Part shown: in pieces, positions 1 to 64,000 of the stretch
Layout of the letters: the number at the start of each line of letters is the position of its first letter
Position numbering within the stretch: position 1 is the stretch's first letter
Source: a virus
Taxonomy: Duplodnaviria; Caudoviricetes
Strand: one strand, 5' to 3'
IMG/VR virus record: IMGVR_UViG_3300005326_000040
Span: 256,001 to 320,000 of that record
DNA length: 64,000 nucleotides
Program-made: the position numbers and the translations under genes
The notes under the pieces: model-generated
Seen by the model: the letters and a program-made list of their open reading frames with translations, nothing else
Database searches by the model: none
Told to the model about the DNA's origin: nothing

Positions 1-168
1 TATGTGCTTTTTTATGATGGTTCAATTATCAAAGCCGGGACTCTAGAAGAAATAAGTCTAGCCGTTCTAGATTTGGTTTCTGAACACGAAGATTTGGACA
101 ATGATGATGTCCTTATTCTTCAGCGAAAGCCGTTAGAAGAGATAGTAAACTATCTTACTCGCCGTTGA
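1..168 (+). CDS. hypothetical protein, 5'-truncated (C-terminal 55 aa)
   Basis: Frame 1 is open from base 1 (YVLFYDGSIIKAG...YLTRR) to TGA at 166-168. It converges on the next gene and is not in the ORF track. Confidence 0.6.
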   Translation, partial: YVLFYDGSIIKAGTLEEISLAVLDLVSEHEDLDNDDVLILQRKPLEEIVNYLTRR

Positions 169-170
169 AG

Positions 171-1109
171 TTATCCACCAAACGGATTTCCAAACATAAC
201 AGACAGTCTGTTGGCGTCTAGATGGCATTCGGTGCCAATCGGAATGACAGCGCTGACTTCGTTGTGGCTGAAATTCAACCCATAAATGCAAGGCGGGCCA
301 TTTTGAAGATATTCTACGATAACGTCTTCAATTGCGGGGTCACTTTCGTCGTCCGGCCGCTGGGAGAAGCTTCCGATTACAATTCCGCCTAATTTATCTA
401 GAATACCAGCTAGTCGTAAGTGTTCTAGATACATTGCGATTTTTAGAGCGCCTTCTCTTACATCTTCAATAAATAAAATGGCGCCATCTACAGTTGGCAT
501 GAATGGGGTTCCAATTAGATTGCAGAATGTGGTGATGTTTCCACCTATAGCTGGTCCATTGGCAATCCCTTTAGATACGGATTGTGGAAAATTTTTGTTT
601 CGCATAAATGGTTTTGCGCCCCAAAACTCATTCAAACATAAAAGCTCAATAGCATCTTGAAGTGCTGGTCTATTTTTAGAGTCATCATCATACGTTTCAA
701 CAGTTGGACCATTGAACGAAATCATATTTGAGCGAGCAAGAATTGCATTATTCAAAGCTGTTATGTCGCTAAACCCCATAATAGGCTTACGCTTTTCGGC
801 GATTAAGTCGTAAGGTAGATGAGGAAGAATCTGCGCTGTTCCAAAACCACCTGTAGCACAGATAATCGCGTCAATGTTGTCGTCTTCAATTGCCCAGATG
901 AATTCCTTAATTCTATCTTCCAAAGAGGCAGAATACATGCCTTTTTTCTTTAGGAAAAATACATTGTCTCCTAAAATAGGGGTCATATTGCATTCGCTAA
1001 TGGTTTTTAAACCTTTATGTAGATACTCTTGATTAAAACTAGAAGCAGGAGCAATCACCGCAATCTTTGAGCCTTCCGTCAAAGGCTTAGGGCACAGATA
1101 GTTTATCAT
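171..1109 (-). CDS. S66-family LD-carboxypeptidase (LdcA/MccF-like)
   Basis: IAVIAPAS N-terminus, ATGGFG, catalytic Ser in GFSDITAL, Glu in FIEDV, His in NFSHNE; 312 aa is typical for the family. Confidence 0.9.
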   Translation of the reverse strand: MINYLCPKPLTEGSKIAVIAPASSFNQEYLHKGLKTISECNMTPILGDNVFFLKKKGMYSASLEDRIKEFIWAIEDDNIDAIICATGGFGTAQILPHLPYDLIAEKRKPIMGFSDITALNNAILARSNMISFNGPTVETYDDDSKNRPALQDAIELLCLNEFWGAKPFMRNKNFPQSVSKGIANGPAIGGNITTFCNLIGTPFMPTVDGAILFIEDVREGALKIAMYLEHLRLAGILDKLGGIVIGSFSQRPDDESDPAIEDVIVEYLQNGPPCIYGLNFSHNEVSAVIPIGTECHLDANRLSVMFGNPFGG

Positions 1110-1123
1110 GTTTTTATGATGAT

Positions 1124-1915
1124 TTATTGCTTGGATTTCATTGCTTTGACGACAAGCTCATGAAGAGAAGACTTTATCGTTTCTACGTTGGTGTTGTCAC
1201 AACCAATATTTTCAATATTTTTGACAATTTGGTCAACATCTATTGTGGGACTAAAGGCATAAGTAAATGCGTTTTCCATTCGAGTATTGTTGTTTGCCAT
1301 TTTTTTATTTGTTTCTTCCTCAGTCTTCTTGATGAAGTACTTTTCAAACAACCTGAGAAGTGTTAGCCCCTCCTCTGTGCAATCGTTGTTGTAGTTTTTT
1401 ACTATAGTTTTCAACTCGTGAAATTTCAATATTAATTCCTTGAATTTCTGATCAGGGTCATAGTATTCATCTAGCATAGTTGAAATTTCTTCGCTAAGAT
1501 CAAGAATTTGCGGGTTGTTTTTGATTGTTTCTTTTACTTCTTTTCGAACAAGAAACATTTTTTCAACCTCAGCTAATCGCGCATAAGTCATTTTGCCGCT
1601 TAAAAGACTGTGCGTTTTGATTTGTGTAATCTCTTCTGGTGTTAAGTCTTCAAAAAACTCATATTTTTTTGGTGGATTATCTTGAGTAAGAACAGTGTGT
1701 TTTGATTTTATCTTGTTGTCGGCTTTGTAGCCTGTAAATAAATCGCTAGCGCGTTGGAAATCTTCTAAGATTGGTTCAAAAGACGCGCCATTGCGGGCTC
1801 TAGCACAAGCGCAAGCGACAGAAACAATGCAATTTCTTTCAGTTTCAGTTAGTTGCGGTGAGAAAAAATATTCAGTTCCATCGCGTAGTGTGACATGTTC
1901 GGGTTTCTTTTCCAT
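1124..1915 (-). CDS. hypothetical helical protein
   Basis: Long ORF. Start moved to MEKKPEH at 1915 because GGAGG lies just upstream and the longer start overlaps the divergent gene at 1973. Confidence 0.7.
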   Translation of the reverse strand: MEKKPEHVTLRDGTEYFFSPQLTETERNCIVSVACACARARNGASFEPILEDFQRASDLFTGYKADNKIKSKHTVLTQDNPPKKYEFFEDLTPEEITQIKTHSLLSGKMTYARLAEVEKMFLVRKEVKETIKNNPQILDLSEEISTMLDEYYDPDQKFKELILKFHELKTIVKNYNNDCTEEGLTLLRLFEKYFIKKTEEETNKKMANNNTRMENAFTYAFSPTIDVDQIVKNIENIGCDNTNVETIKSSLHELVVKAMKSKQ

Positions 1916-1935
1916 AATTCCTCCAGTGATATTTG

Positions 1936-1945
1936 GATATATATC
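1936..1945. promoter_or_regulatory. palindrome GATATATATC in a divergent intergenic region (candidate bidirectional -10-like box)
   Basis: Perfect 10-bp palindrome between divergent starts at 1915 (-) and 1973 (+); identical copy at 3375-3384. Confidence 0.45.
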
Positions 1946-1972
1946 TTTAACAGCAATTAATATAAGGAACAC

Positions 1973-2233
1973 ATGATGATTCAAGGAACGTCAATGTATG
2001 CTTGTCCCATGGATACTGATTTGGGCAAAGAAAAACAAGGCGAATACATAATACCAAAGATAGAACCATTTTACCCGCTTTTTCCTCCAGGCCCCGAAGA
2101 TGCTAAGGCTAAAATGGAGTTTTTGAATAAATTATGTGATGAATTTGAGTTGATGAGAATGCTTTCTAATCTTGATGAAAGTGTTCAAAGAAGAATTTTG
2201 GCTTGGCTGCAAGCATTATTGCAGGGGAAATAA
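1973..2233 (+). CDS. hypothetical protein
   Basis: 86-aa ORF with AAGGA upstream; TAATG coupling to the next gene. Confidence 0.7.
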   Translation: MMIQGTSMYACPMDTDLGKEKQGEYIIPKIEPFYPLFPPGPEDAKAKMEFLNKLCDEFELMRMLSNLDESVQRRILAWLQALLQGK

Positions 2234-2991
2234 TGGAAGAAAAAATCAAAGCTAGTGAGTTGCTAGCTAAAATCTATGAAGAATTAATCGAAATGAAAAC
2301 TCAACTAAGGGAAGTGAAAGAGCTTTCTAAGTTGATGACATATCAGTATAATTTGCTTCTAAAAAAGGTAAATGATATGGGCTCTGTGGTTTCAGCACAG
2401 CCGACACAGAAGGCTTCTGTCATAGCAACGGCGATGGAAACTATGCCTCAAATGGATAAACAAACAAAGCCAGCTATGCCAAAGAGAGCAAGACTTGGAG
2501 ATGTTCCTGAAGGAGAACGGCCTGTTCCTGAGCCTAAAGAAATCAAGACGGTTGTGAATATTGATTATAAGACTCCTCCGCCTAATGCTGTTAAACCTCA
2601 GAAATATGACTTTGATGTTCAAAAAGAAACGTCTTCTCCTTCTGAGGCGCCAGCTGCACAACAAACAAATCTAAATTCTCAAGTGCCTGTTACTCAGGTT
2701 GTGTATACTAAAGAAGGAAAGCCAGTTTCTCTTGCTTCAGTTGAAATAACGGACCCTTCAGGCAAGGTGGTCAACAAGAGTAGAACGAACAACGTAGGTA
2801 GATGGCAAGTTCTTTTGGCTCCTGGTGATTATACGGTTCATGTTTTGAGACGGTATATTAAGGGCCAAGAAGAGGGGGAAGTGGTTGAATATAATCAACC
2901 CATTCGAGTTGTGCCTTCTGAAAAGAAATTAGAGATTCAGGCGCCGGAAGAATATCGAAACAAAGTTCAGTCGTCAGCTTTCAAAAAATAA
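2233..2991 (+). CDS. hypothetical protein: N-terminal coiled coil, P/T/A-rich linker, C-terminal carboxypeptidase-regulatory-like beta-sandwich
   Basis: C-terminal GKPVSLASVEITD...RTNNVGRW...LAPGDYTV pattern is typical of CarboxypepD_reg-like domains; start set at the TAATG overlap. Confidence 0.7.
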   Translation: MEEKIKASELLAKIYEELIEMKTQLREVKELSKLMTYQYNLLLKKVNDMGSVVSAQPTQKASVIATAMETMPQMDKQTKPAMPKRARLGDVPEGERPVPEPKEIKTVVNIDYKTPPPNAVKPQKYDFDVQKETSSPSEAPAAQQTNLNSQVPVTQVVYTKEGKPVSLASVEITDPSGKVVNKSRTNNVGRWQVLLAPGDYTVHVLRRYIKGQEEGEVVEYNQPIRVVPSEKKLEIQAPEEYRNKVQSSAFKK

Positions 2992-2996
2992 ATCAT

Positions 2997-3365
2997 CTAT
3001 GTTAATTTCGGTTTCGGCTTCTTTTTATTGGTAATAGGCTTTATTTCATCAATATTGAGTTTGGGAAAGCGTTGCCTTACCTTTTCAAATACTTTATCTT
3101 TAATTGATTTTAGAATAGAACTTAGTTCTTCTCCTTCGCCTTCTATCCACCAAGCGGGCTTTTCATCAAGACTTTTTACTTGTCCTATAGTGCGTTTGGC
3201 AGCATGTTCATCAAAAATAGGGAAATGGTAATGCTTCCCTCGAACTTTTTCGTCATCGGGAGCAAAGCAATAGTCTTTTGGGTTGATGGTTTTTTGTTCA
3301 GCCTTTTGCGCCGCAGCTTCTTTGTAAAATTCTGACAAAATAGAAATAGCATTTTTGATGGTCAT
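2997..3365 (-). CDS. hypothetical protein, probable virion component
   Basis: SD AGAGG; FYKEAAA motif near the N-terminus; HYHFPIFDEHAA segment; candidate late promoter 14 nt upstream. Confidence 0.65.
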   Translation of the reverse strand: MTIKNAISILSEFYKEAAAQKAEQKTINPKDYCFAPDDEKVRGKHYHFPIFDEHAAKRTIGQVKSLDEKPAWWIEGEGEELSSILKSIKDKVFEKVRQRFPKLNIDEIKPITNKKKPKPKLT

Positions 3366-3374
3366 GACGCCTCT

Positions 3375-3394
3375 GATATATATCGAAATAATAG
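3375..3394. promoter_or_regulatory. GATATATATC palindrome overlapping a minus-strand candidate late promoter (ctatta-N6-tat)
   Basis: Palindrome at 3375-3384 and motif at 3380-3394 on the minus strand, between divergent genes. Confidence 0.45.
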
Positions 3395-3401
3395 GTGTAA
3401 T

Positions 3402-3821
3402 ATGTTTAGAAGGTCAGATTTAGCAGCAAAAGATAGAGAAGAGGTTTCTATTCAGAAGAAGGCAAGCATCAATGTTGTAGACGATCCCTATTTGAATGAA
3501 ACGGGATATGGATACAAGTCTATGACAGTAGAAGCGGCTTTAGAGAGAGCTAGAGAGCAGGCATATACGTTTGGCTATCGCGATGATGATATTGGGGATG
3601 GAGATTTTGAATCCCAGGATATGATCAAGCAGATGGCTGATGTTATTTCTAAAGTTTTATGGGGTTACGATAGTGCTAAAGTAGAAATGGCTAATGAAAG
3701 TATGCTTCGGCGCGCAGAAGAATTTCGTTATCAAGGTGTTCAGTCAGGCTCTTTGGCTCCTAAGAAGATAGCGAAGCGGGGACTTTTGAAGGAAGAGCCG
3801 AGGATTATTCGAAAACGTTAG
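3402..3821 (+). CDS. hypothetical protein, probable virion component
   Basis: 139-aa ORF with SD AGGT; MFRRS start and IQKKAS motif. Confidence 0.65.
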   Translation: MFRRSDLAAKDREEVSIQKKASINVVDDPYLNETGYGYKSMTVEAALERAREQAYTFGYRDDDIGDGDFESQDMIKQMADVISKVLWGYDSAKVEMANESMLRRAEEFRYQGVQSGSLAPKKIAKRGLLKEEPRIIRKR

Positions 3822-4483
3822 GCTTTTTTATTCTTAGCAAATTTTTCAAAACCAAAAACGCTAATTGCGTCAATAGCGGCGAACAATTCCTTTTCTGGTT
3901 TAAGTTGTTCGTCTGAAGGTTCGCTTGTTTCTTCAAGGATTTTAGAGCTATCTTCAGCGGTTGGTTCTTGTAAGTCTTCTAGTCTTTTATCTTCTTCTTC
4001 CTCTGTATCGGTTTCTTTCGCCAACTCAATAAAGTTTCTTATTCGGTCATGATAAGCGCGAATGGTGTTTGCGATTTCCGAATTTGGATCGATGTTTTCG
4101 ACTTTTGCTTTTATTACTTTTGTTTCTTCTTTGTTTCCGGCGTGAGAAAATGTATGAGCATATATTCTAACAGTGTTGCCGAGTATAGAGACGCCAGGAA
4201 TCATATTGGAATGATATATTCCTTCTTTTTGCCCCGTGAGAATGCTTTGAAGGTGTTGTGCTTCTTTGAGAAGACTGAGAAAAGTATTGGTTATGTTAGA
4301 TAGATTCTTTTCATCTATTTGAATTTCTTCTTTACCTGTAGCCCAAAACACAATAATTTTTCCGCTTTTCTTCATATGAATAGCGGGAATTATGTCGTTG
4401 GGAAGCTTTAAGGCGTCCTGCAATGAAACTGTTGCGGTTTTCTTCAAAGAAGCTAAAAGGCTTACTGCTTTACCAATACTCAT
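3818..4483 (-). CDS. hypothetical protein, probable virion component
   Basis: 221-aa ORF with LKKTAT near the N-terminus, an acidic stretch and FEKFAK at the C-terminus. Confidence 0.65.
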   Translation of the reverse strand: MSIGKAVSLLASLKKTATVSLQDALKLPNDIIPAIHMKKSGKIIVFWATGKEEIQIDEKNLSNITNTFLSLLKEAQHLQSILTGQKEGIYHSNMIPGVSILGNTVRIYAHTFSHAGNKEETKVIKAKVENIDPNSEIANTIRAYHDRIRNFIELAKETDTEEEEDKRLEDLQEPTAEDSSKILEETSEPSDEQLKPEKELFAAIDAISVFGFEKFAKNKKA

Positions 4484-4490
4484 GGGAATA

Positions 4491-4505
4491 ATTCGAAAAT
4501 ATTGG
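4491..4505 (-). promoter_or_regulatory. candidate late promoter (ccaata-N6-aat), possibly giving a leaderless mRNA
   Basis: Motif ends 7 nt before the ATG at 4483; no SD is visible. Confidence 0.35.
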
Positions 4506-4529
4506 CTGTCGGGCAGATGGAAAGACTCT

Positions 4530-4535
4530 TATAAT
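4530..4535 (+). promoter_or_regulatory. TATAAT -10 box upstream of dut
   Basis: Exact TATAAT 8 nt before the ATG at 4544; no recognisable -35. Confidence 0.35.
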
Positions 4536-4543
4536 GGTCAGCT

Positions 4544-4978
4544 ATGACAACTATCAAATTTCTTTTAGCACATTCCGAAGCAAAGCTCCCACAATATCAG
4601 GACGTAGGTTGTTCTGGAATGGACGTAAGATCGGTCGAAGATTTGGTTTTGGAGCCTGGAGGAATTGAAATTGTAAAGACTGGACTGAAGCCTGTTATTC
4701 CTGTTGGTCTTGAAATTCAAGTGCGTTCTCGTTCAGGAATGGCGGCGAAACATGGAGTTGCCGTTTTGAATTCTCCAGGAACTATTGATGCCTCCTACAG
4801 AGGAGAAATTGGTGTAATTCTGATTAATCATGGACCAGCACCTTATACTATTAGGGTTGGAGATAGAATTGCGCAGTTAGTTGTAGCTAAGGTGGAAATG
4901 GTTCAAGTAGAAGCAACCGATTCATTGCCTGAAACAACTCGCGGTGAAGGTGGTTTTGGCAGCACAGGAACGAAGTAA
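4544..4978 (+). CDS. dut: trimeric dUTPase
   Basis: All five motifs present: SGMDV, RSRSGMA, GTIDASYRGEI, GDRIAQLV, RGEGGFGSTG. Confidence 0.97.
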   Translation: MTTIKFLLAHSEAKLPQYQDVGCSGMDVRSVEDLVLEPGGIEIVKTGLKPVIPVGLEIQVRSRSGMAAKHGVAVLNSPGTIDASYRGEIGVILINHGPAPYTIRVGDRIAQLVVAKVEMVQVEATDSLPETTRGEGGFGSTGTK

Positions 4979-4979
4979 T

Positions 4980-5975
4980 ATGACGACGAAATCAAAAATT
5001 CTTACTGGTATTTCTGTTACTTTTCTTATTTTGATTTTGATGTATATTATCAAGCTTCAATATGATGCTTTAGAACGGCAGAGACAAATCGAGCAAACTA
5101 TTATCAAATTTCAACAGCTTGAAGGCGGAATTGCTCGAATTGAAAGTCGCTTGGTAAAAGATAAAAGCGATCTTGAGTCTAGGTTACAAGACCTCGGCAT
5201 TAACGTCAAGGTAATTCAAGATGACTTGGATGCTTATGGCGCAAAACTAGAAAGCGTTTCAGTTGTTGTGGGTAGAACCGAAGGGTATATTCAAACAGCA
5301 ATTCCTAGTGACTGGCAGGAGCCATCAGAGGATCCTAAGGTTCCAGAGCAAAAAGATGAGACTTGTACCAGCAAGTATGGGTATTGTACTCATGCACAAG
5401 GACTCAATTTATATGAACAAGGGTTGGATGGCTCCAAGATTCCTTTTGGTGGCGTAAAGTTTAATGCAGCCGTCCAAAACCCTTGGGACATATCTGTGTT
5501 TCCGCGCAAATATTATTCTGTCATGACCATGGGCAAGGATAAATCAGGAAAAGTTATTGCTCATTCTCAAATGATGATCGAAGATAAAGATGGTAAGAAA
5601 TATAAGATTGGCGTGGATGAATCTTCATTTATCGAGACGGTTGCTGAAACGTCTCGAATGTATTGGTGGAACCCAAGGATTACCGCTGGATATAGTTTGG
5701 GTGTAGATTCGGACGTAAATATTGCTTCTAGTGTTGGTGCGCAATTTTTTGCATCCGCATATGCCTCTAATCGTTCCAGACCCAAATGGATGTTTATTGG
5801 GTTAGGCGCCGGTTATGATATCTCTTCGAGAAAACCAATTTTGACATTTTCTCCTTTCATGTATAATGTGTTTCCGTACAGCCAACTTGTGCAGAATCTT
5901 TATGTTGGACCGACGGTGGCTCTTTCTACTGCTGGTGCTGTAAGTGGAAATGCAACTGTTTCCGTATTATTCTGA
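4980..5975 (+). CDS. membrane protein: N-terminal TM anchor, coiled coil, C-terminal amphipathic beta-strands ending in Phe
   Basis: TM segment ILTGISVTFLILILMYII; heptad region; alternating strands (ITAGYSLGV, FIGLGAGYD, LYVGPTVAL); ends SVLF. Start set at the ATG after the dut stop. Confidence 0.7.
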   Translation: MTTKSKILTGISVTFLILILMYIIKLQYDALERQRQIEQTIIKFQQLEGGIARIESRLVKDKSDLESRLQDLGINVKVIQDDLDAYGAKLESVSVVVGRTEGYIQTAIPSDWQEPSEDPKVPEQKDETCTSKYGYCTHAQGLNLYEQGLDGSKIPFGGVKFNAAVQNPWDISVFPRKYYSVMTMGKDKSGKVIAHSQMMIEDKDGKKYKIGVDESSFIETVAETSRMYWWNPRITAGYSLGVDSDVNIASSVGAQFFASAYASNRSRPKWMFIGLGAGYDISSRKPILTFSPFMYNVFPYSQLVQNLYVGPTVALSTAGAVSGNATVSVLF

Positions 5976-5988
5976 TTGTAGGTGAAAA

Positions 5989-6285
5989 ATGAATTACGTT
6001 TTATTTTTTTCTGGTGTAAGTTTGGGGATGCTTTTAGGGATATACATATTTTGGATGTTTACTGAGAGAAAGATAGAAGAAAAGAAAGAGCCGAATGCTA
6101 AAGTTCGAAAAATTTTGCGGCAGCTTGACGCTATTTATAGTAAAATATGGGAAGTGGATGACACGGTAAGAAGCGCGTCAAAAACATTATCCTCTGAGGA
6201 GTATAACTATATCTCCACGCGCGTAAGTTTTGTTAGAAGAGCTATTTTAGATAGTATAGACCAAATTGAAAAGAGAGAAAAATGA
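5989..6285 (+). CDS. small single-TM protein (paralog of the next gene)
   Basis: N-terminal hydrophobic helix followed by KEPNAKVRKILRQLD. Confidence 0.7.
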   Translation: MNYVLFFSGVSLGMLLGIYIFWMFTERKIEEKKEPNAKVRKILRQLDAIYSKIWEVDDTVRSASKTLSSEEYNYISTRVSFVRRAILDSIDQIEKREK

Positions 6286-6596
6286 TTATTGCAATTTTTT
6301 GTATTGGGTGTATTGTTGGCGTATTTGCCACAATTATGATGTCAATATTTATTGAAGCCCGAAAAAAAGCAATACAAAAAGAGCCCAACCCATATGTTCG
6401 CAAGGCTTTGCGAGAATTAGATTCTTCTTTGAGCAAAGTGAATGCAGCTTACAACGTCATATTAAATTGTAGTTTTGGAGCAAAGTATTATCAGCGCAAT
6501 GATATGCTTGAACAATTGGATTCCTGTTACAAAAATATTCAGGATACAATCAAGCAAATTGAAGAGAGGGAAAACGAGGAAAAGAATGACGCTTGA
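6282..6596 (+). CDS. small single-TM protein (paralog of the previous gene)
   Basis: N-terminal hydrophobic helix followed by KEPNPYVRKALRELD; ATGA overlap. Confidence 0.7.
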   Translation: MIIAIFCIGCIVGVFATIMMSIFIEARKKAIQKEPNPYVRKALRELDSSLSKVNAAYNVILNCSFGAKYYQRNDMLEQLDSCYKNIQDTIKQIEERENEEKNDA

Positions 6597-6616
6597 TGGT
6601 ATGCCTTGTTGTCGGT

Positions 6617-6631
6617 CTAATACTTTGGTAT
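6617..6631 (+). promoter_or_regulatory. candidate late promoter ctaata-N6-tat
   Basis: CTAATA CTTTGG TAT, followed by SD GGAGG and ATG 17 nt after the motif. Confidence 0.5.
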
Positions 6632-6648
6632 ATCTTATGGAGGGCACC

Positions 6649-6813
6649 ATGCGGCAACTTGAACTAGAGTTAACAATCGAGGACGTTCCGCAAGTAGAGG
6701 AGAAGAAAGATGACGAAGTCAACAGAGGATGTTGTGTACTTAACGTTTGTGACTCTAATGACAATTTCATTGTGGACATCCTTGTTACACATGATATTAA
6801 CTTAAAAGATTAA
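6649..6813 (+). CDS. small acidic hypothetical protein (54 aa)
   Basis: Strong SD GGAGGG before the ATG at 6649 (MRQLELEL...); the track start at 6475 overlaps the previous gene. Confidence 0.6.
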   Translation: MRQLELELTIEDVPQVEEKKDDEVNRGCCVLNVCDSNDNFIVDILVTHDINLKD

Positions 6814-6814
6814 G

Positions 6815-7039
6815 ATGATTTGCGCCGAATGTAACAAGTTAGCGAAAAATTCAAAACCGCATATTTGTAAGCGGTGTTCTCGTATGGTTTCTTTTAAAGA
6901 ACAACAAATTTGTGAAGTCTGTTCTGTTACAACTCAAAGCTGTTGTGTATGTGGTCGCAATATGGTTACAAAAGGAAGTGAAGACCCTAACCATCCATTT
7001 TTTAGTTCGTCGGGTCGATGTAAGTCCTGTGGTAATTAA
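6815..7039 (+). CDS. small Cys-rich (multi-CxxC) zinc-binding protein
   Basis: CAEC, CKRC, CEVC, CCVC and CKSC in 74 aa. Confidence 0.75.
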   Translation: MICAECNKLAKNSKPHICKRCSRMVSFKEQQICEVCSVTTQSCCVCGRNMVTKGSEDPNHPFFSSSGRCKSCGN

Positions 7040-7062
7040 GAATTGTCGTAGGAGAATTGACT

Positions 7063-7605
7063 ATGGACAGCTGGATAGATAAATTAGCTAAGTGGTTTTT
7101 TCCTGATGTGCCAATGCGTTGGGCTTATGTAATTGTTAATGACGATGTAATGCATTGTCTTTTAACCAAGAGAGTTCCTGAAAATCGAGGGTATTACATT
7201 ACAGACGAAGACTTATGGTATTGTGACGAACTTAGACGTTGCGTTGGTAAAAATGAAAAGTTTTTTGAAACACAATCCGAAGCAATAGAAGTTCTGATAC
7301 AACAACTTGAATCAAAAATAAATCGCGCTCAACAGTTTATTTTGGAAAAAACTGATTATGTTGAGTTTTTGAAGCGCAGACTAAAGCTTGCAAAAGCAAA
7401 TGAAGCCTTAGAATTGCTTGAGAAGAAAACTGGTGAAGAGGTAGCAGAGCGGTTAGGTAAGTATCTTATACTAGAGAACGCTGTTAAGCAACTTAGGCTT
7501 ATTAACTCTTCTCAAGAAACTCATGAGGAGGATTCGATTCTTGAAGAAATGGATATTCTGTGGAATGAGATGACTGAAGAAGAAAGAGCTAAAGCAAATA
7601 GATGA
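7063..7605 (+). CDS. hypothetical protein with coiled coil
   Basis: SD AGGAG 8 nt before the ATG at 7063; ATGA overlap with def. Confidence 0.7.
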   Translation: MDSWIDKLAKWFFPDVPMRWAYVIVNDDVMHCLLTKRVPENRGYYITDEDLWYCDELRRCVGKNEKFFETQSEAIEVLIQQLESKINRAQQFILEKTDYVEFLKRRLKLAKANEALELLEKKTGEEVAERLGKYLILENAVKQLRLINSSQETHEEDSILEEMDILWNEMTEEERAKANR

Positions 7606-8129
7606 TTATTACAGATACATCTTTTCTTCAAGATATTTGCGATCCAATTTCCTCATCAGAGGAAGAGCGCGATATTATTTCTAAACTTGAGCAAGAACTT
7701 GAAATTTCTAATAAGGCCGGATCTTTTGGGATAGGTTTGGCTGCGCCTCAAATTGGAATTAAAAAACGAGCGGCTATTGTTCGAATTGGCCCAGCGGCAA
7801 CAATCAATCTTATCAACTCTGTAATTGTAGATAAGAATGGCTCGGCGTTTTCACAAGAATCATGCTTATCTCTTCCTACAAAATCTGTTGTCGTGCAGAG
7901 AAGTTCTGATATCTTAATTGAAAACAACAGCTTCGGTATCAAGCAAAAATTTGCGGCATATGGGCTCGCTGCCATCTGTATTCAGCATGAAATGGACCAT
8001 TGGGATGGAATTTTGATTGTTGATAGGGCAATAGAAAAGCATACAGAGAGCGTTAGCGCCACGCCTAACTTACCTTGTCCATGTGGGAGTGGTAAAAAGG
8101 CAAGAAAATGTTGCAAAAAGGTGAAATAA
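7602..8129 (+). CDS. def: peptide deformylase with C-terminal SEC-C zinc motif
   Basis: PDF motifs GIGLAAPQIG, ESCLS and HEMDH; C-terminal PNLPCPCGSGKKARKCC. Confidence 0.95.
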   Translation: MIITDTSFLQDICDPISSSEEERDIISKLEQELEISNKAGSFGIGLAAPQIGIKKRAAIVRIGPAATINLINSVIVDKNGSAFSQESCLSLPTKSVVVQRSSDILIENNSFGIKQKFAAYGLAAICIQHEMDHWDGILIVDRAIEKHTESVSATPNLPCPCGSGKKARKCCKKVK

Positions 8130-8371
8130 TGTCAATGACCGTGAAGGAAATGTCGGAGTTTATCAAAATGCAAGAAACCGTGATGGGTTTATTGCTAAGA
8201 GTAAGTGCTCTTGAATTGATCTTAAAGGAAAAAGGCGTTCTTACGGACGAACTTTTTTCAGTTAAAATCAAAGAAATTGGTGAAACAGTCGTCACCAGAA
8301 CCAAAGAGATGATGGCTGCTAAAGAACTTGAAGCAAAGAATAATGAGCAGGTTGGAGCAACTAACATCTAA
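8129..8371 (+). CDS. hypothetical protein
   Basis: TAATG-coupled 80-aa ORF, helical. Confidence 0.65.
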   Translation: MSMTVKEMSEFIKMQETVMGLLLRVSALELILKEKGVLTDELFSVKIKEIGETVVTRTKEMMAAKELEAKNNEQVGATNI

Positions 8372-8387
8372 AGAGTAACAGGATAAA

Positions 8388-8672
8388 ATGGAACAAGTAG
8401 AATTTGCAGGATTGGTTGTTTTGAAATTCTATTCGGATACGTGCGCTCCTTGTAAGCGTATTGTAACCATTATTAAAAAAATGCAGGAAGAATTTCAGTC
8501 AGTTAAGATATATAATGTCGATATTGAAGAAGATTATCAGCTAGCTAAAAGGTTTAGCGTCAAGTCTGTTCCTACTCTTGTTTTCTTGAATGGAGAAAAA
8601 GAACAAAGCAGAATTGACGGACTGGCAAATACTGAAACAATTCGAAAATCATTCAAGGCACTGGTAGGTTAA
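8388..8672 (+). CDS. trxA: thioredoxin
   Basis: FYSDTCAPCK active site, cis-Pro loop VKSVPTL, 94 aa. Confidence 0.88.
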   Translation: MEQVEFAGLVVLKFYSDTCAPCKRIVTIIKKMQEEFQSVKIYNVDIEEDYQLAKRFSVKSVPTLVFLNGEKEQSRIDGLANTETIRKSFKALVG

Positions 8673-8686
8673 GGAGAAATTAGATT

Positions 8687-9286
8687 ATGACAACAAAGAA
8701 AGTTCCCGCGAAGAAGACTGTAAAAAAGACCGCAAAGAAGGCAACAACCCCTAAGAAGGCAGCTTCAAAGAAGCCTTCAGTAAAGAAGGCTACGAAACAG
8801 TCAGGCACAGACCTTAAGAAGGTGGCTAAGGTTGTCAAGGCTATAAAGGCGGCTACTGCACCAAAGAAGCCGCGCGTTAGCCCTCCTGTTGATGTTGAGC
8901 TTCTAGCGGATACAGGCGAAGTAAATTATGTAGCGCCAAAGAAGGCGACAGCAGAAGACTTGCTTAATCCAGACCAGCGGAAGTGGTGGGATGATATCAA
9001 GGGTCATCGTCTTGATCTTTTTGGTTTACCAGAGCAGTACATTGGGGCTTTTGCTTCGCCTCTTAACTTAGATTCGAAGGCTCTTTATTTGACAGTCAAA
9101 GCTCCAGCAGCTGTTCCTGCAATTGAAGAGTTTGTTGCGGGTTATACGATGGTAGATAGGCAGACTAGGGTACGTGTTCCAAAGTATACTATGAAGATGA
9201 GCAACAAGTATATTGTTATCAAGCCAGCCAAGGGAAGCATTCAGAAGGTTGGAAATAAGATGATGTTTGTTGCTGATGAGGATTGA
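8687..9286 (+). CDS. protein with histone H1-like K/A/T-rich N-terminus
   Basis: First about 60 aa are KKTA/KKAT/KKAA repeats, followed by a globular region. Confidence 0.7.
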   Translation: MTTKKVPAKKTVKKTAKKATTPKKAASKKPSVKKATKQSGTDLKKVAKVVKAIKAATAPKKPRVSPPVDVELLADTGEVNYVAPKKATAEDLLNPDQRKWWDDIKGHRLDLFGLPEQYIGAFASPLNLDSKALYLTVKAPAAVPAIEEFVAGYTMVDRQTRVRVPKYTMKMSNKYIVIKPAKGSIQKVGNKMMFVADED

Positions 9287-9295
9287 ATTAAGCAT

Positions 9296-9318
9296 TCTGT
9301 TAGAAACTTAACAGATTT
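9296..9318 (+). terminator. weak hairpin / possible terminator
   Basis: TCTGTTA-gaaact-TAACAGA followed by TTT, just after the H1-like gene. Confidence 0.3.
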
Positions 9319-9339
9319 GGAATAAACTCTTGAGATAAA

Positions 9340-9741
9340 ATGCAAGATGATGGGAGCCTGTTGTATCTTATACTTGGTTGCTGGGGACGAAACGATGAAG
9401 GATTTGTAAGCTGTCCTTCTGTCTCCAATCCCATCCTACATGTTCACAAAGACCTCCAAGATTATCAAGACATTTCTAGATACCTGAAATCAGTTGGTTT
9501 AGCTGATAAACGCGTTTTAGATTATAATGCGGTGCGCAATATTGTTTATACTATTCAAAGAGACTATCGAATGAAAGGACCGCAATCCTTTTGGACTGAA
9601 CGTCAATTTAGAATAATAGAAAACTTTACGCTTGTTCATAAACCATGTGGGATTTATCTTGCCTTAGACTTTATTCTTCCTGCCCAAGTGCCAAAACCGA
9701 AAGAAGAGCGCAGCGTAGTAATTATGCCTACGAAATTCTAA
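9340..9741 (+). CDS. hypothetical protein
   Basis: 133-aa ORF filling the gap; no motif recognised. Confidence 0.65.
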   Translation: MQDDGSLLYLILGCWGRNDEGFVSCPSVSNPILHVHKDLQDYQDISRYLKSVGLADKRVLDYNAVRNIVYTIQRDYRMKGPQSFWTERQFRIIENFTLVHKPCGIYLALDFILPAQVPKPKEERSVVIMPTKF

Positions 9742-9754
9742 AACTCTAAAGCAA

Positions 9755-9779
9755 CCAATAATCTCGAATCAATATACAT
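9755..9779 (+). promoter_or_regulatory. candidate late promoter (two overlapping matches)
   Basis: ccaata-N6-aat at 9755-9769 and cgaatc-N6-cat at 9765-9779; SD GGAG; ATG 14 nt later. Confidence 0.45.
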
Positions 9780-9793
9780 TAATTGGAGTTAAA

Positions 9794-12142
9794 ATGGGAT
9801 TCGAATCGTTGATAAATGTGTTTAAAGCTCTTAGAGGAGTAGGTAAAGGCGCTGACGTTGCAGTTGACGCAGCCAAAGGTGTTAAGCAAATTTCTCTTAC
9901 ACAAAAGGCTTTATCAGCTGGAGGCGATCTTTTTAAGGCTACCAACAAAATTAATTTCTTGGGCAAGACAGAAAAAGTTGAAACTGCCGCCAGAGCTATT
10001 GCTAAAAATACAGAAGAGCTTGCTGTAAAGCTGTCTTTGAATCGTCTTCCTGATTCAACCATTGTAAATTATACTAAGGGGCTTGGGTATTTCCAAGATG
10101 CTACAAATCTTTCAGTAAAAGCAGAACCAGCCGTATTGATGAGAGGTTATCTTGAAGGAGTGCAAGAGACTCCGGAGCTTCTTTCTAAGGCCAAAGAATT
10201 TGCTGCTGTTGGACGTGAATCAAATCTAAAAGTTTTGCATAGCATTGACCCGAAGCTTACGCCTGAGACGGCTGCGAAAATGTCTGACTTAGAAATCATG
10301 AAAGAGGTGTTTTCAAGTCTTCCTTCTGGTAGCCAAACTAGAATTCTAGAACAATTTGAATCAACCGTTTTGGTAGGTTCAAAACTAAAAAACGCAGAAA
10401 ATGCGGCTAATCTTGGAGCAAAAGTTCAAGGAAAACTAGCGGATTTAGGCAAAAGGCAAGGTAATTTTCTTACAGAACTTAAGAAAACCATTGATAAAAG
10501 TAACTTGGATGATGAAACTAGGAAGTTAATTGATGACGCCTTGAAAGGGTCAGAATCAAATAAGTTTTCAGTTGCTATTGGTTACTTAAAGAAAGACAAG
10601 TTCATTGCCGAAGAAATTACTAATCTTACATCTAAGGCAAAAGAAATTGAAAAGGGCATAGAAGAGTCTGAAGAGTTACTAAGGCGGCTTGGAAAAGATA
10701 GGTTAATCAATACTGTAAATTCAAAAACGTTTATCACAACAGTAAGGGATTTGCAGTATTTATCAACACCAAGTCTTTTTAAAGCAGTTACTACGACGCA
10801 AGGAATGGCAGGTTTGGCTGCTCTTGTGGCGGCTCCAGCTTTCGCAGCAATATATGGAACAACTGTATCAAAAGCAATTGATATCAAAGACACAGCGAAA
10901 GCTTGTAAAGACCAGATAGTAGACTTGAGAACAGATGATGATTCGGTTAAAGGTAAAACGTGGAATAGTACCGTTGATGACGTGACGGCTTCTTTGTCTG
11001 CGCTTGAGTCTGTTGACCTTGGAAAGTATCAGCACGCTTCGCTTTCTAATTTGAATGAACAACAAGCGAGTTTGCTATATGACGGTTTGTCTGATGTTGT
11101 GCAAAGAGTAGAAACTGTACGCACAGGTTTCGAGAAGCTATCTAAACCAGATTTCTATAGCGCATATACTCATCAAGGCCAATCTACCTCTCAGGCTGTA
11201 GGAGAGTTTGTTGATAAAAACAATCCTCTTTCATCTTTTACAGGAAATGTCACTGCCGCAAACAATTTAAAGCAACTTGGTTCAAAAGGTTTGCAAGAGG
11301 TTGGTTCTCTTTATCAAGAACTAGAACCTAGAGCTATGGAGCTTGCGGCTCGTAAAGAACCCGAAAAGATTGCTTCTGCCGATAAGATTACGGAAGATTA
11401 TATCAAATGTTTTGCCGCATTACAAGAGGCTTTCAATTATCGCGACATTGATAGCTTGACCGTGAAGCTTGGGACTAAGAAGACAATAACAAAACAAGCA
11501 GGCTTACCATTAGCTGCAATTGGTTCAACTTTATTAACCGTTCTCACAGTCTTGGATTTGGTAACAGAGGGCGTAAACTTGGTTATCAAGTCTTATGTAA
11601 GGCTATCTAGCGGATGGAATGATCTTTCCAAAATGATTGGGGATATTGTTTCTACTCTAGATGAATTTGCAAGTGCTGAAGCGAAAGACAACGACTCAAA
11701 AGCTTTTATTGACCTTACTAAAAAGGTTTCTATTAACCTGAAAAAACAGGCGGAAGTAGTGAAGAGCAATTTCCCCGTTGACTTACAAAAAACCTTTGAA
11801 ACAGGTGTGTCTGCTGAAGATGAGCAAAAAGTTAAACAAACGCTTCAGGAAATGGTATCAAGTCAAACAAAGTATCAAGCTATTAGTCAGGCTCTAGATT
11901 CTATAAACGAGTCTTTCAATGGGCTGCTTTCTAATGAATATTATCAAGAATTTGACAAAACCATAGAAAGTAAAACACATTCTGTGATGGAAGTGTTTGA
12001 TGAATTTTTTACGCTATTTTCTGGAGAAGGAACTATTTCTGATTTCGGGCGCATGAAATATAGAATTTCACGGGCTCAAGCTCAAATCAATGTTTTGAAA
12101 AAGGAAATCGAGAAGATTCATTCAACAACCGTCAAAAAATAA
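9794..12142 (+). CDS. large helical protein, candidate internal-head/ejection protein
   Basis: 782 aa; hydrophobic Gly/Ala segments (GMAGLAALVAAPAFAAIYG; GLPLAAIGSTLLTVL after ITKQA); long amphipathic helices. Confidence 0.6.
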   Translation: MGFESLINVFKALRGVGKGADVAVDAAKGVKQISLTQKALSAGGDLFKATNKINFLGKTEKVETAARAIAKNTEELAVKLSLNRLPDSTIVNYTKGLGYFQDATNLSVKAEPAVLMRGYLEGVQETPELLSKAKEFAAVGRESNLKVLHSIDPKLTPETAAKMSDLEIMKEVFSSLPSGSQTRILEQFESTVLVGSKLKNAENAANLGAKVQGKLADLGKRQGNFLTELKKTIDKSNLDDETRKLIDDALKGSESNKFSVAIGYLKKDKFIAEEITNLTSKAKEIEKGIEESEELLRRLGKDRLINTVNSKTFITTVRDLQYLSTPSLFKAVTTTQGMAGLAALVAAPAFAAIYGTTVSKAIDIKDTAKACKDQIVDLRTDDDSVKGKTWNSTVDDVTASLSALESVDLGKYQHASLSNLNEQQASLLYDGLSDVVQRVETVRTGFEKLSKPDFYSAYTHQGQSTSQAVGEFVDKNNPLSSFTGNVTAANNLKQLGSKGLQEVGSLYQELEPRAMELAARKEPEKIASADKITEDYIKCFAALQEAFNYRDIDSLTVKLGTKKTITKQAGLPLAAIGSTLLTVLTVLDLVTEGVNLVIKSYVRLSSGWNDLSKMIGDIVSTLDEFASAEAKDNDSKAFIDLTKKVSINLKKQAEVVKSNFPVDLQKTFETGVSAEDEQKVKQTLQEMVSSQTKYQAISQALDSINESFNGLLSNEYYQEFDKTIESKTHSVMEVFDEFFTLFSGEGTISDFGRMKYRISRAQAQINVLKKEIEKIHSTTVKK

Positions 12143-12143
12143 C

Positions 12144-12737
12144 TTATCCCCCTTCGGTTCCAGTTAATCTTTGTTTCAGTAAGTATACATGTTCCTCGTG
12201 CTTACTGGCGATACTCATGATCATATCATCAACGCCAAGAGTTAGACTTCCGTCTTCTTTCAGAGCGTTGTACACTTCTTTTGCGAGGTCAAGGAAGGCT
12301 TCTTCCGCAATTAAGGAACGTTTGGCTAGGCCAGCGGCGCCGTTAGCTTCAATTTTGTTGATATCATCAACGAAAGCCATGGTAGCTTGGCAATGGGACG
12401 CTAACGAAATAAAAGAAAGACCGTAGACTCCAATTGTTTTTTCTGCAACAGTATCGATATGTTCTGTTACAGCAGAATATAGTCTATCGTAGAGTAGATG
12501 GTCGCCATAATATGTGTTGCTTTTTGTAGTCCAATGGGCAACTTGATGAATAATAGCTAGTCCTCTTAGAACAGAAGCCATAGTGGCTAATCGTGCGCCT
12601 GCATCATCCTTGTTTTGAGGCTCTTGTCTATCTTCGGTGTTTACGTCATTATCTTCGTCTTCATCTTTTATTTCATCTAATTCTTCTGAGTCAATTTTTT
12701 TTTCGAATTCTTGGGCGAGTTTATAAAGTCTATCCAT
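12144..12737 (-). CDS. Dps/ferritin-like protein with acidic N-terminal extension
   Basis: HQVAHW, YGDHLLYDRLY, HIDTVAEK and HEEHVYLL match Dps-type ferroxidase helices; SD AGGAG. Confidence 0.85.
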   Translation of the reverse strand: MDRLYKLAQEFEKKIDSEELDEIKDEDEDNDVNTEDRQEPQNKDDAGARLATMASVLRGLAIIHQVAHWTTKSNTYYGDHLLYDRLYSAVTEHIDTVAEKTIGVYGLSFISLASHCQATMAFVDDINKIEANGAAGLAKRSLIAEEAFLDLAKEVYNALKEDGSLTLGVDDMIMSIASKHEEHVYLLKQRLTGTEGG

Positions 12738-12781
12738 AATTTCTCCTGTCCTTGAATATAGTACAAATTATTGGTTGTCTA

Positions 12782-12810
12782 GCGATACAACGAATATCGC
12801 GCTATATAAT
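12782..12810 (+). promoter_or_regulatory. divergent promoter region: inverted repeat GCGATA-N7-TATCGC plus cgaata-N6-tat and TATATAAT
   Basis: Read directly from the sequence; SD AAGGTG and the ATG at 12822 follow. Confidence 0.5.
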
Positions 12811-12821
12811 AAGGTGAACCT

Positions 12822-13427
12822 ATGATTAAGACTTGTGTATCTAAAAGTTTGTTTATGCGCCTTGCTGCTTCAGCAGAAGAGGCTGATATTCGTGGCGATT
12901 CTGAAACTGCTCAGGAATATACTGATCTCGTAGAAGATCTTGTTGAAAACAAAGCGGTTTTGGATGATAAGGAATTTGTAAATGAAAAGATGCCTGACTT
13001 GCAGAAGCAGGTTTCGCACCTTGTAAGAAAAGCTTTTATGGCAATTTTTAGCAATTATGGTGTTTTTCCTGATCCTCGCGAAGAAAAAGAATTAGTGAAA
13101 GCAATTACTGGCGAAATATTTGAAATGACGGATTCCTATTATAATCCAGATCATTTCGAAAAAACACCTGGGCAACAGGAAAATAGCGGCGAAGTGTCCT
13201 TAGATGGTGATGATATTGATTTTGCTATTCCTGAAGAGTCTGGGGGACACCATGCGGTTGTAACACTAGATGACGACGGCAAAGAGGACGACGGCGAAGA
13301 GGGCGAAATCGTTATAGAAGGCGACGATGAACCTAAGTCCGGCAAAGGTTCAAATCAATTTATCGACGATGAAAAAGAAGATAATGATGAAGAAACCAAC
13401 GCGGTTAAAAATAGACTAGGAAAATAA
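12822..13427 (+). CDS. acidic hypothetical protein, probable virion component
   Basis: FMRLAASAEEADIRGDSETA helix motif at the N-terminus; D/E-rich C-terminal half. Confidence 0.65.
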   Translation: MIKTCVSKSLFMRLAASAEEADIRGDSETAQEYTDLVEDLVENKAVLDDKEFVNEKMPDLQKQVSHLVRKAFMAIFSNYGVFPDPREEKELVKAITGEIFEMTDSYYNPDHFEKTPGQQENSGEVSLDGDDIDFAIPEESGGHHAVVTLDDDGKEDDGEEGEIVIEGDDEPKSGKGSNQFIDDEKEDNDEETNAVKNRLGK

Positions 13428-13433
13428 GGAAAA

Positions 13434-13964
13434 ATGGTAAGTTCACTGAAAGCTCTTATGGACAGCCGAAAGGCTGCTTCAGCACCCCAAGCATCACAAC
13501 AACAAACTCGAACTCATGGTTTTGACGATGATTCGGAGTACGTTTCCAAAAAAGGCGTTCGTCTTGATAATACTAAATCAAATGTGCCAAAGGCGCCACC
13601 TAAGTCCGAAGATTTTCGGAACAAGGTGAACGAAATTATCAATGAAGAGAATGAAGAAAAGCGTGTTGGATTTGAATTAACTAAAAAATATCTTGACACG
13701 CTTAGAAATAAAAGTTTGGACCAAACAAAAACTCAAGAGCAAAGAGATCAAGAAATTTCTGCTGTGAAGGATTTGATTGATTTTGCGCGTCTTATCAATA
13801 GCAGCCCGCGTCATGAAGAGGACGACCTTGGTACAATTGCTGTTTTGATTACTTTGGCAAAAGCTTTATTGGTTCAACGTGATCGAATAAACGAACTCGA
13901 TTTTATGTGTTCCAACCTTAAGAAAGAAATTGTTCGTTTAAACGCCGAACGCACTCAAAAATAA
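13434..13964 (+). CDS. hypothetical coiled-coil protein
   Basis: SD AAGGA; SRKAAS motif near the N-terminus. Confidence 0.7.
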   Translation: MVSSLKALMDSRKAASAPQASQQQTRTHGFDDDSEYVSKKGVRLDNTKSNVPKAPPKSEDFRNKVNEIINEENEEKRVGFELTKKYLDTLRNKSLDQTKTQEQRDQEISAVKDLIDFARLINSSPRHEEDDLGTIAVLITLAKALLVQRDRINELDFMCSNLKKEIVRLNAERTQK

Positions 13965-13994
13965 TCATACTATTTCGTCGAGTTGACGCTTGGG

Positions 13995-14017
13995 TTACTG
14001 ATATTATTCCTCAGTAA
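13995..14017 (+). promoter_or_regulatory. hairpin overlapping the start codon of the primase zinc-finger gene
   Basis: TTACTGA-tattattcc-TCAGTAA; the last A is the A of the ATG at 14017. Confidence 0.35.
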
Positions 14018-14655
14018 TGAGCACTACAGTTTTAGATTTGATCGATACTTCTGCTCCTACTTTTGGCGAAGAGGAGTGGGATTCTGAATTTGCTATTGAT
14101 TCCTCTACCCTAATAAGACAAGCAAACGATTCATTTAGTTTATTGGAGTACTTGGAAAGTCATTACTCTTTGGAATTTTTAGGTTCAGTTACCGGCTGGA
14201 CCAGAAAAATGCAGTGCCCTTTTCACAAACACGGAAATGAACGAACTCCATCTTTTTTCATCAATGAGAAAAGTAACAGGTATTTATGTCACGCTTGTGG
14301 TGCTACGGGTGGCCTGGTTCAGTTCATTTCGTTTAAGTTTAACAGGCCAGAATCTGATGTCGCAACGCATCTTTTGAAGCTTTCAAAGCAGGGGCTAAAT
14401 GCTGTTGCTATTATTGAAAGCCAAAAAAAGATTGATCAGAAAAAGAAAGTTGTCGGTCTGCTGCTGGAGTTGTCGGATATTTTCAGAGAATTTATTCATG
14501 CTCACGCGGATGACGACATAGCAATACGTCATGTCAACAAGATTATGGAAGGTTTTGATACGGCTTACTTGTTGAACCCTGAGGGCGTGGAAAAGAATAT
14601 AACTGAGGTTGTTGGCAACCTAAGAACGCTATTATCTAATTATGATAGGAAGTAA
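14017..14655 (+). CDS. stand-alone CHC2 primase-type zinc-binding domain protein
   Basis: CPFHKHGNERTPSF...YLCHACGATG, followed by a helical domain; no TOPRIM domain. Confidence 0.85.
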   Translation: MSTTVLDLIDTSAPTFGEEEWDSEFAIDSSTLIRQANDSFSLLEYLESHYSLEFLGSVTGWTRKMQCPFHKHGNERTPSFFINEKSNRYLCHACGATGGLVQFISFKFNRPESDVATHLLKLSKQGLNAVAIIESQKKIDQKKKVVGLLLELSDIFREFIHAHADDDIAIRHVNKIMEGFDTAYLLNPEGVEKNITEVVGNLRTLLSNYDRK

Positions 14656-14657
14656 GA

Positions 14658-15890
14658 ATGAAGCTGATTATAGTACCAGACATTCATATAGGGAAACAAA
14701 CATCTATTGGCAAAGATGCAATAGGGGTTGGATTGAATTCAAGAGTTCAAGACCAAGCGGACTTGCTTGATTTTGTGTATTCTAAGATTCTTGAAATTAA
14801 ACCGTTGTCGGTTATACTTTTAGGTGATATCTGGGAGGATGTTAATCCTCGTTCTTCTTATGTTCGTGTAGTTTTTGCGTGGATTAAGAAGATTGTCGAT
14901 TTGAATATTTCGGTACACATTATTATGGGGAACCATGATTTTGTGCGCAGCGGGCATGAGCGAGTTTCTATGTTGGATTCGTTTGATGCTTTACAAATGG
15001 AACGAGTTCACATTCATCGTAATATTGAACCGATTTATTTCAACGAACAATGTGCTGCTGTTGCAGTTCCGTTTTGTGACCGTAAACAATTAATGCTTCC
15101 AACCATTCATGAAGCGCAGGGTCATGTTATAAAAAATGTTATCGCAACAAGATTGGAAATTTTCAAAAGACTAGAAAGTGTCAAAAACACAGAAAACTTA
15201 AAGGTTATCATGTTGGGACATTTAGCTTTAGAAGGAAGCTTTTATGTCGGCGATGAAGTTGATGATGAGTCGAATGAAATTTTCGTTCCTCTAGAAGCTT
15301 TTGCTGGGTATGATTGCGCTATTATGGGACATGTGCATAACCAGCAGGAGTTATATCGAGACGGACGAACTGTCTTTGGACATTTGGGAAGTTTAGACAA
15401 AACATCTTTTAGTGAAAAAGATAAGTTTATCGCTGTCTATGACCCTGACGTTGGATTAGATTATATTAAGCTTCCATGTAGAGAGTTGATTGATATTGAC
15501 ATTGATGTTCCTTCTGAAGAAAAAGATGCGACATCTTATGTTTCGCAGCAAATTGAAAAAAACAAAGACGCTTTTGAAAACTCTATTGTTCGAATAAAAG
15601 TAAAGTTAAATTCTCATGACGCAGAAAATGTTGATAAAGACAAAATCATTGCTAATTTGAACAAAAATGGAGTGTTTCATGTCCCGTCTTTTTGTGAGAC
15701 GAGAAGTTTAGACAGAGTTTTAGTTAAAAATGCAGAAGTAGACGAGTCCGTAAATCCGATTCAAGGCTTCAAAATTTTTCTCAAGACTATTGATGCCGAG
15801 CCTGAATTCAAGGACGAGTGTTTTGAGCTTGGTAATACGGTTATCAAAACGTGTTTTGCAAACTTAGCAAATAAAGGAAATACTAAATGA
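14658..15890 (+). CDS. sbcD: SbcD/Mre11 (gp47-like) metallophosphoesterase nuclease
   Basis: PDIH, LGDIW, MGNHD, LGHL and MGHVH motifs; adjacent to SbcC. Confidence 0.93.
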   Translation: MKLIIVPDIHIGKQTSIGKDAIGVGLNSRVQDQADLLDFVYSKILEIKPLSVILLGDIWEDVNPRSSYVRVVFAWIKKIVDLNISVHIIMGNHDFVRSGHERVSMLDSFDALQMERVHIHRNIEPIYFNEQCAAVAVPFCDRKQLMLPTIHEAQGHVIKNVIATRLEIFKRLESVKNTENLKVIMLGHLALEGSFYVGDEVDDESNEIFVPLEAFAGYDCAIMGHVHNQQELYRDGRTVFGHLGSLDKTSFSEKDKFIAVYDPDVGLDYIKLPCRELIDIDIDVPSEEKDATSYVSQQIEKNKDAFENSIVRIKVKLNSHDAENVDKDKIIANLNKNGVFHVPSFCETRSLDRVLVKNAEVDESVNPIQGFKIFLKTIDAEPEFKDECFELGNTVIKTCFANLANKGNTK

Positions 15891-18049
15891 TTCCGGGTAA
15901 GCTAACTTTAAAAAACTTCAAAGCTCACAAAGAATCAGTCGTTGACTTTAGTAAGCTTGGTACGGCGATTCTAATTGTAGGAATTGAAGATAGTTCATCT
16001 GATGTAAGCAATGCTGTTGGAAAGTCTACTCTTTTTAGCGCTATTGAATATGTATTGTTTAACATTAACTCTACCGGAGAAATTGCTCGGGTTATTAGAG
16101 ACGGGGCTGCTAAATGTGAGGTAGAATATGAATTTAGCATGTCGGACGGTTCACATTACTTGATTAATAGGTACCGAACCAAGACGACAAATGGCGTTAC
16201 GCTAAAGGAAAGAAACAAAGACGGAGAATGGAAAGATATTTCCGGAAGGACGCCATCAGCTACAGACAAAGAGATTACAAAGATTATCAAAATCAATAGC
16301 AAGACATTTCAGAACACGTCCTATTTTATGCAGGATGATGTTGAAAATCTTGCGAAGGCTCGTCCGGAAGAGCGAAAAAAGATTATCAGTTCCATGTTGG
16401 AGCTAGGTATTTGGAAAAAGTTTAAAGAAGCATTGGATGAGGAGCGGAAACCTTTTGACAAAGAGTTGGCAATTGTCAAAGCCAAGATTGGTGATCTTGG
16501 AACTAGTCCACAAATTGAGTTGACAAACCTGGAAAATGGGCTGGAAGCTATTAGAGACTCTATTGCTCAAAGTAATATCAAATTAGAAGATGCAAAACCA
16601 AAGTTGAGCAGCAAAAAAGAATTGCTGGGGCAACTAAAGAATCTTGCAACAGATCACGCTCAGATTGACCAAAAATATAACGACGCGATTTTGTTCAAGA
16701 AAGAAACAGAGGACAATGCGAAATACATTGAATCCTCTTTGAAAGACTCCAAAGTGGAGTTGGATCGTTATGAAACCAAGGTGAAAAAAAATGATGAAGC
16801 GGTCAAAACCCGGCTTGAGAAGCTAAAGCAATTAATTGAAGAAGCTCCTCTTGCGCCGAATATGAAAAAATATGAAAGCGTAAACAATAATTTAGCTTCC
16901 CTTAACGTTGCGTTAAAGGAAGAAAGAGCCACGCTTAAAGCTCTTCTTATGGAATTGCCAGAAGACGCTATGTGTCCGGCGTGTTCAACTGTGTTGGATG
17001 AGCAACATAGGCAAGAACTAAAGGATTCTAAGCAAGTTCGCGCAAAGAAGGTTCGTGCTGAGATTGAAGAACTTCAAAAAAAGATCACTATGTGCGAGGA
17101 GGATATCGCATATTTTGAATCTCAAATTGAAGCGAGCAACGCACATAATAAACAAAAGACTCAGATTTCCGGAGAAATCACAGTTTACAATGAAGATATC
17201 CGTGTTTGTGCAATCTCAATAGAGAGGCTAAAAGAAAGAATTACTTCTTTAGAGGACAAATATACAAAAACGCAAAGTTCTATTCAAAAGGCCGCGAAGA
17301 TGTACGAAGACGCTAAACGTCTGAAAGTAGCTTCGATGAGCCAGGATAGCAATGATAAAGAAATAGAACTGGTTTCTAAGGAAATCGCAGAGCTTGATAA
17401 GATTGTCAATACACATAGTAGATTCATTAATGAAAACATGTCGGAAATCGGTTCTTATCAAGAACGAATTGAACAAAAGAAAAAAGATGTAAAGAAGAAG
17501 CTTGAGCTTGACGCTAAAGAAAAAGAGCTAACTAAAAAGCTAAAAGTCTATGACACGGTTGGTTTTGCCTTTTCAAGCAAAGGCATTCCGTTTATGATTA
17601 TCAGTTCCGTTTTGGATTCTATTCAAGAAGAAACCAATAAGGTTCTCAGTATCCTTCGGAAAAATATGCAGGTTCAGTTCATTATTGACAAAGAGACGGA
17701 TGGTGAGATAAAAGATACGTTAGATATGAAGTTTTTTGCTAACAACAAAGAATGGTCTTATGATGAGCTTTCAGGTGGACAAAAAGCTTCTGTGGCTTTG
17801 GCTTTGAAGTTCGCGATGGCTGTTGTTAGCAGAAGACGATGCGGAGCAGATATAAAGCTTCTTATGTTGGATGAAGTAGACCAGCCACTAGATGCTGCAA
17901 GTACCGAATCTTTTTATCAGATTATTCGAGAATGGTCTAAGGATATGACTATTATGGTTATTACCCATAGAGAACAATTGAAGACTAAGTTTCCAAATTT
18001 TATTTTGGTTGAAAAGAAGAATGATACAACTTCGGCAATGGTGGTATGA
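15887..18049 (+). CDS. sbcC: SbcC/Rad50 (gp46-like) SMC ATPase
   Basis: Walker A NAVGKST, Q-loop FMQD, zinc hook CPAC, signature LSGGQ, Walker B LLMLDE, H-loop ITH, long coiled coils. Confidence 0.95.
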   Translation: MIPGKLTLKNFKAHKESVVDFSKLGTAILIVGIEDSSSDVSNAVGKSTLFSAIEYVLFNINSTGEIARVIRDGAAKCEVEYEFSMSDGSHYLINRYRTKTTNGVTLKERNKDGEWKDISGRTPSATDKEITKIIKINSKTFQNTSYFMQDDVENLAKARPEERKKIISSMLELGIWKKFKEALDEERKPFDKELAIVKAKIGDLGTSPQIELTNLENGLEAIRDSIAQSNIKLEDAKPKLSSKKELLGQLKNLATDHAQIDQKYNDAILFKKETEDNAKYIESSLKDSKVELDRYETKVKKNDEAVKTRLEKLKQLIEEAPLAPNMKKYESVNNNLASLNVALKEERATLKALLMELPEDAMCPACSTVLDEQHRQELKDSKQVRAKKVRAEIEELQKKITMCEEDIAYFESQIEASNAHNKQKTQISGEITVYNEDIRVCAISIERLKERITSLEDKYTKTQSSIQKAAKMYEDAKRLKVASMSQDSNDKEIELVSKEIAELDKIVNTHSRFINENMSEIGSYQERIEQKKKDVKKKLELDAKEKELTKKLKVYDTVGFAFSSKGIPFMIISSVLDSIQEETNKVLSILRKNMQVQFIIDKETDGEIKDTLDMKFFANNKEWSYDELSGGQKASVALALKFAMAVVSRRRCGADIKLLMLDEVDQPLDAASTESFYQIIREWSKDMTIMVITHREQLKTKFPNFILVEKKNDTTSAMVV

Positions 18050-18675
18050 TGGAAACTATTTATATTGGGATTAGTGGAAAAGCTAAGCATGGTAAAGATA
18101 CGTTTGCCCAGCATATTAGCATAGCATTTCGTTATGCTCCTGTTCACGCAATTCAAACCGCATTTGCTGATCCAATTAAGAAAATGGCGCAAATTCAATT
18201 TCCCCATTTGACGCGAGCGGATTTGTGGGGGCCGAGTGAAAATAGAGAAAAAATAATTCAAGGATATGTTAATCCTGAAACCGGAGAGCCTTTGAAAATC
18301 CGAGATGTTCTAAAGCATATTGGAACAACATGGGGTCGTGGAACTAATCCTAATTGCTGGATTGACGCAACTTTTGGTCACATAGATTCAACATTTTATG
18401 GCCCGCCAGTAGACTCTGGTTGTATTGCGGTAATTTCTGATTGTCGGTTTAGAAATGAATACGAAGCAATTAGAGCTAAAAAAAACAACATGATTTTCAG
18501 ATTGTGGCGGCCATCTGTTGAGAATGTTAGCTCGCATCCATCAGAAACCGAGCTTGATGATGAAAGTATTCCTTGGGATGCGCTCATCATAAATAATGAT
18601 GTTATGGACGATTTTCAAAAAGAAGCTACAAAGGCGGCTGCAAAAGTTTATGATCGATTTGGTCTTAAATTCTAG
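18046..18675 (+). CDS. deoxynucleoside monophosphate kinase (T4 gp1-like)
   Basis: ISGKAKHGKDT P-loop, FADPIK, SDCRFRNE, HPSE. Confidence 0.88.
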   Translation: MMETIYIGISGKAKHGKDTFAQHISIAFRYAPVHAIQTAFADPIKKMAQIQFPHLTRADLWGPSENREKIIQGYVNPETGEPLKIRDVLKHIGTTWGRGTNPNCWIDATFGHIDSTFYGPPVDSGCIAVISDCRFRNEYEAIRAKKNNMIFRLWRPSVENVSSHPSETELDDESIPWDALIINNDVMDDFQKEATKAAAKVYDRFGLKF

Positions 18676-18689
18676 CGCAGTAGTGGCGG

Positions 18690-18704
18690 CTAATAATTCC
18701 ATAT
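18690..18704 (+). promoter_or_regulatory. candidate late promoter ctaata-N6-tat
   Basis: CTAATA ATTCCA TAT; SD AAGGA; ATG 15 nt later. Confidence 0.5.
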
Positions 18705-18719
18705 CCTAACAAAGGAATT

Positions 18720-19688
18720 ATGGCTGTAATCACAATCTCTGTTACTCCGTCAGAACGTCAACTGGTAAGTGGCATACCTCAATTTGTTGCTATCGCGACA
18801 AATATTGCCGCAATTATTTTCTACACTTTGGATGGCACAGATCCTAGCGAGGCAAGTTCAGTTTATACAGATCAAATTGAAATGCCAAGGGATGTTTCTG
18901 CTATAACTCTTAAGGTTTATGCTACTAACGGAACGGATTCAAGTTCTGTCCTTGCTCTGACCTACAAAACAGTTTTAGATGGAATGCGGAAAGCTCAAGC
19001 TACGGTTTCTTTCTTAGAGAGCGAATATATGTATACCTCTCTCATCGGGGGAAGCTCGTATGCTCGAAAGGTTCAATACAGTCAAGAACATATGGGAATT
19101 TTGGACAAGTCAAATGTTCCCAATACAGTTCAAGATGGGTATGGACCTTATGGAGAGTTTCCGGTTCAGTCTTACGACCAACCTATTTCTTCTTCGTCAG
19201 CGAGATATTCTGAAACCGACAGGCAGGGAAATTATGGTAGAGGTATAGGGACTTTCAATAGAACTGAAGTGGTTTACTTGCCTCCCGACCCTGAGACTAC
19301 AAAGCTTTCTGCAAAAAGTTTTAATCCTAGAGCTATGGTTTTGTTTGCTGATAGTCGGGAACCAACAGATACCGTTCACCTTTTTAGACCGCTTTATTAT
19401 GATGCGCGTCGCGTAGGCGATTATTATGAAACGTATGAGACAGACGGTAATAGATTAACTACCGGCACTTTTTTGAAACAATATTTTAATCCGCGCGATA
19501 ATACGATCACATATTATTTTAGAGACAGTCGAACGAATCGTTGGATAATTTCTGTCGAGTCAGCGTCAATACAGCCTACAAATGAACAAGCGAGCCATTT
19601 ATTCAATGTAGCTCCTGCGGCTTCAGAACAAGGCGCAGGATATATTTATCGTTGGATATTCTTTAAAGGCGGCGCCCATTTGACATAA
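18720..19688 (+). CDS. probable structural protein with N-terminal chitobiase/beta-hexosaminidase C-terminal-like (Fn3-like) domain
   Basis: IFYTLDGTDPSEAS.VYT..I...TLK.YA pattern; beta-rich remainder; has its own candidate late promoter. Confidence 0.6.
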   Translation: MAVITISVTPSERQLVSGIPQFVAIATNIAAIIFYTLDGTDPSEASSVYTDQIEMPRDVSAITLKVYATNGTDSSSVLALTYKTVLDGMRKAQATVSFLESEYMYTSLIGGSSYARKVQYSQEHMGILDKSNVPNTVQDGYGPYGEFPVQSYDQPISSSSARYSETDRQGNYGRGIGTFNRTEVVYLPPDPETTKLSAKSFNPRAMVLFADSREPTDTVHLFRPLYYDARRVGDYYETYETDGNRLTTGTFLKQYFNPRDNTITYYFRDSRTNRWIISVESASIQPTNEQASHLFNVAPAASEQGAGYIYRWIFFKGGAHLT

Positions 19689-19719
19689 TTCGCTTTTTCA
19701 AGAAAGAAAGCTGGAAAAT

Positions 19720-20529
19720 ATGAGCGAAGTTAGCGGAAAAGTTTCCTTGCCGGTGCTTTCCTATTCAAAGGTTAGCAGTTATAAACGCTGTCCTAAATGC
19801 TACAAATTAGGATATATAGATAAGCTGCCTAAAGTTGAAAAGCCATATACTGTTTTAGGTAATTTTTGTCATAGTGTTTTGGAAGCGTTCCACAAACATT
19901 GGATGCAAACACCTGTAGACAAAGATAAATTCAAAACAGTAATGCGTGATTCTTTTGCTTTGCAGCGAGAAAAATACAAGGAACGGATTCAAAAAGAACA
20001 AGTGGATGATGCTTATGGTATGATGAAGACATATCTAGAGCATATCAGCGACCCAAAGACTATTTTCCCAAATATCGTATCTTTAGAACAAAAGATTTGG
20101 GAAACAGTTAATGATGAGTTTATTTTCCTTGGTTATATCGATAGAGTACAGTTTGACAAAGAAGACAATGTGTTTCATATTGTTGACTACAAAACAACTC
20201 AAAAGAAGCAGTACTTGAAGGATGATACGCAAATTAAATTGTACGGCCATTTTATTGCCCTGAATAATCCTGAAATTGAAAACATTAGAGTTTCCTACAT
20301 TTTACTTAAACATAAAATGCAGTATATGACGAAAGAGTATAACGTTAGTGCTTTGGCAGAAGCTAAGGATCATTTTGTCGAGCAGTGGCATGAACTGAAG
20401 AATGATCAGTTGTTCAGAGCGAACGCAGGTTTTGGCAGTTGTACAATTTGTGATTACGTTGATATATGTCAAGAAGGACGAGACTTAATTCATCGTAAGA
20501 AGTCATATTTCGGCGAAACGGACTGGTGA
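19720..20529 (+). CDS. PD-(D/E)XK nuclease, Cas4/RecB/AddB-like with Fe-S staple cysteines
   Basis: SYSKV..YKRCP, GNFCH, GYIDRV, VDYKT, TQIKLY, C-terminal CTICDYVDIC. Confidence 0.88.
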   Translation: MSEVSGKVSLPVLSYSKVSSYKRCPKCYKLGYIDKLPKVEKPYTVLGNFCHSVLEAFHKHWMQTPVDKDKFKTVMRDSFALQREKYKERIQKEQVDDAYGMMKTYLEHISDPKTIFPNIVSLEQKIWETVNDEFIFLGYIDRVQFDKEDNVFHIVDYKTTQKKQYLKDDTQIKLYGHFIALNNPEIENIRVSYILLKHKMQYMTKEYNVSALAEAKDHFVEQWHELKNDQLFRANAGFGSCTICDYVDICQEGRDLIHRKKSYFGETDW

Positions 20530-20540
20530 AAGGAACAAAG

Positions 20541-21830
20541 ATGACAATTATTCAGAAAGAAAATATCGAAACATGTCGCGATCGTATCATTTTTTCTTTT
20601 GATAAAGAGAAGGTTACAGCTACGGTAGATGACATTGTTGAGACTATTAAAAAGAATCAGACTCCCATTAAGGGTTTTCGCAAGGGACGCGCGCCGGATA
20701 GTGCTATCAAAACAACTGCTCGGAAGTATATTATCGAGGAAGTAAAACGTCGTCTTATTTCTGAGGCGTTTCAGGATATTATTTTTGAAACGAAGATTAA
20801 GCCTTTTGGTAGCCCCGACATTAAAGAAGTTGATGTTTCCATGACCAACTTTAAGTTGGATATGGAAGTGCCGTATTTCCCAACGTTTGAGCTTAATCAG
20901 CACAAAGGTTTTAATTTGACTGAGCCTACAGGGCTACCTACTATTGAAGAGCTAACAGAAAGAACAAAGTCTGATCTTCAGACCGAGCAGCCTAATCTTC
21001 GCCCGTATAATCAAGATGATTTTGCGATGGATGGAGATACCGTCTTTGTAAATTACAACGGCACTATTAACGGCAAGAGTTTCGAGAATTCTAATGCTAC
21101 TAACGTCATGATTCAAATGAATGGTGGTATGTTTGTAAGAGAATTTGAAGTTAACATTATGGGCATGCATGTAGGCGAAAAACGCGAGTTTGATATCGCT
21201 TTTACGTCAGATCATAATGTTGATAAGAAGCTCGTAGGCAAGACGGTGCATTTTGATGTCGAGCTTGCTAATGGCGTGAAGAAAGAAGTGGCAGAGATTG
21301 ATGATGCGTTTGCTCAAAAGATTGGTTTAGAGAATTTGGAAGCTCTAAATCAAAAGATTGCTGAGCGGGTTAATGCACATTTAGCGCAGCTTCGAAGTAC
21401 ACAGCTGCAAAATCAGGCGATTGATTTGATGATTGCTTCAAATCCAATTGACATTCCTGATTGGATGAGCCTAAGTGCTGCTGAGAATCTTGCGCGTTCT
21501 CGCACCTTGAATTGGAATGAATGCACCCCTGAGTTGCGACAGGGTCTTATTGCTGAGGCAGCAAAAGCTCTGAAGACATCAATGATTCTAAATGAGATTC
21601 GCGGCAAGGAAGTGGAAACAGCTTTATCTCACGATGAAATTGAAAATGTTATTAAGACCAATTTGCGTCAGCTGCCTCCTGAACTACAAACTCAGTTTTT
21701 AAGTCAGAATGGAATGATGTCTAGATTGTATGCCGAGATTCAGGACACCCAAGTTTTGGATTGGGTTGTTAAGAATTCAACTGTCGGTTCGACAACTGAA
21801 GAAACAAAAGAAGAAAACAAGGGAGAATAA
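20541..21830 (+). CDS. tig: trigger factor (full length)
   Basis: Ribosome-binding signature IKGFRKGRAP; FKBP-like domain (DTVFVNYNG...GKSFE...EF...MG...LVGKTVHF); SurA-like C-domain; about 430 aa. Confidence 0.93.
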   Translation: MTIIQKENIETCRDRIIFSFDKEKVTATVDDIVETIKKNQTPIKGFRKGRAPDSAIKTTARKYIIEEVKRRLISEAFQDIIFETKIKPFGSPDIKEVDVSMTNFKLDMEVPYFPTFELNQHKGFNLTEPTGLPTIEELTERTKSDLQTEQPNLRPYNQDDFAMDGDTVFVNYNGTINGKSFENSNATNVMIQMNGGMFVREFEVNIMGMHVGEKREFDIAFTSDHNVDKKLVGKTVHFDVELANGVKKEVAEIDDAFAQKIGLENLEALNQKIAERVNAHLAQLRSTQLQNQAIDLMIASNPIDIPDWMSLSAAENLARSRTLNWNECTPELRQGLIAEAAKALKTSMILNEIRGKEVETALSHDEIENVIKTNLRQLPPELQTQFLSQNGMMSRLYAEIQDTQVLDWVVKNSTVGSTTEETKEENKGE

Positions 21831-21833
21831 GTT

Positions 21834-22175
21834 ATGCCTCGTGTAAAGAAAGAAAAAGCTGGTGCCGGTGAGTTCCCCGCAAAGTTTGCCAAGGTTCTTG
21901 GTGAAGAGTGGATGAGTGCAACTGATTCTCTGGACACAGAGGAGTTGAAGAAGATTGTTGTTGACGCTGCGAATATGATCGAAGAGCAGGAAAAGCAGCG
22001 CGACGCTGATATGGAACTCAAGCAGCAGAAGGAAAAGCTCAAGGAGATGTCTGGGCTTTATAAGGAAGACCTTTTCTATCAAAAGGCCCGTATCAAGTAC
22101 TCTCTTAAGGTTCTTGAGTCCCGAGGGATCAAGGTTGCCCCTGCAAAGGAAGCGGCAATTAAAACGGGCGGATGA
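21834..22175 (+). CDS. hypothetical coiled-coil protein
   Basis: SD GGGAG; strong AAG/GAG codon bias. Confidence 0.75.
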   Translation: MPRVKKEKAGAGEFPAKFAKVLGEEWMSATDSLDTEELKKIVVDAANMIEEQEKQRDADMELKQQKEKLKEMSGLYKEDLFYQKARIKYSLKVLESRGIKVAPAKEAAIKTGG

Positions 22176-22474
22176 TAAAGAAAAGTGTAATCAAGCAGGT
22201 TGGAAACTGTAATTGCTCCGGAGGGAAAGCAAGAATTTCAATTGCTTTCCCTTCTGGGGTGACCCGCGAGTTTATCGAAAAATGTAAAAGCGCGGGGTTT
22301 GAAGACGAGCCGGAATACACAAAAGCCGGAATGCTCTACCTCAAAAAAGGCCCTGTTGTTGTTTCAGGGGCGATATGCCTTCGAAACGCCAATATAGTTT
22401 GCCTTAAAAAAGATTCACAAAATTGTGAAGCCGAGATTGATAAAGTTATCTCGGAACTAGAGCGGTTGTGTTAA
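22172..22474 (+). CDS. hypothetical protein
   Basis: ATGA overlap; 100 aa. Confidence 0.65.
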   Translation: MIKKSVIKQVGNCNCSGGKARISIAFPSGVTREFIEKCKSAGFEDEPEYTKAGMLYLKKGPVVVSGAICLRNANIVCLKKDSQNCEAEIDKVISELERLC

Positions 22475-22486
22475 CTGTTGTCAATT

Positions 22487-22515
22487 TTGACTTCAGTTAC
22501 CTAAGCTTGTATGGT
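22487..22515 (+). promoter_or_regulatory. sigma70-type promoter of the dnaE operon, with an overlapping palindrome
   Basis: TTGACT (22487-92), 17-nt spacer, TATGGT (22510-15); the -35 lies inside an imperfect inverted repeat at 22472-22499. Confidence 0.6.
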
Positions 22516-22540
22516 TATTGCCTAAGGAAAGGTTAACTTC

Positions 22541-22861
22541 ATGGATTATAGAATATTTGATGAAGATAATGAGCATTGCGGTTATGCCGCAGGGCATGGC
22601 GGGAAATCGCCGTGTAAAGCATGTAAAGGAGCCATCTGCATTCACTGGATGCAAAATTTATCTGCCGTAAAACTTAATAGTTATCCCGGCGGCGATAAAA
22701 TGAAACATTATACGGATTTAACTGTTAGGTTTGATTTGAAAATGTTTCAGGATTTGAAAACAGAAATTCTTAATTTCGATGTTCGAAAGTCAGTAATAGA
22801 CGGCAAGGCAACGTATAAATCAATCATGCGAGAAAATTTTCTACCAAAAGAAGGCAAATAA
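22541..22861 (+). CDS. hypothetical protein with Cys/His cluster
   Basis: HCG...SPCKACKGAICIHW; SD AAGGA/AAGG. Confidence 0.65.
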   Translation: MDYRIFDEDNEHCGYAAGHGGKSPCKACKGAICIHWMQNLSAVKLNSYPGGDKMKHYTDLTVRFDLKMFQDLKTEILNFDVRKSVIDGKATYKSIMRENFLPKEGK

Positions 22862-23341
22862 ATGTTTACATTTACTGTTACGGTTGGACAATTACTAGCA
22901 CACGCTGTGGGCGATTATGGATTGCAGTCAGATTGGATGGCAGCAGATAAAACATCCAAATGGCAACCTGCTTTAGCTCACGCATTTACTTATACTTTGC
23001 CATTTTTATTCCTTACGAGATGTTGGTGGGCGCTTCTTCTTATTATGGGTTCGCATTATGTAATTGATCGTTATCGTTTAATTCGATATTACATCTGGCT
23101 GAAGAATTTTATTTCTCCCAAGGTAGTTCCTAAGGAAGTTTTGAAATTTAATCCTGACGGGTCTCTTGCGAGTTCAAGTATAACCTATGTTAGGTATTAT
23201 TCGTGGGAGCAATGTTCCAAAACAGGAATGTATACTGGGAAGCCTGATTGGCTGGCTGTTTGGTTGATGATTATCACAGACAATCTTGCACACATTCTTT
23301 GTAATGGGCTGATCCTTTCGGTAGCTCAGTTTGTAGCCTAA
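22862..23341 (+). CDS. DUF3307-like integral membrane protein
   Basis: AHAVGDYGLQSDWMA, LAHAFTY, SHYVIDRY and DNLAH His/Asp pattern within TM helices. Confidence 0.8.
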   Translation: MFTFTVTVGQLLAHAVGDYGLQSDWMAADKTSKWQPALAHAFTYTLPFLFLTRCWWALLLIMGSHYVIDRYRLIRYYIWLKNFISPKVVPKEVLKFNPDGSLASSSITYVRYYSWEQCSKTGMYTGKPDWLAVWLMIITDNLAHILCNGLILSVAQFVA

Positions 23342-23350
23342 GGTGTCTTC

Positions 23351-26300
23351 ATGACAGAGTACGTTTCTCTTCACAACTATACATATTTCTCTATCATGCG
23401 GTCCATTAATAAGCCTTCGGCTTTGATGGACGCTGCCGCCGCTTTGGGGATGAAAGCCATCGCGGTGACTGATTATGGTACACTGTCTGGTTTGTGGGAT
23501 TCGTACAAAGCAGCAAAGAAAACGAAGTTGATTTGCGGCTGTCAAATTAATTTTACCGATACTCGCGATCCAGTTGTAAGGTTTCTTTGTAACGAAGATC
23601 CAAAGCCGCAAATTCAACCAAGGACGATGATTCTAATTGCAAAGAACGCAATTGGATACAAGCACCTTCTTGAAATCAATTTTGAGGCAGAAAAGTGCAA
23701 GTTAGAAAAGAACTCAAAGATTGATAAGGTTGCGCTAATTGACTGGGACGTTCTTCAAGAAAAGCATGAAGGATTGATTTGTCTCACGTCAAATGCTGGC
23801 GGAATTGTCGGGCGCCATCTTTCAGACGGCGAGCATGAAAAGGCAATCAAGGAAGCCAAACGATTCAAAGAATTGTTTGGAGACGATTTTGCTTTTGAGC
23901 TACAGCCAAACAATATGATGATGGATGGCGCAGAGCAGTTTGCTGTCAATCAAAATCTACGGCGTCTTGGCGCAGAACTAGGGATTCGATGCGTTGCCGC
24001 GAGCAATGCCTATTACGTCAACAAAGAAGAAGCTGAATGCTATGATTTCTTGGTGGCGATAAAGAATCATCGCTCTTATAATGACCGTTCGCGGCCTAAA
24101 ATTAATCGACCAAACTTTTATCTACATTCAGCGGAAGATATCGTTAAGTTCTTTTCTAGGAATTATGGAAGCAAATTTGCAGAAGAACTATGCGACAATA
24201 CAGTTTATTACGCTGACAAGTGTGAAAAGCCTGAGTGGATTAAGCCTCAGCATGTAACGGGTGACAAAGCCCTGTTGCCTGATTTTCCCGTACATGATCA
24301 GCCGGACTTGGCAGAATTTGGGAAATGGAAAGAGGACAATAAGGAAATTGTAGAACAAGTCAAAGCTGACGACAAACTCTATATGAGATACTGGTGTGAA
24401 GCCAATTGGAACAGCCACACACCTAAAGAGAAAAACCAAGTTTACTGGGACCGTTATCAGAAAGAAGAACTGCCAGTATATGAACAGCTAGGCTTCAGTT
24501 CATATATGTTAATCACTGCTGATTTTCTTCAGTGGGGGCGCAAGCAAAACATACGTATTGGTCCAGGGCGAGGTTCTGTTGGTTGTAGCTTGGTTGCTTA
24601 TGATTTAGATATCCATCGTGCTGACCCGATTAAATACGGGCTTCCTTTTGCTCGCTTCTTAAACTTGGATAAGAAAGATTATCCAGACATTGATAATGAT
24701 ATTGAACCAAATGGTCGAGAGCGAATTATTAACTACGTTCGGCGTAAGTATGGGAATGAACGGGTAGTACACGTTTCAAACTTTGTTACATTTACTCCAA
24801 AGAACGCGATTACAGACGTAATTACCTCTTTGGAAATTGGCGGCTCCAGACAGTCAGCTTTCAAGATTGCAAAAAATCTAACGGAAACAATTTCAAACGA
24901 AGCAAAATCTATTGCGTCGGCTGAAGAGTCGTCTCCTTTCCTCAAAGACTTTTTAGAGAAATATCCACAAGCTAAGAAGTTCGCAGAGGTATTGATTGGT
25001 TTGCCGCGAAGCTATTCTACACATGCCGCAGGAGTTGTAGTTAGCAAGTATAACCTCTTAGGGCTAGTTCCATTACGAATTGACGAACATGGAACTATTG
25101 CTCTCGAATATGAAAAAACCAGAACCGAAGAGAACGGTTTGGTTAAGATTGACTTCTTAGGGTTGGAAACGCTTGATATAATCAATAAAGTCCATGAGAT
25201 TATCCAGACAAATGGTGGCGAACCACCTTTAGACCCTCCCGATTTTGATAAGTACGATAAAAAGATTTTTGATATGATTTCGGAGGGTGACACGTTCGGT
25301 GTTTTTCAGTTTGGTAGTAGCGGTGGAACCATCGATATCTGCAAAAAGGTTCAGCCTATGAACCTTCTTGACCTTGCTGCTATTAACGCTTTGACGCGAC
25401 CGGGCGTTTCGCATGACGTTCGTAAGTCTTATATTGCTCGTCGGTTTGGAGAAGAACCAGCAGAGTTTCCTCACCCGTCTTTTGAACTAGCATTAAAGGA
25501 AACGCTTGGGCTTCCTATCTTTGAAGAGTGCTTTTTGTTCTTGGCTCACTATTTTTGTGGCTGGGACCTTGGCCGTAGCGATAAGATGAGAAAGATTTCA
25601 AAACTAAAAGCAAAAGGAAAACATCTTCTCAAAGAAATTAGGGAAGGCTTTATTCAAGGCGCCATGGAACATTCTGGCGTGACAGAAGAATTTGTTACAG
25701 AGATTTGGGACGAATGGGTCGTGCCTCTATCTGGATATGCGTTCAATAAGTCTCACGCTATTGAGTATTCAATGGTGGGCTTTCAGACGGCTTATTTGAA
25801 AGCCTATTACCCAGCCGAATTTATGACGGCAAACTTGATTTCTGAAATCAAGAGCAATGCTCCTCAAGCAAAAGATAACGCACTTAGATTCCGGCATATG
25901 TTGCGTAAGCATGGCGTAAAGATTTTGCCTCCGGACGTTAATCTTTCTGGGCCGACATATAAACTTGCTTCTCAATCCAAATTGATTACAGGCTTTTCCG
26001 CTCTTCATGGAGTACAGCAACCAGCAGCAGAAGACATTGCTAATAAACGCCCGTTCTCTTCGTTCACTGACTTCATAACTCGCGTAGATTCAACTCTGGT
26101 TCGTTCTCCTGTAGTTGAAGCGATGGCGGCTTGTGGGGCGTTAGATTGTTTTGGGTTGACCCGCAAATCGATGTTTTTATATGCCGCCGACTTGAAACTG
26201 AAGATGAAGAACTGGGCGAAACGAAAGACAACCCAGGGTAAGCCTTTTGAATACACTCTTCCTAATGAGGAGTGGACAAAGGGACAATTGCGAGCTTTGG

Positions 26301-26872
26301 AGACGCATTATCTTGGCGAAGCTCTTTCTGGGACCAAAAAGGATTCTTATCCCGTTCTTTTTGTTGATAAAGGAGTCTCTCATATCAGAGATATGAAAGA
26401 TATGCCGGATAAGTATCGGGTTGTTGTGGAACTGGAAGTGAAGGATTTGTTTGTCTTTAGGGTTAAGAAGAAGGAAAGCAAAATATTCAACGAGGAAGTT
26501 TGTAAGATTACTGGCGAGGATATTCTTGAAGACCAAATTGGTGTGGTTGTTTTTCCTGAGCAGTTTGCTGTGTTGCAGATGAAGTACGCTGAAACGTTCG
26601 GCGAAAATGCAAAGCTTGATAAAAACTTTGGGCTTCGTTTGTCGGGTACGATTAGCCGGTACAATGGCGAGTTGTCACTAACTGTGTCTGAGATTTATGC
26701 CTTAATGAAGCCTGTTGCCATGCCTGTAGATATGAAAAACCTTAAGAAGGAACGCAAGAAGATTGAAATCTATTCAGGTATGTCAAAGAAGAAACTGGCG
26801 GAAAAGACATCAGAAGACATTACAGAAGACTTGTTAGATATGATTGTTATGGATAAAGATTATGAATTTTGA
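23351..26872 (+). CDS. dnaE: DNA polymerase III alpha subunit (C family)
   Basis: PHP domain, GPGRGSVGCSLVAY, RFLN, catalytic PDIDND, HAAGVV, KIDFLGL, YAFNKSHA, HhH region and C-terminal OB fold; 1173 aa. Confidence 0.98.
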   Translation: MTEYVSLHNYTYFSIMRSINKPSALMDAAAALGMKAIAVTDYGTLSGLWDSYKAAKKTKLICGCQINFTDTRDPVVRFLCNEDPKPQIQPRTMILIAKNAIGYKHLLEINFEAEKCKLEKNSKIDKVALIDWDVLQEKHEGLICLTSNAGGIVGRHLSDGEHEKAIKEAKRFKELFGDDFAFELQPNNMMMDGAEQFAVNQNLRRLGAELGIRCVAASNAYYVNKEEAECYDFLVAIKNHRSYNDRSRPKINRPNFYLHSAEDIVKFFSRNYGSKFAEELCDNTVYYADKCEKPEWIKPQHVTGDKALLPDFPVHDQPDLAEFGKWKEDNKEIVEQVKADDKLYMRYWCEANWNSHTPKEKNQVYWDRYQKEELPVYEQLGFSSYMLITADFLQWGRKQNIRIGPGRGSVGCSLVAYDLDIHRADPIKYGLPFARFLNLDKKDYPDIDNDIEPNGRERIINYVRRKYGNERVVHVSNFVTFTPKNAITDVITSLEIGGSRQSAFKIAKNLTETISNEAKSIASAEESSPFLKDFLEKYPQAKKFAEVLIGLPRSYSTHAAGVVVSKYNLLGLVPLRIDEHGTIALEYEKTRTEENGLVKIDFLGLETLDIINKVHEIIQTNGGEPPLDPPDFDKYDKKIFDMISEGDTFGVFQFGSSGGTIDICKKVQPMNLLDLAAINALTRPGVSHDVRKSYIARRFGEEPAEFPHPSFELALKETLGLPIFEECFLFLAHYFCGWDLGRSDKMRKISKLKAKGKHLLKEIREGFIQGAMEHSGVTEEFVTEIWDEWVVPLSGYAFNKSHAIEYSMVGFQTAYLKAYYPAEFMTANLISEIKSNAPQAKDNALRFRHMLRKHGVKILPPDVNLSGPTYKLASQSKLITGFSALHGVQQPAAEDIANKRPFSSFTDFITRVDSTLVRSPVVEAMAACGALDCFGLTRKSMFLYAADLKLKMKNWAKRKTTQGKPFEYTLPNEEWTKGQLRALETHYLGEALSGTKKDSYPVLFVDKGVSHIRDMKDMPDKYRVVVELEVKDLFVFRVKKKESKIFNEEVCKITGEDILEDQIGVVVFPEQFAVLQMKYAETFGENAKLDKNFGLRLSGTISRYNGELSLTVSEIYALMKPVAMPVDMKNLKKERKKIEIYSGMSKKKLAEKTSEDITEDLLDMIVMDKDYEF

Positions 26873-26873
26873 T

Positions 26874-26883
26874 GATATATATA
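26874..26883 (+). promoter_or_regulatory. GATATATATA box
   Basis: Same class as the boxes at 1936 and 3375; 34 nt upstream of the ATG at 26918. Confidence 0.35.
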
Positions 26884-26917
26884 GTTATCGGTAATTACTA
26901 TTTCTTATAAAGGTTCC

Positions 26918-27619
26918 ATGAAATGTCAAAGTTGTCAATGTGAAGTCCCGCCTGCGTTTGTTCACGCTATTCAAACGAATGTCTGCCCTGGCTGCGCAAA
27001 TCCAATTATGGATGAGCAGATGGTCGAGCTTATGAGAGGCTTGGCCGATGCTATGTCTCAAATGGAATACAATCCCCAAGGGATCGCTGGCTGGTTAATG
27101 GATAACTATCGGCTTGAAAAGGTTGGTCCTGGGGAGCCTACAGGGTTCCATCAAGTAAAGAAACATGTAACAGTTGGTGTCGCTGGCGCGACTGGCACAA
27201 GTTATACCGATGAAAAAACTGAGCGATTGAATAAGTTTTTTGAGAATGCTGGTGCGCCAAAGAATGTTGTTGGTATGACTAAGAAAGATCTTGTAGCTCA
27301 GAATGAGGCTGCGGCAACAGCACAAGGGCAAAGCGACGTTGAGGATGAGATGCAAGAAGAGGATATTCTTGCTATTAAACGCGCTGCACTGTTAGAAAAG
27401 CAAGGGGCGTCCGAGGAAGTGTCGTCCGCAATGGGTCTTGGTTCCATGGCCGTAGTTCCTGGTGCTCCTGACCCATATGCTCAACCTCCTGTTAATGACC
27501 TTATGTCGCCCCATCTTCGTGCTCTTCGGGAGCAGCAGCAACAGAAGATTGAGGAAAGTCGCAATGCTGTGTTGTCTGGTGTTCGTGTAAATAAGAACGG
27601 GTTTACTAGAGCAGGCTAA
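26918..27619 (+). CDS. hypothetical protein with N-terminal zinc ribbon
   Basis: MKCQSC...CPGC, then a low-complexity A/Q/E region. Confidence 0.75.
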   Translation: MKCQSCQCEVPPAFVHAIQTNVCPGCANPIMDEQMVELMRGLADAMSQMEYNPQGIAGWLMDNYRLEKVGPGEPTGFHQVKKHVTVGVAGATGTSYTDEKTERLNKFFENAGAPKNVVGMTKKDLVAQNEAAATAQGQSDVEDEMQEEDILAIKRAALLEKQGASEEVSSAMGLGSMAVVPGAPDPYAQPPVNDLMSPHLRALREQQQQKIEESRNAVLSGVRVNKNGFTRAG

Positions 27620-27620
27620 A

Positions 27621-27974
27621 ATGTTTAGAATTGTTGACAATAAGAACGTCGAAATGACAGACGATGAGTTTGGTGAATTTGAAAAGATTTGCCGAGCACA
27701 TGACCAGCCAACATTTAAAGGTGAAGAGCTTTTTAGAGACCGATTTTACACCGATGACAATGGTAAGATTGTTTGTCTCAAAGCTCTTGGAAACCGTATG
27801 GTTAGTTTTGAAGTTGTTTTCTTTTTGATGAACTTAATGCAGAATCAACATTTGCGCGCAATGTATGCTGAGATTGATGTGTTGGTTACTAAAGTTGAAG
27901 ATAAATTGCTTCAAGTAGATGAAAAGTTAAAAGATATGTCTGTTTATATGGACAGCCATTTCCCAAAAACCTAA
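27621..27974 (+). CDS. hypothetical protein
   Basis: 117-aa coupled ORF with a C-terminal coiled coil. Confidence 0.7.
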   Translation: MFRIVDNKNVEMTDDEFGEFEKICRAHDQPTFKGEELFRDRFYTDDNGKIVCLKALGNRMVSFEVVFFLMNLMQNQHLRAMYAEIDVLVTKVEDKLLQVDEKLKDMSVYMDSHFPKT

Positions 27975-27998
27975 TTCGCTTGTCGAGCAGCTTCATCT

Positions 27999-28574
27999 TT
28001 GAAAATAAAGATTAGCATGAGCAAAACAGACGGTCAAAGCATGATTGACGTGTTGATGAATATTGGAATTGACACGTTAGATGGAGATAAGCTTCGTGTT
28101 GACGAGGCGGAGTTTCAGAAAATTTCAAATGAATTTCCTGATGACGGTCTGGTAGATATTGCTCAATATGAACGCATGGCCGGACTAGCTATGAGGGGCA
28201 TCGCGATTTGTGACTATTGGGTTCCTATTCTCATGGTAATTATTGGGGAGCTTGAGTCAAAAAGAGATATTGCTAAGGCTAAAGCTTATGTTGACGCCGA
28301 AGAGCCTAAGTATGGAAAGCTTACGGCTGATGTTAGAAAGCAAATGTCTGAAGCAAATGAAGAATATAATCGCGTACGGATTTTGACGGAACGTATCCGG
28401 GCTATTAAAGTAATGTTTGAAAAGAAGTCACATTCCTTTACTAAGTTTCACGTTTTCATGAAGGACCAGCAAAAGCTTTACAGTTATAAGGGCGGGCGTG
28501 AAATTAGTGGAGATACATTGAAGTTTTCAAGTGAAAAGCCCGATAAAAAGACCAATGGCGAAGAAAATTGGTAG
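27999..28574 (+). CDS. UvsY-like recombination mediator (tentative)
   Basis: GKLTADVRKQMSEANEEY...ERIRAIKVMFEKKS resembles the T4 UvsY helix pattern and sits near the gp32-like and RecA genes; start uncertain (TTG). Confidence 0.45.
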   Translation: MKIKISMSKTDGQSMIDVLMNIGIDTLDGDKLRVDEAEFQKISNEFPDDGLVDIAQYERMAGLAMRGIAICDYWVPILMVIIGELESKRDIAKAKAYVDAEEPKYGKLTADVRKQMSEANEEYNRVRILTERIRAIKVMFEKKSHSFTKFHVFMKDQQKLYSYKGGREISGDTLKFSSEKPDKKTNGEENW

Positions 28575-28589
28575 GAAGAGAATAAGAAT

Positions 28590-28928
28590 ATGCCAACACC
28601 TAAGAAACCGGAAGAGAAGAGACAAGCAGAGGAAGAAAGCTTTAATAAGCCGGTACCTCAGAATATTGAGAGAATTAAGTATGACCCGATCTTTGAGATT
28701 ACTGTCGAGCAAGGTACAGGATCTCAAATAAGAGAGGTTATATATATTGGGAGGTTGTTTCCTTTCGTCGTAGGCCCGGTGCAAAACACAAATTTTGTTA
28801 CTATCAAGGGTTATATGCCGAGAGGTAAAGCCACCTTGCAGAATCCTAGGGAAGTGTTGGAGACAACACAATTGGTAGAAGATACATTTTCATATAACTT
28901 AATTAAAAAGATTCGCAAAATTGCCTAA
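28590..28928 (+). CDS. hypothetical protein
   Basis: 112-aa ORF in an operon context. Confidence 0.7.
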   Translation: MPTPKKPEEKRQAEEESFNKPVPQNIERIKYDPIFEITVEQGTGSQIREVIYIGRLFPFVVGPVQNTNFVTIKGYMPRGKATLQNPREVLETTQLVEDTFSYNLIKKIRKIA

Positions 28929-28966
28929 CGGCAGAAATAGAATCATACAACAAGGAGAAATCAAAA

Positions 28967-29698
28967 ATGGTACAATACGGCGAAACAGAGTGGGATGATA
29001 AAGGTAAGAGTGAGTTTATTAGGCTAAAGGACGGCACGAACAAGATTCGGCTTTTTACTAAGCCGTTCAAGTTCGGAACGCATCGCGTTCATTTTCCGGA
29101 TGACCCTACGACCAAGAATGGCGGTGGTCGTATCGTCCGTTGCGCAGTCAATGACTGTTCTCTTTGCGCTCTTGCAAAGGACGCAGAGGCTCGTCGCCCA
29201 AAGTGGGCTGCTAATCTTGAAGTAGATAAGCAGAAGTCACGTTGGTATGTCGGCGCAATTAGTCGGGACGAACAGAAGGCGGGCATTCTGGAGATTGGCT
29301 CCCTTATCCGCAATAAGGTGAAGGAATTTGCGGGAGACGAGAATTGGGGTAACCCAGCCAGATACGATCTAACTGTAAAGAAGGATCCAGTAGCTGGTAA
29401 GGAAAGCCCAATGCTTTACTACGCTATTACTCCTAATCCGGCTACTCTCGGTCAGCTTTCTGATAGCGATCAGGAGCTAATTGAAAAGTTCAATGTTGCT
29501 GCGCTAGTCAAGCGTTGCGAGCCAGTGTCGAATGAAGACGTTGAGCGAGCAGTGTTGAAGTATCGCAATGACGTTGATGAGCAGCTAAAGAAGGCCAGGG
29601 GCAAGACAGCCGAGAGGGCCGAAAAGGTTGAGGACAAAGACGAGGCAGATGAGGATCAGCCCAATCTAGTCTTCAAGAAGCCAATCAAAGAGACCTGA
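28967..29698 (+). CDS. gp32-like single-stranded DNA-binding protein
   Basis: FIRLKDG.NKIRL, H..HF...C...CSLC zinc site, RYDLTVKK, acidic C-terminal tail; SD AAGGAG; strong codon bias. Confidence 0.75.
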   Translation: MVQYGETEWDDKGKSEFIRLKDGTNKIRLFTKPFKFGTHRVHFPDDPTTKNGGGRIVRCAVNDCSLCALAKDAEARRPKWAANLEVDKQKSRWYVGAISRDEQKAGILEIGSLIRNKVKEFAGDENWGNPARYDLTVKKDPVAGKESPMLYYAITPNPATLGQLSDSDQELIEKFNVAALVKRCEPVSNEDVERAVLKYRNDVDEQLKKARGKTAERAEKVEDKDEADEDQPNLVFKKPIKET

Positions 29699-29730
29699 GC
29701 AGAATCGTTAGTATAAATCCCTAGGAAAAA

Positions 29731-29771
29731 GAAAGCCCGACTCATGTTATATATAATGAGTCGGGTTTTTT
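29731..29771 (+). terminator. intrinsic terminator (possibly bidirectional) with TATATAAT in the loop/stem
   Basis: Perfect 10-bp stem CCCGACTCAT/ATGAGTCGGG, 10-nt loop, T6 tail, A-rich 5' flank. Confidence 0.85.
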
Positions 29772-29786
29772 CTATCTAAAGGGCTA

Positions 29787-30497
29787 ATGGCTAAAACAAA
29801 AACAGCAGTTACAAAACAAAAAAAAGAAAAGGTTGTTGAAACAAAACCTATTCTAAATCCAGATGCACTTAATATTGTGGTTGGTTGGGATGTATCAAGT
29901 ACAACCATTGGTTGGGGAGCCTTATATTTTCTGGGAAATAAAATTCATCAAGTAGAGTATGGCTATTATAAACCCGAGGAAAAAGACAATAAACTGCTGA
30001 GTTTAGTGTTAGTAAAGCAACATGTGGCTGACATTTTAGAAAACGCATTCCATAAAAACATAAAAGGTCAATACGGCTTAGTTACAATGTATTCTGGAGT
30101 AGAAGACTTTTTACTTCATATGGAAGCAAAATCAAGCGCAAACACCATTACTATGCTTTCTGTTTATAATCGAACTGTTTGTATGTCGGTTTTTGATTTT
30201 CTAGCTGCTGCAAATGAAGAATGCGTTGCTTTCAAAGATAATATTCCAAGGTTGCTTCCAGTAGCAACTATTCGAAGTATTCTTAGGAAGCTGTCGGGCC
30301 AGGAAGAGCGCGTGGATAAAGAGCATGTACCAGATGTAGTTGAGGAAATTATCAATTCTAAATGGTATGATTCTTCATCTGCTTGGACTTTTAGACGGCT
30401 CACCAAACGTACAGGCAAAATGCAAGACGAATGTTTTGATATGGCCGATGGGTTAGCCGTTGCTGTAGCTACTGCCAATAAGCTTGGCCTTTTGTAG
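29787..30497 (+). CDS. RuvC-like Holliday junction resolvase
   Basis: VVGWDVSSTTIGWG (Asp1), GVEDF (Glu) and FDMADGLAVA (Asp pair). Confidence 0.8.
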   Translation: MAKTKTAVTKQKKEKVVETKPILNPDALNIVVGWDVSSTTIGWGALYFLGNKIHQVEYGYYKPEEKDNKLLSLVLVKQHVADILENAFHKNIKGQYGLVTMYSGVEDFLLHMEAKSSANTITMLSVYNRTVCMSVFDFLAAANEECVAFKDNIPRLLPVATIRSILRKLSGQEERVDKEHVPDVVEEIINSKWYDSSSAWTFRRLTKRTGKMQDECFDMADGLAVAVATANKLGLL

Positions 30498-30506
30498 GTT
30501 GGTTAA

Positions 30507-31538
30507 ATGAATCTTGAGGAAGCTCATCGTCTACTAGGAACGACTGATTCTGCCACGCCAGATGATATTCGTAAAGCCTTTCGTAAAAAGGCGGCAGAAG
30601 CTCATCCTGATAAGAATCCAGGTGATGCGACCGCTGAGGCGAGATTCAAAGAAATTAACGAAGCATACCAGATTCTTTCGGGTACACAGCAGCCATCTCA
30701 TCCACAATATCATGATGTCTCGTCTGCTTATCAAAACATGCAGGTGAACTTCGAAGATTTCTTTGGTCCATTTACGGAGTTCATAAACCCGCAAGCTCAA
30801 AGAAAACAGGTGCCTTATAAGAAAAGTCATGTGCAAAAATCGGTACAGCTTTCTTTTGAAGAGTCTATTCTTGGCGCCGAAAGAGAATTCAAGTACGTAC
30901 GAAAAGTTTTTTGTAAGAAGTGTAAAGCTGAAGGGATGAATCCTGGTTCAGTTAAAAAATGTACTCAATGTAACGGCAGTGGAATGATTCAAAAGCAAAA
31001 TAAGCAGGGTGGCTTTTTTCATTTTACAGCAACAACTTGTTCTGCTTGTAATGGCCGTGGAAAAGTTGGAGAGGCTTGTCCAGATTGCCAGGGACAAGGT
31101 TTCATTAAAGAAAACAAAACTGCAAAGGTAAAGATTCCTCCAGTAGGGTCTCAGACTGATGTTGTTTTGCGTTTCCCTAAAGAGGGACATGTTTATCCAG
31201 ATGTTATTTCAGATGTTTTTATTTCAATAACGCCTACAGCATCAAAAGACAACATGGTTATTGAAGGAACTAATGTCATAATGAAACTTCCTGTACCATT
31301 GAATATTTTGTTATTTGGAGGCGAGCGACAAGTCCCAATTGTCGGGCAAACCGAATTGCGGACTATTAAAATAAATGAATCATCCAAAGTTGGCGACAAT
31401 ATAGTCTTAAACGAATGCGGAGTAAGGAGTTTTCAATCCTCTTCGCCCGGAAAATTGGTTATACAACTGGATATTGAATATCCAAAAAAACTAACACCAG
31501 AACTAAAAGAACAACTAACAAAAGCATACGAGGATTAA
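30507..31538 (+). CDS. dnaJ: DnaJ class A co-chaperone
   Basis: J domain with HPD (AHPDKNPGD); four CxxCxGxG-type repeats (first degenerate); C-terminal domains. Confidence 0.95.
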   Translation: MNLEEAHRLLGTTDSATPDDIRKAFRKKAAEAHPDKNPGDATAEARFKEINEAYQILSGTQQPSHPQYHDVSSAYQNMQVNFEDFFGPFTEFINPQAQRKQVPYKKSHVQKSVQLSFEESILGAEREFKYVRKVFCKKCKAEGMNPGSVKKCTQCNGSGMIQKQNKQGGFFHFTATTCSACNGRGKVGEACPDCQGQGFIKENKTAKVKIPPVGSQTDVVLRFPKEGHVYPDVISDVFISITPTASKDNMVIEGTNVIMKLPVPLNILLFGGERQVPIVGQTELRTIKINESSKVGDNIVLNECGVRSFQSSSPGKLVIQLDIEYPKKLTPELKEQLTKAYED

Positions 31539-32885
31539 ATGGGTAGACCAAAAGGTAAGTCAAATAGAAAAAATGATTTAGAGCCTATCAACACACAGAC
31601 TGCTGCGCCAGCGCCTTCTGTATCCAGTTCGGCTGGATTGGATGCGCTATTTGCTATTGAAAAGCAGTTTGCAGATAGCATCAATACATTCAAGCCTAAA
31701 AAAACACATGTAAATGTCATTAGTACCGGGTCACCAGCGTTAGATGATATCTGTGTAGTAGGAGGTTATCCAAGAGGTAGGATTGTTCACTTGTTTGGTC
31801 CTTTCGGTGGTGGCAAAACTTTTATGTGCATGATTGCTGCCAAGAGCGCTCTTGAACAGGATCCAGACAATGTCGTGATTTGGTTTGACGCTGAAAATAC
31901 ATTTGACTACGATTGGGCTCACAATCTTGGTATTTGGGATCCCAAGCTGTATAATGAAGAAACTGGGGTCGATAGAAATCGACTTGTAGTTATTCCAATC
32001 AACCTTGGAAAATCAATCTTCAAGCGCATTTCAGGCGAACTTAAGGTCGATAAGTTTGGAAAAGAAAGAAAAGATCCTGGGTTCTTGGATCTTATTATTG
32101 AAGGCAAGCTTAAGTGTCCATTGATTGTTTTGGACTCAATTGCAGCAATTATCCCGCCAGGAGAAGATACTTCTACTATTGGCAAGCAGAATATGGCTCT
32201 TCTTCCAAGATTCTTGCCGCCAGAGTTCAGAAGAATCGCCAGTCCGTTATTCCGTTCTGAAACTTGCTTTATGTGTATTAACCAAGTCGTTACGAACATT
32301 GGTGATCAGTGGGGTGATGAATTTGGTTTTTCAGGCGGAGAGAAGCTGAAGCATTGGATTAGTTTGAATATCTTTGTTGATAAGCTAGAATCAAAGGGCG
32401 GCAAGATTTTAACAGAAAAAGACGCCAAGGACACTATTATTGGCCAGTCTGTTAGGTTTATCATTAAGAAGAGTAAGTTCGGACCTTATCCGCGCAGTTG
32501 TGAATCCAAAGTGTGTTTCAAGACCGGGACGGAGTGGACTGGGAAAGAATACACTGTAGGCATCGTAGATATTGAAGAAGAGTGGGTAGACCTTGGCGTT
32601 CACTATGGTGTAATTGACCTAGGTGGTTCCTGGTATTCTTTTGGAGACTACGGTAAGTGGCAGGGTAAGCCAAACATTGCTGAGGCTCTACGGGCCGACC
32701 CAGACATGCTAGAAGCTTTGAAAGCTGGAGTTGCAGCCGCTAAGAAGGCTGGTAAAAAGAACGACATGCATGTTGAAGGCGAAGACGAAATTATGAAGAA
32801 GATTGCTGTGCTTGATAGCCGAGCAAAAGTTGATGATGCTGAAGAAGAAGAAACAGAAGAAGACGATGACGACAGTGAGGAGTAA
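31539..32885 (+). CDS. recA: RecA recombinase
   Basis: ISTGSPALD, GGYPRGRIVHLFGPFGGGKT (Walker A), IVLDSIAA (Walker B), GGEKLKH, KSKFGPY, GGSWYSF; acidic tail. Confidence 0.95.
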   Translation: MGRPKGKSNRKNDLEPINTQTAAPAPSVSSSAGLDALFAIEKQFADSINTFKPKKTHVNVISTGSPALDDICVVGGYPRGRIVHLFGPFGGGKTFMCMIAAKSALEQDPDNVVIWFDAENTFDYDWAHNLGIWDPKLYNEETGVDRNRLVVIPINLGKSIFKRISGELKVDKFGKERKDPGFLDLIIEGKLKCPLIVLDSIAAIIPPGEDTSTIGKQNMALLPRFLPPEFRRIASPLFRSETCFMCINQVVTNIGDQWGDEFGFSGGEKLKHWISLNIFVDKLESKGGKILTEKDAKDTIIGQSVRFIIKKSKFGPYPRSCESKVCFKTGTEWTGKEYTVGIVDIEEEWVDLGVHYGVIDLGGSWYSFGDYGKWQGKPNIAEALRADPDMLEALKAGVAAAKKAGKKNDMHVEGEDEIMKKIAVLDSRAKVDDAEEEETEEDDDDSEE

Positions 32886-33205
32886 TGTTATTAACTTGTC
32901 CAAATAAAGAATGTAGAAAACTTTCAGATGTAAAGTTGAATGAGAAGACCAATGAAGTTGTTTGCGAGAGTTGTGGAAACGTAATTCCAAATGTTACGAG
33001 TTTCGTGAAAAATAACTTGCGTGCCAACAAAGAGTTTATAAAAGTTGGTACTAAAAGCAATTTCAATGTCAAGTGTTCAAAATGTGGTCGAGTTGTCGGC
33101 CCGCTCTTGGTAAATAATAAGGTGACGTGCCCCGATTGTAAGGGGGAGATTACCTTATCCAAGGCGTTTGAAAATGTCTTCCGCGAGTCCTACCGAAAAT
33201 CCTAG
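32885..33205 (+). CDS. multi zinc-ribbon protein
   Basis: CPNKEC, CESC, CSKC and CPDC. Confidence 0.75.
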   Translation: MLLTCPNKECRKLSDVKLNEKTNEVVCESCGNVIPNVTSFVKNNLRANKEFIKVGTKSNFNVKCSKCGRVVGPLLVNNKVTCPDCKGEITLSKAFENVFRESYRKS

Positions 33206-34079
33206 CCAGAATAATTCTAAGACAGCCGCAGCGCTTGCTAAAGAAGCGACTGTGAAACGCAAACAACGATTCAAGCACCTTGATGCTATCATCACCGTAG
33301 CTTCTAATTGGTTGTACAATCAGTCGCCAGCCAAAGACACCCTAGCTTATCTCGACAAACGCATGTCAAGAGAGCAGCAATCCATTCTTAAATTCGGATA
33401 TTTCCCCCGAAATTGGGAGGATGTCTTGTTGTTTATGGACGACTTGTCTGAAGTTTTGCCTAAAGAAGATCCCAAAAATGTCCTTGAAGAGAATGGGATT
33501 ATTGAGCTTCGGGCAAGAAAGCCAAAGAATTTCTACTATAATAATCCTCTTTTGATTCCTTTTTACGACGTTTACGGTAATCCTGTATCGATAGTGGGAA
33601 GAACACTTCTTTCCGAACAGGAACTGAAACAAACAAAAATCAGCAAATACAAGAACTTACCTTTCCAAAAAAGTAAACATTTATTTGGATTGAATTTATC
33701 TTGGAGGAAGATCGTCGAACTTGATTATGTTCTTATAGTAGAAGGGCAGTTTGATTTTATCACGAGTTTCTTGTATGGGTATGAGAACTCTGTGGCGCTT
33801 TGTGGTAGCAAGGTAATTCTGGAACAACTACTATTATTGAAACGTTATACTAAGAATTTCTATTTTATTTTAGACAATGATGAAGCAGGCGAAAAAGGCT
33901 GGAACGCAATAAATAACAAAGCCAGCAAATATGATATCTTTTGTCACCGGATTGAATTAACGCAGGGTAAGGATGTAGATGAGTGCTTGCGAAGCGGAAA
34001 TACAATTGTATTTCCGAAACCTCATTTACTTAGGATATATAAACACGCATTAACTAAACAGGAGATGGATGCCGGATAG
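33174..34079 (+). CDS. dnaG: DnaG primase catalytic core (TOPRIM), lacking the N-terminal zinc finger
   Basis: YL..R...KFGYFP, LLIPFYD..G..V..GR, KYKN, IVEGQFD, LDNDEAG, KDVDE; start uncertain. Confidence 0.9.
   Translation: MSSASPTENPSQNNSKTAAALAKEATVKRKQRFKHLDAIITVASNWLYNQSPAKDTLAYLDKRMSREQQSILKFGYFPRNWEDVLLFMDDLSEVLPKEDPKNVLEENGIIELRARKPKNFYYNNPLLIPFYDVYGNPVSIVGRTLLSEQELKQTKISKYKNLPFQKSKHLFGLNLSWRKIVELDYVLIVEGQFDFITSFLYGYENSVALCGSKVILEQLLLLKRYTKNFYFILDNDEAGEKGWNAINNKASKYDIFCHRIELTQGKDVDECLRSGNTIVFPKPHLLRIYKHALTKQEMDAG
34034..34043 (+). promoter_or_regulatory. GATATATAAA box upstream of the sigma-4/HTH gene
   Basis: Inside the 3' end of dnaG, 25 nt before the ATG at 34069 (SD CAGGAG). Confidence 0.3.
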
Positions 34080-34515
34080 AACTAGAAACCGCTCGGGAGG
34101 ATATCAGTTTAATCTTATCGAAGTCGCAGTCTCACCTTTTATCTTAGGCGACCTTTCCGCCGCCCAAGGTATGGCGTATCGTTTTCAACCATTTGAGGAG
34201 AGTGAAATGCTTCTTGATCTAAAGGAGGAGCTAAAGGTACATCTTTGGCGAATTATTGAAACGGGGCTTACAAAACGTCAGCGCGAAGTAGTGAAACTCT
34301 CAATGGATGGTTATACTCAAAATGAAATTGCCAAACAACTTGGTATCAACCAAACAAGTGTTCATAAAGTCCTTCGTGGAAATATTGATTATCGTATGCA
34401 ACGTCGTCGGTATGGCGGAGCATTTAAAAAAATACTAAAACTAGCACAAGCAGACATTGAGATTCAAAAGATACTTACCGAAATAAAAGACCTCTACGAA
34501 TGTTTGGAACTCTAA
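34069..34515 (+). CDS. sigma-70 region-4/LuxR-type HTH transcription factor
   Basis: LTKRQREVVKLSMDGYTQNEIAKQLGINQTSVHKVL; located at the replication/structural module junction. Confidence 0.82.
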   Translation: MPDRTRNRSGGYQFNLIEVAVSPFILGDLSAAQGMAYRFQPFEESEMLLDLKEELKVHLWRIIETGLTKRQREVVKLSMDGYTQNEIAKQLGINQTSVHKVLRGNIDYRMQRRRYGGAFKKILKLAQADIEIQKILTEIKDLYECLEL

Positions 34516-34560
34516 GTTGAAGGTATATTTGATTTGCCTGAAGATTTTTGTTGTGACATG

Positions 34561-34575
34561 GTAATGAAACAACAT
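34561..34575 (+). promoter_or_regulatory. candidate late promoter gtaatg-N6-cat at the head of the structural module
   Basis: GTAATG AAACAA CAT. Confidence 0.45.
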
Positions 34576-34609
34576 ATTTTTAGACGATATTGCTACATAG
34601 ATGAGGATT

Positions 34610-35089
34610 ATGGACAAATTCAATTTTAATTTTGACGAGCTTGACCACACATTAAATGCTCCCAAAATGTATAAACTTGCGGATGTGAAAGACCAAATCC
34701 GAAAAGTAGCATTCAATGTTGTGACTTTCAGAAACAATCCAGAGACATTATGGCAGGTTGTGCAAGGCGATGGAGGGGAAGAGTACATCGTAGCAACTTA
34801 CACGACTGAACCTGTTGATTTGGTTTCTACAAGCTCAGCTGCATCTAAAACAGAAAAAAAGGCTTGGGTTGTAGAGACTGATCGTTTGGGAAAGAAAGCA
34901 ACAATCTTCTATAATAACATGCCCATCACAAACGTTGATGTAAGCAAAATTGATGATTTGGAAGATTTCAAATATCGTACACCTCAATTACTCAACAAAA
35001 ACGCATCCTTGGTAACCAAGATGCTGAACAGTTTGGATGAAAGTTATAGAAGGCAAGTCCTCAACATGTTTCCTGAACTGCAAAAATAA
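34610..35089 (+). CDS. hypothetical head-module protein
   Basis: SD GAGGA before the ATG at 34610; TEKKAW motif. Confidence 0.7.
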   Translation: MDKFNFNFDELDHTLNAPKMYKLADVKDQIRKVAFNVVTFRNNPETLWQVVQGDGGEEYIVATYTTEPVDLVSTSSAASKTEKKAWVVETDRLGKKATIFYNNMPITNVDVSKIDDLEDFKYRTPQLLNKNASLVTKMLNSLDESYRRQVLNMFPELQK

Positions 35090-35097
35090 CGGTGAAT

Positions 35098-36786
35098 ATG
35101 GTTCTTAACCCAGCGGAAATTATCAAAAAGGCAACAGATTTAGTTACCAAGCTCCATGACAATGAAGCTCTTCCCGTACCTGTTTTGCAGGTTCGTGCCA
35201 TGAGGGCTACCGAGAACCATCCCAACGATCAAACGTTGAGAATGCTTTATAACGTTCTTGAGCGGATGAATGAGCATGGTAAAGGTTTTATTACACGCGC
35301 AGAATTTCGAGAGTTATATCGAAAATTTGCGACTTCAAACAACAGAGCTTCGGGTTATTTCGAAGAAGAGTTGAGTCTAACAGAGCTTCCTAAAGCGAAA
35401 ATTCTAGCGCAAGCTGGTGATGAGAGCGTTGACATTGTTCAAGAAGCAATGAGCGCGGCTGCTGATCCAGCTTTAGTTAATGCTTTTTCAGAGCTTTGGA
35501 CTCAGCAAGGCACGCCTAATAAGAAGGCGGAACTAAAGATTTACGACCCAAGTCGAGCCAAGATGGCAGCAAATCTAGCAGAACTAGAGTTGATTAGATT
35601 GGGCGCTCAGCCTGTTAAGATGAGTGTATTTGGTGGTTCACAACATTTTATTATTTGTGATGCAACCTATAACACTCCTTCAGGTGAAGGTCACGTTCTT
35701 GTGCCTGTTGAGCTTACCGCTTCACGTATGCTGGTTCCTAATATGTTCCTTTCGAAGCATGGTTTTGTTGATCTAAGCAAGAATGCGATTATTACTCACC
35801 TTCGCGAAAGCGGCGGCAAGAATATTAGAATCAACGCTAATCATCTTTTAGACTCACTTCATAATATGCAGAAGTTTGCTTCTATGGATGAGGTTGAATT
35901 ACAGATTGCTGTTGCGCGAGCAAATGCTGATAAAGCACTAGGCATCGTAAAGAGCGCGAGTGAAAACTCTAACGTTCCTTCTTTGACTGGCAATCCTGTT
36001 TATGTTGAAATCGATTCTGAAGAACAGAATGACCTCGACCTTCCTCAAAGCCCTCATGCAGCCAGTTTTGCTTCGATGTTAGAAAGCCCTCGCGGTTTGG
36101 CTGAGTATACATTTGGACGCGACCTAGTGGAGCAAGGCAGAACAATCGTTGCTAACAAATTCAAGGCGTTTGGATACAAGCCTGAAATCGCCGTTGTTGG
36201 TTGTGATGATGATTCTATCTCCTATGCTGTCAAAGTAAGCACAGCTAATGGCCCGCTTGGGATGCAGGTTCTTGTTGATATTTCTGAAGGCAAGCGCATG
36301 CATCTTCCTAATATTGTAGCCACAAACGATAAGGTTTATGAGTTTACAAGAGAAGGCGTCGCAGAAGCCGTAACTCATAAAATTTCTGATTGGGGCATGA
36401 TTGCTGCTGTATCGCCGATGTATGAGCTAAAGACAAGCGAAGTTCTTGATCGTCTTCGTAAAGCTGCTGATAATCATGATTTCGCCGCAGCTGAAGAAGC
36501 TCTTCATGTTATTGCTGAAAAAGCGGCTCCAGATGTCTATAGTGCCGCTGTCGCAGAATATATGAGAAGTCTATCGGGAGAAATCGAAAAGAAGGCTAGT
36601 GCTAAATGCGGCTGCAAGAAAATTATCAAGTCTGCAAGCCATGTCGCTCCCATTTGCGGTCACTTGAATTTGCCTCTTGATAAGGTTTATCAGGATGAGT
36701 TCGGCAATTGTCGTCCATTATATCGCAGAAACATGGATGAAACATACGAAGGTCTACTTTTTAACACAAGCAAAGTTCTACTATAA
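35098..36786 (+). CDS. putative prohead core protein with an internally duplicated alpha/beta domain and Cys/His C-terminus
   Basis: Two about 70-aa similar segments; IIKKAT, MQKFAS, IVKSAS, IEKKAS and IIKSAS motifs; C-terminal CGC...CGH...C. Confidence 0.6.
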   Translation: MVLNPAEIIKKATDLVTKLHDNEALPVPVLQVRAMRATENHPNDQTLRMLYNVLERMNEHGKGFITRAEFRELYRKFATSNNRASGYFEEELSLTELPKAKILAQAGDESVDIVQEAMSAAADPALVNAFSELWTQQGTPNKKAELKIYDPSRAKMAANLAELELIRLGAQPVKMSVFGGSQHFIICDATYNTPSGEGHVLVPVELTASRMLVPNMFLSKHGFVDLSKNAIITHLRESGGKNIRINANHLLDSLHNMQKFASMDEVELQIAVARANADKALGIVKSASENSNVPSLTGNPVYVEIDSEEQNDLDLPQSPHAASFASMLESPRGLAEYTFGRDLVEQGRTIVANKFKAFGYKPEIAVVGCDDDSISYAVKVSTANGPLGMQVLVDISEGKRMHLPNIVATNDKVYEFTREGVAEAVTHKISDWGMIAAVSPMYELKTSEVLDRLRKAADNHDFAAAEEALHVIAEKAAPDVYSAAVAEYMRSLSGEIEKKASAKCGCKKIIKSASHVAPICGHLNLPLDKVYQDEFGNCRPLYRRNMDETYEGLLFNTSKVLL

Positions 36787-36795
36787 GGAGAGCAA

Positions 36796-37482
36796 ATGGC
36801 CGCCGAACTTGATAAAGAAAGCCATCAATTAGCCTATGAGGTCCTAAAAAGCACAGCAAGCTGGCTTGAAGACCCAGATAATGAGATTCTAAGTTTACTT
36901 GAAGAAAATGATACTTCTGTTGAATTGGCAGCTGATGCTTGTGTTCATGCCGCTCATATTTTGAAAAAGGTCGCTACAGACATTCAGCTTGTGTCTGGCA
37001 TTGATGATCAAAGCGAAGACGTAACAGTAGCTTTGGATAAGCTTCGAGCCATTGCAAACGAGCTTGATAGCTCAAATGACCCCAATCTAGTCAAGAAAGC
37101 CAGTATGTTGGACGAGATTCTGCTAACAGTTGCCGCTGATGTTGAGGCTCAAAATAAGTTTCGAGCACGTATGTCTCAGAAGATTGAAGCATTAAAAAAA
37201 AATAGTCAGCAACGGAAAATAGCAACTGAGTCTGCTTCAAAAGAAGAAAAGAAAGAAGATTCGAAACCAGCAGAAGACAAATCAACAGGGTCTGCATCTA
37301 CTAGGGTTTGCCGAGAACATCCCGGAGCCCAGTTATACCGAATGGAAGACGGCTCCTGGAAATGTACTTTAGGCGGTGAGACTATCACTGATGAGCGTTC
37401 TATAGAGAACCAAACAAAGCTAAATACTTTTCTAAACAACCCCATGGTGATTGAAAGCACTCGTGAGAATCGAAATCGATAG
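36796..37482 (+). CDS. head-module protein with C-terminal CxxH...C motif
   Basis: SD AAGGAG; LKKVAT, VKKASM and RKIATE motifs; CREHPG...WKC. Confidence 0.7.
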   Translation: MAAELDKESHQLAYEVLKSTASWLEDPDNEILSLLEENDTSVELAADACVHAAHILKKVATDIQLVSGIDDQSEDVTVALDKLRAIANELDSSNDPNLVKKASMLDEILLTVAADVEAQNKFRARMSQKIEALKKNSQQRKIATESASKEEKKEDSKPAEDKSTGSASTRVCREHPGAQLYRMEDGSWKCTLGGETITDERSIENQTKLNTFLNNPMVIESTRENRNR

Positions 37483-37508
37483 GCTGACTATGATGTACGA
37501 AAGTGAAA

Positions 37509-38276
37509 ATGAGTTTTACAAAGATTCTAAATCACCCGGATTGCCAAGAAATTATCGCTAAGCTTACGTCTGGCGACTCGTCACGAGATGTTGCTGACTG
37601 GCTAAAAAACAAATATCCCGACAACAAAGACCACCAAGTCTCTTATAATTCTCTGAACGAATTTAGAAAGAGTCATCTAAATGTTCATGGCGCTGTTCTG
37701 AATGATATTCGCAGCAAACTTGCTGATTCTGTAGAGCAAGACGCTAAAGAACAACTTGTCAAAGAAGTGAAAAAGAACAAGACTTATCGCGAAAAATGCG
37801 AAGAAGTTATAGATAAAGAGATTGATTGGCGCTACAGGTTGATGCAGTTTCTCAATGTTGTTGAAAGTCTATTTGAAGATCACTTCAATGAGACTCAGAA
37901 AAATCCAGAAAATTACAAACGTCAGTATGTAATGCAGGGCTGGATGACAACTATTATTCAGATGGTCCAGGAAATCAGAAAGATGGAGGGTGCTCCAGAC
38001 CAAATCGTCCAACATAACGTAACAATTCAAACTATTGAAGAACAAACCGCTCTTATTCAAGAAGCCTTGCGTCAGACTTTTGCTGAAGTGGATTTAGAAA
38101 CGTCACTGCTGTTGATGGATAAATATACTCAAAATCTTGCAAAACTGAAAGCTCAAAGAGAAAGCCAAATTTCTCCCGAGGTAGCCTATAAGAAAATCAA
38201 TACCGTTCTAGATAATGTTGGAATGAAGCTGTTACCAGAATCTAAAAAAGATGATAATGAAGGCGGCAATGAGTAA
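37509..38276 (+). CDS. putative terminase small subunit (tentative)
   Basis: N-terminal HTH-like segment (HPDCQEII..L..G.SSRDVADWL...S..SL.EF...HL) plus coiled-coil oligomerisation region, upstream of TerL; no K-x-A motif. Confidence 0.4.
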   Translation: MSFTKILNHPDCQEIIAKLTSGDSSRDVADWLKNKYPDNKDHQVSYNSLNEFRKSHLNVHGAVLNDIRSKLADSVEQDAKEQLVKEVKKNKTYREKCEEVIDKEIDWRYRLMQFLNVVESLFEDHFNETQKNPENYKRQYVMQGWMTTIIQMVQEIRKMEGAPDQIVQHNVTIQTIEEQTALIQEALRQTFAEVDLETSLLLMDKYTQNLAKLKAQRESQISPEVAYKKINTVLDNVGMKLLPESKKDDNEGGNE

Positions 38277-40212
38277 AATAAAACTCAATAAATTTTTAGA
38301 AGAGAAAGTTGCCAAGGCGCTGGAACAAGCTGTTTCGGATGAATATAAGTCTTACATTTTGAAGGAAGCAGAAATGCTTTCTCAATTAGGCATTGAAAAT
38401 GAATCGTCCCTAAAGAAATTCCATCACATTTCTCAATTCGTTCCAGGTTTGGTACGACGCGCTACAGGCGCAAAAAATGTTACTCAACTTTATTCTTACG
38501 TCGGTCAAAAGGTTTTTGAGAACAGAGAATCAATTAATAGTTTGAGTGATTTATCCGTTTTTGTTATTGATTCATTGGCGGAGTTAGAGTTGGATGGTTT
38601 TAGAAAACTAGCCTACCCAACCGGAAATTCTAACATGGATCCTATACCAACGTTCAATATTGCCAAATGGACCAGAGCATTGAATGACATTTATATGAAG
38701 AACAGATTGTTTGGCAATAATAAGGAACAAAACTTTATTGAAATAACTAGCGGATGGAGCGATATGGAAAAAAACAAATTCAAAGACTGGGTAAAGTTTT
38801 ATGAAAGTGGAGCCCATTTACTGTATAAAAAAGCTAACAGTTCGGCAGCGATTATCCCAGGGTATAATTCTTCGGAAAATGGTTCGTTTTATCCGTTCAA
38901 GTTAGAAAAAATCAATGGCTTTCCTAGTCAAGGACTTCCAACGGCAAACACAAATCTTGAAGAGATAGCCAATGAAACTGTTGCTCCTAAAAGTTCTAAG
39001 AAGACAAAGGCAATGGAAGAGAGCGGCGACGAAGCGAGAAAAACTCTTATTAGACGTTTGCGCACATTGCAAAATTCGTTATTGAAAAGTCATGTTAAAA
39101 GCTTTGTTGGTGAAGACCTTTATAGAAAGCTAGTTAGAACAATTAGCGACCTATTAAACGATGTGATGGAAGTAAAGACAGCGAGTATGTTGTCGGACCT
39201 TGTGGGGCGCGCAGAATCTATTCTAAAGCAATCTGGGTTAAATCAAGAAGCGCGTTTGCTTGTGAAAATTGCTCAATCTGCAATGGATGCTCCTCCTATG
39301 GATATGCCTCCAGCATCTCCACCTGGAGAAGGTAATGAAAATGCAGGAAGAGATTTGATTGCAGGACTAAATAAAATTGCTCCTCCACCCAAAAAGTTTC
39401 CAACTAATGACGAGCTTCGAAAAGATATGAAAAAGGAAAAAGAGGAAGCTGACCCGATAGAGCCTGCGGCTGAGAGCGCTCCAGTTCCTCCTGCTCCTCC
39501 TGCTGGTGCTCCTCCTGCTCCACCGCCATCTCCAGCAACAGCTTCTGTTGGGCCTCTTTGGGCTAAACATGTGACTGCTGAAGTAAAACAGTTAGAGCAC
39601 ATTTGTGAATGTATTGCGGATGCAGCGCATAATGCTCGTAAAATTAAAAAGATGGCACAAGCGCTTGCTCCAGAAGCATCAGGAGCACAGCAGCCAAAAA
39701 CAGAACCTAATCCTGCTTATCTAGACGCTCTTGACCAAGCTTTTGCTAACATTACTGTAAACGATGTCATTAAGCAGATGCAGGCTTTATCAAAAGTTTT
39801 CAAGAACAGAGAGATTGCACGTCAACTAAGCATTATCGATTTGATGTTGGACAAACTCGGTATAGCTGGTTTGTTCCCGCAATTAGCTGAGGCAACAAAG
39901 TCTGCCCTGGAATCTAATCAGTATTCTTCTATTCGTGTAGATGAAGTTCTTTCTAAACTAATGTCCATGATTGATCAAAATGGAAATGTTAATGTAAACT
40001 TCAACGTTGCAGATAACAAAGACTCTATCGTAGACCAAGAAATGAAGAAAGCGCTTGAAAATCCTGAGGTAGTTCCTGGGGGACAGCCAATGCCGGGAGC
40101 AATGCCTTCTCCAGAAGCACCGCCAATGGCCGCTCCAGAAGTGCCTCAAATGCCGCCGCAACCAATGCAGTCAGCGCCTTTAGGAAATCCTTCACTCAAT
40201 CCAATGGTGTAA
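38269..40212 (+). CDS. large head-module protein with Pro-rich linkers
   Basis: VRRAT, FRKLAY, LYKKAN, EVKTAS, LVKIAQ and IKKMAQ motifs; PPAPPA and PMP repeats. Confidence 0.7.
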   Translation: MSKIKLNKFLEEKVAKALEQAVSDEYKSYILKEAEMLSQLGIENESSLKKFHHISQFVPGLVRRATGAKNVTQLYSYVGQKVFENRESINSLSDLSVFVIDSLAELELDGFRKLAYPTGNSNMDPIPTFNIAKWTRALNDIYMKNRLFGNNKEQNFIEITSGWSDMEKNKFKDWVKFYESGAHLLYKKANSSAAIIPGYNSSENGSFYPFKLEKINGFPSQGLPTANTNLEEIANETVAPKSSKKTKAMEESGDEARKTLIRRLRTLQNSLLKSHVKSFVGEDLYRKLVRTISDLLNDVMEVKTASMLSDLVGRAESILKQSGLNQEARLLVKIAQSAMDAPPMDMPPASPPGEGNENAGRDLIAGLNKIAPPPKKFPTNDELRKDMKKEKEEADPIEPAAESAPVPPAPPAGAPPAPPPSPATASVGPLWAKHVTAEVKQLEHICECIADAAHNARKIKKMAQALAPEASGAQQPKTEPNPAYLDALDQAFANITVNDVIKQMQALSKVFKNREIARQLSIIDLMLDKLGIAGLFPQLAEATKSALESNQYSSIRVDEVLSKLMSMIDQNGNVNVNFNVADNKDSIVDQEMKKALENPEVVPGGQPMPGAMPSPEAPPMAAPEVPQMPPQPMQSAPLGNPSLNPMV

Positions 40213-40215
40213 TGG

Positions 40216-40986
40216 ATGAAACTGCGCGAACTATTTAGTGTTATAGATTCTACCGCCAAAGAAATAGGAGCTTCTACTCCATTTCTTGTAGGCGGCATGG
40301 TTCGTGATATTGTTATGCATAAGTTTGAGAATATCAAAGACATTGATATTACCTGCGGCGACGCATCCAGTGACGAGCTTGGAAGAGCGTTGGTTAAGAA
40401 AATTCCTCAAGCAACTTACACTAACTTCAGTGATGGTCACGGCAGACTGTCCACAGAAAACTTCAATATAGACTTCAGCAATAATTTCAATGTTAGTAAT
40501 ATCGACGGGATATTGAAGGGCTTTGGGTATCTAAAAGCAAAACCAATTGAAAAAGAAGTTTATAGCAGAGACTTCACTTGTAATTCTTTGCTGTTGCCTT
40601 TAACGTCTTCTAAAGTTTATGATCTTACAAATAGAGGAATCAAAGATATTAAAAGCAAAATTCTAGACACATGTCTGGCTCCAGAAATTACTTTACAAAG
40701 TGACCCCAAAAGAATTGTTAGAGTTATTTACCTGTGTGCTAAATTAGATTTCAAACCTTCTCCAAGGGTAGTTGAATGGGTAAAAAATAACACTAAATTG
40801 ATGTCTTCAGTAGAAAAAAAGTATGCTGACGAAAAACTAAACAAAGCAATAGAATTAAACCCAAAGGTTGTTTTTGATTTAGCAGAAGAGCTAAATATGA
40901 ATCAATTTATACCAAACAGCGCAGCTTATAGAGATTTTGCTGTTGAAAATCCTGAAATACTGTTGAGGACACTAAATGGACAATAA
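40216..40986 (+). CDS. class II tRNA nucleotidyltransferase/poly(A) polymerase-like enzyme, C-terminally short
   Basis: Motif A VGGMVRD...DIDI, motif B SRDFTCNSL, motif C DLTNRGIKD, motif D SDPKRIVR; only 256 aa. Confidence 0.88.
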   Translation: MKLRELFSVIDSTAKEIGASTPFLVGGMVRDIVMHKFENIKDIDITCGDASSDELGRALVKKIPQATYTNFSDGHGRLSTENFNIDFSNNFNVSNIDGILKGFGYLKAKPIEKEVYSRDFTCNSLLLPLTSSKVYDLTNRGIKDIKSKILDTCLAPEITLQSDPKRIVRVIYLCAKLDFKPSPRVVEWVKNNTKLMSSVEKKYADEKLNKAIELNPKVVFDLAEELNMNQFIPNSAAYRDFAVENPEILLRTLNGQ

Positions 40987-41485
40987 GAAGAAAATAGTTA
41001 AATTAGCGGTTATTAGAGACCCCAAAGATAGGGTTTGTCCTTTTGGTTTGTTTGTTCCGGACGCATGTAAATGCGCTGGAGAAAAAGTATTGCAAATGAC
41101 TCCTTTGCTTACTTTAGATGATACTGCGAAGTCAAATGATATTCAATTGGAAAAAGACCCTGAAACTATCAAAGAAGCCGTAAAATCAAATCGAAGTATT
41201 TTGATGTGGGATGACGCTCGTCCTGCGCCATGCGTGTTTTGTAATGCGGTGTTTGATGAGAAACAAAAAGTAGAATGCAGCTTTGGTGATAAGGCGGCAG
41301 GGATGGGACACGCCGATTTTATGAGCTTTCCTTCCTATACCCAATATTTTTCTATGGGATATTCTGCCGTTCCTGTCGGCTTCTACTCTGACCACCCATC
41401 GAGGAATCAAATAGGTAATCTTGAATCGATGGTTAGTGGTACTTTTGCAGAAGATGAGTCGAACGACGAAAAAATCAAGAAGTAA
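40976..41485 (+). CDS. Cys-rich head-module protein
   Basis: IVKLAV at the N-terminus; CPFG...CKC...CVFC...ECSF. Confidence 0.7.
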   Translation: MDNKKKIVKLAVIRDPKDRVCPFGLFVPDACKCAGEKVLQMTPLLTLDDTAKSNDIQLEKDPETIKEAVKSNRSILMWDDARPAPCVFCNAVFDEKQKVECSFGDKAAGMGHADFMSFPSYTQYFSMGYSAVPVGFYSDHPSRNQIGNLESMVSGTFAEDESNDEKIKK

Positions 41486-41488
41486 GAG

Positions 41489-41503
41489 CGAATAATAGAG
41501 CAT
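41489..41503 (+). promoter_or_regulatory. candidate late promoter cgaata-N6-cat
   Basis: CGAATA ATAGAG CAT directly after a stop codon. Confidence 0.45.
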
Positions 41504-41537
41504 CATCTGTAGATCAGTCATTTTCTATGGTGTGGTA

Positions 41538-42452
41538 ATGGTAAACAAAAAGATCGGACAAGTAGTTAGTATTCCCGTTGAAAACGCTTCTAAAACTCCC
41601 GAACCAGGAGAGGTTGTTGTTTTGGATGAAGATATGTTTGGGCCAGAAGGCGCTTTATCTGGATTATCTGGTTCAATAGAATCCACAGATAAAGAAGTCA
41701 ACATAAATATTGAAAATGTTGATGAGATTACATTTCAACTAGGCCCCGTCCCTGGAGCACCAGAAGAAGTTATTCTAGAGGATGAGGACGAAGATGATGA
41801 TGAAGTCTCAGAAGAAATTCAAGAGGCGGAAGATGATGAGCCTGTTGACGACTGGGGTTGGGAAAAGAGTCACGGCACAAAAGACTTTTTACAGTGGCTT
41901 CAGAAAATGATTTCTGGTGTTCCAGCACACAGTGGTCGAGACACCACAGGTATTGAACGAGCATTTTCGTATTTCAAGAAACTTGATTCTGAAATCAGTC
42001 GCGCCATGAGCAGAGATTTCAAACGAGAAATTGACGCTGCAAAAGCCGAGGAAGCTCGAAAAGTTATCAACGATGGTATGGACCGTCTTGTTACCAGACT
42101 AGATAAACTTCGGAAAAAGTATAAGAAGAAGACTGCTGAGGATGTCTCAGGGACTTTAGTGAAACGCGCAGAAACCAGTTTCACTGGAGGCATGACTGTA
42201 AACGTACCTTACTTTATTTCTTTTATAGCAAGAGCTTGCGTTAACGCTACCGTTTCCAGTGGCAAAGACATGGGCGAAACATTTGATACTCTTAATAAAG
42301 AATACAAGCTTGACAAGAGAGAAAAAGCCCAAGTCATTCAACTAGTAAGAGATATGGGATACCCACTTTATGTTGATAGACTACGCATGAAGGACGGCAA
42401 GTTAGAGTTTGACGATGACGAAGCCGAACACCTTTCCCAATACAGAGGCTAA
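41538..42452 (+). CDS. acidic head-module protein
   Basis: Acidic N-terminal half; KKKTAE and LVKRAE motifs. Confidence 0.7.
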   Translation: MVNKKIGQVVSIPVENASKTPEPGEVVVLDEDMFGPEGALSGLSGSIESTDKEVNINIENVDEITFQLGPVPGAPEEVILEDEDEDDDEVSEEIQEAEDDEPVDDWGWEKSHGTKDFLQWLQKMISGVPAHSGRDTTGIERAFSYFKKLDSEISRAMSRDFKREIDAAKAEEARKVINDGMDRLVTRLDKLRKKYKKKTAEDVSGTLVKRAETSFTGGMTVNVPYFISFIARACVNATVSSGKDMGETFDTLNKEYKLDKREKAQVIQLVRDMGYPLYVDRLRMKDGKLEFDDDEAEHLSQYRG

Positions 42453-42454
42453 TT

Positions 42455-43111
42455 ATGGCATTTCGTAGAGCAGACGACGGCAGTGTATTTGGCTCGAACC
42501 TTGAAAAGGTATTTGAGGAACAACTCAATAAGAGCCAAGAACCATCTATTACTGATTATGTGCGAGCGTCCTTTGGGAAAGTTGCTTATCCAACAACTCC
42601 TCAGATCAAGAAAGTTACCGTGGCTGACATGGTAAATGATTTGATGGTTCGAACGGGTTTGAAAGATTATCTTGCTCAAGTCAATTCATCTGTTAATGCA
42701 GAAGCTTTAACAACAAAAGCTGCTCAACTCAATCAGGAGCTTGGGCTACAAACTGAAAATAAACTAAATTCTCTTGCTGATTACCCTGGTTTTGAAGCTG
42801 CTTTGCAAGATTATATTTCTTCATACAAGCATCATCAAATAAGCCCAGTGTTGCATTACATTGAGCATACTCTCAAGCCAGCAATGTTGAGTCGCGGTGT
42901 AATTCCTCAAGAAATGGCTGACCTAGCTGTTCAACATGATCCTAAGATTATCGGCATGATTAAAGAGTTAATTGCTCAAAAATACAATAAGAGCGTTAAC
43001 GATATGAAGGAATTGTTTGAAACCGGTTTGGTAAATCAAGACCCCGGAAGCACTGGTCAAGTAACTCCCGCCCTAGAACACGTCGAACCAGATTCTGACG
43101 CTAATAAGTAG
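42455..43111 (+). CDS. head-module hypothetical protein
   Basis: MAFRRAD start; LTTKAAQ motif. Confidence 0.7.
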   Translation: MAFRRADDGSVFGSNLEKVFEEQLNKSQEPSITDYVRASFGKVAYPTTPQIKKVTVADMVNDLMVRTGLKDYLAQVNSSVNAEALTTKAAQLNQELGLQTENKLNSLADYPGFEAALQDYISSYKHHQISPVLHYIEHTLKPAMLSRGVIPQEMADLAVQHDPKIIGMIKELIAQKYNKSVNDMKELFETGLVNQDPGSTGQVTPALEHVEPDSDANK

Positions 43112-43131
43112 GCTAACAAAACTGGAATATG

Positions 43132-43146
43132 TTAATGTAGCATTAT
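43132..43146 (+). promoter_or_regulatory. candidate late promoter ttaatg-N6-tat
   Basis: 15 nt upstream of the TerL ATG; a weaker match. Confidence 0.35.
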
Positions 43147-43161
43147 TTTGGCATTTTAAGT

Positions 43162-45054
43162 ATGCTAGATAATCTACTAAATAATGTTGACATATTTAAT
43201 AAGTTGAAGGATGCGGTTCTTAATCTTGATCCTGTGAGTTTTTGCGAAAAATATCTAACGCTGGATGGAAAGCCTTTTCAGCTGCGTTCTAACGGGTATA
43301 AGCCTTTCGTTGATATCTATCGATGTATCGGCTTAAAAGCTCTGGAACGAACCCCTTCTTCAAAACCCATTATTCTTGTAAAAGGGCGTCAGGTTGGAGC
43401 AACAACCATGGCCGCTTTTTTGGAAATGTATTGGATGGGCAATGGTATGTTTGGAACTAATGGTAGACCACCAATTCGTATTATGCATTGCTTTCCTCAG
43501 TTAGATTTGGCAGCAGCATACACCAAAACAAAGCTCAACCCCGTAATTTCACAATCAATTCTTGTTCCTGGGCAGAAAATTAGCCTTGGACGAAAGAACA
43601 AAACTTATATGCAGAGTCTGTTGAGCATGGATGTTGAATCATCTCAGCAGTATAAAGAATTCCAGAATGGAAACCATATCTGGATTGAGTCAACTGGATT
43701 GAACGCAGACCGTCTTCGTGGTCGAACAGTTGATGTAATGATTTTTGACGAAGTGCAGGATATGCCTTCTGACGCCATCTCTAACGCTACAAAATTGTTA
43801 GCAAAAGCTCAGTATGGCGCAGTCGGTGGTGGCGTTCAAGTATATATGGGCACTCCGAAAGGAAAAAGCTCTAAATACTATAACATGTGGATGTCTTCTT
43901 CTCAGCAATATTATCACCTTGGCTGTGAAAGCTGTGGAGAATATTTCCCGCTTTATACTCCTGGGTCAGATGAGTGGGAAAGCATTTGGCTATATGGGTA
44001 CACGGTAAAATGTCCTCATTGCGGTAAGTTGCAGAATAAAAATGATGCAGCTGAGCGCGGTAGATGGATAGGTCGTAACGATGAAGAGAATTGCGACATG
44101 ATTGGTTATCATATCAATCAGTTGTATATGCCCGAATTTACCAAAGAGCGCATTGAAAAAGAAAAACCTGGAAAGAGCCCGATCAATACTGAGCGAGCTT
44201 GGATGAATGAAGTTTTGGGAGAGTTTTATGCGGGGCAAGGCGTAGGTATTAGCACCGAAGAAATCAGACAATATTGCGCTGACTTTGAGCGGAAAATGCG
44301 CGCAAGAATACTTCCTTCTGAAAATAAGAGAGTATATTTAGGAGCAGACTGGGGCAAAAAGGTTGACTTAGACGTAAATGAAAAAGGTGAGAAAAAGACC
44401 CAGCAAGGTCAATCCTACAGCACTATCGTAGTAATAGCCGTAGAGGGTCCTGAGCTTGTTAGCATTCAATTCGCCACAAAGTTACCTAGAAACGATCTTC
44501 AATACAAAGTAGAGGTCATTGAACAGGCTTATCTAAATTATAACGTCAAACTGGGCGTAGGAGACATTGGCTATGCTGGAGACCTTACTGAAATCCTGCA
44601 AAATAAATTTGGTGATAAATTCCTGGCTAGCGAAGCTTCTGGAAGTAAATTGCAACACAGAGTTAGCTTTAAAGAAGATGTTTTCCCAAAGACAATCTTG
44701 TTCGATAAAAACAAACTCATAGAAGAAATGTTTTCTATGTTCAAGAACGGCGCAATCCGTTTCCCCTATGGAGACTTTGAACGTTTGGCGTGGCTTGTAA
44801 ACCATTGTGCAAGTATGGAGGTCAAACCCACCAAAGATCGTTCTGGTGATACGAAGATTACTTACGTAAAGGGAGGAACGCCAAACGACGGCTTTATGGC
44901 ACTAATTAATGCCTATCTAGCGTTTAAATTTGATATTAGTGACGGCTTTAAAAACAAACAGATGTTACATAATATAGATGAGCACAAGTTCAATGACGAT
45001 AGCCCACAGTATAGCGGCGCTATTTTTAGAACTAGCAAAAAATGGACGTTGTAA
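43162..45054 (+). CDS. terminase large subunit (lambda GpA-like, with zinc ribbon)
   Basis: Walker A VKGRQVGATT, LRGRTVD, Walker B MIFDEVQD, GTP motif, CESC/CPHC, EVLGEFY, nuclease LGADWG, VGDIG and PNDGFMA. Confidence 0.93.
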   Translation: MLDNLLNNVDIFNKLKDAVLNLDPVSFCEKYLTLDGKPFQLRSNGYKPFVDIYRCIGLKALERTPSSKPIILVKGRQVGATTMAAFLEMYWMGNGMFGTNGRPPIRIMHCFPQLDLAAAYTKTKLNPVISQSILVPGQKISLGRKNKTYMQSLLSMDVESSQQYKEFQNGNHIWIESTGLNADRLRGRTVDVMIFDEVQDMPSDAISNATKLLAKAQYGAVGGGVQVYMGTPKGKSSKYYNMWMSSSQQYYHLGCESCGEYFPLYTPGSDEWESIWLYGYTVKCPHCGKLQNKNDAAERGRWIGRNDEENCDMIGYHINQLYMPEFTKERIEKEKPGKSPINTERAWMNEVLGEFYAGQGVGISTEEIRQYCADFERKMRARILPSENKRVYLGADWGKKVDLDVNEKGEKKTQQGQSYSTIVVIAVEGPELVSIQFATKLPRNDLQYKVEVIEQAYLNYNVKLGVGDIGYAGDLTEILQNKFGDKFLASEASGSKLQHRVSFKEDVFPKTILFDKNKLIEEMFSMFKNGAIRFPYGDFERLAWLVNHCASMEVKPTKDRSGDTKITYVKGGTPNDGFMALINAYLAFKFDISDGFKNKQMLHNIDEHKFNDDSPQYSGAIFRTSKKWTL

Positions 45055-45066
45055 CAAAAGGACGCG

Positions 45067-46818
45067 ATGACTGAGAAAAATATTCCTCCACAAATTATGT
45101 CGATGCTTTATTCTAAAGCAAACCCTGTAGCAAAAGGGAAATTCTCTGAAGATGGAATAGTTCGTGGAGAGTTTCGGGCCGGTAAAGGACAGGAAAGTGT
45201 TAAGAGAGATAACCAAACGATTTATTCGGCTTCTAGTGTAATTCGTAAAACGGCTACTACATCAGCAGCAGATTCAGGAGCTATGGGAAGCTCCTGGCGT
45301 GGAACTGGCGGAATGGTTCGCCAAGGTCCAGAGATGTATACGCCGCTTCTTATGACTTCAAATACCCAGCTTCCTCGTGACCGGCTAACGATGAATGCTT
45401 GGGTAAGAGCAATTTTTGCTCTTAATCCCATTGTAAATAACGCATGTTCGTTGCACTCTACTTATCCAATTTCGAAGCTGAATATTAAATGCGAGAACAA
45501 GAAGGTAGAAAATTTTATCGGTGAAATGTGTTATGATATGGAATTGCATAACGCTTGTGTACAAATTGCTCAAGAGTTTTTTGTTATCGGCGAATGTTTC
45601 CCGTTCTTGCAGATGGATGAAAACTCTTTCAAGTGGAACAGCATTATCATCCAAAATCCAGACTATATTTACGTAAAGAGGACACCTATCGCTGGCGAAC
45701 CTCAAATTAGCTTGCGCCCTGATAGCGAACTTCGTAGAATTGTTACAGGAACAGACCCGGAAAGCATCAAGCTTCGTAAGAGTATTCCACCGCATATTTT
45801 AGAGTTCGTAAAGTCTGGCAAAAATATTCCCCTTGATAACTTCTATGTTTCTCATCTTGCTAGAAAAATTAGCCCTTATGACACCCGAGGAACAAGTCTC
45901 ATCGCTCCCATTCTAAAAGCCGTCATGCTTTGGGATAAGCTTCGGGAATGTAAATACGCTCAAGCAGACAATATGATAAACCCACTTACGTTGGTTAAGT
46001 TGGGCGGAAGCGCAGATGCTGAGTATAAACCGTCTCCGGCAGATTTGGAATACTGGCGACAGTTGATGGAAGAGGTCCAGTACGACAAAGACGCTAAGAT
46101 TATTGCTCCAGGAAGCGTTTCTATTGAAAAAATTGGCTCTCAAAACGTTATTGACATCAATCCTGATCTTCAGCAGTTGATGAAGGAAATGTATATTGGT
46201 CTAATGGTGCCTCAGGTAATCATGGAGGCCGGTGATATTACTTACGCTAACGGCGGTCTAAGTTTGGATGTTTTGCGTCAGCGTTATATGCAATTCCAAA
46301 ATATGTTGGCAAAGTGGATTCGTACAAAGATTTTCCAGCCTATTTGTGAGTTGAACGATTTTTGGGACTACAAGGATGGCGAGAAGAAGCTGATTATTCC
46401 CGATGTGGAATGGAACCACATGGCGATGTTTGATCTAAACGATTATATTCAGCTTATTTCTGGATTAGTTACAGCTGAAAAGAAAGTTGTTTCTATTCAT
46501 TCTTTGTTCCGAAGTCTTGGTTTGGATTATGAAGATGAGCGCAGAATGATTCGGCATGAATCCATTGAGGATGAAATCTCTAATAAAGAGCAGGCTTCTC
46601 TACAGAAACTTACGCTGACAGAGCTTCGTGCTCTTGATGTTGGCGATGAGATTCCTGACATCCCGGATTCGCCAGTTCCTGGTGAAACACCAACCCCTGG
46701 CGAGAGTGCTGAAGGTCAAGAAGGTGGCGATGCTGGCGGTATGGGTGGCGCTCCTCCACCGCCGCCAGACTTGCCGCCAGCGCCACCGGCTCCGCCTCCA
46801 AGTGCCCCACCAGCATAA
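45067..46818 (+). CDS. portal protein
   Basis: Follows TerL; NPIVNNA...YP, FVIGECF, RGTSLI.PI, IGLMVP and RQRY pattern of phage portals; Pro/Gly-rich tail. Confidence 0.85.
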   Translation: MTEKNIPPQIMSMLYSKANPVAKGKFSEDGIVRGEFRAGKGQESVKRDNQTIYSASSVIRKTATTSAADSGAMGSSWRGTGGMVRQGPEMYTPLLMTSNTQLPRDRLTMNAWVRAIFALNPIVNNACSLHSTYPISKLNIKCENKKVENFIGEMCYDMELHNACVQIAQEFFVIGECFPFLQMDENSFKWNSIIIQNPDYIYVKRTPIAGEPQISLRPDSELRRIVTGTDPESIKLRKSIPPHILEFVKSGKNIPLDNFYVSHLARKISPYDTRGTSLIAPILKAVMLWDKLRECKYAQADNMINPLTLVKLGGSADAEYKPSPADLEYWRQLMEEVQYDKDAKIIAPGSVSIEKIGSQNVIDINPDLQQLMKEMYIGLMVPQVIMEAGDITYANGGLSLDVLRQRYMQFQNMLAKWIRTKIFQPICELNDFWDYKDGEKKLIIPDVEWNHMAMFDLNDYIQLISGLVTAEKKVVSIHSLFRSLGLDYEDERRMIRHESIEDEISNKEQASLQKLTLTELRALDVGDEIPDIPDSPVPGETPTPGESAEGQEGGDAGGMGGAPPPPPDLPPAPPAPPPSAPPA

Positions 46819-46834
46819 CAATTCCCTTTCATAA

Positions 46835-46849
46835 CTAATAAAGAAGTAT
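46835..46849 (+). promoter_or_regulatory. candidate late promoter ctaata-N6-tat(aaat)
   Basis: CTAATA AAGAAG TATAAAT. Confidence 0.5.
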
Positions 46850-46879
46850 AAATGTTAGCAACTTCCTAAAAGGATTTCT

Positions 46880-48592
46880 ATGGGCGAACATCCATCTATC
46901 ACAAAAGAAGCTTACAATAAAAGTTGGTATCAGGTTAGTGATTTTCTAAACAACTTCACTTCATTAGGTAAGAACGCCTTAATGAATCGTTCGCGTTCTT
47001 ATAAGGCAGCTATTTCTGTGCTTCGTAAGGTTGATACAGATATTAGAAAATATATTGAGCAGCAGAAGCGAGTTGTCAAGCAAATCAATCGAGCCAAAAA
47101 GAAGATGGAGCTTGCTCCGTTCAAACAAGGCGTAGACGATTTTCTTAATCTACAAGAAGCAATTTTGAAAATTCTGAAACCTGAGGCTCGGGCAGAATTC
47201 AACAATATTCTACAGCATGTAAAGCATGAGTTGTTCCGGAATCCAAAAGCAAAGCGAATTCCGTTCAATCCACATGAGTCTGTTCAGCGTGTTCTTCAAA
47301 GTATTAGTGATGCTGGTATGGTAGCTGGCGGTCCAGGATTTGACCCAACAGTAGCTCCGTTTGATTGGAAAACTCGTGCTCAAGCAACATTTGATGAGCA
47401 AGAAAAGGCGCGAAAGAAGAAAGAAAAAGAATCAAAACAGAGACAACAGCAACAGCGTAAAGCTGAAGCCATCAATGAGTTTGTCAAAAATGGCGGTATG
47501 TTTGATTGGTATTTTAGTGGCAGGCATTATAAAAACCTTCAAGAAGGCGACGAGTTGTATGGAGCTTTAGATAATATCTTCAATACAATTGAAGCCATTT
47601 ATCAAAATAACGACCAAACTTACAGTGAGCTTCACGCCCATTATGCCAAAGGTGACCCTAAAGCATATCTTGATACTTTAGCTTCGTTGGAAAAACAAAC
47701 GGCTACGGCTACGGCTAGCATTTGGAGCGACTATAATAAGCATCTTGCGCCGCTGGCAGAGCAAGAAAATGTTTCTTTGAATCCCGTTTCAGAAACAGCC
47801 CCCTCTTCAGAACAAGGTGCTGATTTACCGCAAGTTTTTGATGCCGGTGAACCACAAGCCGGAGTACAAGCCGAGCCTGATACAAGCCAAAGACGAGAGC
47901 CACAAAGTGTTCAGATGAATGCTGATAGTGATATGCATAAGAAAATCGTAGACACAATTTATGGCGGCCATTATGACGACGCTATTGAATTGATAAAACA
48001 AGAATATAGTTATGATTTATCGTATTATATTGGTTTTTATGGAGGCGGAATTTCTCAAGATAAAATTGAAGAAATTATGCATGAAACGTTTTATGAAGCT
48101 CTTCGTATGCTCCCCAATATAGCTAATAACATAGGTGATGGAAAAAGGTTTAACGTATTGGGTTGGTTAAAAACAATAGCCGCAACAAAAATTCCAGCAC
48201 AAAACAGTCAACCTGCGAAACATGTTGAGCCTGTTGTGCAATCTCCTTCTGCTCCTGTTACGCCCGCTGTTGCTGAGCCCGCTGCTGCTGAGCCTGTCGC
48301 ACAACCTGTTGTTGAGCCTGCTGAGCCCGCTGCTGAGACTGCTAAACCCGCGCCACAACCTAAAGCTTCAAAGGCACCAAAAGCAAAAGCTCCAGCCGGG
48401 CTGCCTCGAAAGAAAAAAGTGAAGGTCGAATCTGTAGAACAAGCATTAGAGCAAATTACAAAGACAGCCATGGATGGAAATCCTTATGCTGTTGCAGTTG
48501 AGATTTTGAAATTTGCCGAGGAAATTGAAGACGTTGATGAGGAGCTAGCAGACCAACTTACCGCTATAGCTGAGAGTGTTATCAATGGATAA
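46880..48592 (+). CDS. large head-module protein with A/E/P-rich linker
   Basis: ITKEAY near the N-terminus, ITKTAM near the C-terminus; terminal KFAEEI...ELADQL helix motif. Confidence 0.7.
   Translation: MGEHPSITKEAYNKSWYQVSDFLNNFTSLGKNALMNRSRSYKAAISVLRKVDTDIRKYIEQQKRVVKQINRAKKKMELAPFKQGVDDFLNLQEAILKILKPEARAEFNNILQHVKHELFRNPKAKRIPFNPHESVQRVLQSISDAGMVAGGPGFDPTVAPFDWKTRAQATFDEQEKARKKKEKESKQRQQQQRKAEAINEFVKNGGMFDWYFSGRHYKNLQEGDELYGALDNIFNTIEAIYQNNDQTYSELHAHYAKGDPKAYLDTLASLEKQTATATASIWSDYNKHLAPLAEQENVSLNPVSETAPSSEQGADLPQVFDAGEPQAGVQAEPDTSQRREPQSVQMNADSDMHKKIVDTIYGGHYDDAIELIKQEYSYDLSYYIGFYGGGISQDKIEEIMHETFYEALRMLPNIANNIGDGKRFNVLGWLKTIAATKIPAQNSQPAKHVEPVVQSPSAPVTPAVAEPAAAEPVAQPVVEPAEPAAETAKPAPQPKASKAPKAKAPAGLPRKKKVKVESVEQALEQITKTAMDGNPYAVAVEILKFAEEIEDVDEELADQLTAIAESVING
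48230..48400 (+). repeat. coding low-complexity repeat (AEP/VAEP/PAA)
   Basis: Imperfect gctgagcccgct / gctgagcct units inside the 46880 ORF. Confidence 0.7.
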
Positions 48593-49529
48593 TGGGATTA
48601 TTCGGCAAGCAGCCATACAGATTATTGCTGAACCTAACGATGTCGTTAAGGTTGCGGGCACTCTTGGAAAAATTAAACGATGGATACGAGGTTTGATTAA
48701 TCCAACAGTGCGCAGAGAAATAGACATTCTTGATAGGAAATATGACAAGGTTAGACCGCTTATAATCCAGTTACAAAGTTCAATTGATCAAATTGAAAAA
48801 TCGATTGAAGATGTGGATATGTATAGTTATGATTCTGCTATGCAGAGTTTATCCAAGACACTTACCAATCTCATTTCCAATCTAAGTGGTTTACAACAAG
48901 CGGTAGATATTCATCAGGACGCAGCCTCAACAAGCGGAAATGCAGCAGAACAGCGAAAACCTGGGTGGGTTACATTGATCGACAGAGACCTTCAAAGTCT
49001 TTTGGGTAAAAAATCCCTAAGAGATCTCGAAATTGATCTTAGTGATATTGATGATAATCCTAAAGAATTTTACAATTCGCTAAAGAGTGAAAGTTTTGGC
49101 GGATACGGTAAGCATGGCGTTCGTTCTTTTGCCGCAAATAAGAACATGACTGACGAGGATGTTTATCAATTTTTAGAGAAGGCTGAGAGCAGTCATATCC
49201 TACAGAAGTTTGTAAGACCAGCAATGCTTCAAATGCCGATTGCGAAAATGTCGTTAGACCAAAGCAAAGAAAACAGCCGAGATTATTTGTTCACTTTGGA
49301 GTTGGTTGGTAAAAACATATCATTTGATATTGGTGACCCACAAAAGTATTTAATGGCAATCAATATAAAAATGGATGTCTTTGGTCCATCACGCCCTAAA
49401 AACAAACAAGATTTGAAGCTGTGTCGATTCAAAGTTAACAAACATTATGTTACTAGCATTAAGTCTGAAGAAGCTGTTGTCCCTTCTGAGCAACCAAGTT
49501 CTGAAGAGGCAGGGGAGCAGGTGAAATAA
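48585..49529 (+). CDS. head-module hypothetical protein
   Basis: IIRQAA and VVKVAG motifs near the N-terminus; overlaps the previous stop. Confidence 0.7.
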   Translation: MDNGIIRQAAIQIIAEPNDVVKVAGTLGKIKRWIRGLINPTVRREIDILDRKYDKVRPLIIQLQSSIDQIEKSIEDVDMYSYDSAMQSLSKTLTNLISNLSGLQQAVDIHQDAASTSGNAAEQRKPGWVTLIDRDLQSLLGKKSLRDLEIDLSDIDDNPKEFYNSLKSESFGGYGKHGVRSFAANKNMTDEDVYQFLEKAESSHILQKFVRPAMLQMPIAKMSLDQSKENSRDYLFTLELVGKNISFDIGDPQKYLMAINIKMDVFGPSRPKNKQDLKLCRFKVNKHYVTSIKSEEAVVPSEQPSSEEAGEQVK

Positions 49530-50518
49530 TGAGTTCTGATAAGCGTTTTGAAGAACTTTGCATGGCTATTGTCAAAAGCAATTTAGTCAAGCGAGCAGAT
49601 GTAGTTCCGACGAGCGAGCAAAAGAATCCTGATGGCACACCTGTTCAGGAAGATCAACAGCCAAGTTATGGCGCAAAACCTGCCCAGCCTGCTGTTCCTG
49701 CACAACCGGCTAAACCAACTGTTCCTGCTCAGCCCGCGCAACCAGCACAGCCCGCACAATCTGCTGCTCCTGCACAACCAACACAGCCTGTTCAACCAAC
49801 AAAGCCTAATCCTGCGCAACCAGAGCCGCCTAAAGCACCAAAACCTCCTGTGCCACAACAGCCTGCGCCTCAAAAGCCAGAAACACCGAAGCAGCCAGAA
49901 CAACCTGAGCAGCCTGAGCAAAAACAAACTTATGATGCTTCGAATCAAACTTATGACCCAAACGGCAAGACTCATAATGTGGCGCAAACAGAGCTTACAG
50001 GGATTATTGCGAAAGCAATGTTACAAGACCAAAATATCAAAAAACTGGCACAAGCATATTATTTCCAGCCGTCAGTCAAAAATTTCTATTTAGCGCAAGA
50101 AAAGTTAGCCGCACAATTCAATAACGGTAAAATTATCCCAACCTCCGGAAAACTTTATGATAAATGCGTTGAAGCTGGCGCCGTTTCCTTTTGGACTCCT
50201 GTAGCTCCCGCTTCTAACTTTTATGCGTTTTCAGTCAAAGCAGACAATCATAAACTAACCAAGTTAGCTCTCATTGACGCTCTTTGTTCGATTCGAGATA
50301 AATTTGGCTGCGCCTTTCAAATATTCGATTCTTTTGATGAGCTTCATGTTTCTTGCACTTCATTAAAGGAAATGAACGTTGAAGATTTGCGCGAAAATAT
50401 CGCCGATAGTATTTTTGAAAAGCAAGCCGATATATTGGTTATTCTTCCTAAAGTTGGATCTCTTGGAAGGTGTTCTTCAGATTTTGTATTCAAAACGGGT
50501 AAAGTAACAGCATTATAG
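49529..50518 (+). CDS. head-module protein with a long PAQ/PEQ proline-rich linker
   Basis: LVKRAD, followed by about 90 aa of PAQ/PTQ/PEQ repeats and a globular C-terminal domain. Confidence 0.7.
   Translation: MSSDKRFEELCMAIVKSNLVKRADVVPTSEQKNPDGTPVQEDQQPSYGAKPAQPAVPAQPAKPTVPAQPAQPAQPAQSAAPAQPTQPVQPTKPNPAQPEPPKAPKPPVPQQPAPQKPETPKQPEQPEQPEQKQTYDASNQTYDPNGKTHNVAQTELTGIIAKAMLQDQNIKKLAQAYYFQPSVKNFYLAQEKLAAQFNNGKIIPTSGKLYDKCVEAGAVSFWTPVAPASNFYAFSVKADNHKLTKLALIDALCSIRDKFGCAFQIFDSFDELHVSCTSLKEMNVEDLRENIADSIFEKQADILVILPKVGSLGRCSSDFVFKTGKVTAL
49670..49925 (+). repeat. coding 9-nt-unit imperfect repeat (PAQ)
   Basis: cctgcacaa / cctgctcag / cccgcacaa units inside the ORF. Confidence 0.75.
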
Positions 50519-50523
50519 GCGAA

Positions 50524-51096
50524 ATGACTATCTATATCTTAGCTGAACAAACTAAACTATCAGCCTTTTTTAGCGAAGGGTATTCTGTTCGTCCTGAATG
50601 TTTGATTCGCAAAGCCGAGTTGGAAAGCGAAGTCGATAAACTATCAGGCTCTGAAGGGTTCGTTTTGCTTAAAATTGAAGAGCCCACAATGACAGAAGCT
50701 TTGTCTTATGTGCTCCCAGAAGAAGAAATTCATCTCTTTGCAGATGAAGTCAAAATTGTAAACCCAGCAGAAGAAGGAATACAATCTCAGGCACTACAAA
50801 ATTCTTACTCTAACATTTTCAAAACTGCTGGAGCCGAGGTCTATTCTGTTATCCAAAAAGAAACCGAACAAAACAAAGAGTTGCATTCAAAACTAATTAA
50901 AGCTGCAAGAAATTTTGGACTGAATGCAACAAAAGAATATACCACGATTTTCAAGCGCGCAATGATAGATAAACCAGTGAGAGATGTGTTTCAAAAAACA
51001 TTTCTTGAAAAGCTTGAAGAAGCTAAACGTCTAGGTGTCAAAAATGCCGAGAAGGCCGCTGCAATGACAGCGATGAGAAAGGTTGGTTTAATCTAA
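50524..51096 (+). CDS. head-module hypothetical protein
   Basis: LIRKAE, IFKTAG and IFKRAM motifs. Confidence 0.7.
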   Translation: MTIYILAEQTKLSAFFSEGYSVRPECLIRKAELESEVDKLSGSEGFVLLKIEEPTMTEALSYVLPEEEIHLFADEVKIVNPAEEGIQSQALQNSYSNIFKTAGAEVYSVIQKETEQNKELHSKLIKAARNFGLNATKEYTTIFKRAMIDKPVRDVFQKTFLEKLEEAKRLGVKNAEKAAAMTAMRKVGLI

Positions 51097-52532
51097 TGTC
51101 TATTGCTCGGTTTACAGAGGTTTCACCTAATTTGTATCGAGGTGGCGCTCCAACAGAAGAAGATGTTGGGATTCTTAAGAGCCTATATGGCGTACAGCTA
51201 ATCATTAGTTTGGATGAGTCTACTGGAAATAAAATCGATAAAGCTTGTAAAAAATATGGCGTTCAACATGTTATCAAACCCGTTCACGAGATGATTGAAA
51301 ACGGCGTTGACTTGGTTATGGAAGAATTAAAGAGCACAAAAGCCACAGAGCTTATTGGCGATAAGGTAGCTTTTGTTCACTGTAAGCATGGAAAAGATAG
51401 AACCGGAATGTTTGTAGCTAAATATAGGGTTGAAAATGGATGGTCGCCGAAGAAAGCTGTAGAAGAAGCTGTAAGTTTTGGTTTTGGCGTAGGTTGTGAA
51501 CGCAACGTTCAAGATTATCTTGATGTTATTAATTCTGCTGCCACAGAAGATTTTGCAACACTAGAGGATTATAACAAGCTTTTTGGCAAAGTTAGAACAA
51601 AATCAACGTGTGAAAACTGCGGAAAAATCAAATATGACAGCGGCACCTGTACGAACTGCGCAAGTGAAACAGGAGAAACTACGATAAAATTGTTTGATGA
51701 TGCAGGAGATGCGGCAACCGAAACAAGAGACACAATGAATAAAATACTAGACTCTGACCCTATGTCGGCTCCTACAATCGATCAAAGTATATCCGGAGTT
51801 ACTGGGTCGCTAAAGTACCCAAAAGCTGTTCGAAAAGGTATTGTTGGTGCCTTACATAAGTATATTGTTGCCCAGCAGCATGAAGTAAGTTCTCAAGTTA
51901 CGGCAGAAGATGTTGCTCTCGCTAAAAGACTTATCAAGCAGTTTACTACGCTTATTAGTCTTATTGATACTCTTATTTTGAAGGACGTTCAAAAATTTAT
52001 TGAACTTTTGAAGACTGTCAACGGCATTACTCCAGAGTTAATCAAAGAAGTAAAAGCTGAACCGTATTTTTCAAACTTAGGCAAGAACATCAAAAAGAAC
52101 TGTTGGAATCTTGTTGGCAATAAATATATCGATGTCGCAGAAGATATTGATGAGAACAAAACCAAAAAAGAAAACATGGGAGATACTGATGGAAGAAAAT
52201 CTCCGTTTGAAGTTTGTTTGGATGGTTTCAGCAAGTTTAATAAAGACACACTTATTGGCCCAATGCAAAGCTCTCTCGAAGACGCGATGAAGGGTCTTGT
52301 AGATTTGGTTGTAGATTTAGCTGACTTTGTTGAGGAAAAGATTGAAACCAAAGAGTTTCAACCAAATCTTCTAAAATTACTTGAGGCGATTGAACAACAA
52401 ACAGCCACTATCAAGTCATTGATTAAGGATAGGGTTATATTTACTTTGAACAAAGACGTTGTTGGTTCAGATAAGCCTCATGAAAACAAAGAAGTAAGTG
52501 TTCTTCAACAAGTCGTTAACAACAAAAGGTAA
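51096..52532 (+). CDS. CX5R (dual-specificity/tyrosine) phosphatase fused to a zinc ribbon and a helical domain
   Basis: PNLYRGGAP, IISLD, catalytic VHCKHGKDRTG; CENC...CTNC; long helical C-terminal half. Confidence 0.88.
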   Translation: MSIARFTEVSPNLYRGGAPTEEDVGILKSLYGVQLIISLDESTGNKIDKACKKYGVQHVIKPVHEMIENGVDLVMEELKSTKATELIGDKVAFVHCKHGKDRTGMFVAKYRVENGWSPKKAVEEAVSFGFGVGCERNVQDYLDVINSAATEDFATLEDYNKLFGKVRTKSTCENCGKIKYDSGTCTNCASETGETTIKLFDDAGDAATETRDTMNKILDSDPMSAPTIDQSISGVTGSLKYPKAVRKGIVGALHKYIVAQQHEVSSQVTAEDVALAKRLIKQFTTLISLIDTLILKDVQKFIELLKTVNGITPELIKEVKAEPYFSNLGKNIKKNCWNLVGNKYIDVAEDIDENKTKKENMGDTDGRKSPFEVCLDGFSKFNKDTLIGPMQSSLEDAMKGLVDLVVDLADFVEEKIETKEFQPNLLKLLEAIEQQTATIKSLIKDRVIFTLNKDVVGSDKPHENKEVSVLQQVVNNKR

Positions 52533-52534
52533 CA

Positions 52535-52699
52535 ATGGCGATTGTAAAATATAGCGATGGCGGAAGTATTGTTCGAGTAGTTGATAAGGAAGAAATTGCG
52601 CAAGAGTTAATTGAAGAGAAAGTAATTACGAAAAACGCTAAGGATGAAGATAGTAAGAATGAAGAAGAAAAGCGGGATGTTCCTTCTTGGGCTAGGTAA
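52535..52699 (+). CDS. small acidic hypothetical protein (54 aa)
   Basis: MAIVKYSDGGSIVRVVDKEE...PSWAR; SD AAGGT; below the track threshold. Confidence 0.6.
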   Translation: MAIVKYSDGGSIVRVVDKEEIAQELIEEKVITKNAKDEDSKNEEEKRDVPSWAR

Positions 52700-52715
52700 T
52701 TGTTATTCTGTTAAC

Positions 52716-52730
52716 CTAATATTCTGACAT
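52716..52730 (+). promoter_or_regulatory. candidate late promoter ctaata-N6-cat
   Basis: CTAATA TTCTGA CAT; SD AGAGG; ATG 16 nt later. Confidence 0.55.
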
Positions 52731-52746
52731 TAACCTCAGAGGAAAA

Positions 52747-55700
52747 ATGAGTATATTTAAACGTGGTGAAGCTCTTCAGTTCTCTACATCTGATATAAAA
52801 CCTACAGACGCCATAGAAAACGATCCATTAGTAATGGAACGTTTCCGAAAAATGGCGTCTTCGCTGAAAAATAAAATTGCGCCTAAAGCGAATGATTTTT
52901 TATATTTTTCGGCTATCATGATGCATGCAGCTGAGAGATCTTTGTATGATGACAAGGGCAATCTCAAAGTAATTAATGGACGGCCCGTTGAAGCACATTG
53001 GGAAGTCAGCGATAAAGGTTCATGGAAGTGGGTATGTTCTGACCCAAACCTCCGACCTTATAGAAACGCTAACAGAGATATTTTTCCTGAACTAGAGCTT
53101 AAGAAAGCTTACAAGAAATGGGTTGGAAAGCCTCTTTGTAAAGACCATCAATCAAGCACGATTGAAGGCGTTCGCGGTCTAATTCTAGATACATATTATG
53201 ATGAAAAAGCAAAAAACGTTATAGCATTATGCGCTATTGACCGCGTAAATTATGGTGACTTAGCTAGAAATATCGAAACTGGTATTGCTAATTCAGTTTC
53301 CATGGGAACGGCAGTTGGATGTTCGATTTGTTCTGAGTGTGGAAACGTAGCTAAGACTGAGACTGAGTATTGTCCTCATGTTCGGTCAAGAATTGCTTAT
53401 GGAGAGATTAACGTTGACCTGTCTCCCATCGAGTTAAGCATTGTTGTTAATGGCGCAGACCCATTAGCGAGAGTAAGAACAATCATTGCTGCTACAAATC
53501 AATTTGAAAATACACTCAAAAAGAGTGCTGGAGCTGGTACAACTTTAGATCAATTGAATGCTCTTAAAGATGAGTTTTTCAAGCTTGCTGGTAGGATTCA
53601 AGAACTCGAAAAAGAAATTACAGTTCCAGATGACAATAATTTCGCATTAAAGGCAGTGGCATCTCTAGATATTCATGATGATGCCTCAAAACAAATTCAA
53701 GAAGAGTATATCAATGGGTTGAGTCTTATTAAGACTAAGATGTCAAACATTGAGACGATGTTTCAAAAACTTGCTAACAATAAGTACAATACGGAGGAAT
53801 TAATGGGGTCAGATACTAAAATTGCCAAAGGGTTTTACCAGGGAACAGAGGAACCGACCCCTGGACGCCCACAGTACGAAAAAGAAGAAGCCGACAAAAT
53901 TCGTGACAACGAGGATCGCCAAGTAAAGAATATCGCTGATCTAGGCCCCGTTGACGGAATGTTCCCTGGTGATCTTGAGAAAAAGCGTATGCTTGCTCGC
54001 GCTGCTGTTGAAGAGCGTCGTGTAAAGCGCGCAGCCCTTGTTGAAAAAGCAAAGCTTGCTTATATGCAGGGCACAACTGAGCCTGCCAAGAATGGCAAAA
54101 CTACTTATACACCAGATCCACTAGGTGATAAGGCTCGTGAACAAGATCGTTTCTTGCAGAGCCCGACTGAGTTCAAGGGTGATGCGGCTCCAGGCGACGT
54201 TGAGAAGAAGAAGAAGCTTCTACGCGCTGATCTCAAGGCTCGTTTTACTAAGGCTGCAAAGCCAAACGGCCAAGAAGACACAGCAAATCATCGCTGGGAT
54301 ATTCTAGCAGACAACAAGGTTGTATTTTCTGCAACACTTAATGAGCTAACTGGTGGTCGTCGTTCTCTTTATGACTCAGTAAAAACTGCTGAGTTCGCAA
54401 AGGGAATGCTTCGTGCTATCAAAGAGGGTGGAGTTGAGAAGGCTGTATCTATTTACAAGTCTGCTCAGATGGAAATGGGCGCTGACCCCATGGGCGCTAT
54501 GCCTCCTGCTATGCCTGCCCCCGCTGCTGCTGGTCCAGTTCCCGGTGATATGATGGGCGGAATGGGCGCTCCTGCTGATGGCGGCGCTACTCTAGAAGCC
54601 GTTCCGGAAACAGTTGCTGACCCCGTCGAGCGTGGCAAGATGTCGCTAGAAGTTCTTGAGAAGAACATCGACACAATGACCACAAACCTTCGTGAGCTTT
54701 CCACCGATATCAAAGGCGGTTATGACACACTAGAGAGCCAGAGTGGACAGTTCGGCGGCGACGCTGCTGCCCCACTTGCTGCTCCTGCTAATGCAGTTAC
54801 TGCAAGTCTAAATTCACTACGACGCGGCGCAACAGGCCCAGAAGCCACAGGCGCTCTTCGTAATATTCAGATTGTACTAAATGCGGGTCTAAAAGAAGCT
54901 TTCAAGACTGTTCTTGCTGAGATCGAAGAAAGCGCTGATGAGCTTGATACACTCAAGGCCACAATCAGCATGCCCGGAATCGATGATGTTCATCAGGAGT
55001 TTGTTCAGAATATCGCTGACAGCGCCATTACAGAAGCAAATGAGATCGTTAGCAAAGCTAATGCTCTTCGTCTTGCCTTTGTAAATTATGCTCGCGGTAC
55101 ATATGGTCTTGAGAAAAAGGCTGCCGTTGAGAATCGTATGCTCAAACTTGCTGCTGCAAAGAAAGCTAAGAGCAAGAAAGAAAAAGAAGAAGAAGATAAG
55201 AAAGCTAAGGAAGCAAAAGAAAAAGGCAAATGCAACAGCAAACCTGCTGGTAAGCAGCCAGTTCCTCCGCAGAAAACACCAGCGGCTCCCGCTGCCGGAA
55301 TGAAGGTAAAGGCTTCTGAAGATGATGATGATGTAACCACACTAGAGGGTAAACGAATGCTTAGAGAAAAACTTGCATCCAAAGCTCTTCAAATGAGCGA
55401 AATGCTTAACAAAGCCCATCCAGGCGGCAGCGTTACTATCGGTGATTTGGACACTAAAACTCAGGAAGCCGTAGTCGAGGACCTTTCTGATGTTCATGAC
55501 GCTATGGAAAACGCCGCAACATCTACTCCTACCGCCAGCGACAAAACAAAGCGCGCAGCCAAACGCATTGATGACCTAATCAAAGCTGGGCGCGTTGCTT
55601 CTGGCGAACTCGATGACCTCGTCAAGCACGGCTTGGACAAGGATGCAGTATCCTATTGGAAGAAGTATTATGGTCAGGTCGAAGGCGGCAGTGAGTTCGC

Positions 55701-56067
55701 AAGCGAACTAGTCTCCGATTATGACAAGGAGAAGAGGGCTGCTCTTGATATCGAACAGTACAAGGTCAAGCTCGCTCGTGCTTATGACATGGCTCACCGG
55801 ATGGCTACCGCAGGTATCGTTCCAAATACCGCAGACACCATTCAGAAGGAAGCAGAGAAGATTGTCAAGTGGAATGACGATGCTTATGAGTCGATGGAGC
55901 GCGTAGTTGCCCATCGTAGACCCGAACTCCAGAAGGAAGCTTCTATGAGTATTCAGAACGGTCTCGCTCTCGATAGTAATATCGCACAGGGCGCACCTGC
56001 TGACACTACTCTTGTTGCAGAAATCACACAGGCTCTTATGGGGTCTAAACTAGGACGCCGGTTCTAA
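52747..56067 (+). CDS. prohead protease fused to a long scaffold/core region
   Basis: N-terminal HK97/herpes-type protease pattern (RNANRDIF, PLCKDH His, RGLILD, SVSMG Ser, CSIC..C...C.H); about 800 aa of helical and low-complexity scaffold-like sequence; located downstream of the portal. Confidence 0.8.
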   Translation: MSIFKRGEALQFSTSDIKPTDAIENDPLVMERFRKMASSLKNKIAPKANDFLYFSAIMMHAAERSLYDDKGNLKVINGRPVEAHWEVSDKGSWKWVCSDPNLRPYRNANRDIFPELELKKAYKKWVGKPLCKDHQSSTIEGVRGLILDTYYDEKAKNVIALCAIDRVNYGDLARNIETGIANSVSMGTAVGCSICSECGNVAKTETEYCPHVRSRIAYGEINVDLSPIELSIVVNGADPLARVRTIIAATNQFENTLKKSAGAGTTLDQLNALKDEFFKLAGRIQELEKEITVPDDNNFALKAVASLDIHDDASKQIQEEYINGLSLIKTKMSNIETMFQKLANNKYNTEELMGSDTKIAKGFYQGTEEPTPGRPQYEKEEADKIRDNEDRQVKNIADLGPVDGMFPGDLEKKRMLARAAVEERRVKRAALVEKAKLAYMQGTTEPAKNGKTTYTPDPLGDKAREQDRFLQSPTEFKGDAAPGDVEKKKKLLRADLKARFTKAAKPNGQEDTANHRWDILADNKVVFSATLNELTGGRRSLYDSVKTAEFAKGMLRAIKEGGVEKAVSIYKSAQMEMGADPMGAMPPAMPAPAAAGPVPGDMMGGMGAPADGGATLEAVPETVADPVERGKMSLEVLEKNIDTMTTNLRELSTDIKGGYDTLESQSGQFGGDAAAPLAAPANAVTASLNSLRRGATGPEATGALRNIQIVLNAGLKEAFKTVLAEIEESADELDTLKATISMPGIDDVHQEFVQNIADSAITEANEIVSKANALRLAFVNYARGTYGLEKKAAVENRMLKLAAAKKAKSKKEKEEEDKKAKEAKEKGKCNSKPAGKQPVPPQKTPAAPAAGMKVKASEDDDDVTTLEGKRMLREKLASKALQMSEMLNKAHPGGSVTIGDLDTKTQEAVVEDLSDVHDAMENAATSTPTASDKTKRAAKRIDDLIKAGRVASGELDDLVKHGLDKDAVSYWKKYYGQVEGGSEFASELVSDYDKEKRAALDIEQYKVKLARAYDMAHRMATAGIVPNTADTIQKEAEKIVKWNDDAYESMERVVAHRRPELQKEASMSIQNGLALDSNIAQGAPADTTLVAEITQALMGSKLGRRF

Positions 56068-56097
56068 TCTAACTACATCATCATTGTTTAGAAACTA

Positions 56098-56130
56098 ACG
56101 AAGGCCCCTTGATTGGGGCTTTCGTGTTTA
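56098..56130 (+). terminator. intrinsic terminator
   Basis: ACGAAGGCCCC-ttgatt-GGGGCTTTCGT stem (one G-U pair), then GTTTA. Confidence 0.75.
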
Positions 56131-56208
56131 ATATCTTGTCTTTGTATTACGCTTCTAAGGCGTGTAATCAGATTCTGATTTGTTTATAACATATTGTTTC
56201 TACCGTTG

Positions 56209-56223
56209 CTAATAAACAGACAT
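56209..56223 (+). promoter_or_regulatory. candidate late promoter ctaata-N6-cat
   Basis: CTAATA AACAGA CAT directly downstream of a terminator. Confidence 0.55.
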
Positions 56224-56262
56224 TATTGCTGAAAGGCTATTTAACTTTTTCAGGAGATTTCA

Positions 56263-57063
56263 ATGAAAATTGGTAAAGGTACTAATTCTGCCGTCCTAGA
56301 TGACATGGCTAATATCATGGAGAGTGAAGATATGAAAACTCTCTTTGCGTTTAAGAAAGAAGCACAACAAACACAAACTGGTGGCGAGTTTGCATCAGAT
56401 GGAGTTCATAGAAACTTAACTCAACAAGAACATTTGGATATCGCTCGTCAGACTCCCGAAGGAAAGGGCGATGATGAAAAAGTACGATATCTTACCCCTA
56501 CTCTTCAAAAGCTTGTAAACGATCCTTCTTATGCCATGATGGATGCAAACGCTGTAAACGCAGCAAGACGCGCTCTAAGTGGTAAACCTGGACCTAGTGA
56601 CGCTTCTCTTCTTGCTCGATTCTTTCCACAGGAGCAAAATCTTCAAGCGGCTTTAAATTCGTTTAAGAATATTGCCAATCCATTGGCTCCTACTCCAGTT
56701 AAGCCTGGAACCGCCGTTGCTAAGCCTAGTACTCCTACTGGGTATCAGCCAACTTACGGTATGGAATCCACATCCAGTGCGATTACCGAGCTAGTAAAGA
56801 TGGGCGAGGTTTTTGCTGAGGCCGGTTTCATTAAGAGCGAAGCTCTTGTTGGCGAACTCCTCAAGACTATTACTGTTGAAGCTCGCAAGAAGGTTGTTGA
56901 AGAGCTACAGAAGGGTAAGAAAGGCGCAACCAAGAAGGATGAGAAGTGCCCGAAATGCAAGAAAGATTCAAAGAAATGCGAATGCAAGGGCAAAGACGGG
57001 AAGTCTGCTAAGAAGCCTGAGCCTGAGAAGAAAGATGGAAAAAAGCCTGCTAAGAAATATTAA
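56263..57063 (+). CDS. head-module protein with a Lys/Cys-rich basic tail
   Basis: FKKEAQ motif; KMG..F...GF helix motif; tail KCPKCKKDSKKCECK. Confidence 0.72.
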   Translation: MKIGKGTNSAVLDDMANIMESEDMKTLFAFKKEAQQTQTGGEFASDGVHRNLTQQEHLDIARQTPEGKGDDEKVRYLTPTLQKLVNDPSYAMMDANAVNAARRALSGKPGPSDASLLARFFPQEQNLQAALNSFKNIANPLAPTPVKPGTAVAKPSTPTGYQPTYGMESTSSAITELVKMGEVFAEAGFIKSEALVGELLKTITVEARKKVVEELQKGKKGATKKDEKCPKCKKDSKKCECKGKDGKSAKKPEPEKKDGKKPAKKY

Positions 57064-57076
57064 TTGAGAAAGGCGC

Positions 57077-57086
57077 GATATATAAC
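57077..57086 (+). promoter_or_regulatory. GATATATAAC box
   Basis: Intergenic, 39 nt before the ATG at 57126. Confidence 0.3.
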
Positions 57087-57125
57087 AAAATTAAGACAAT
57101 TTTCTTTTGAATAGAGGTTTATTAT

Positions 57126-57812
57126 ATGTTGCGTCTCGTACAAATTGGTTCAGCACAAGCAGCTAGTTATCCGGCAGATCCCGTTGGTTACTTTTACCCA
57201 GGAATGATTGGTCAGTTAAAGCTCCACGGAAACACCATTGTATGTGGTGTTTCCGATGGAACGGCTCCTCTTGGGATTATTGATGATACCAGGACAAATG
57301 CCTTTTACGCTCCCAGTATTGATGAAATCATTATCGAACCTGCTGTTGGTCAACTTGTCAACGGTAGAATGGTTTCGGTTACAGAGGTAAAAGCAGAATT
57401 AAGAAATTCAACCATCATAGATAGCAGCTTTATCTGTGATACTCAAGTTGTTCTTAAGCCTAAGAATGGTGTTGTTGTTTTCCCTGTAGGAACAACTTTG
57501 AATTTTGACGCTGACGGTGACGGTGTGAGCGATTCAATTCGCGCAGTCTGTAGTTATACATATCAGGTGCCAAATACTCCTGGTGACAACACTACAATGG
57601 GCAGCGGTCGAATTACAATCTGGTTTCACAGAGTAATGGCACAAACTGATCAGTTCGAAGTCAATCAGCGTTATCCGTTGAATGCGCCGCTATTTGTTAG
57701 TGAGGCTGGAAAACTTACCACGAGACGACCTAGTGATTATCATCCGACGGTTGCTATTGTATTAGCTCCACCGCAGAGTGCTACACCATATCTAGACTTT
57801 ATGTGGCTGTAA
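57126..57812 (+). CDS. capsid cement/decoration-like protein with an inserted beta domain (tentative)
   Basis: F.PGMIGQL, PLGIIDD, TDQFE...Y...L.V...GKLT and VAIVL.PP pattern of beta-clip head decoration proteins. Confidence 0.5.
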   Translation: MLRLVQIGSAQAASYPADPVGYFYPGMIGQLKLHGNTIVCGVSDGTAPLGIIDDTRTNAFYAPSIDEIIIEPAVGQLVNGRMVSVTEVKAELRNSTIIDSSFICDTQVVLKPKNGVVVFPVGTTLNFDADGDGVSDSIRAVCSYTYQVPNTPGDNTTMGSGRITIWFHRVMAQTDQFEVNQRYPLNAPLFVSEAGKLTTRRPSDYHPTVAIVLAPPQSATPYLDFMWL

Positions 57813-57815
57813 AAG

Positions 57816-58064
57816 TTATTTCTTCTCATCGGTAGGATAAAGTCTAATCCTTATTCCTTCATTTGTTTCACATTTTACAATGCCGGTATGTGCCCAAAAA
57901 TCACGCTTGTGACATTCTAAAATAATTCCGTCTTTACAATTTGCTCGGCAATTAGTCCAGTTAGCGTCGTCTACTTTATATGCGACAACTAAAGAAAACA
58001 AAATAGAAAGAAAAAATGTTGCTATTCCTAGTCCTTGGAGCACGGAAATCAAAAGTTTTTGCAT
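57816..58064 (-). CDS. small TM-anchored Cys-rich protein (paralog B)
   Basis: TM helix, then NCRANC...C...FW..TG.VKCET.EG.R; start reset to MQKLL. Confidence 0.7.
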   Translation of the reverse strand: MQKLLISVLQGLGIATFFLSILFSLVVAYKVDDANWTNCRANCKDGIILECHKRDFWAHTGIVKCETNEGIRIRLYPTDEKK

Positions 58065-58065
58065 G

Positions 58066-58308
58066 TTATTTTGCCTTATTGAATTCAATCAATCTTACGC
58101 CTTCAACTGTTTCACATCGTACAGTTCCTGACTTCTCCCAAAACCCAATTGTCTGACAGTCTTGAACCATACCAGGACACGCTTGCCTACAGTTATCTTT
58201 GCCTTTGGAACGACCTATTTCGCCTAAAATCACACCTGTAAACACAGCAACAACTACAATTATAATCATACTAGCGATACAATAGTCTGTTATATTATCG
58301 ATACTCAT
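58066..58308 (-). CDS. small TM-anchored Cys-rich protein (paralog A)
   Basis: TM helix, then NCRQAC...C...FW..SG.VRCET.EG.R. Confidence 0.7.
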   Translation of the reverse strand: MSIDNITDYCIASMIIIVVVAVFTGVILGEIGRSKGKDNCRQACPGMVQDCQTIGFWEKSGTVRCETVEGVRLIEFNKAK

Positions 58309-58922
58309 TTTGGCGCAACCTTTTTGAATTCTGTTGAAAGCTGATTGTAAATCGGTTGATACTTGTTCTTATAGTAAGTCCAGTCAACACTACCCGACGA
58401 CATAATTTCGTGAAACAAATCATTGGCTTCTTGATAGTTCACAATCTTGCCTTTGGTAGCTATTTGCCGACCAAACATTAACACGCGAAGAGAATGCCAC
58501 AAGCTCTTGATACCAATATGATATTCTTTGGTGACTTCAAGTTTTTTCTTGGCTTTCACCCATGAGTTGGAAGCCTTATGAGAAATGGAAGCTCGAAGTT
58601 TAGGAACATCCAATAGATATCCTGGTTTCAATCTGTCAGCAATAATATGTTGGGGCGGCAGGAAAAGACATTCTAAAATAGAAATCTCTTGTTCAAGACT
58701 TAAAGCTTCAAATTGTCGCTGCTTATAAAACGAAAAATCAAATTCTCCGGTATAATGTCGGTCAGGATGTCGAAACGTTTGGTCATCTACAACTACAATA
58801 AAATCCTTATCAGAGACTTCCGTCATGGTTCCGTATACTTGAGAACCATAAGCGTACACAGCAGCTACTTGGGATAGGTCAATAGCATGCCCGAGTTGGT
58901 CGAAAATATTGTCTGAGTTCAT
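58305..58922 (-). CDS. pol-beta-superfamily nucleotidyltransferase (RlaP-like)
   Basis: YAYGSQVYG...SDKDF catalytic signature; C-terminal helical KSLWHSLRVL...G segment. Confidence 0.8.
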   Translation of the reverse strand: MNSDNIFDQLGHAIDLSQVAAVYAYGSQVYGTMTEVSDKDFIVVVDDQTFRHPDRHYTGEFDFSFYKQRQFEALSLEQEISILECLFLPPQHIIADRLKPGYLLDVPKLRASISHKASNSWVKAKKKLEVTKEYHIGIKSLWHSLRVLMFGRQIATKGKIVNYQEANDLFHEIMSSGSVDWTYYKNKYQPIYNQLSTEFKKVAPK

Positions 58923-58930
58923 TGATTTTG

Positions 58931-59941
58931 CTAGTATTCTAAAATTTGTTTTGGCGCGGTCATTTGAAATTCCGTAAGATTTCGTGCGCCCATAAACGAA
59001 AAACTAGACTGAATTCCATCTATAATTCCATCCAATGTTTTTTGAATAGGCCCGGAGGCAGGAATTAATTTTGAAACGCCTTCAATGTGCCTAACATGAT
59101 TGTCTTCTTTGGACACAACTTGTTTTGCTACAATAGAAGCATTCCCCCAATAATCCTTGAATTTTTGATTATCAACCATAACTGTTCTGCCATAACTTTC
59201 GTCGCAGGCAGCAAACATTTTCCCGACCATTACCATATTGCCCCAAATCATACATTTGGCAATATCCGAAGCGTGTTCAATAGAACCATCTAGGCAAAGA
59301 AGAGTATCCCAATCATTGGTATCGTCTCGATAAGTTTTTGCTACATGAAGACAGTGAACTCCAACCCCTGTAGCAAATCTAGTCGAACAGACGCTTCCAA
59401 AACTGTTTCCAATTTTGATGATATGGGCTCCTCGATCTCGCAGGTATTTAATTCCATCTGTGGAAGAAACATTTCCCGCCATGATGGTAAGTTTCGGGTG
59501 GGTGTCTCGGATATACTTTAGGATATCTCCTACCAGCTTGTGATGCCCATGATTTACATCGACAATTACGTTTTTTGTTCCTTGGTCAACCAGCCAATCA
59601 ACAAATTCATAATCTTCTTTTTGAACGCCAATGGAAGGGTAAAATCTTGAAAGTTCTTCTCTGTTTCTTCGGTTCTTCAAAACTCGAAGAAGCGTTTGAT
59701 TTCTTTCTTCCTGGGTTCTAAAAAATCGATGATAGCTGGCGGCGGCACCTTCTACTAAAAGTTTATCTACCAATTCTTCGGTGCAAATAGAATGCATATT
59801 TGCGTTAATTACAGGAATATAGAGATTGGTCAAAACCTTTCCGTTCCCATCAACCAATAAGGAGGAAATGTCTACCCCAGAGGAACGGGATTCAATCTCA
59901 GAATATGCAGGTATTAAAGTGAACGAATCAAATGTCAGCAT
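58931..59941 (-). CDS. guaC: GMP reductase (IMPDH/GMPR family, no CBS domain)
   Basis: PVINANM (the ANM variant is typical of GMPR), DVNHGH, AGNV, KIGNSFGSVCSTR..TGVG with catalytic Cys, LDG, DIAK, YWGNAS, IEG, SFMGA. Confidence 0.8.
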   Translation of the reverse strand: MLTFDSFTLIPAYSEIESRSSGVDISSLLVDGNGKVLTNLYIPVINANMHSICTEELVDKLLVEGAAASYHRFFRTQEERNQTLLRVLKNRRNREELSRFYPSIGVQKEDYEFVDWLVDQGTKNVIVDVNHGHHKLVGDILKYIRDTHPKLTIMAGNVSSTDGIKYLRDRGAHIIKIGNSFGSVCSTRFATGVGVHCLHVAKTYRDDTNDWDTLLCLDGSIEHASDIAKCMIWGNMVMVGKMFAACDESYGRTVMVDNQKFKDYWGNASIVAKQVVSKEDNHVRHIEGVSKLIPASGPIQKTLDGIIDGIQSSFSFMGARNLTEFQMTAPKQILEY

Positions 59942-60002
59942 GGCTTTTCTTTATGCTGGCGGAGCAAATTGCTCGACAAATGTTAGCATAAAAAGCAAGC
60001 CA
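59941..60002 (-). promoter_or_regulatory. 62-nt structured leader covering the guaC translation start
   Basis: Nested inverted repeats TGGCTT/AAGCCA, TTTATGCT/AGCATAAA and GAGCA/TGCTC; the outer stem includes the A of the ATG. Confidence 0.5.
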
Positions 60003-60015
60003 TTTTAGAAATAAA

Positions 60016-60047
60016 CTAATGATATAGCATCTAGAAGAGATATATCT
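60016..60047. promoter_or_regulatory. candidate late promoter ctaatg-N6-cat (+) and palindrome AGATATATCT
   Basis: Motif at 60016-60030; palindrome at 60038-60047; divergent intergenic region. Confidence 0.45.
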
Positions 60048-60058
60048 AAAGGATGACC

Positions 60059-60481
60059 ATGGGATACAACAAAGATTGGAATGCGGCATTTATTGGATCG
60101 GAAGATTCAAAAGCTGTGTTTAGTTCTGAGGTTTTTCGTAACTTCGTGAAAATTTATGAAAGCAACGTCCAAGAGGAGCTTCCTCCTGTTGATACAAGCA
60201 AAATGTTTGTAACGGCTGATGAGGCTTTGGCGGCTATTGTCAAAGAAGCAAGCGCACCAAATCCTATTCGTTCAAATCTTGATTATGGTGCGGCACAAGA
60301 AGTTGAAGACGAGGATGAAGACTTATCCCTTGAAGAAATGAACATCAAAGCTTCGCATGATAACGCATTTGTTGAAATGCAAATCAAGCAAGCTTGGGAT
60401 AAGCATTTTGCGTTGGAAGATGCAGAGGAAGAACTGGGCCTAGAAAAGAACGCCTTCTATATGGCGAAGAACAGGAAATAG
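60059..60481 (+). CDS. head-module acidic protein
   Basis: SD AAGGA fits the ATG at 60059 (track start 60053); IVKEAS and NIKAS motifs. Confidence 0.7.
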   Translation: MGYNKDWNAAFIGSEDSKAVFSSEVFRNFVKIYESNVQEELPPVDTSKMFVTADEALAAIVKEASAPNPIRSNLDYGAAQEVEDEDEDLSLEEMNIKASHDNAFVEMQIKQAWDKHFALEDAEEELGLEKNAFYMAKNRK

Positions 60482-60488
60482 GGTTAAT

Positions 60489-62219
60489 ATGGTTAGCAAA
60501 AATATCTCATTTTCTGAAAGCATTGTTATGCGAGAGTTGGAGCGTATTGCTCGGGCAAAGAATCTTATTGTAGAAGAGCCTGAAGCTCCCGCTATTGAAA
60601 AGAAAGCGTCTGTAAATACTTTGGAGAGTTCTTCGGACCTTTTCTTGGATATGATGAAACTCGCTTCTGTTCTACGAGACCGAGGGTTTACTTCTCAGGC
60701 TTCGCAGCTAGAAGAGAAAGCCATTATTCTCAAGAAGGCAATGTCAGAAGGTGGACATGATAGTTTATACTCTTTCTGGAAGGAAACCGGAGAGAGCCTC
60801 GTAAGTGACGCTCACTCCTCGACTGACGCTGATATTCCTGGGCACAAAGTAATGAACGCTAATGAAATTGCTAAAGCGGTTCATGAAAGCACAAAAGATA
60901 AGCCAACAGGACAGGAGAAGAAGGCGGAGCTTGCCGTTCGTATGGCAAAAATGGTCAATGGGCTTGTTAATAAAGAGGCTCAGGTTGGCACCGGAATTCT
61001 TCAAGGGCTTTTCGGTGGAGCCACTGGTTGGGGTGTTGGTACCGCAGTCCCAGCAGCGGCTGCACTGGGAGGGCCAGAGCCGGGATCAAGCTCTATACCA
61101 TCTGCTATGAACGGCGCTGGCGTATCTGCAACTTCAATTCTTCAAAATTTTAGAGAAGAAAGCAACGGCATTCTTGGTCAATTTTTTTCTTCGGCTACTG
61201 AAGCTCAATTAGGTTTGCGCACATTAGCAAATGTTGATTTTAGAACTTATTTTTCAGACCAAAACATTCAGAATGGGTCAGCTATAAATGGAATACCACA
61301 AGTAAACGAAGCAGAGTATTCTCAAATAAGAGCGAAGATTGCTAAAGGTTGTGATGATTATATTTCTGTTGTAGGAACAACAGATGTAACATCTCTTCCA
61401 AATTGGGGAAATATCAAAATTAACTATCGAATTTCTAGCACTGAAAAAGAGGCTGTGAAAAACAATATAAAGCAAGTTATCTTGTCTTATGTTGATAAAT
61501 TCCAATCAAGTTCAAAGAAACTTGTAAATTCGAACTTAGCAATTCTTGATGAGCTTTTAGTTGGAGACTACAAAGCAACTGTTGACAATATTGACAAAGT
61601 GCTCGGCACTAAAAACCAAGTGCTCAGCACTAAACGCTCAAAAGATATAATGGCTGCGGTTGGCAGTATATCCACATCTCTTGTGCGTATGAAGGGTTTT
61701 ATTCTGCGAGCATTAAAAGGAATGGCTTCAATAAAGCAAATATACAATAACTATGACGTTGTTTCTACAATCTCACAGGGTTTAAGCGGCGCTATCAAAG
61801 CTGTTGATTCTTTGGTGGAAAAGCTTAGCCAAACCGAAAGTGGTTTCAAAGAATATACTGTAGACATGGAAGATAAAGTTAATGACGCACTGACTTTGTC
61901 TGCTGTTATTATTAAAAAGTCAGAAATAGCCAAAAATAATATTGGAAATATTAAGTCGTTTAATGACGGTACAAAGAAAATGCTTTTAGAAAATATTGAT
62001 AAGCTTAAAAAAAGACCTACACACGCTTTGTATTTCTTAAAAGCGTTACCTGATTACAGTTTCTATTCTGTAAGTGTAGGGTTAGAGATGAAGTCTATGG
62101 CTGACTTTGATAGGTATGTTAGTGTTTTGAAAGATATAGATGCGGCTATGGATGCTCATGTTAAAAACACAAGCGAAATCCTAGATAGAGAAAACAAAGA
62201 AGAAACTGGTCTAAGATAG
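60489..62219 (+). CDS. large helical protein, candidate internal-head/ejection protein
   Basis: IEKKAS, EKKAE and VNKEAQ motifs; Gly-zipper segment GTGILQGLFGGATGWGVG after KEAQ. Confidence 0.65.
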   Translation: MVSKNISFSESIVMRELERIARAKNLIVEEPEAPAIEKKASVNTLESSSDLFLDMMKLASVLRDRGFTSQASQLEEKAIILKKAMSEGGHDSLYSFWKETGESLVSDAHSSTDADIPGHKVMNANEIAKAVHESTKDKPTGQEKKAELAVRMAKMVNGLVNKEAQVGTGILQGLFGGATGWGVGTAVPAAAALGGPEPGSSSIPSAMNGAGVSATSILQNFREESNGILGQFFSSATEAQLGLRTLANVDFRTYFSDQNIQNGSAINGIPQVNEAEYSQIRAKIAKGCDDYISVVGTTDVTSLPNWGNIKINYRISSTEKEAVKNNIKQVILSYVDKFQSSSKKLVNSNLAILDELLVGDYKATVDNIDKVLGTKNQVLSTKRSKDIMAAVGSISTSLVRMKGFILRALKGMASIKQIYNNYDVVSTISQGLSGAIKAVDSLVEKLSQTESGFKEYTVDMEDKVNDALTLSAVIIKKSEIAKNNIGNIKSFNDGTKKMLLENIDKLKKRPTHALYFLKALPDYSFYSVSVGLEMKSMADFDRYVSVLKDIDAAMDAHVKNTSEILDRENKEETGLR

Positions 62220-62231
62220 GAGAATAGGAAC

Positions 62232-64000
62232 ATGTCAATTAATAAAGTTGCAGACGCAGATTTAGTTTCTCAAGTTAATTCTCTTTATGGTAAAGCTGCT
62301 CCTTCGCCAAAAGCTCCATCTGGTCCGGCTCAACCTGGGGCCGCTCGTCAACAAAGTGGTGGCTCCAGTGGTTCTAGCGACAAATATCTAAGCGGTCTTA
62401 TGGACCGTCTCAAGAAGCTTCCACCGCAGACCGTAGATGCCGTCAGAGCTATGCAGAAAGCATTATCTAATCTAGGCTCCGGCATTCTTCTTTGGGTTGA
62501 CAAACAAAAACTTCCTAAGGACCAAGCAAAGAAGTTTATGGATCTAAGCCAGAAAATTGGTCACACATATGGCGGGCACGCTTCGTTTACAAGCGAAGAT
62601 GGTGTCTGGGGTAAGATGACCGCTGAAGCTCTAAAAGCTGTAGATGATTTGATTGAGCTTATTAAGAAAACCGGCGGCAATATAAGTTCTCCAGGACAAC
62701 TCACCACACATTTATCTACTGGTGGACTTCCAGATCATGTTGCTATCAACCAGCGTGACGCTGTATATAATGAAGTTTATTCTACTAACATTCCTATTAT
62801 CAACGCTGTTCTTCGAAATTTTGGGTTCATGGGTAGCGAAGGTGTGGATGGAGCAGAACTTGATAGACTTCCTAGAACATTTGACGAAGCTATATCTAAT
62901 TTAGGAAAGACTCAAATTGTTAAAGATATTATGGATAAATCTCTGTTCCCTGTATTGGGACGAGATTTACGATCTCTTGGGACAGCAAAGGATCTTTTAA
63001 AGAAAAATGGTTATGAGCTTCCAAACCCAGCCCGAAAATTGGATTCTAAATTTCAGGTTCTAGAACAAAAGGTTCCATATACTGGAACACAGTATTCTAT
63101 TGGCGATATTAAAGTTGAAGACTTGGCTTCGTTTTTCGAGACCAACGGATATGTTACAAATTGGAAGAGTTTGATTGAATTAGAACAAAAACGTTATGCT
63201 GGTATCAAAAGCTCAATATTACGGCAGCCAGCGAGAAATATGAACATTAATGATGCTCCGCAAATGCGGGAGTTCGTGAAAAACGTCAATGAAGCTTTAA
63301 GTGTAGTGGATTCTAGTTTCAACGAAGCATTAAACAGTAACAACGGTCTTATTAAACAGAATGAGTTGGTTGGTTACTATCGCGCTTTACAACAGAGAAT
63401 TTCAGGGGCAGTAAATACGCTACAATCAAAGCTTGGATATGACTCATCTCAAGTGCGTGATTTAGCCATGTTTGTTCAAACTATGCCGCACAAAGCAATG
63501 TCTTATGAGCAGCTTTCTTATACCATCAGTCAAATAAAAGAAAACCCAACATCTATTTCTGTACCTAAACAGCTTGCTCAATATCTTGCGAAGATGCAGC
63601 AAACCAGAAAATCCGTTGGGTCGGACGCATGGACCGTTTCTCAACTTGAGTGGATGGTAAAAATGTTTGTTGAGAGATCAAGCTCTCAATTTGAGCGCGC
63701 AACAACTGACACAGAAAAATCTATTAAAAAGCAATACAAAAATTCTGTTGCTCGGTTGGTTCAACAACTCAATGCTATCAAAGCTTTTGCTAGAGAAAAA
63801 TTCGACGCAATGGGGCAGAGTGTAGCCGAAGAAACACTTGGTGGACTTATTGTTCCAGACACTATGCTTCTAAATGGTTTAAGCGGTGTTGATTCTTCTG
63901 GAACAGCATTGCAAAACAGAACAAACAAAGCGCCAAACTCACGAGGCAATGAAAATAATCCTTGGGGCACTGGTGCTTCTGGCCCTTCTGGCGGCCCAGG
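62232..64000 (+). CDS. 3'-truncated protein with a peptidoglycan-binding-like domain
   Basis: Frame is open from the ATG at 62232 to the window end (translated by hand, not in the track); INKVAD motif; AMQKAL..LG...EDGVWGKMT..AL matches PG_binding_1. Confidence 0.75.
   Translation, partial: MSINKVADADLVSQVNSLYGKAAPSPKAPSGPAQPGAARQQSGGSSGSSDKYLSGLMDRLKKLPPQTVDAVRAMQKALSNLGSGILLWVDKQKLPKDQAKKFMDLSQKIGHTYGGHASFTSEDGVWGKMTAEALKAVDDLIELIKKTGGNISSPGQLTTHLSTGGLPDHVAINQRDAVYNEVYSTNIPIINAVLRNFGFMGSEGVDGAELDRLPRTFDEAISNLGKTQIVKDIMDKSLFPVLGRDLRSLGTAKDLLKKNGYELPNPARKLDSKFQVLEQKVPYTGTQYSIGDIKVEDLASFFETNGYVTNWKSLIELEQKRYAGIKSSILRQPARNMNINDAPQMREFVKNVNEALSVVDSSFNEALNSNNGLIKQNELVGYYRALQQRISGAVNTLQSKLGYDSSQVRDLAMFVQTMPHKAMSYEQLSYTISQIKENPTSISVPKQLAQYLAKMQQTRKSVGSDAWTVSQLEWMVKMFVERSSSQFERATTDTEKSIKKQYKNSVARLVQQLNAIKAFAREKFDAMGQSVAEETLGGLIVPDTMLLNGLSGVDSSGTALQNRTNKAPNSRGNENNPWGTGASGPSGGP

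Follow-up and report, generated by a model that had tools for sequence, protein, structure and literature searches.

The intergenic DNA of a 338-kb groundwater phage genome carries a real, oriented, start-proximal bipartite motif, AATA-N6-YAT, which is shared with related huge phages. Its existence, its specificity for strand, spacer and position, its regional bias, and its conservation, both clade-wide and at orthologous genes, were observed. We infer its promoter nature, start site, timing, and reading factor. AATA-N6-YAT is probably a cis-acting promoter of a phage-specific class, in which a -10-type element and an initiator would be used by host RNA polymerase (RNAP) with a phage factor to express a middle/late regulon.

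Results

With genes called crudely as longest ORFs, the AATA-N6-YAT core was found in intergenic DNA of the whole genome 31 times in the sense and 8 times in the antisense direction (p = 1.5e-4). Its density was 1.43/kb in intergenic sense DNA vs 0.16/kb within genes, and YAATA-N6-CAT gave 14 intergenic sense matches vs 1 antisense. A spacer scan yielded 28 unique AATA/YAT sites at spacer 6 compared to 6-17 at spacers 4, 5, 7, and 8. AATA-N6-CAT occurred 15 times vs 2.7 ± 1.5 (maximum 8) across 200 dinucleotide shuffles. AATA-N6-YAT ranked second in an unbiased dyad scan, with a family-wise p of ~0.03. Same-composition controls (spacers 4, 5, 7, and 8, shifted cores, and altered trimers) were not enriched in the identical sequences, and neither was an AACA core in this genome. 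The 7 fixed positions of the motif hold little information, and chance would account for about one-third of the exact matches. EM refinement brought no gain over shuffles, which reached similar information content. The flanks of the sites are mutually unrelated and, thus, the sites are not repeat copies.

The fuller form of the motif is k-B-AATA-W-N5-Y-A-T. The base preceding AATA is C, T, or G, with A in 3/58 sites. The flanks are asymmetric, as A is shunned at -1 and T is not shunned at the mirror position. No -35 signal was detected upstream of the sites, where information was ≤0.3 bit from -45 to -2.

A preliminary description had proposed a looser consensus, cBAATR-N6-HAT, from 13 strings. 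All 13 strings exist where it had placed them, but in the 64,000-nt window (the whole stretch of DNA that was analyzed) BAATR-N6-HAT occurs 63 times vs 61.2 ± 9.3 in shuffles, which is the chance level. Some of the strings do not fit even that consensus (34561, 9765, and 43132 on the plus strand and the minus copy at 3380). The degenerate R and H were wrong, since AATG, AATC, and ATTA cores and a 3' AAT variant showed no excess at spacer 6 in this genome or its relatives. Seven of the 13 strings hold AATA-N6-YAT (52716, 56209, 6617, 18690, 46835, 41489, and 12791), and six fail the core. Class membership is, therefore, unsupported for CTAATG-N6-CAT (60016..60030, plus), whose AATG core has no class-level enrichment; the other unsupported members are 34561, 43132, 9765, 3380-3394(-), and 4491-4505(-).

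The placement of the motif ahead of head-module genes, by contrast to this consensus, was borne out for w41532, TerL, the post-portal gene w46880, the protease-domain gene w52747, and w56263. The core gCGAATA-atagag-CAT (41491..41503, plus) lies 28 nt 5' of the w41532 GTG. A motif does precede TerL, but the relevant copy according to the relatives is not TTAATG-N6-TAT at 43132. It is gCATTA-ttttgg-CAT (43141..43154, plus), which has one mismatch to the core, lies 7 nt 5' of the TerL ATG with no Shine-Dalgarno (SD) sequence, and aligns with nATA-N6-CAT-N6-ATG of relatives. The core aCTAATA-aagaag-TAT (46837..46849, plus) is 30 nt 5' of the ATG of the gene following portal, w46880, and its positional counterpart in L044, L049, and L056 is gtGAATA-N6-YAT. 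The gene w52747 encodes 1106 aa with an N-terminal prohead-protease domain; cCTAATA-ttctga-CAT (52718..52730, plus) lies 16 nt 5' of its ATG, with the SD gagga between. Past the stop of this gene (w52747-56067) is a terminator-like, GC-rich 11-bp hairpin with a U-rich tail (56098..56130, plus; fold z = -3.4), so the next motif would begin a new unit. That motif, gCTAATA-aacaga-CAT (56211..56223, plus), is 39 nt 5' of the w56263 ATG, with the SD aggag between.

Three further cores lie on the plus strand. The first, gCTAATA-attcca-TAT (18692..18704), is 15 nt 5' of the ATG of w18720 (322 aa; CHB_HEX_C / Fn3-associated domains). In a divergent intergenic region, aCGAATA-tcgcgc-TAT (12793..12805) is found 16 nt 5' of the w12822 ATG, and its TAT doubles as the beginning of a TATATAAT string. 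The site tCTAATA-ctttgg-TAT (6619..6631), 17 nt 5' of the ATG at 6649 with the SD ggaggg, is truly intergenic after the start of a small ORF is corrected. On the minus strand, a short-leader copy without SD, aGCAATA-aatcat-CAT (1116..1129), is 6 nt 5' of the ATG of an LD-carboxypeptidase gene (171-1109, minus). Outside the head module, AATA-N6-YAT thus precedes this gene, and also a cold-shock-domain (CSD) gene and many ORFans.

The distance of 14-17 nt between motif end and start codon described previously is true of about seven strings (52716, 18690, 12791, 9765, 43132, 6617 to ATG 6649, and 3380(-)). An SD in between, also described, is a property of one sub-class; about 13 sites, TerL included, end 3-12 nt before the ATG and have no SD. 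Short gaps between co-directional genes hold 21 of the 28 unique sites. In divergent intergenic regions, the exact motif was found on 3/58 sides, and 44/58 had none of three motif classes. Since divergent regions must hold promoters, either this motif does not serve as their general promoter or exact matching is insensitive.

The relatives examined amount to ~1 Mb from 80 huge-phage contigs, taken as TerL-centered loci with TerL 51-70% identical. In these 80 loci, AATA-Nx-CAT occurred on the sense strand 43 times at x = 6 compared to 3-23 times at other x in 0-12 (p = 2e-9). After de-duplication, 74 sites lay ≤45 nt from starts at spacer 6 vs 21-27 at spacers 4, 5, 7, and 8, and the whole relative genome G004 gave 48 at spacer 6 vs 24-34 at control spacers. 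The TAT form, which is partly palindromic, showed a weak strand bias (83 sense, 77 antisense). The spacer-6 spike recurs in independent genomes spanning 26-49% GC, and orthologous genes keep the motif although their spacer sequences are unrelated. Orthologous positions with the motif include TerL, the post-portal gene, and the w41532 orthologs, which have (C/T)ATA-N6-YAT 28-31 nt upstream. Upstream of TerL, NATA-N6-YAT ends 5-8 nt from the ATG in 12/49 unique regions, compared to 0-2 for control spacers.

The phage lacks an RNAP of its own and encodes a sigma factor. Neither a multisubunit nor a T7-like RNAP was found in its genome. For the beta/beta' subunits, PF00562 gave no match, PF00623 matched only at E = 0.04 across a stop codon, and six-frame translation of the contig, which is 97% complete, contained no DFDGD-type motif. 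The sigma70-family gene at G000:188977-189732 encodes 251 aa with regions 2 and 4 (Sigma70_r2, 47-50 bits; r4, 23.5-26 bits; TIGR02937, 7.8e-21; phrog_351, 1e-26). One phrog_351 sigma70-family factor was found in this phage and in each of 4/4 large relatives. Stand-alone HTH proteins are also encoded, and a 148-aa protein with a sigma region-4 / LuxR-type HTH as its sole domain (34069..34515, plus) is a candidate co-factor. The replication module is of the DnaE type and not of the T4 type.

The motif is unevenly distributed along the genome. With 62% of the sense intergenic DNA, the 50-200 kb region has 4/28 motif sites (p = 3e-7), a 5-10-fold lower frequency. Sigma70-consensus promoters, tRNAs, and the sigma gene, itself behind a sigma70-consensus promoter, lie in this region. 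Genuine TTGACA-N17-TAnnnT sites lie at 145-212 kb, complementary to the motif, and also at window position 22487. The latter, TTGACT-N17-TATGGT (22487..22515, plus), precedes w22541 and the dnaE operon, in agreement with the earlier statement that this operon has a sigma70 promoter instead. GATATAT(A/T) forms a separate class in the same genomes and looks like a true extended -10 type. The GATATATA box is a separate, extended -10-like promoter class, found on both strands of a 36-nt divergent intergenic region (3375..3384) and also at w26874 and w57077.

Discussion

As a promoter, the motif would have BAATAW near -12 to -7 in the role of a -10-type element and YAT as an initiator, with A as +1 and no -35 element. 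The conserved YAT, 7-8 nt past the element, hints at a start site. Host core RNAP would read the motif, steered by a phage-encoded factor, and the conserved sigma70-family protein G000:188977-189732 is the most plausible candidate. The putative regulon comprises packaging, head, and other genes at 200-338 kb and 0-50 kb. Its label as "late" is taken from gene position, namely the head and packaging genes, both in the window and in relatives, and the regional bias, which is suggestive of a middle/late-type class.

Two architectures exist. One has the motif 15-46 nt before the ATG with an SD between; the other, TerL included, has the motif end 3-12 nt before the ATG without SD, and would imply leaders of 5-14 nt. 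That a start at the A of YAT gives a conserved subset of genes (TerL clade-wide) SD-less leaders of 8-14 nt, next to neighbors with a strong SD, is a tentative and somewhat doubtful idea. If true, a dedicated sigma-dependent promoter class would be coupled to near-leaderless translation initiation, possibly keeping such genes translated when canonical initiation changes late in infection.

Some observations speak against a promoter. Most sites are in gaps between co-directional genes, a location that would equally suit an RNA-level signal. Start-site selection of the sigma70 type is usually looser than a fixed 6-nt spacing and a conserved T at +2 would suggest. Region 4 of a sigma factor normally reads the -35 box; the phage sigma has this region, yet a -35 box is not conserved at the motif sites.

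Alternatively, the signal could act on polycistronic transcripts at the RNA level: a protein of the phage or host would bind AAUA-N6-YAU, making it a translational operator or enhancer for SD-less genes, or an endoribonuclease would cleave there to yield gene-specific mRNAs. The 21/28 sites in short co-directional gaps, the lack of enrichment in divergent regions, which are obligatory promoter slots, and the rigid spacing of the halves would all suit such a signal. So would the sub-class at a tight 6-12 nt from the ATG, which occupies the SD position; this distance is kept for TerL across relatives. However, in the other half of the sites the distance to the ATG varies from 15 to 53 nt and the SD is normal, which does not fit one translational role. 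Some sites are also found ahead of lone minus-strand genes and after the terminator-like hairpin, where a transcript must start anew. The geometry is that of a -10 box with a Y(-1)R(+1) start. Known phage endoribonuclease sites are short contiguous motifs or structures. We consider an RNA-level signal unlikely. Still less likely is an operator for a DNA-binding regulator, e.g. the HTH protein 34069-34515, that contacts two successive major grooves, separated by one helical turn, and switches nearby promoters on or off. The halves are ~10 bp apart center-to-center, ATA...TAT forms an inverted repeat, relatives have a raised TAT form on both strands, and stand-alone HTH proteins are available. 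Against this stand the strong strand bias in the phage's own genome (31 vs 8; CAT form 14 vs 1), the CAT form, which breaks the symmetry, the asymmetric flanks, and the lack of a separate -10/-35 pair at the sites.

It could also be argued that AT-rich upstream DNA, stop codons, and start-codon context produce AATA and YAT six bases apart without any function. The chance-level loose consensus, the information content reached by EM on shuffles, the modest family-wise p in the phage's own genome, and the listed sites outside the class are compatible with this. However, same-composition controls were flat, and replication of the spacer-6 spike across the GC range and at orthologous genes with unrelated spacers has largely refuted such an artifact, which we regard as highly improbable.

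A phage-specific promoter, thus, appears to be the most likely identity of the motif, a familiar kind of signal in a version that is undescribed. No promoter is mapped in huge phages that are known from metagenomes alone. A motif conserved over a clade of 26-49% GC and distributed opposite to sigma70-consensus promoters would be a first handle on their transcription program, allowing transcription units and the middle/late regulon to be predicted. It would also serve as a marker when related contigs are annotated and as a concrete DNA target for the conserved phage sigma. The SD-less short-leader class, if real, would bring a translational twist. Overall, this would be one further phage-specific promoter consensus and not a new principle.

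The preliminary description had considered the motif to be unlike sigma70 and T4 late boxes. It does differ from the sigma70 consensus, but BAATAW 7 nt before Y(-1)A(+1) has sigma70-family -10 geometry, which is also that of the single-element promoters of phiEco32 and T4 late genes. The bacterial -10 element is T-12 ATAAT-7, extended by TGn in some promoters. The motif shares A at -11, A at -8, W at -7, a 6-nt discriminator, and a Y(-1)R(+1) start. However, -10 and -9 are swapped (AT for TA) and there is neither a -35 nor a TG extension and, therefore, host sigma-A alone is not expected to use it. A canonical promoter, in which TTGACA lies 16-18 bp ahead of a TATAAT-like -10, was not found at the motif sites, which have no -35 signal. 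T4-type late promoters, TATAAATA, are read by gp55 with gp33 and gp45. Their AT-rich -10-region element likewise ends in AATA, lacks a -35 box, has the start a few bases downstream, and marks late structural genes. The octamer TATAAATA at -13 to -6 is not the consensus here, as there is no upstream TAT signal and C, T, or G, rarely A (3/58), precedes AATA. Also, the initiator is at a fixed 6-nt spacing here and the sigma has regions 2 and 4.

The AR9 late promoter, 5'-A(-11)ACA-(6N)-U-A/G(+1), is read by a non-virion multisubunit RNAP (PMC7598289). If the A of YAT is +1, AATA-N6-YA matches this layout, in that the four nucleotides from -11 to -8 form the box (AAYA), the spacer is fixed at 6 nt, -1 is a pyrimidine and +1 a purine, and a -35 box is missing; AR9, too, is a jumbo phage. 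However, the AACA core is unenriched here, and AR9 needs its own five-subunit RNAP and template-strand deoxyuridine, whereas no homolog of RNAP beta/beta' of the AR9/phiKZ type was found here (PF00562, PF00623, and DFDGD, above). The phiEco32 sigma gp36 reads a single element, tAATGTAtA, with the transcription start 6-8 bp downstream (PMC8948821). There, an own sigma70-family factor reads a single element near -10 that begins (t)AAT, with no -35 box, ahead of middle/late genes, and early genes use host sigma70 promoters. The motif resembles this arrangement, with the differences that BAATAW is joined here by a conserved YAT initiator, that gp36 lacks the region 4 present in the sigma here, and that phiEco32 is a podovirus unrelated to this 338-kb huge phage, in which the start site and sigma dependence are putative. 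As in such phage-sigma systems, a sigma70-family factor is present and the upstream element is strand-specific, with no -35 partner.

Motif definition and enrichment in the phage genome

The preliminary description had proposed a late-promoter consensus, cBAATR-N6-HAT, from 13 sites. All of the strings it listed were found at their coordinates, but the consensus does not work as a signal: the window has 63 copies of BAATR-N6-HAT compared with 61 ± 9 in shuffles, which is chance level, and four of the listed sites fall outside cBAATR-N6-HAT itself. A stricter core, AATA-N6-YAT, is common to seven of the listed sites (6617, 12791, 18690, 41489, 46835, 52716 and 56209). When enrichment at spacer 6 was used as the test, the final T of YAT was required, and the degenerate positions (AATG, AATC and ATTA cores and a 3' AAT variant) gave no excess. 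The other six sites should be dropped or re-registered and the consensus changed to AATA-N6-YAT. What survived of the proposal is the kind of signal: judged from sequence, AATA-N6-YAT is a real, clade-conserved and promoter-like motif.

The whole genome was analysed with crude longest-ORF gene calls. When all 4-mer/gap/3-mer dyads were scanned without bias in 241 upstream regions, AATA-N6-CAT ranked second (15 found, 2.9 expected), backed by the overlapping dyads CAAT-N7-CAT, GCAAT-N7-CAT and CTAAT-N7-CAT. The complete scan was rerun on 200 dinucleotide-preserving shuffles and gave a family-wise p of about 0.03; AATA-N6-CAT reached 2.7 ± 1.5 copies in shuffles, with a maximum of 8, compared with 15 in the genome. 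In whole-genome counts, AATA-N6-YAT was found 31 times in sense intergenic DNA, 8 times in antisense and 102 times in genes, or 1.43, 0.35 and 0.16 per kb, respectively (strand p=1.5e-4). YAATA-N6-CAT was seen 14 times in sense and once in antisense. Controls of the same composition (spacers 4, 5, 7 and 8, shifted cores and altered 3' trimers) were flat. The flanks of the motif sites are unrelated to each other, and no conserved -35-like element was found at them. MEME-like EM from seed sites returned cAATA..gCAT but was dropped as evidence because shuffled inputs reached similar information content (10.8 vs 9.2-9.8 bits). Avoidance of the motif inside genes was also uninformative, as codon periodicity dominates there.

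Conservation in related huge phages

A TerL alignment scan of IMG/VR provided 80 loci from a large clade of huge phages, with TerL identities of 51-70%, contigs of up to 434 kb and GC contents from 26 to 49%. Scans that used one protein at a time (DnaE, the sigma factor or the product of the gene starting at window position 46880) gave no useful relatives. Over approximately 1.07 Mb of head-module neighbourhoods of these relatives, sense AATA-Nx-CAT was counted 9, 16, 18, 17, 23, 10, 43, 14, 3, 11, 18, 16 and 22 times for x=0-12, a series with a single spike at spacer 6 (p=2e-9). After de-duplication and within 45 nt of start codons, 74 unique sites had spacer 6, compared with 21-27 at spacers 4, 5, 7 and 8. 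The TAT form was raised in antisense as well, in part because the reverse complement of AATA-N6-TATT is AATA-N6-TATT again. An A precedes AATA in only 3 of 58 sites in the relatives, and an A or T follows it in 56 of 58. In the whole genome of one relative, G004 (361 kb, 33% GC), the sense strand had 48 copies at spacer 6 and 24-34 at other spacers. The top intergenic dyads of G004 (loci L111-L129) come from a GC-rich repeat, GTTGACCGATGGG / CCCATCGGTCAAC-like, in at least 10 copies.

Footprints were also seen upstream of orthologous genes. In 12 of 49 unique, start-validated TerL upstream regions, a NATA-N6-YAT ends 5-8 nt from the ATG (e.g. ctgAATAtacgatCATtttagtATG), and control spacers were matched in 0-2 regions. 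The window TerL aligned to this footprint as gCATTAttttggCATtttaagtATG at 43141-43154; therefore, the TTAATG-N6-TAT site at 43132, originally assigned to TerL, is in the wrong register. Orthologs of the gene starting at 41532 have (C/T)ATA-N6-YAT 28-31 nt upstream with a gaggt Shine-Dalgarno (SD) sequence, the same as in the window. For the gene after portal, gtGAATA-N6-YAT with unrelated spacers was found at three TerL-centred loci (L044, L049 and L056) and corresponds to the site at 46835 in the window. One subclade (L044-L050, L035, L037, L056, L054 and L071) shares a T-run block, ttrgACT..TTTTTTCGTGGAAG, some 20-35 nt upstream of the TerL AATA box; this block may be the tail of a terminator, an element of the UP or -35 type, or simply a sign of common descent.

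Site architecture and gene content

The window is positions 256001-320000 of a single IMG/VR virus contig of 338,055 bp, 97% complete by CheckV, with 41.6% GC and about 93% coding DNA, mostly on the plus strand. The sole sequencing run found to contain it was a DNA run from a groundwater metagenome, which is probably the source sample; no RNA run with the contig was listed. No near-identical phages in GenBank or close relatives among sequenced phages were found, and the best TerL tblastn matches were Bacillus siphophages at only ~24% identity. The window encodes a DnaE-type polymerase (23351-26872), TerL (43162-45054), portal (45067-46818) and a 1106-aa protein with a prohead-protease domain at its N-terminus (52747-56067). 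ARAGORN called a tRNA-Asn with anticodon ATT at 17924-18011 on the plus strand, within a 720-aa ORF (15887-18049); the call may be false, an unmodified A34 Asn tRNA inside a coding region being odd.

The motif sites have two architectures. At about 11 sites, including all the strong window sites, an SD separates the motif from a start codon 15-46 nt downstream; the motif at 56209 is 3' of an 11-bp GC-rich hairpin with a U-rich tail that follows the preceding stop codon. About 13 others end 3-12 nt before the ATG, leaving no room for an SD, and have the extended consensus aGCAATA-N6-CAT. This short-leader class includes TerL, and its copies stand directly 5' of genes for an LD-carboxypeptidase (171-1109, minus strand; Peptidase_S66 N- and C-terminal domains, E ~1e-28) and a cold-shock-domain protein (contig 328023-328316, plus strand; CSD, 2e-19). 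A conserved motif class with a short leader and no SD would be a twist of modest interest. A CTAATA-N6-CAT site also lies 46 nt upstream of a 2245-aa ORF (contig 46222-52959, plus strand) that has no Pfam match and probably encodes a giant fibre or virion protein.

The 27 downstream genes are almost all unannotated by Pfam and PHROG, and Pfam tail sheath and baseplate models had no matches. Since the genes, which include those for the cold-shock-domain protein and LD-carboxypeptidase, are mostly unannotated, they would be called late by position only.

Genome distribution and putative promoter classes

In the 50-200 kb region, the motif has a density of 0.17-0.47 per kb of sense intergenic DNA, 5-10 times below the 2.0-5.0 per kb of the 0-50 and 200-338 kb regions; the 50-200 kb region has only 4 of 28 sites, yet 62% of the intergenic DNA (p=3e-7). 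Near-consensus sigma70 promoters, TTGACA-N16-18-TAnnnT with at most two mismatches, show a distribution complementary to this, clustering at 145-212 kb of the contig (145983-211400) with one further site at 334078 on the minus strand. The one at 187779 is just upstream of the operon with the phage sigma gene, and the one at 163853 is upstream of a tRNA. The dnaE operon has the promoter TTGACT-N17-TATGGT at window position 22487. Scans of window positions 1-20000 for consensus sigma70 promoters and terminators gave chance levels.

A third class, GATATAT(A/T), was found in the intergenic DNA of this genome 14 times in sense and twice in antisense, with window copies at 3375-3384, 26874-26881 and 57077-57084. 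It is strongly conserved 5' of portal orthologs in the relatives (e.g. L049, L070, L088 and L091), where it has the form TGATATAT followed by TATAGT ~11 nt later. The class resembles extended -10 (TGnTATATT) promoters of the host type.

Interpretation and candidate reading factors

If the A of YAT is +1, AATA would lie at -11 to -8 and BAATAW at -12 to -7, a layout that would have the -10 geometry of the sigma70 family, in which a discriminator of 6 nt leads to a Y(-1)R(+1) start. A leaderless reading, in which YAT opens a -10 box and transcription starts at the ATG, was rejected on two grounds: a modal distance of 6-7 nt leaves too little room for a 6-nt discriminator, and the sixth base of YATnnn is not conserved. 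Another possible explanation is a signal acting at the RNA level, since the majority of the sites sit between co-directional genes. In divergent intergenic regions, the exact motif is present on only 3 of 58 sides and none of the three classes on 44 of 58; the motif's occupancy there counts slightly, if at all, against its being a general promoter.

For the promoter reading, candidate factors were sought in the phage. The phage has no multisubunit RNA polymerase: PF00562 had no match, PF00623 matched only at E=0.04, and a DFDGD-type motif was absent from all six frames. An AR9-like polymerase was rejected as the reader of the motif, as neither a beta/beta' homolog nor the catalytic motif was found. 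A T7-like polymerase had no Pfam match, a weak negative as the control matched nowhere either. The phage encodes one sigma70-family factor (contig 188977-189732) of 251 aa with regions 2 and 4, which fits no NCBIfam subfamily. Four large relatives encode a single counterpart apiece; these all belong to phrog_351 and are 22-25% identical to the factor of this phage. The protein of the gene starting at 34069 has a region-4/LuxR-type HTH only. No link of either protein to the motif was found.

Comparison with known systems

On its sequence features, the motif would belong to a familiar kind, the phage-specific -10-type promoters. It does not match the T4 late octamer, TATAAATA. The AR9 late promoter, A(-11)ACA-6N-U-A/G(+1) (PMC7598289), has almost the same layout as AATA-N6-YAT; however, this is a resemblance and not membership because the AR9 enzyme is absent here and an AACA core shows no enrichment. 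In function, the nearest precedent is phiEco32, whose early genes use host sigma70 and whose own sigma, gp36, reads a single element, tAATGTAtA, with no -35 box and with transcription starting 6-8 bp downstream (PMC8948821).
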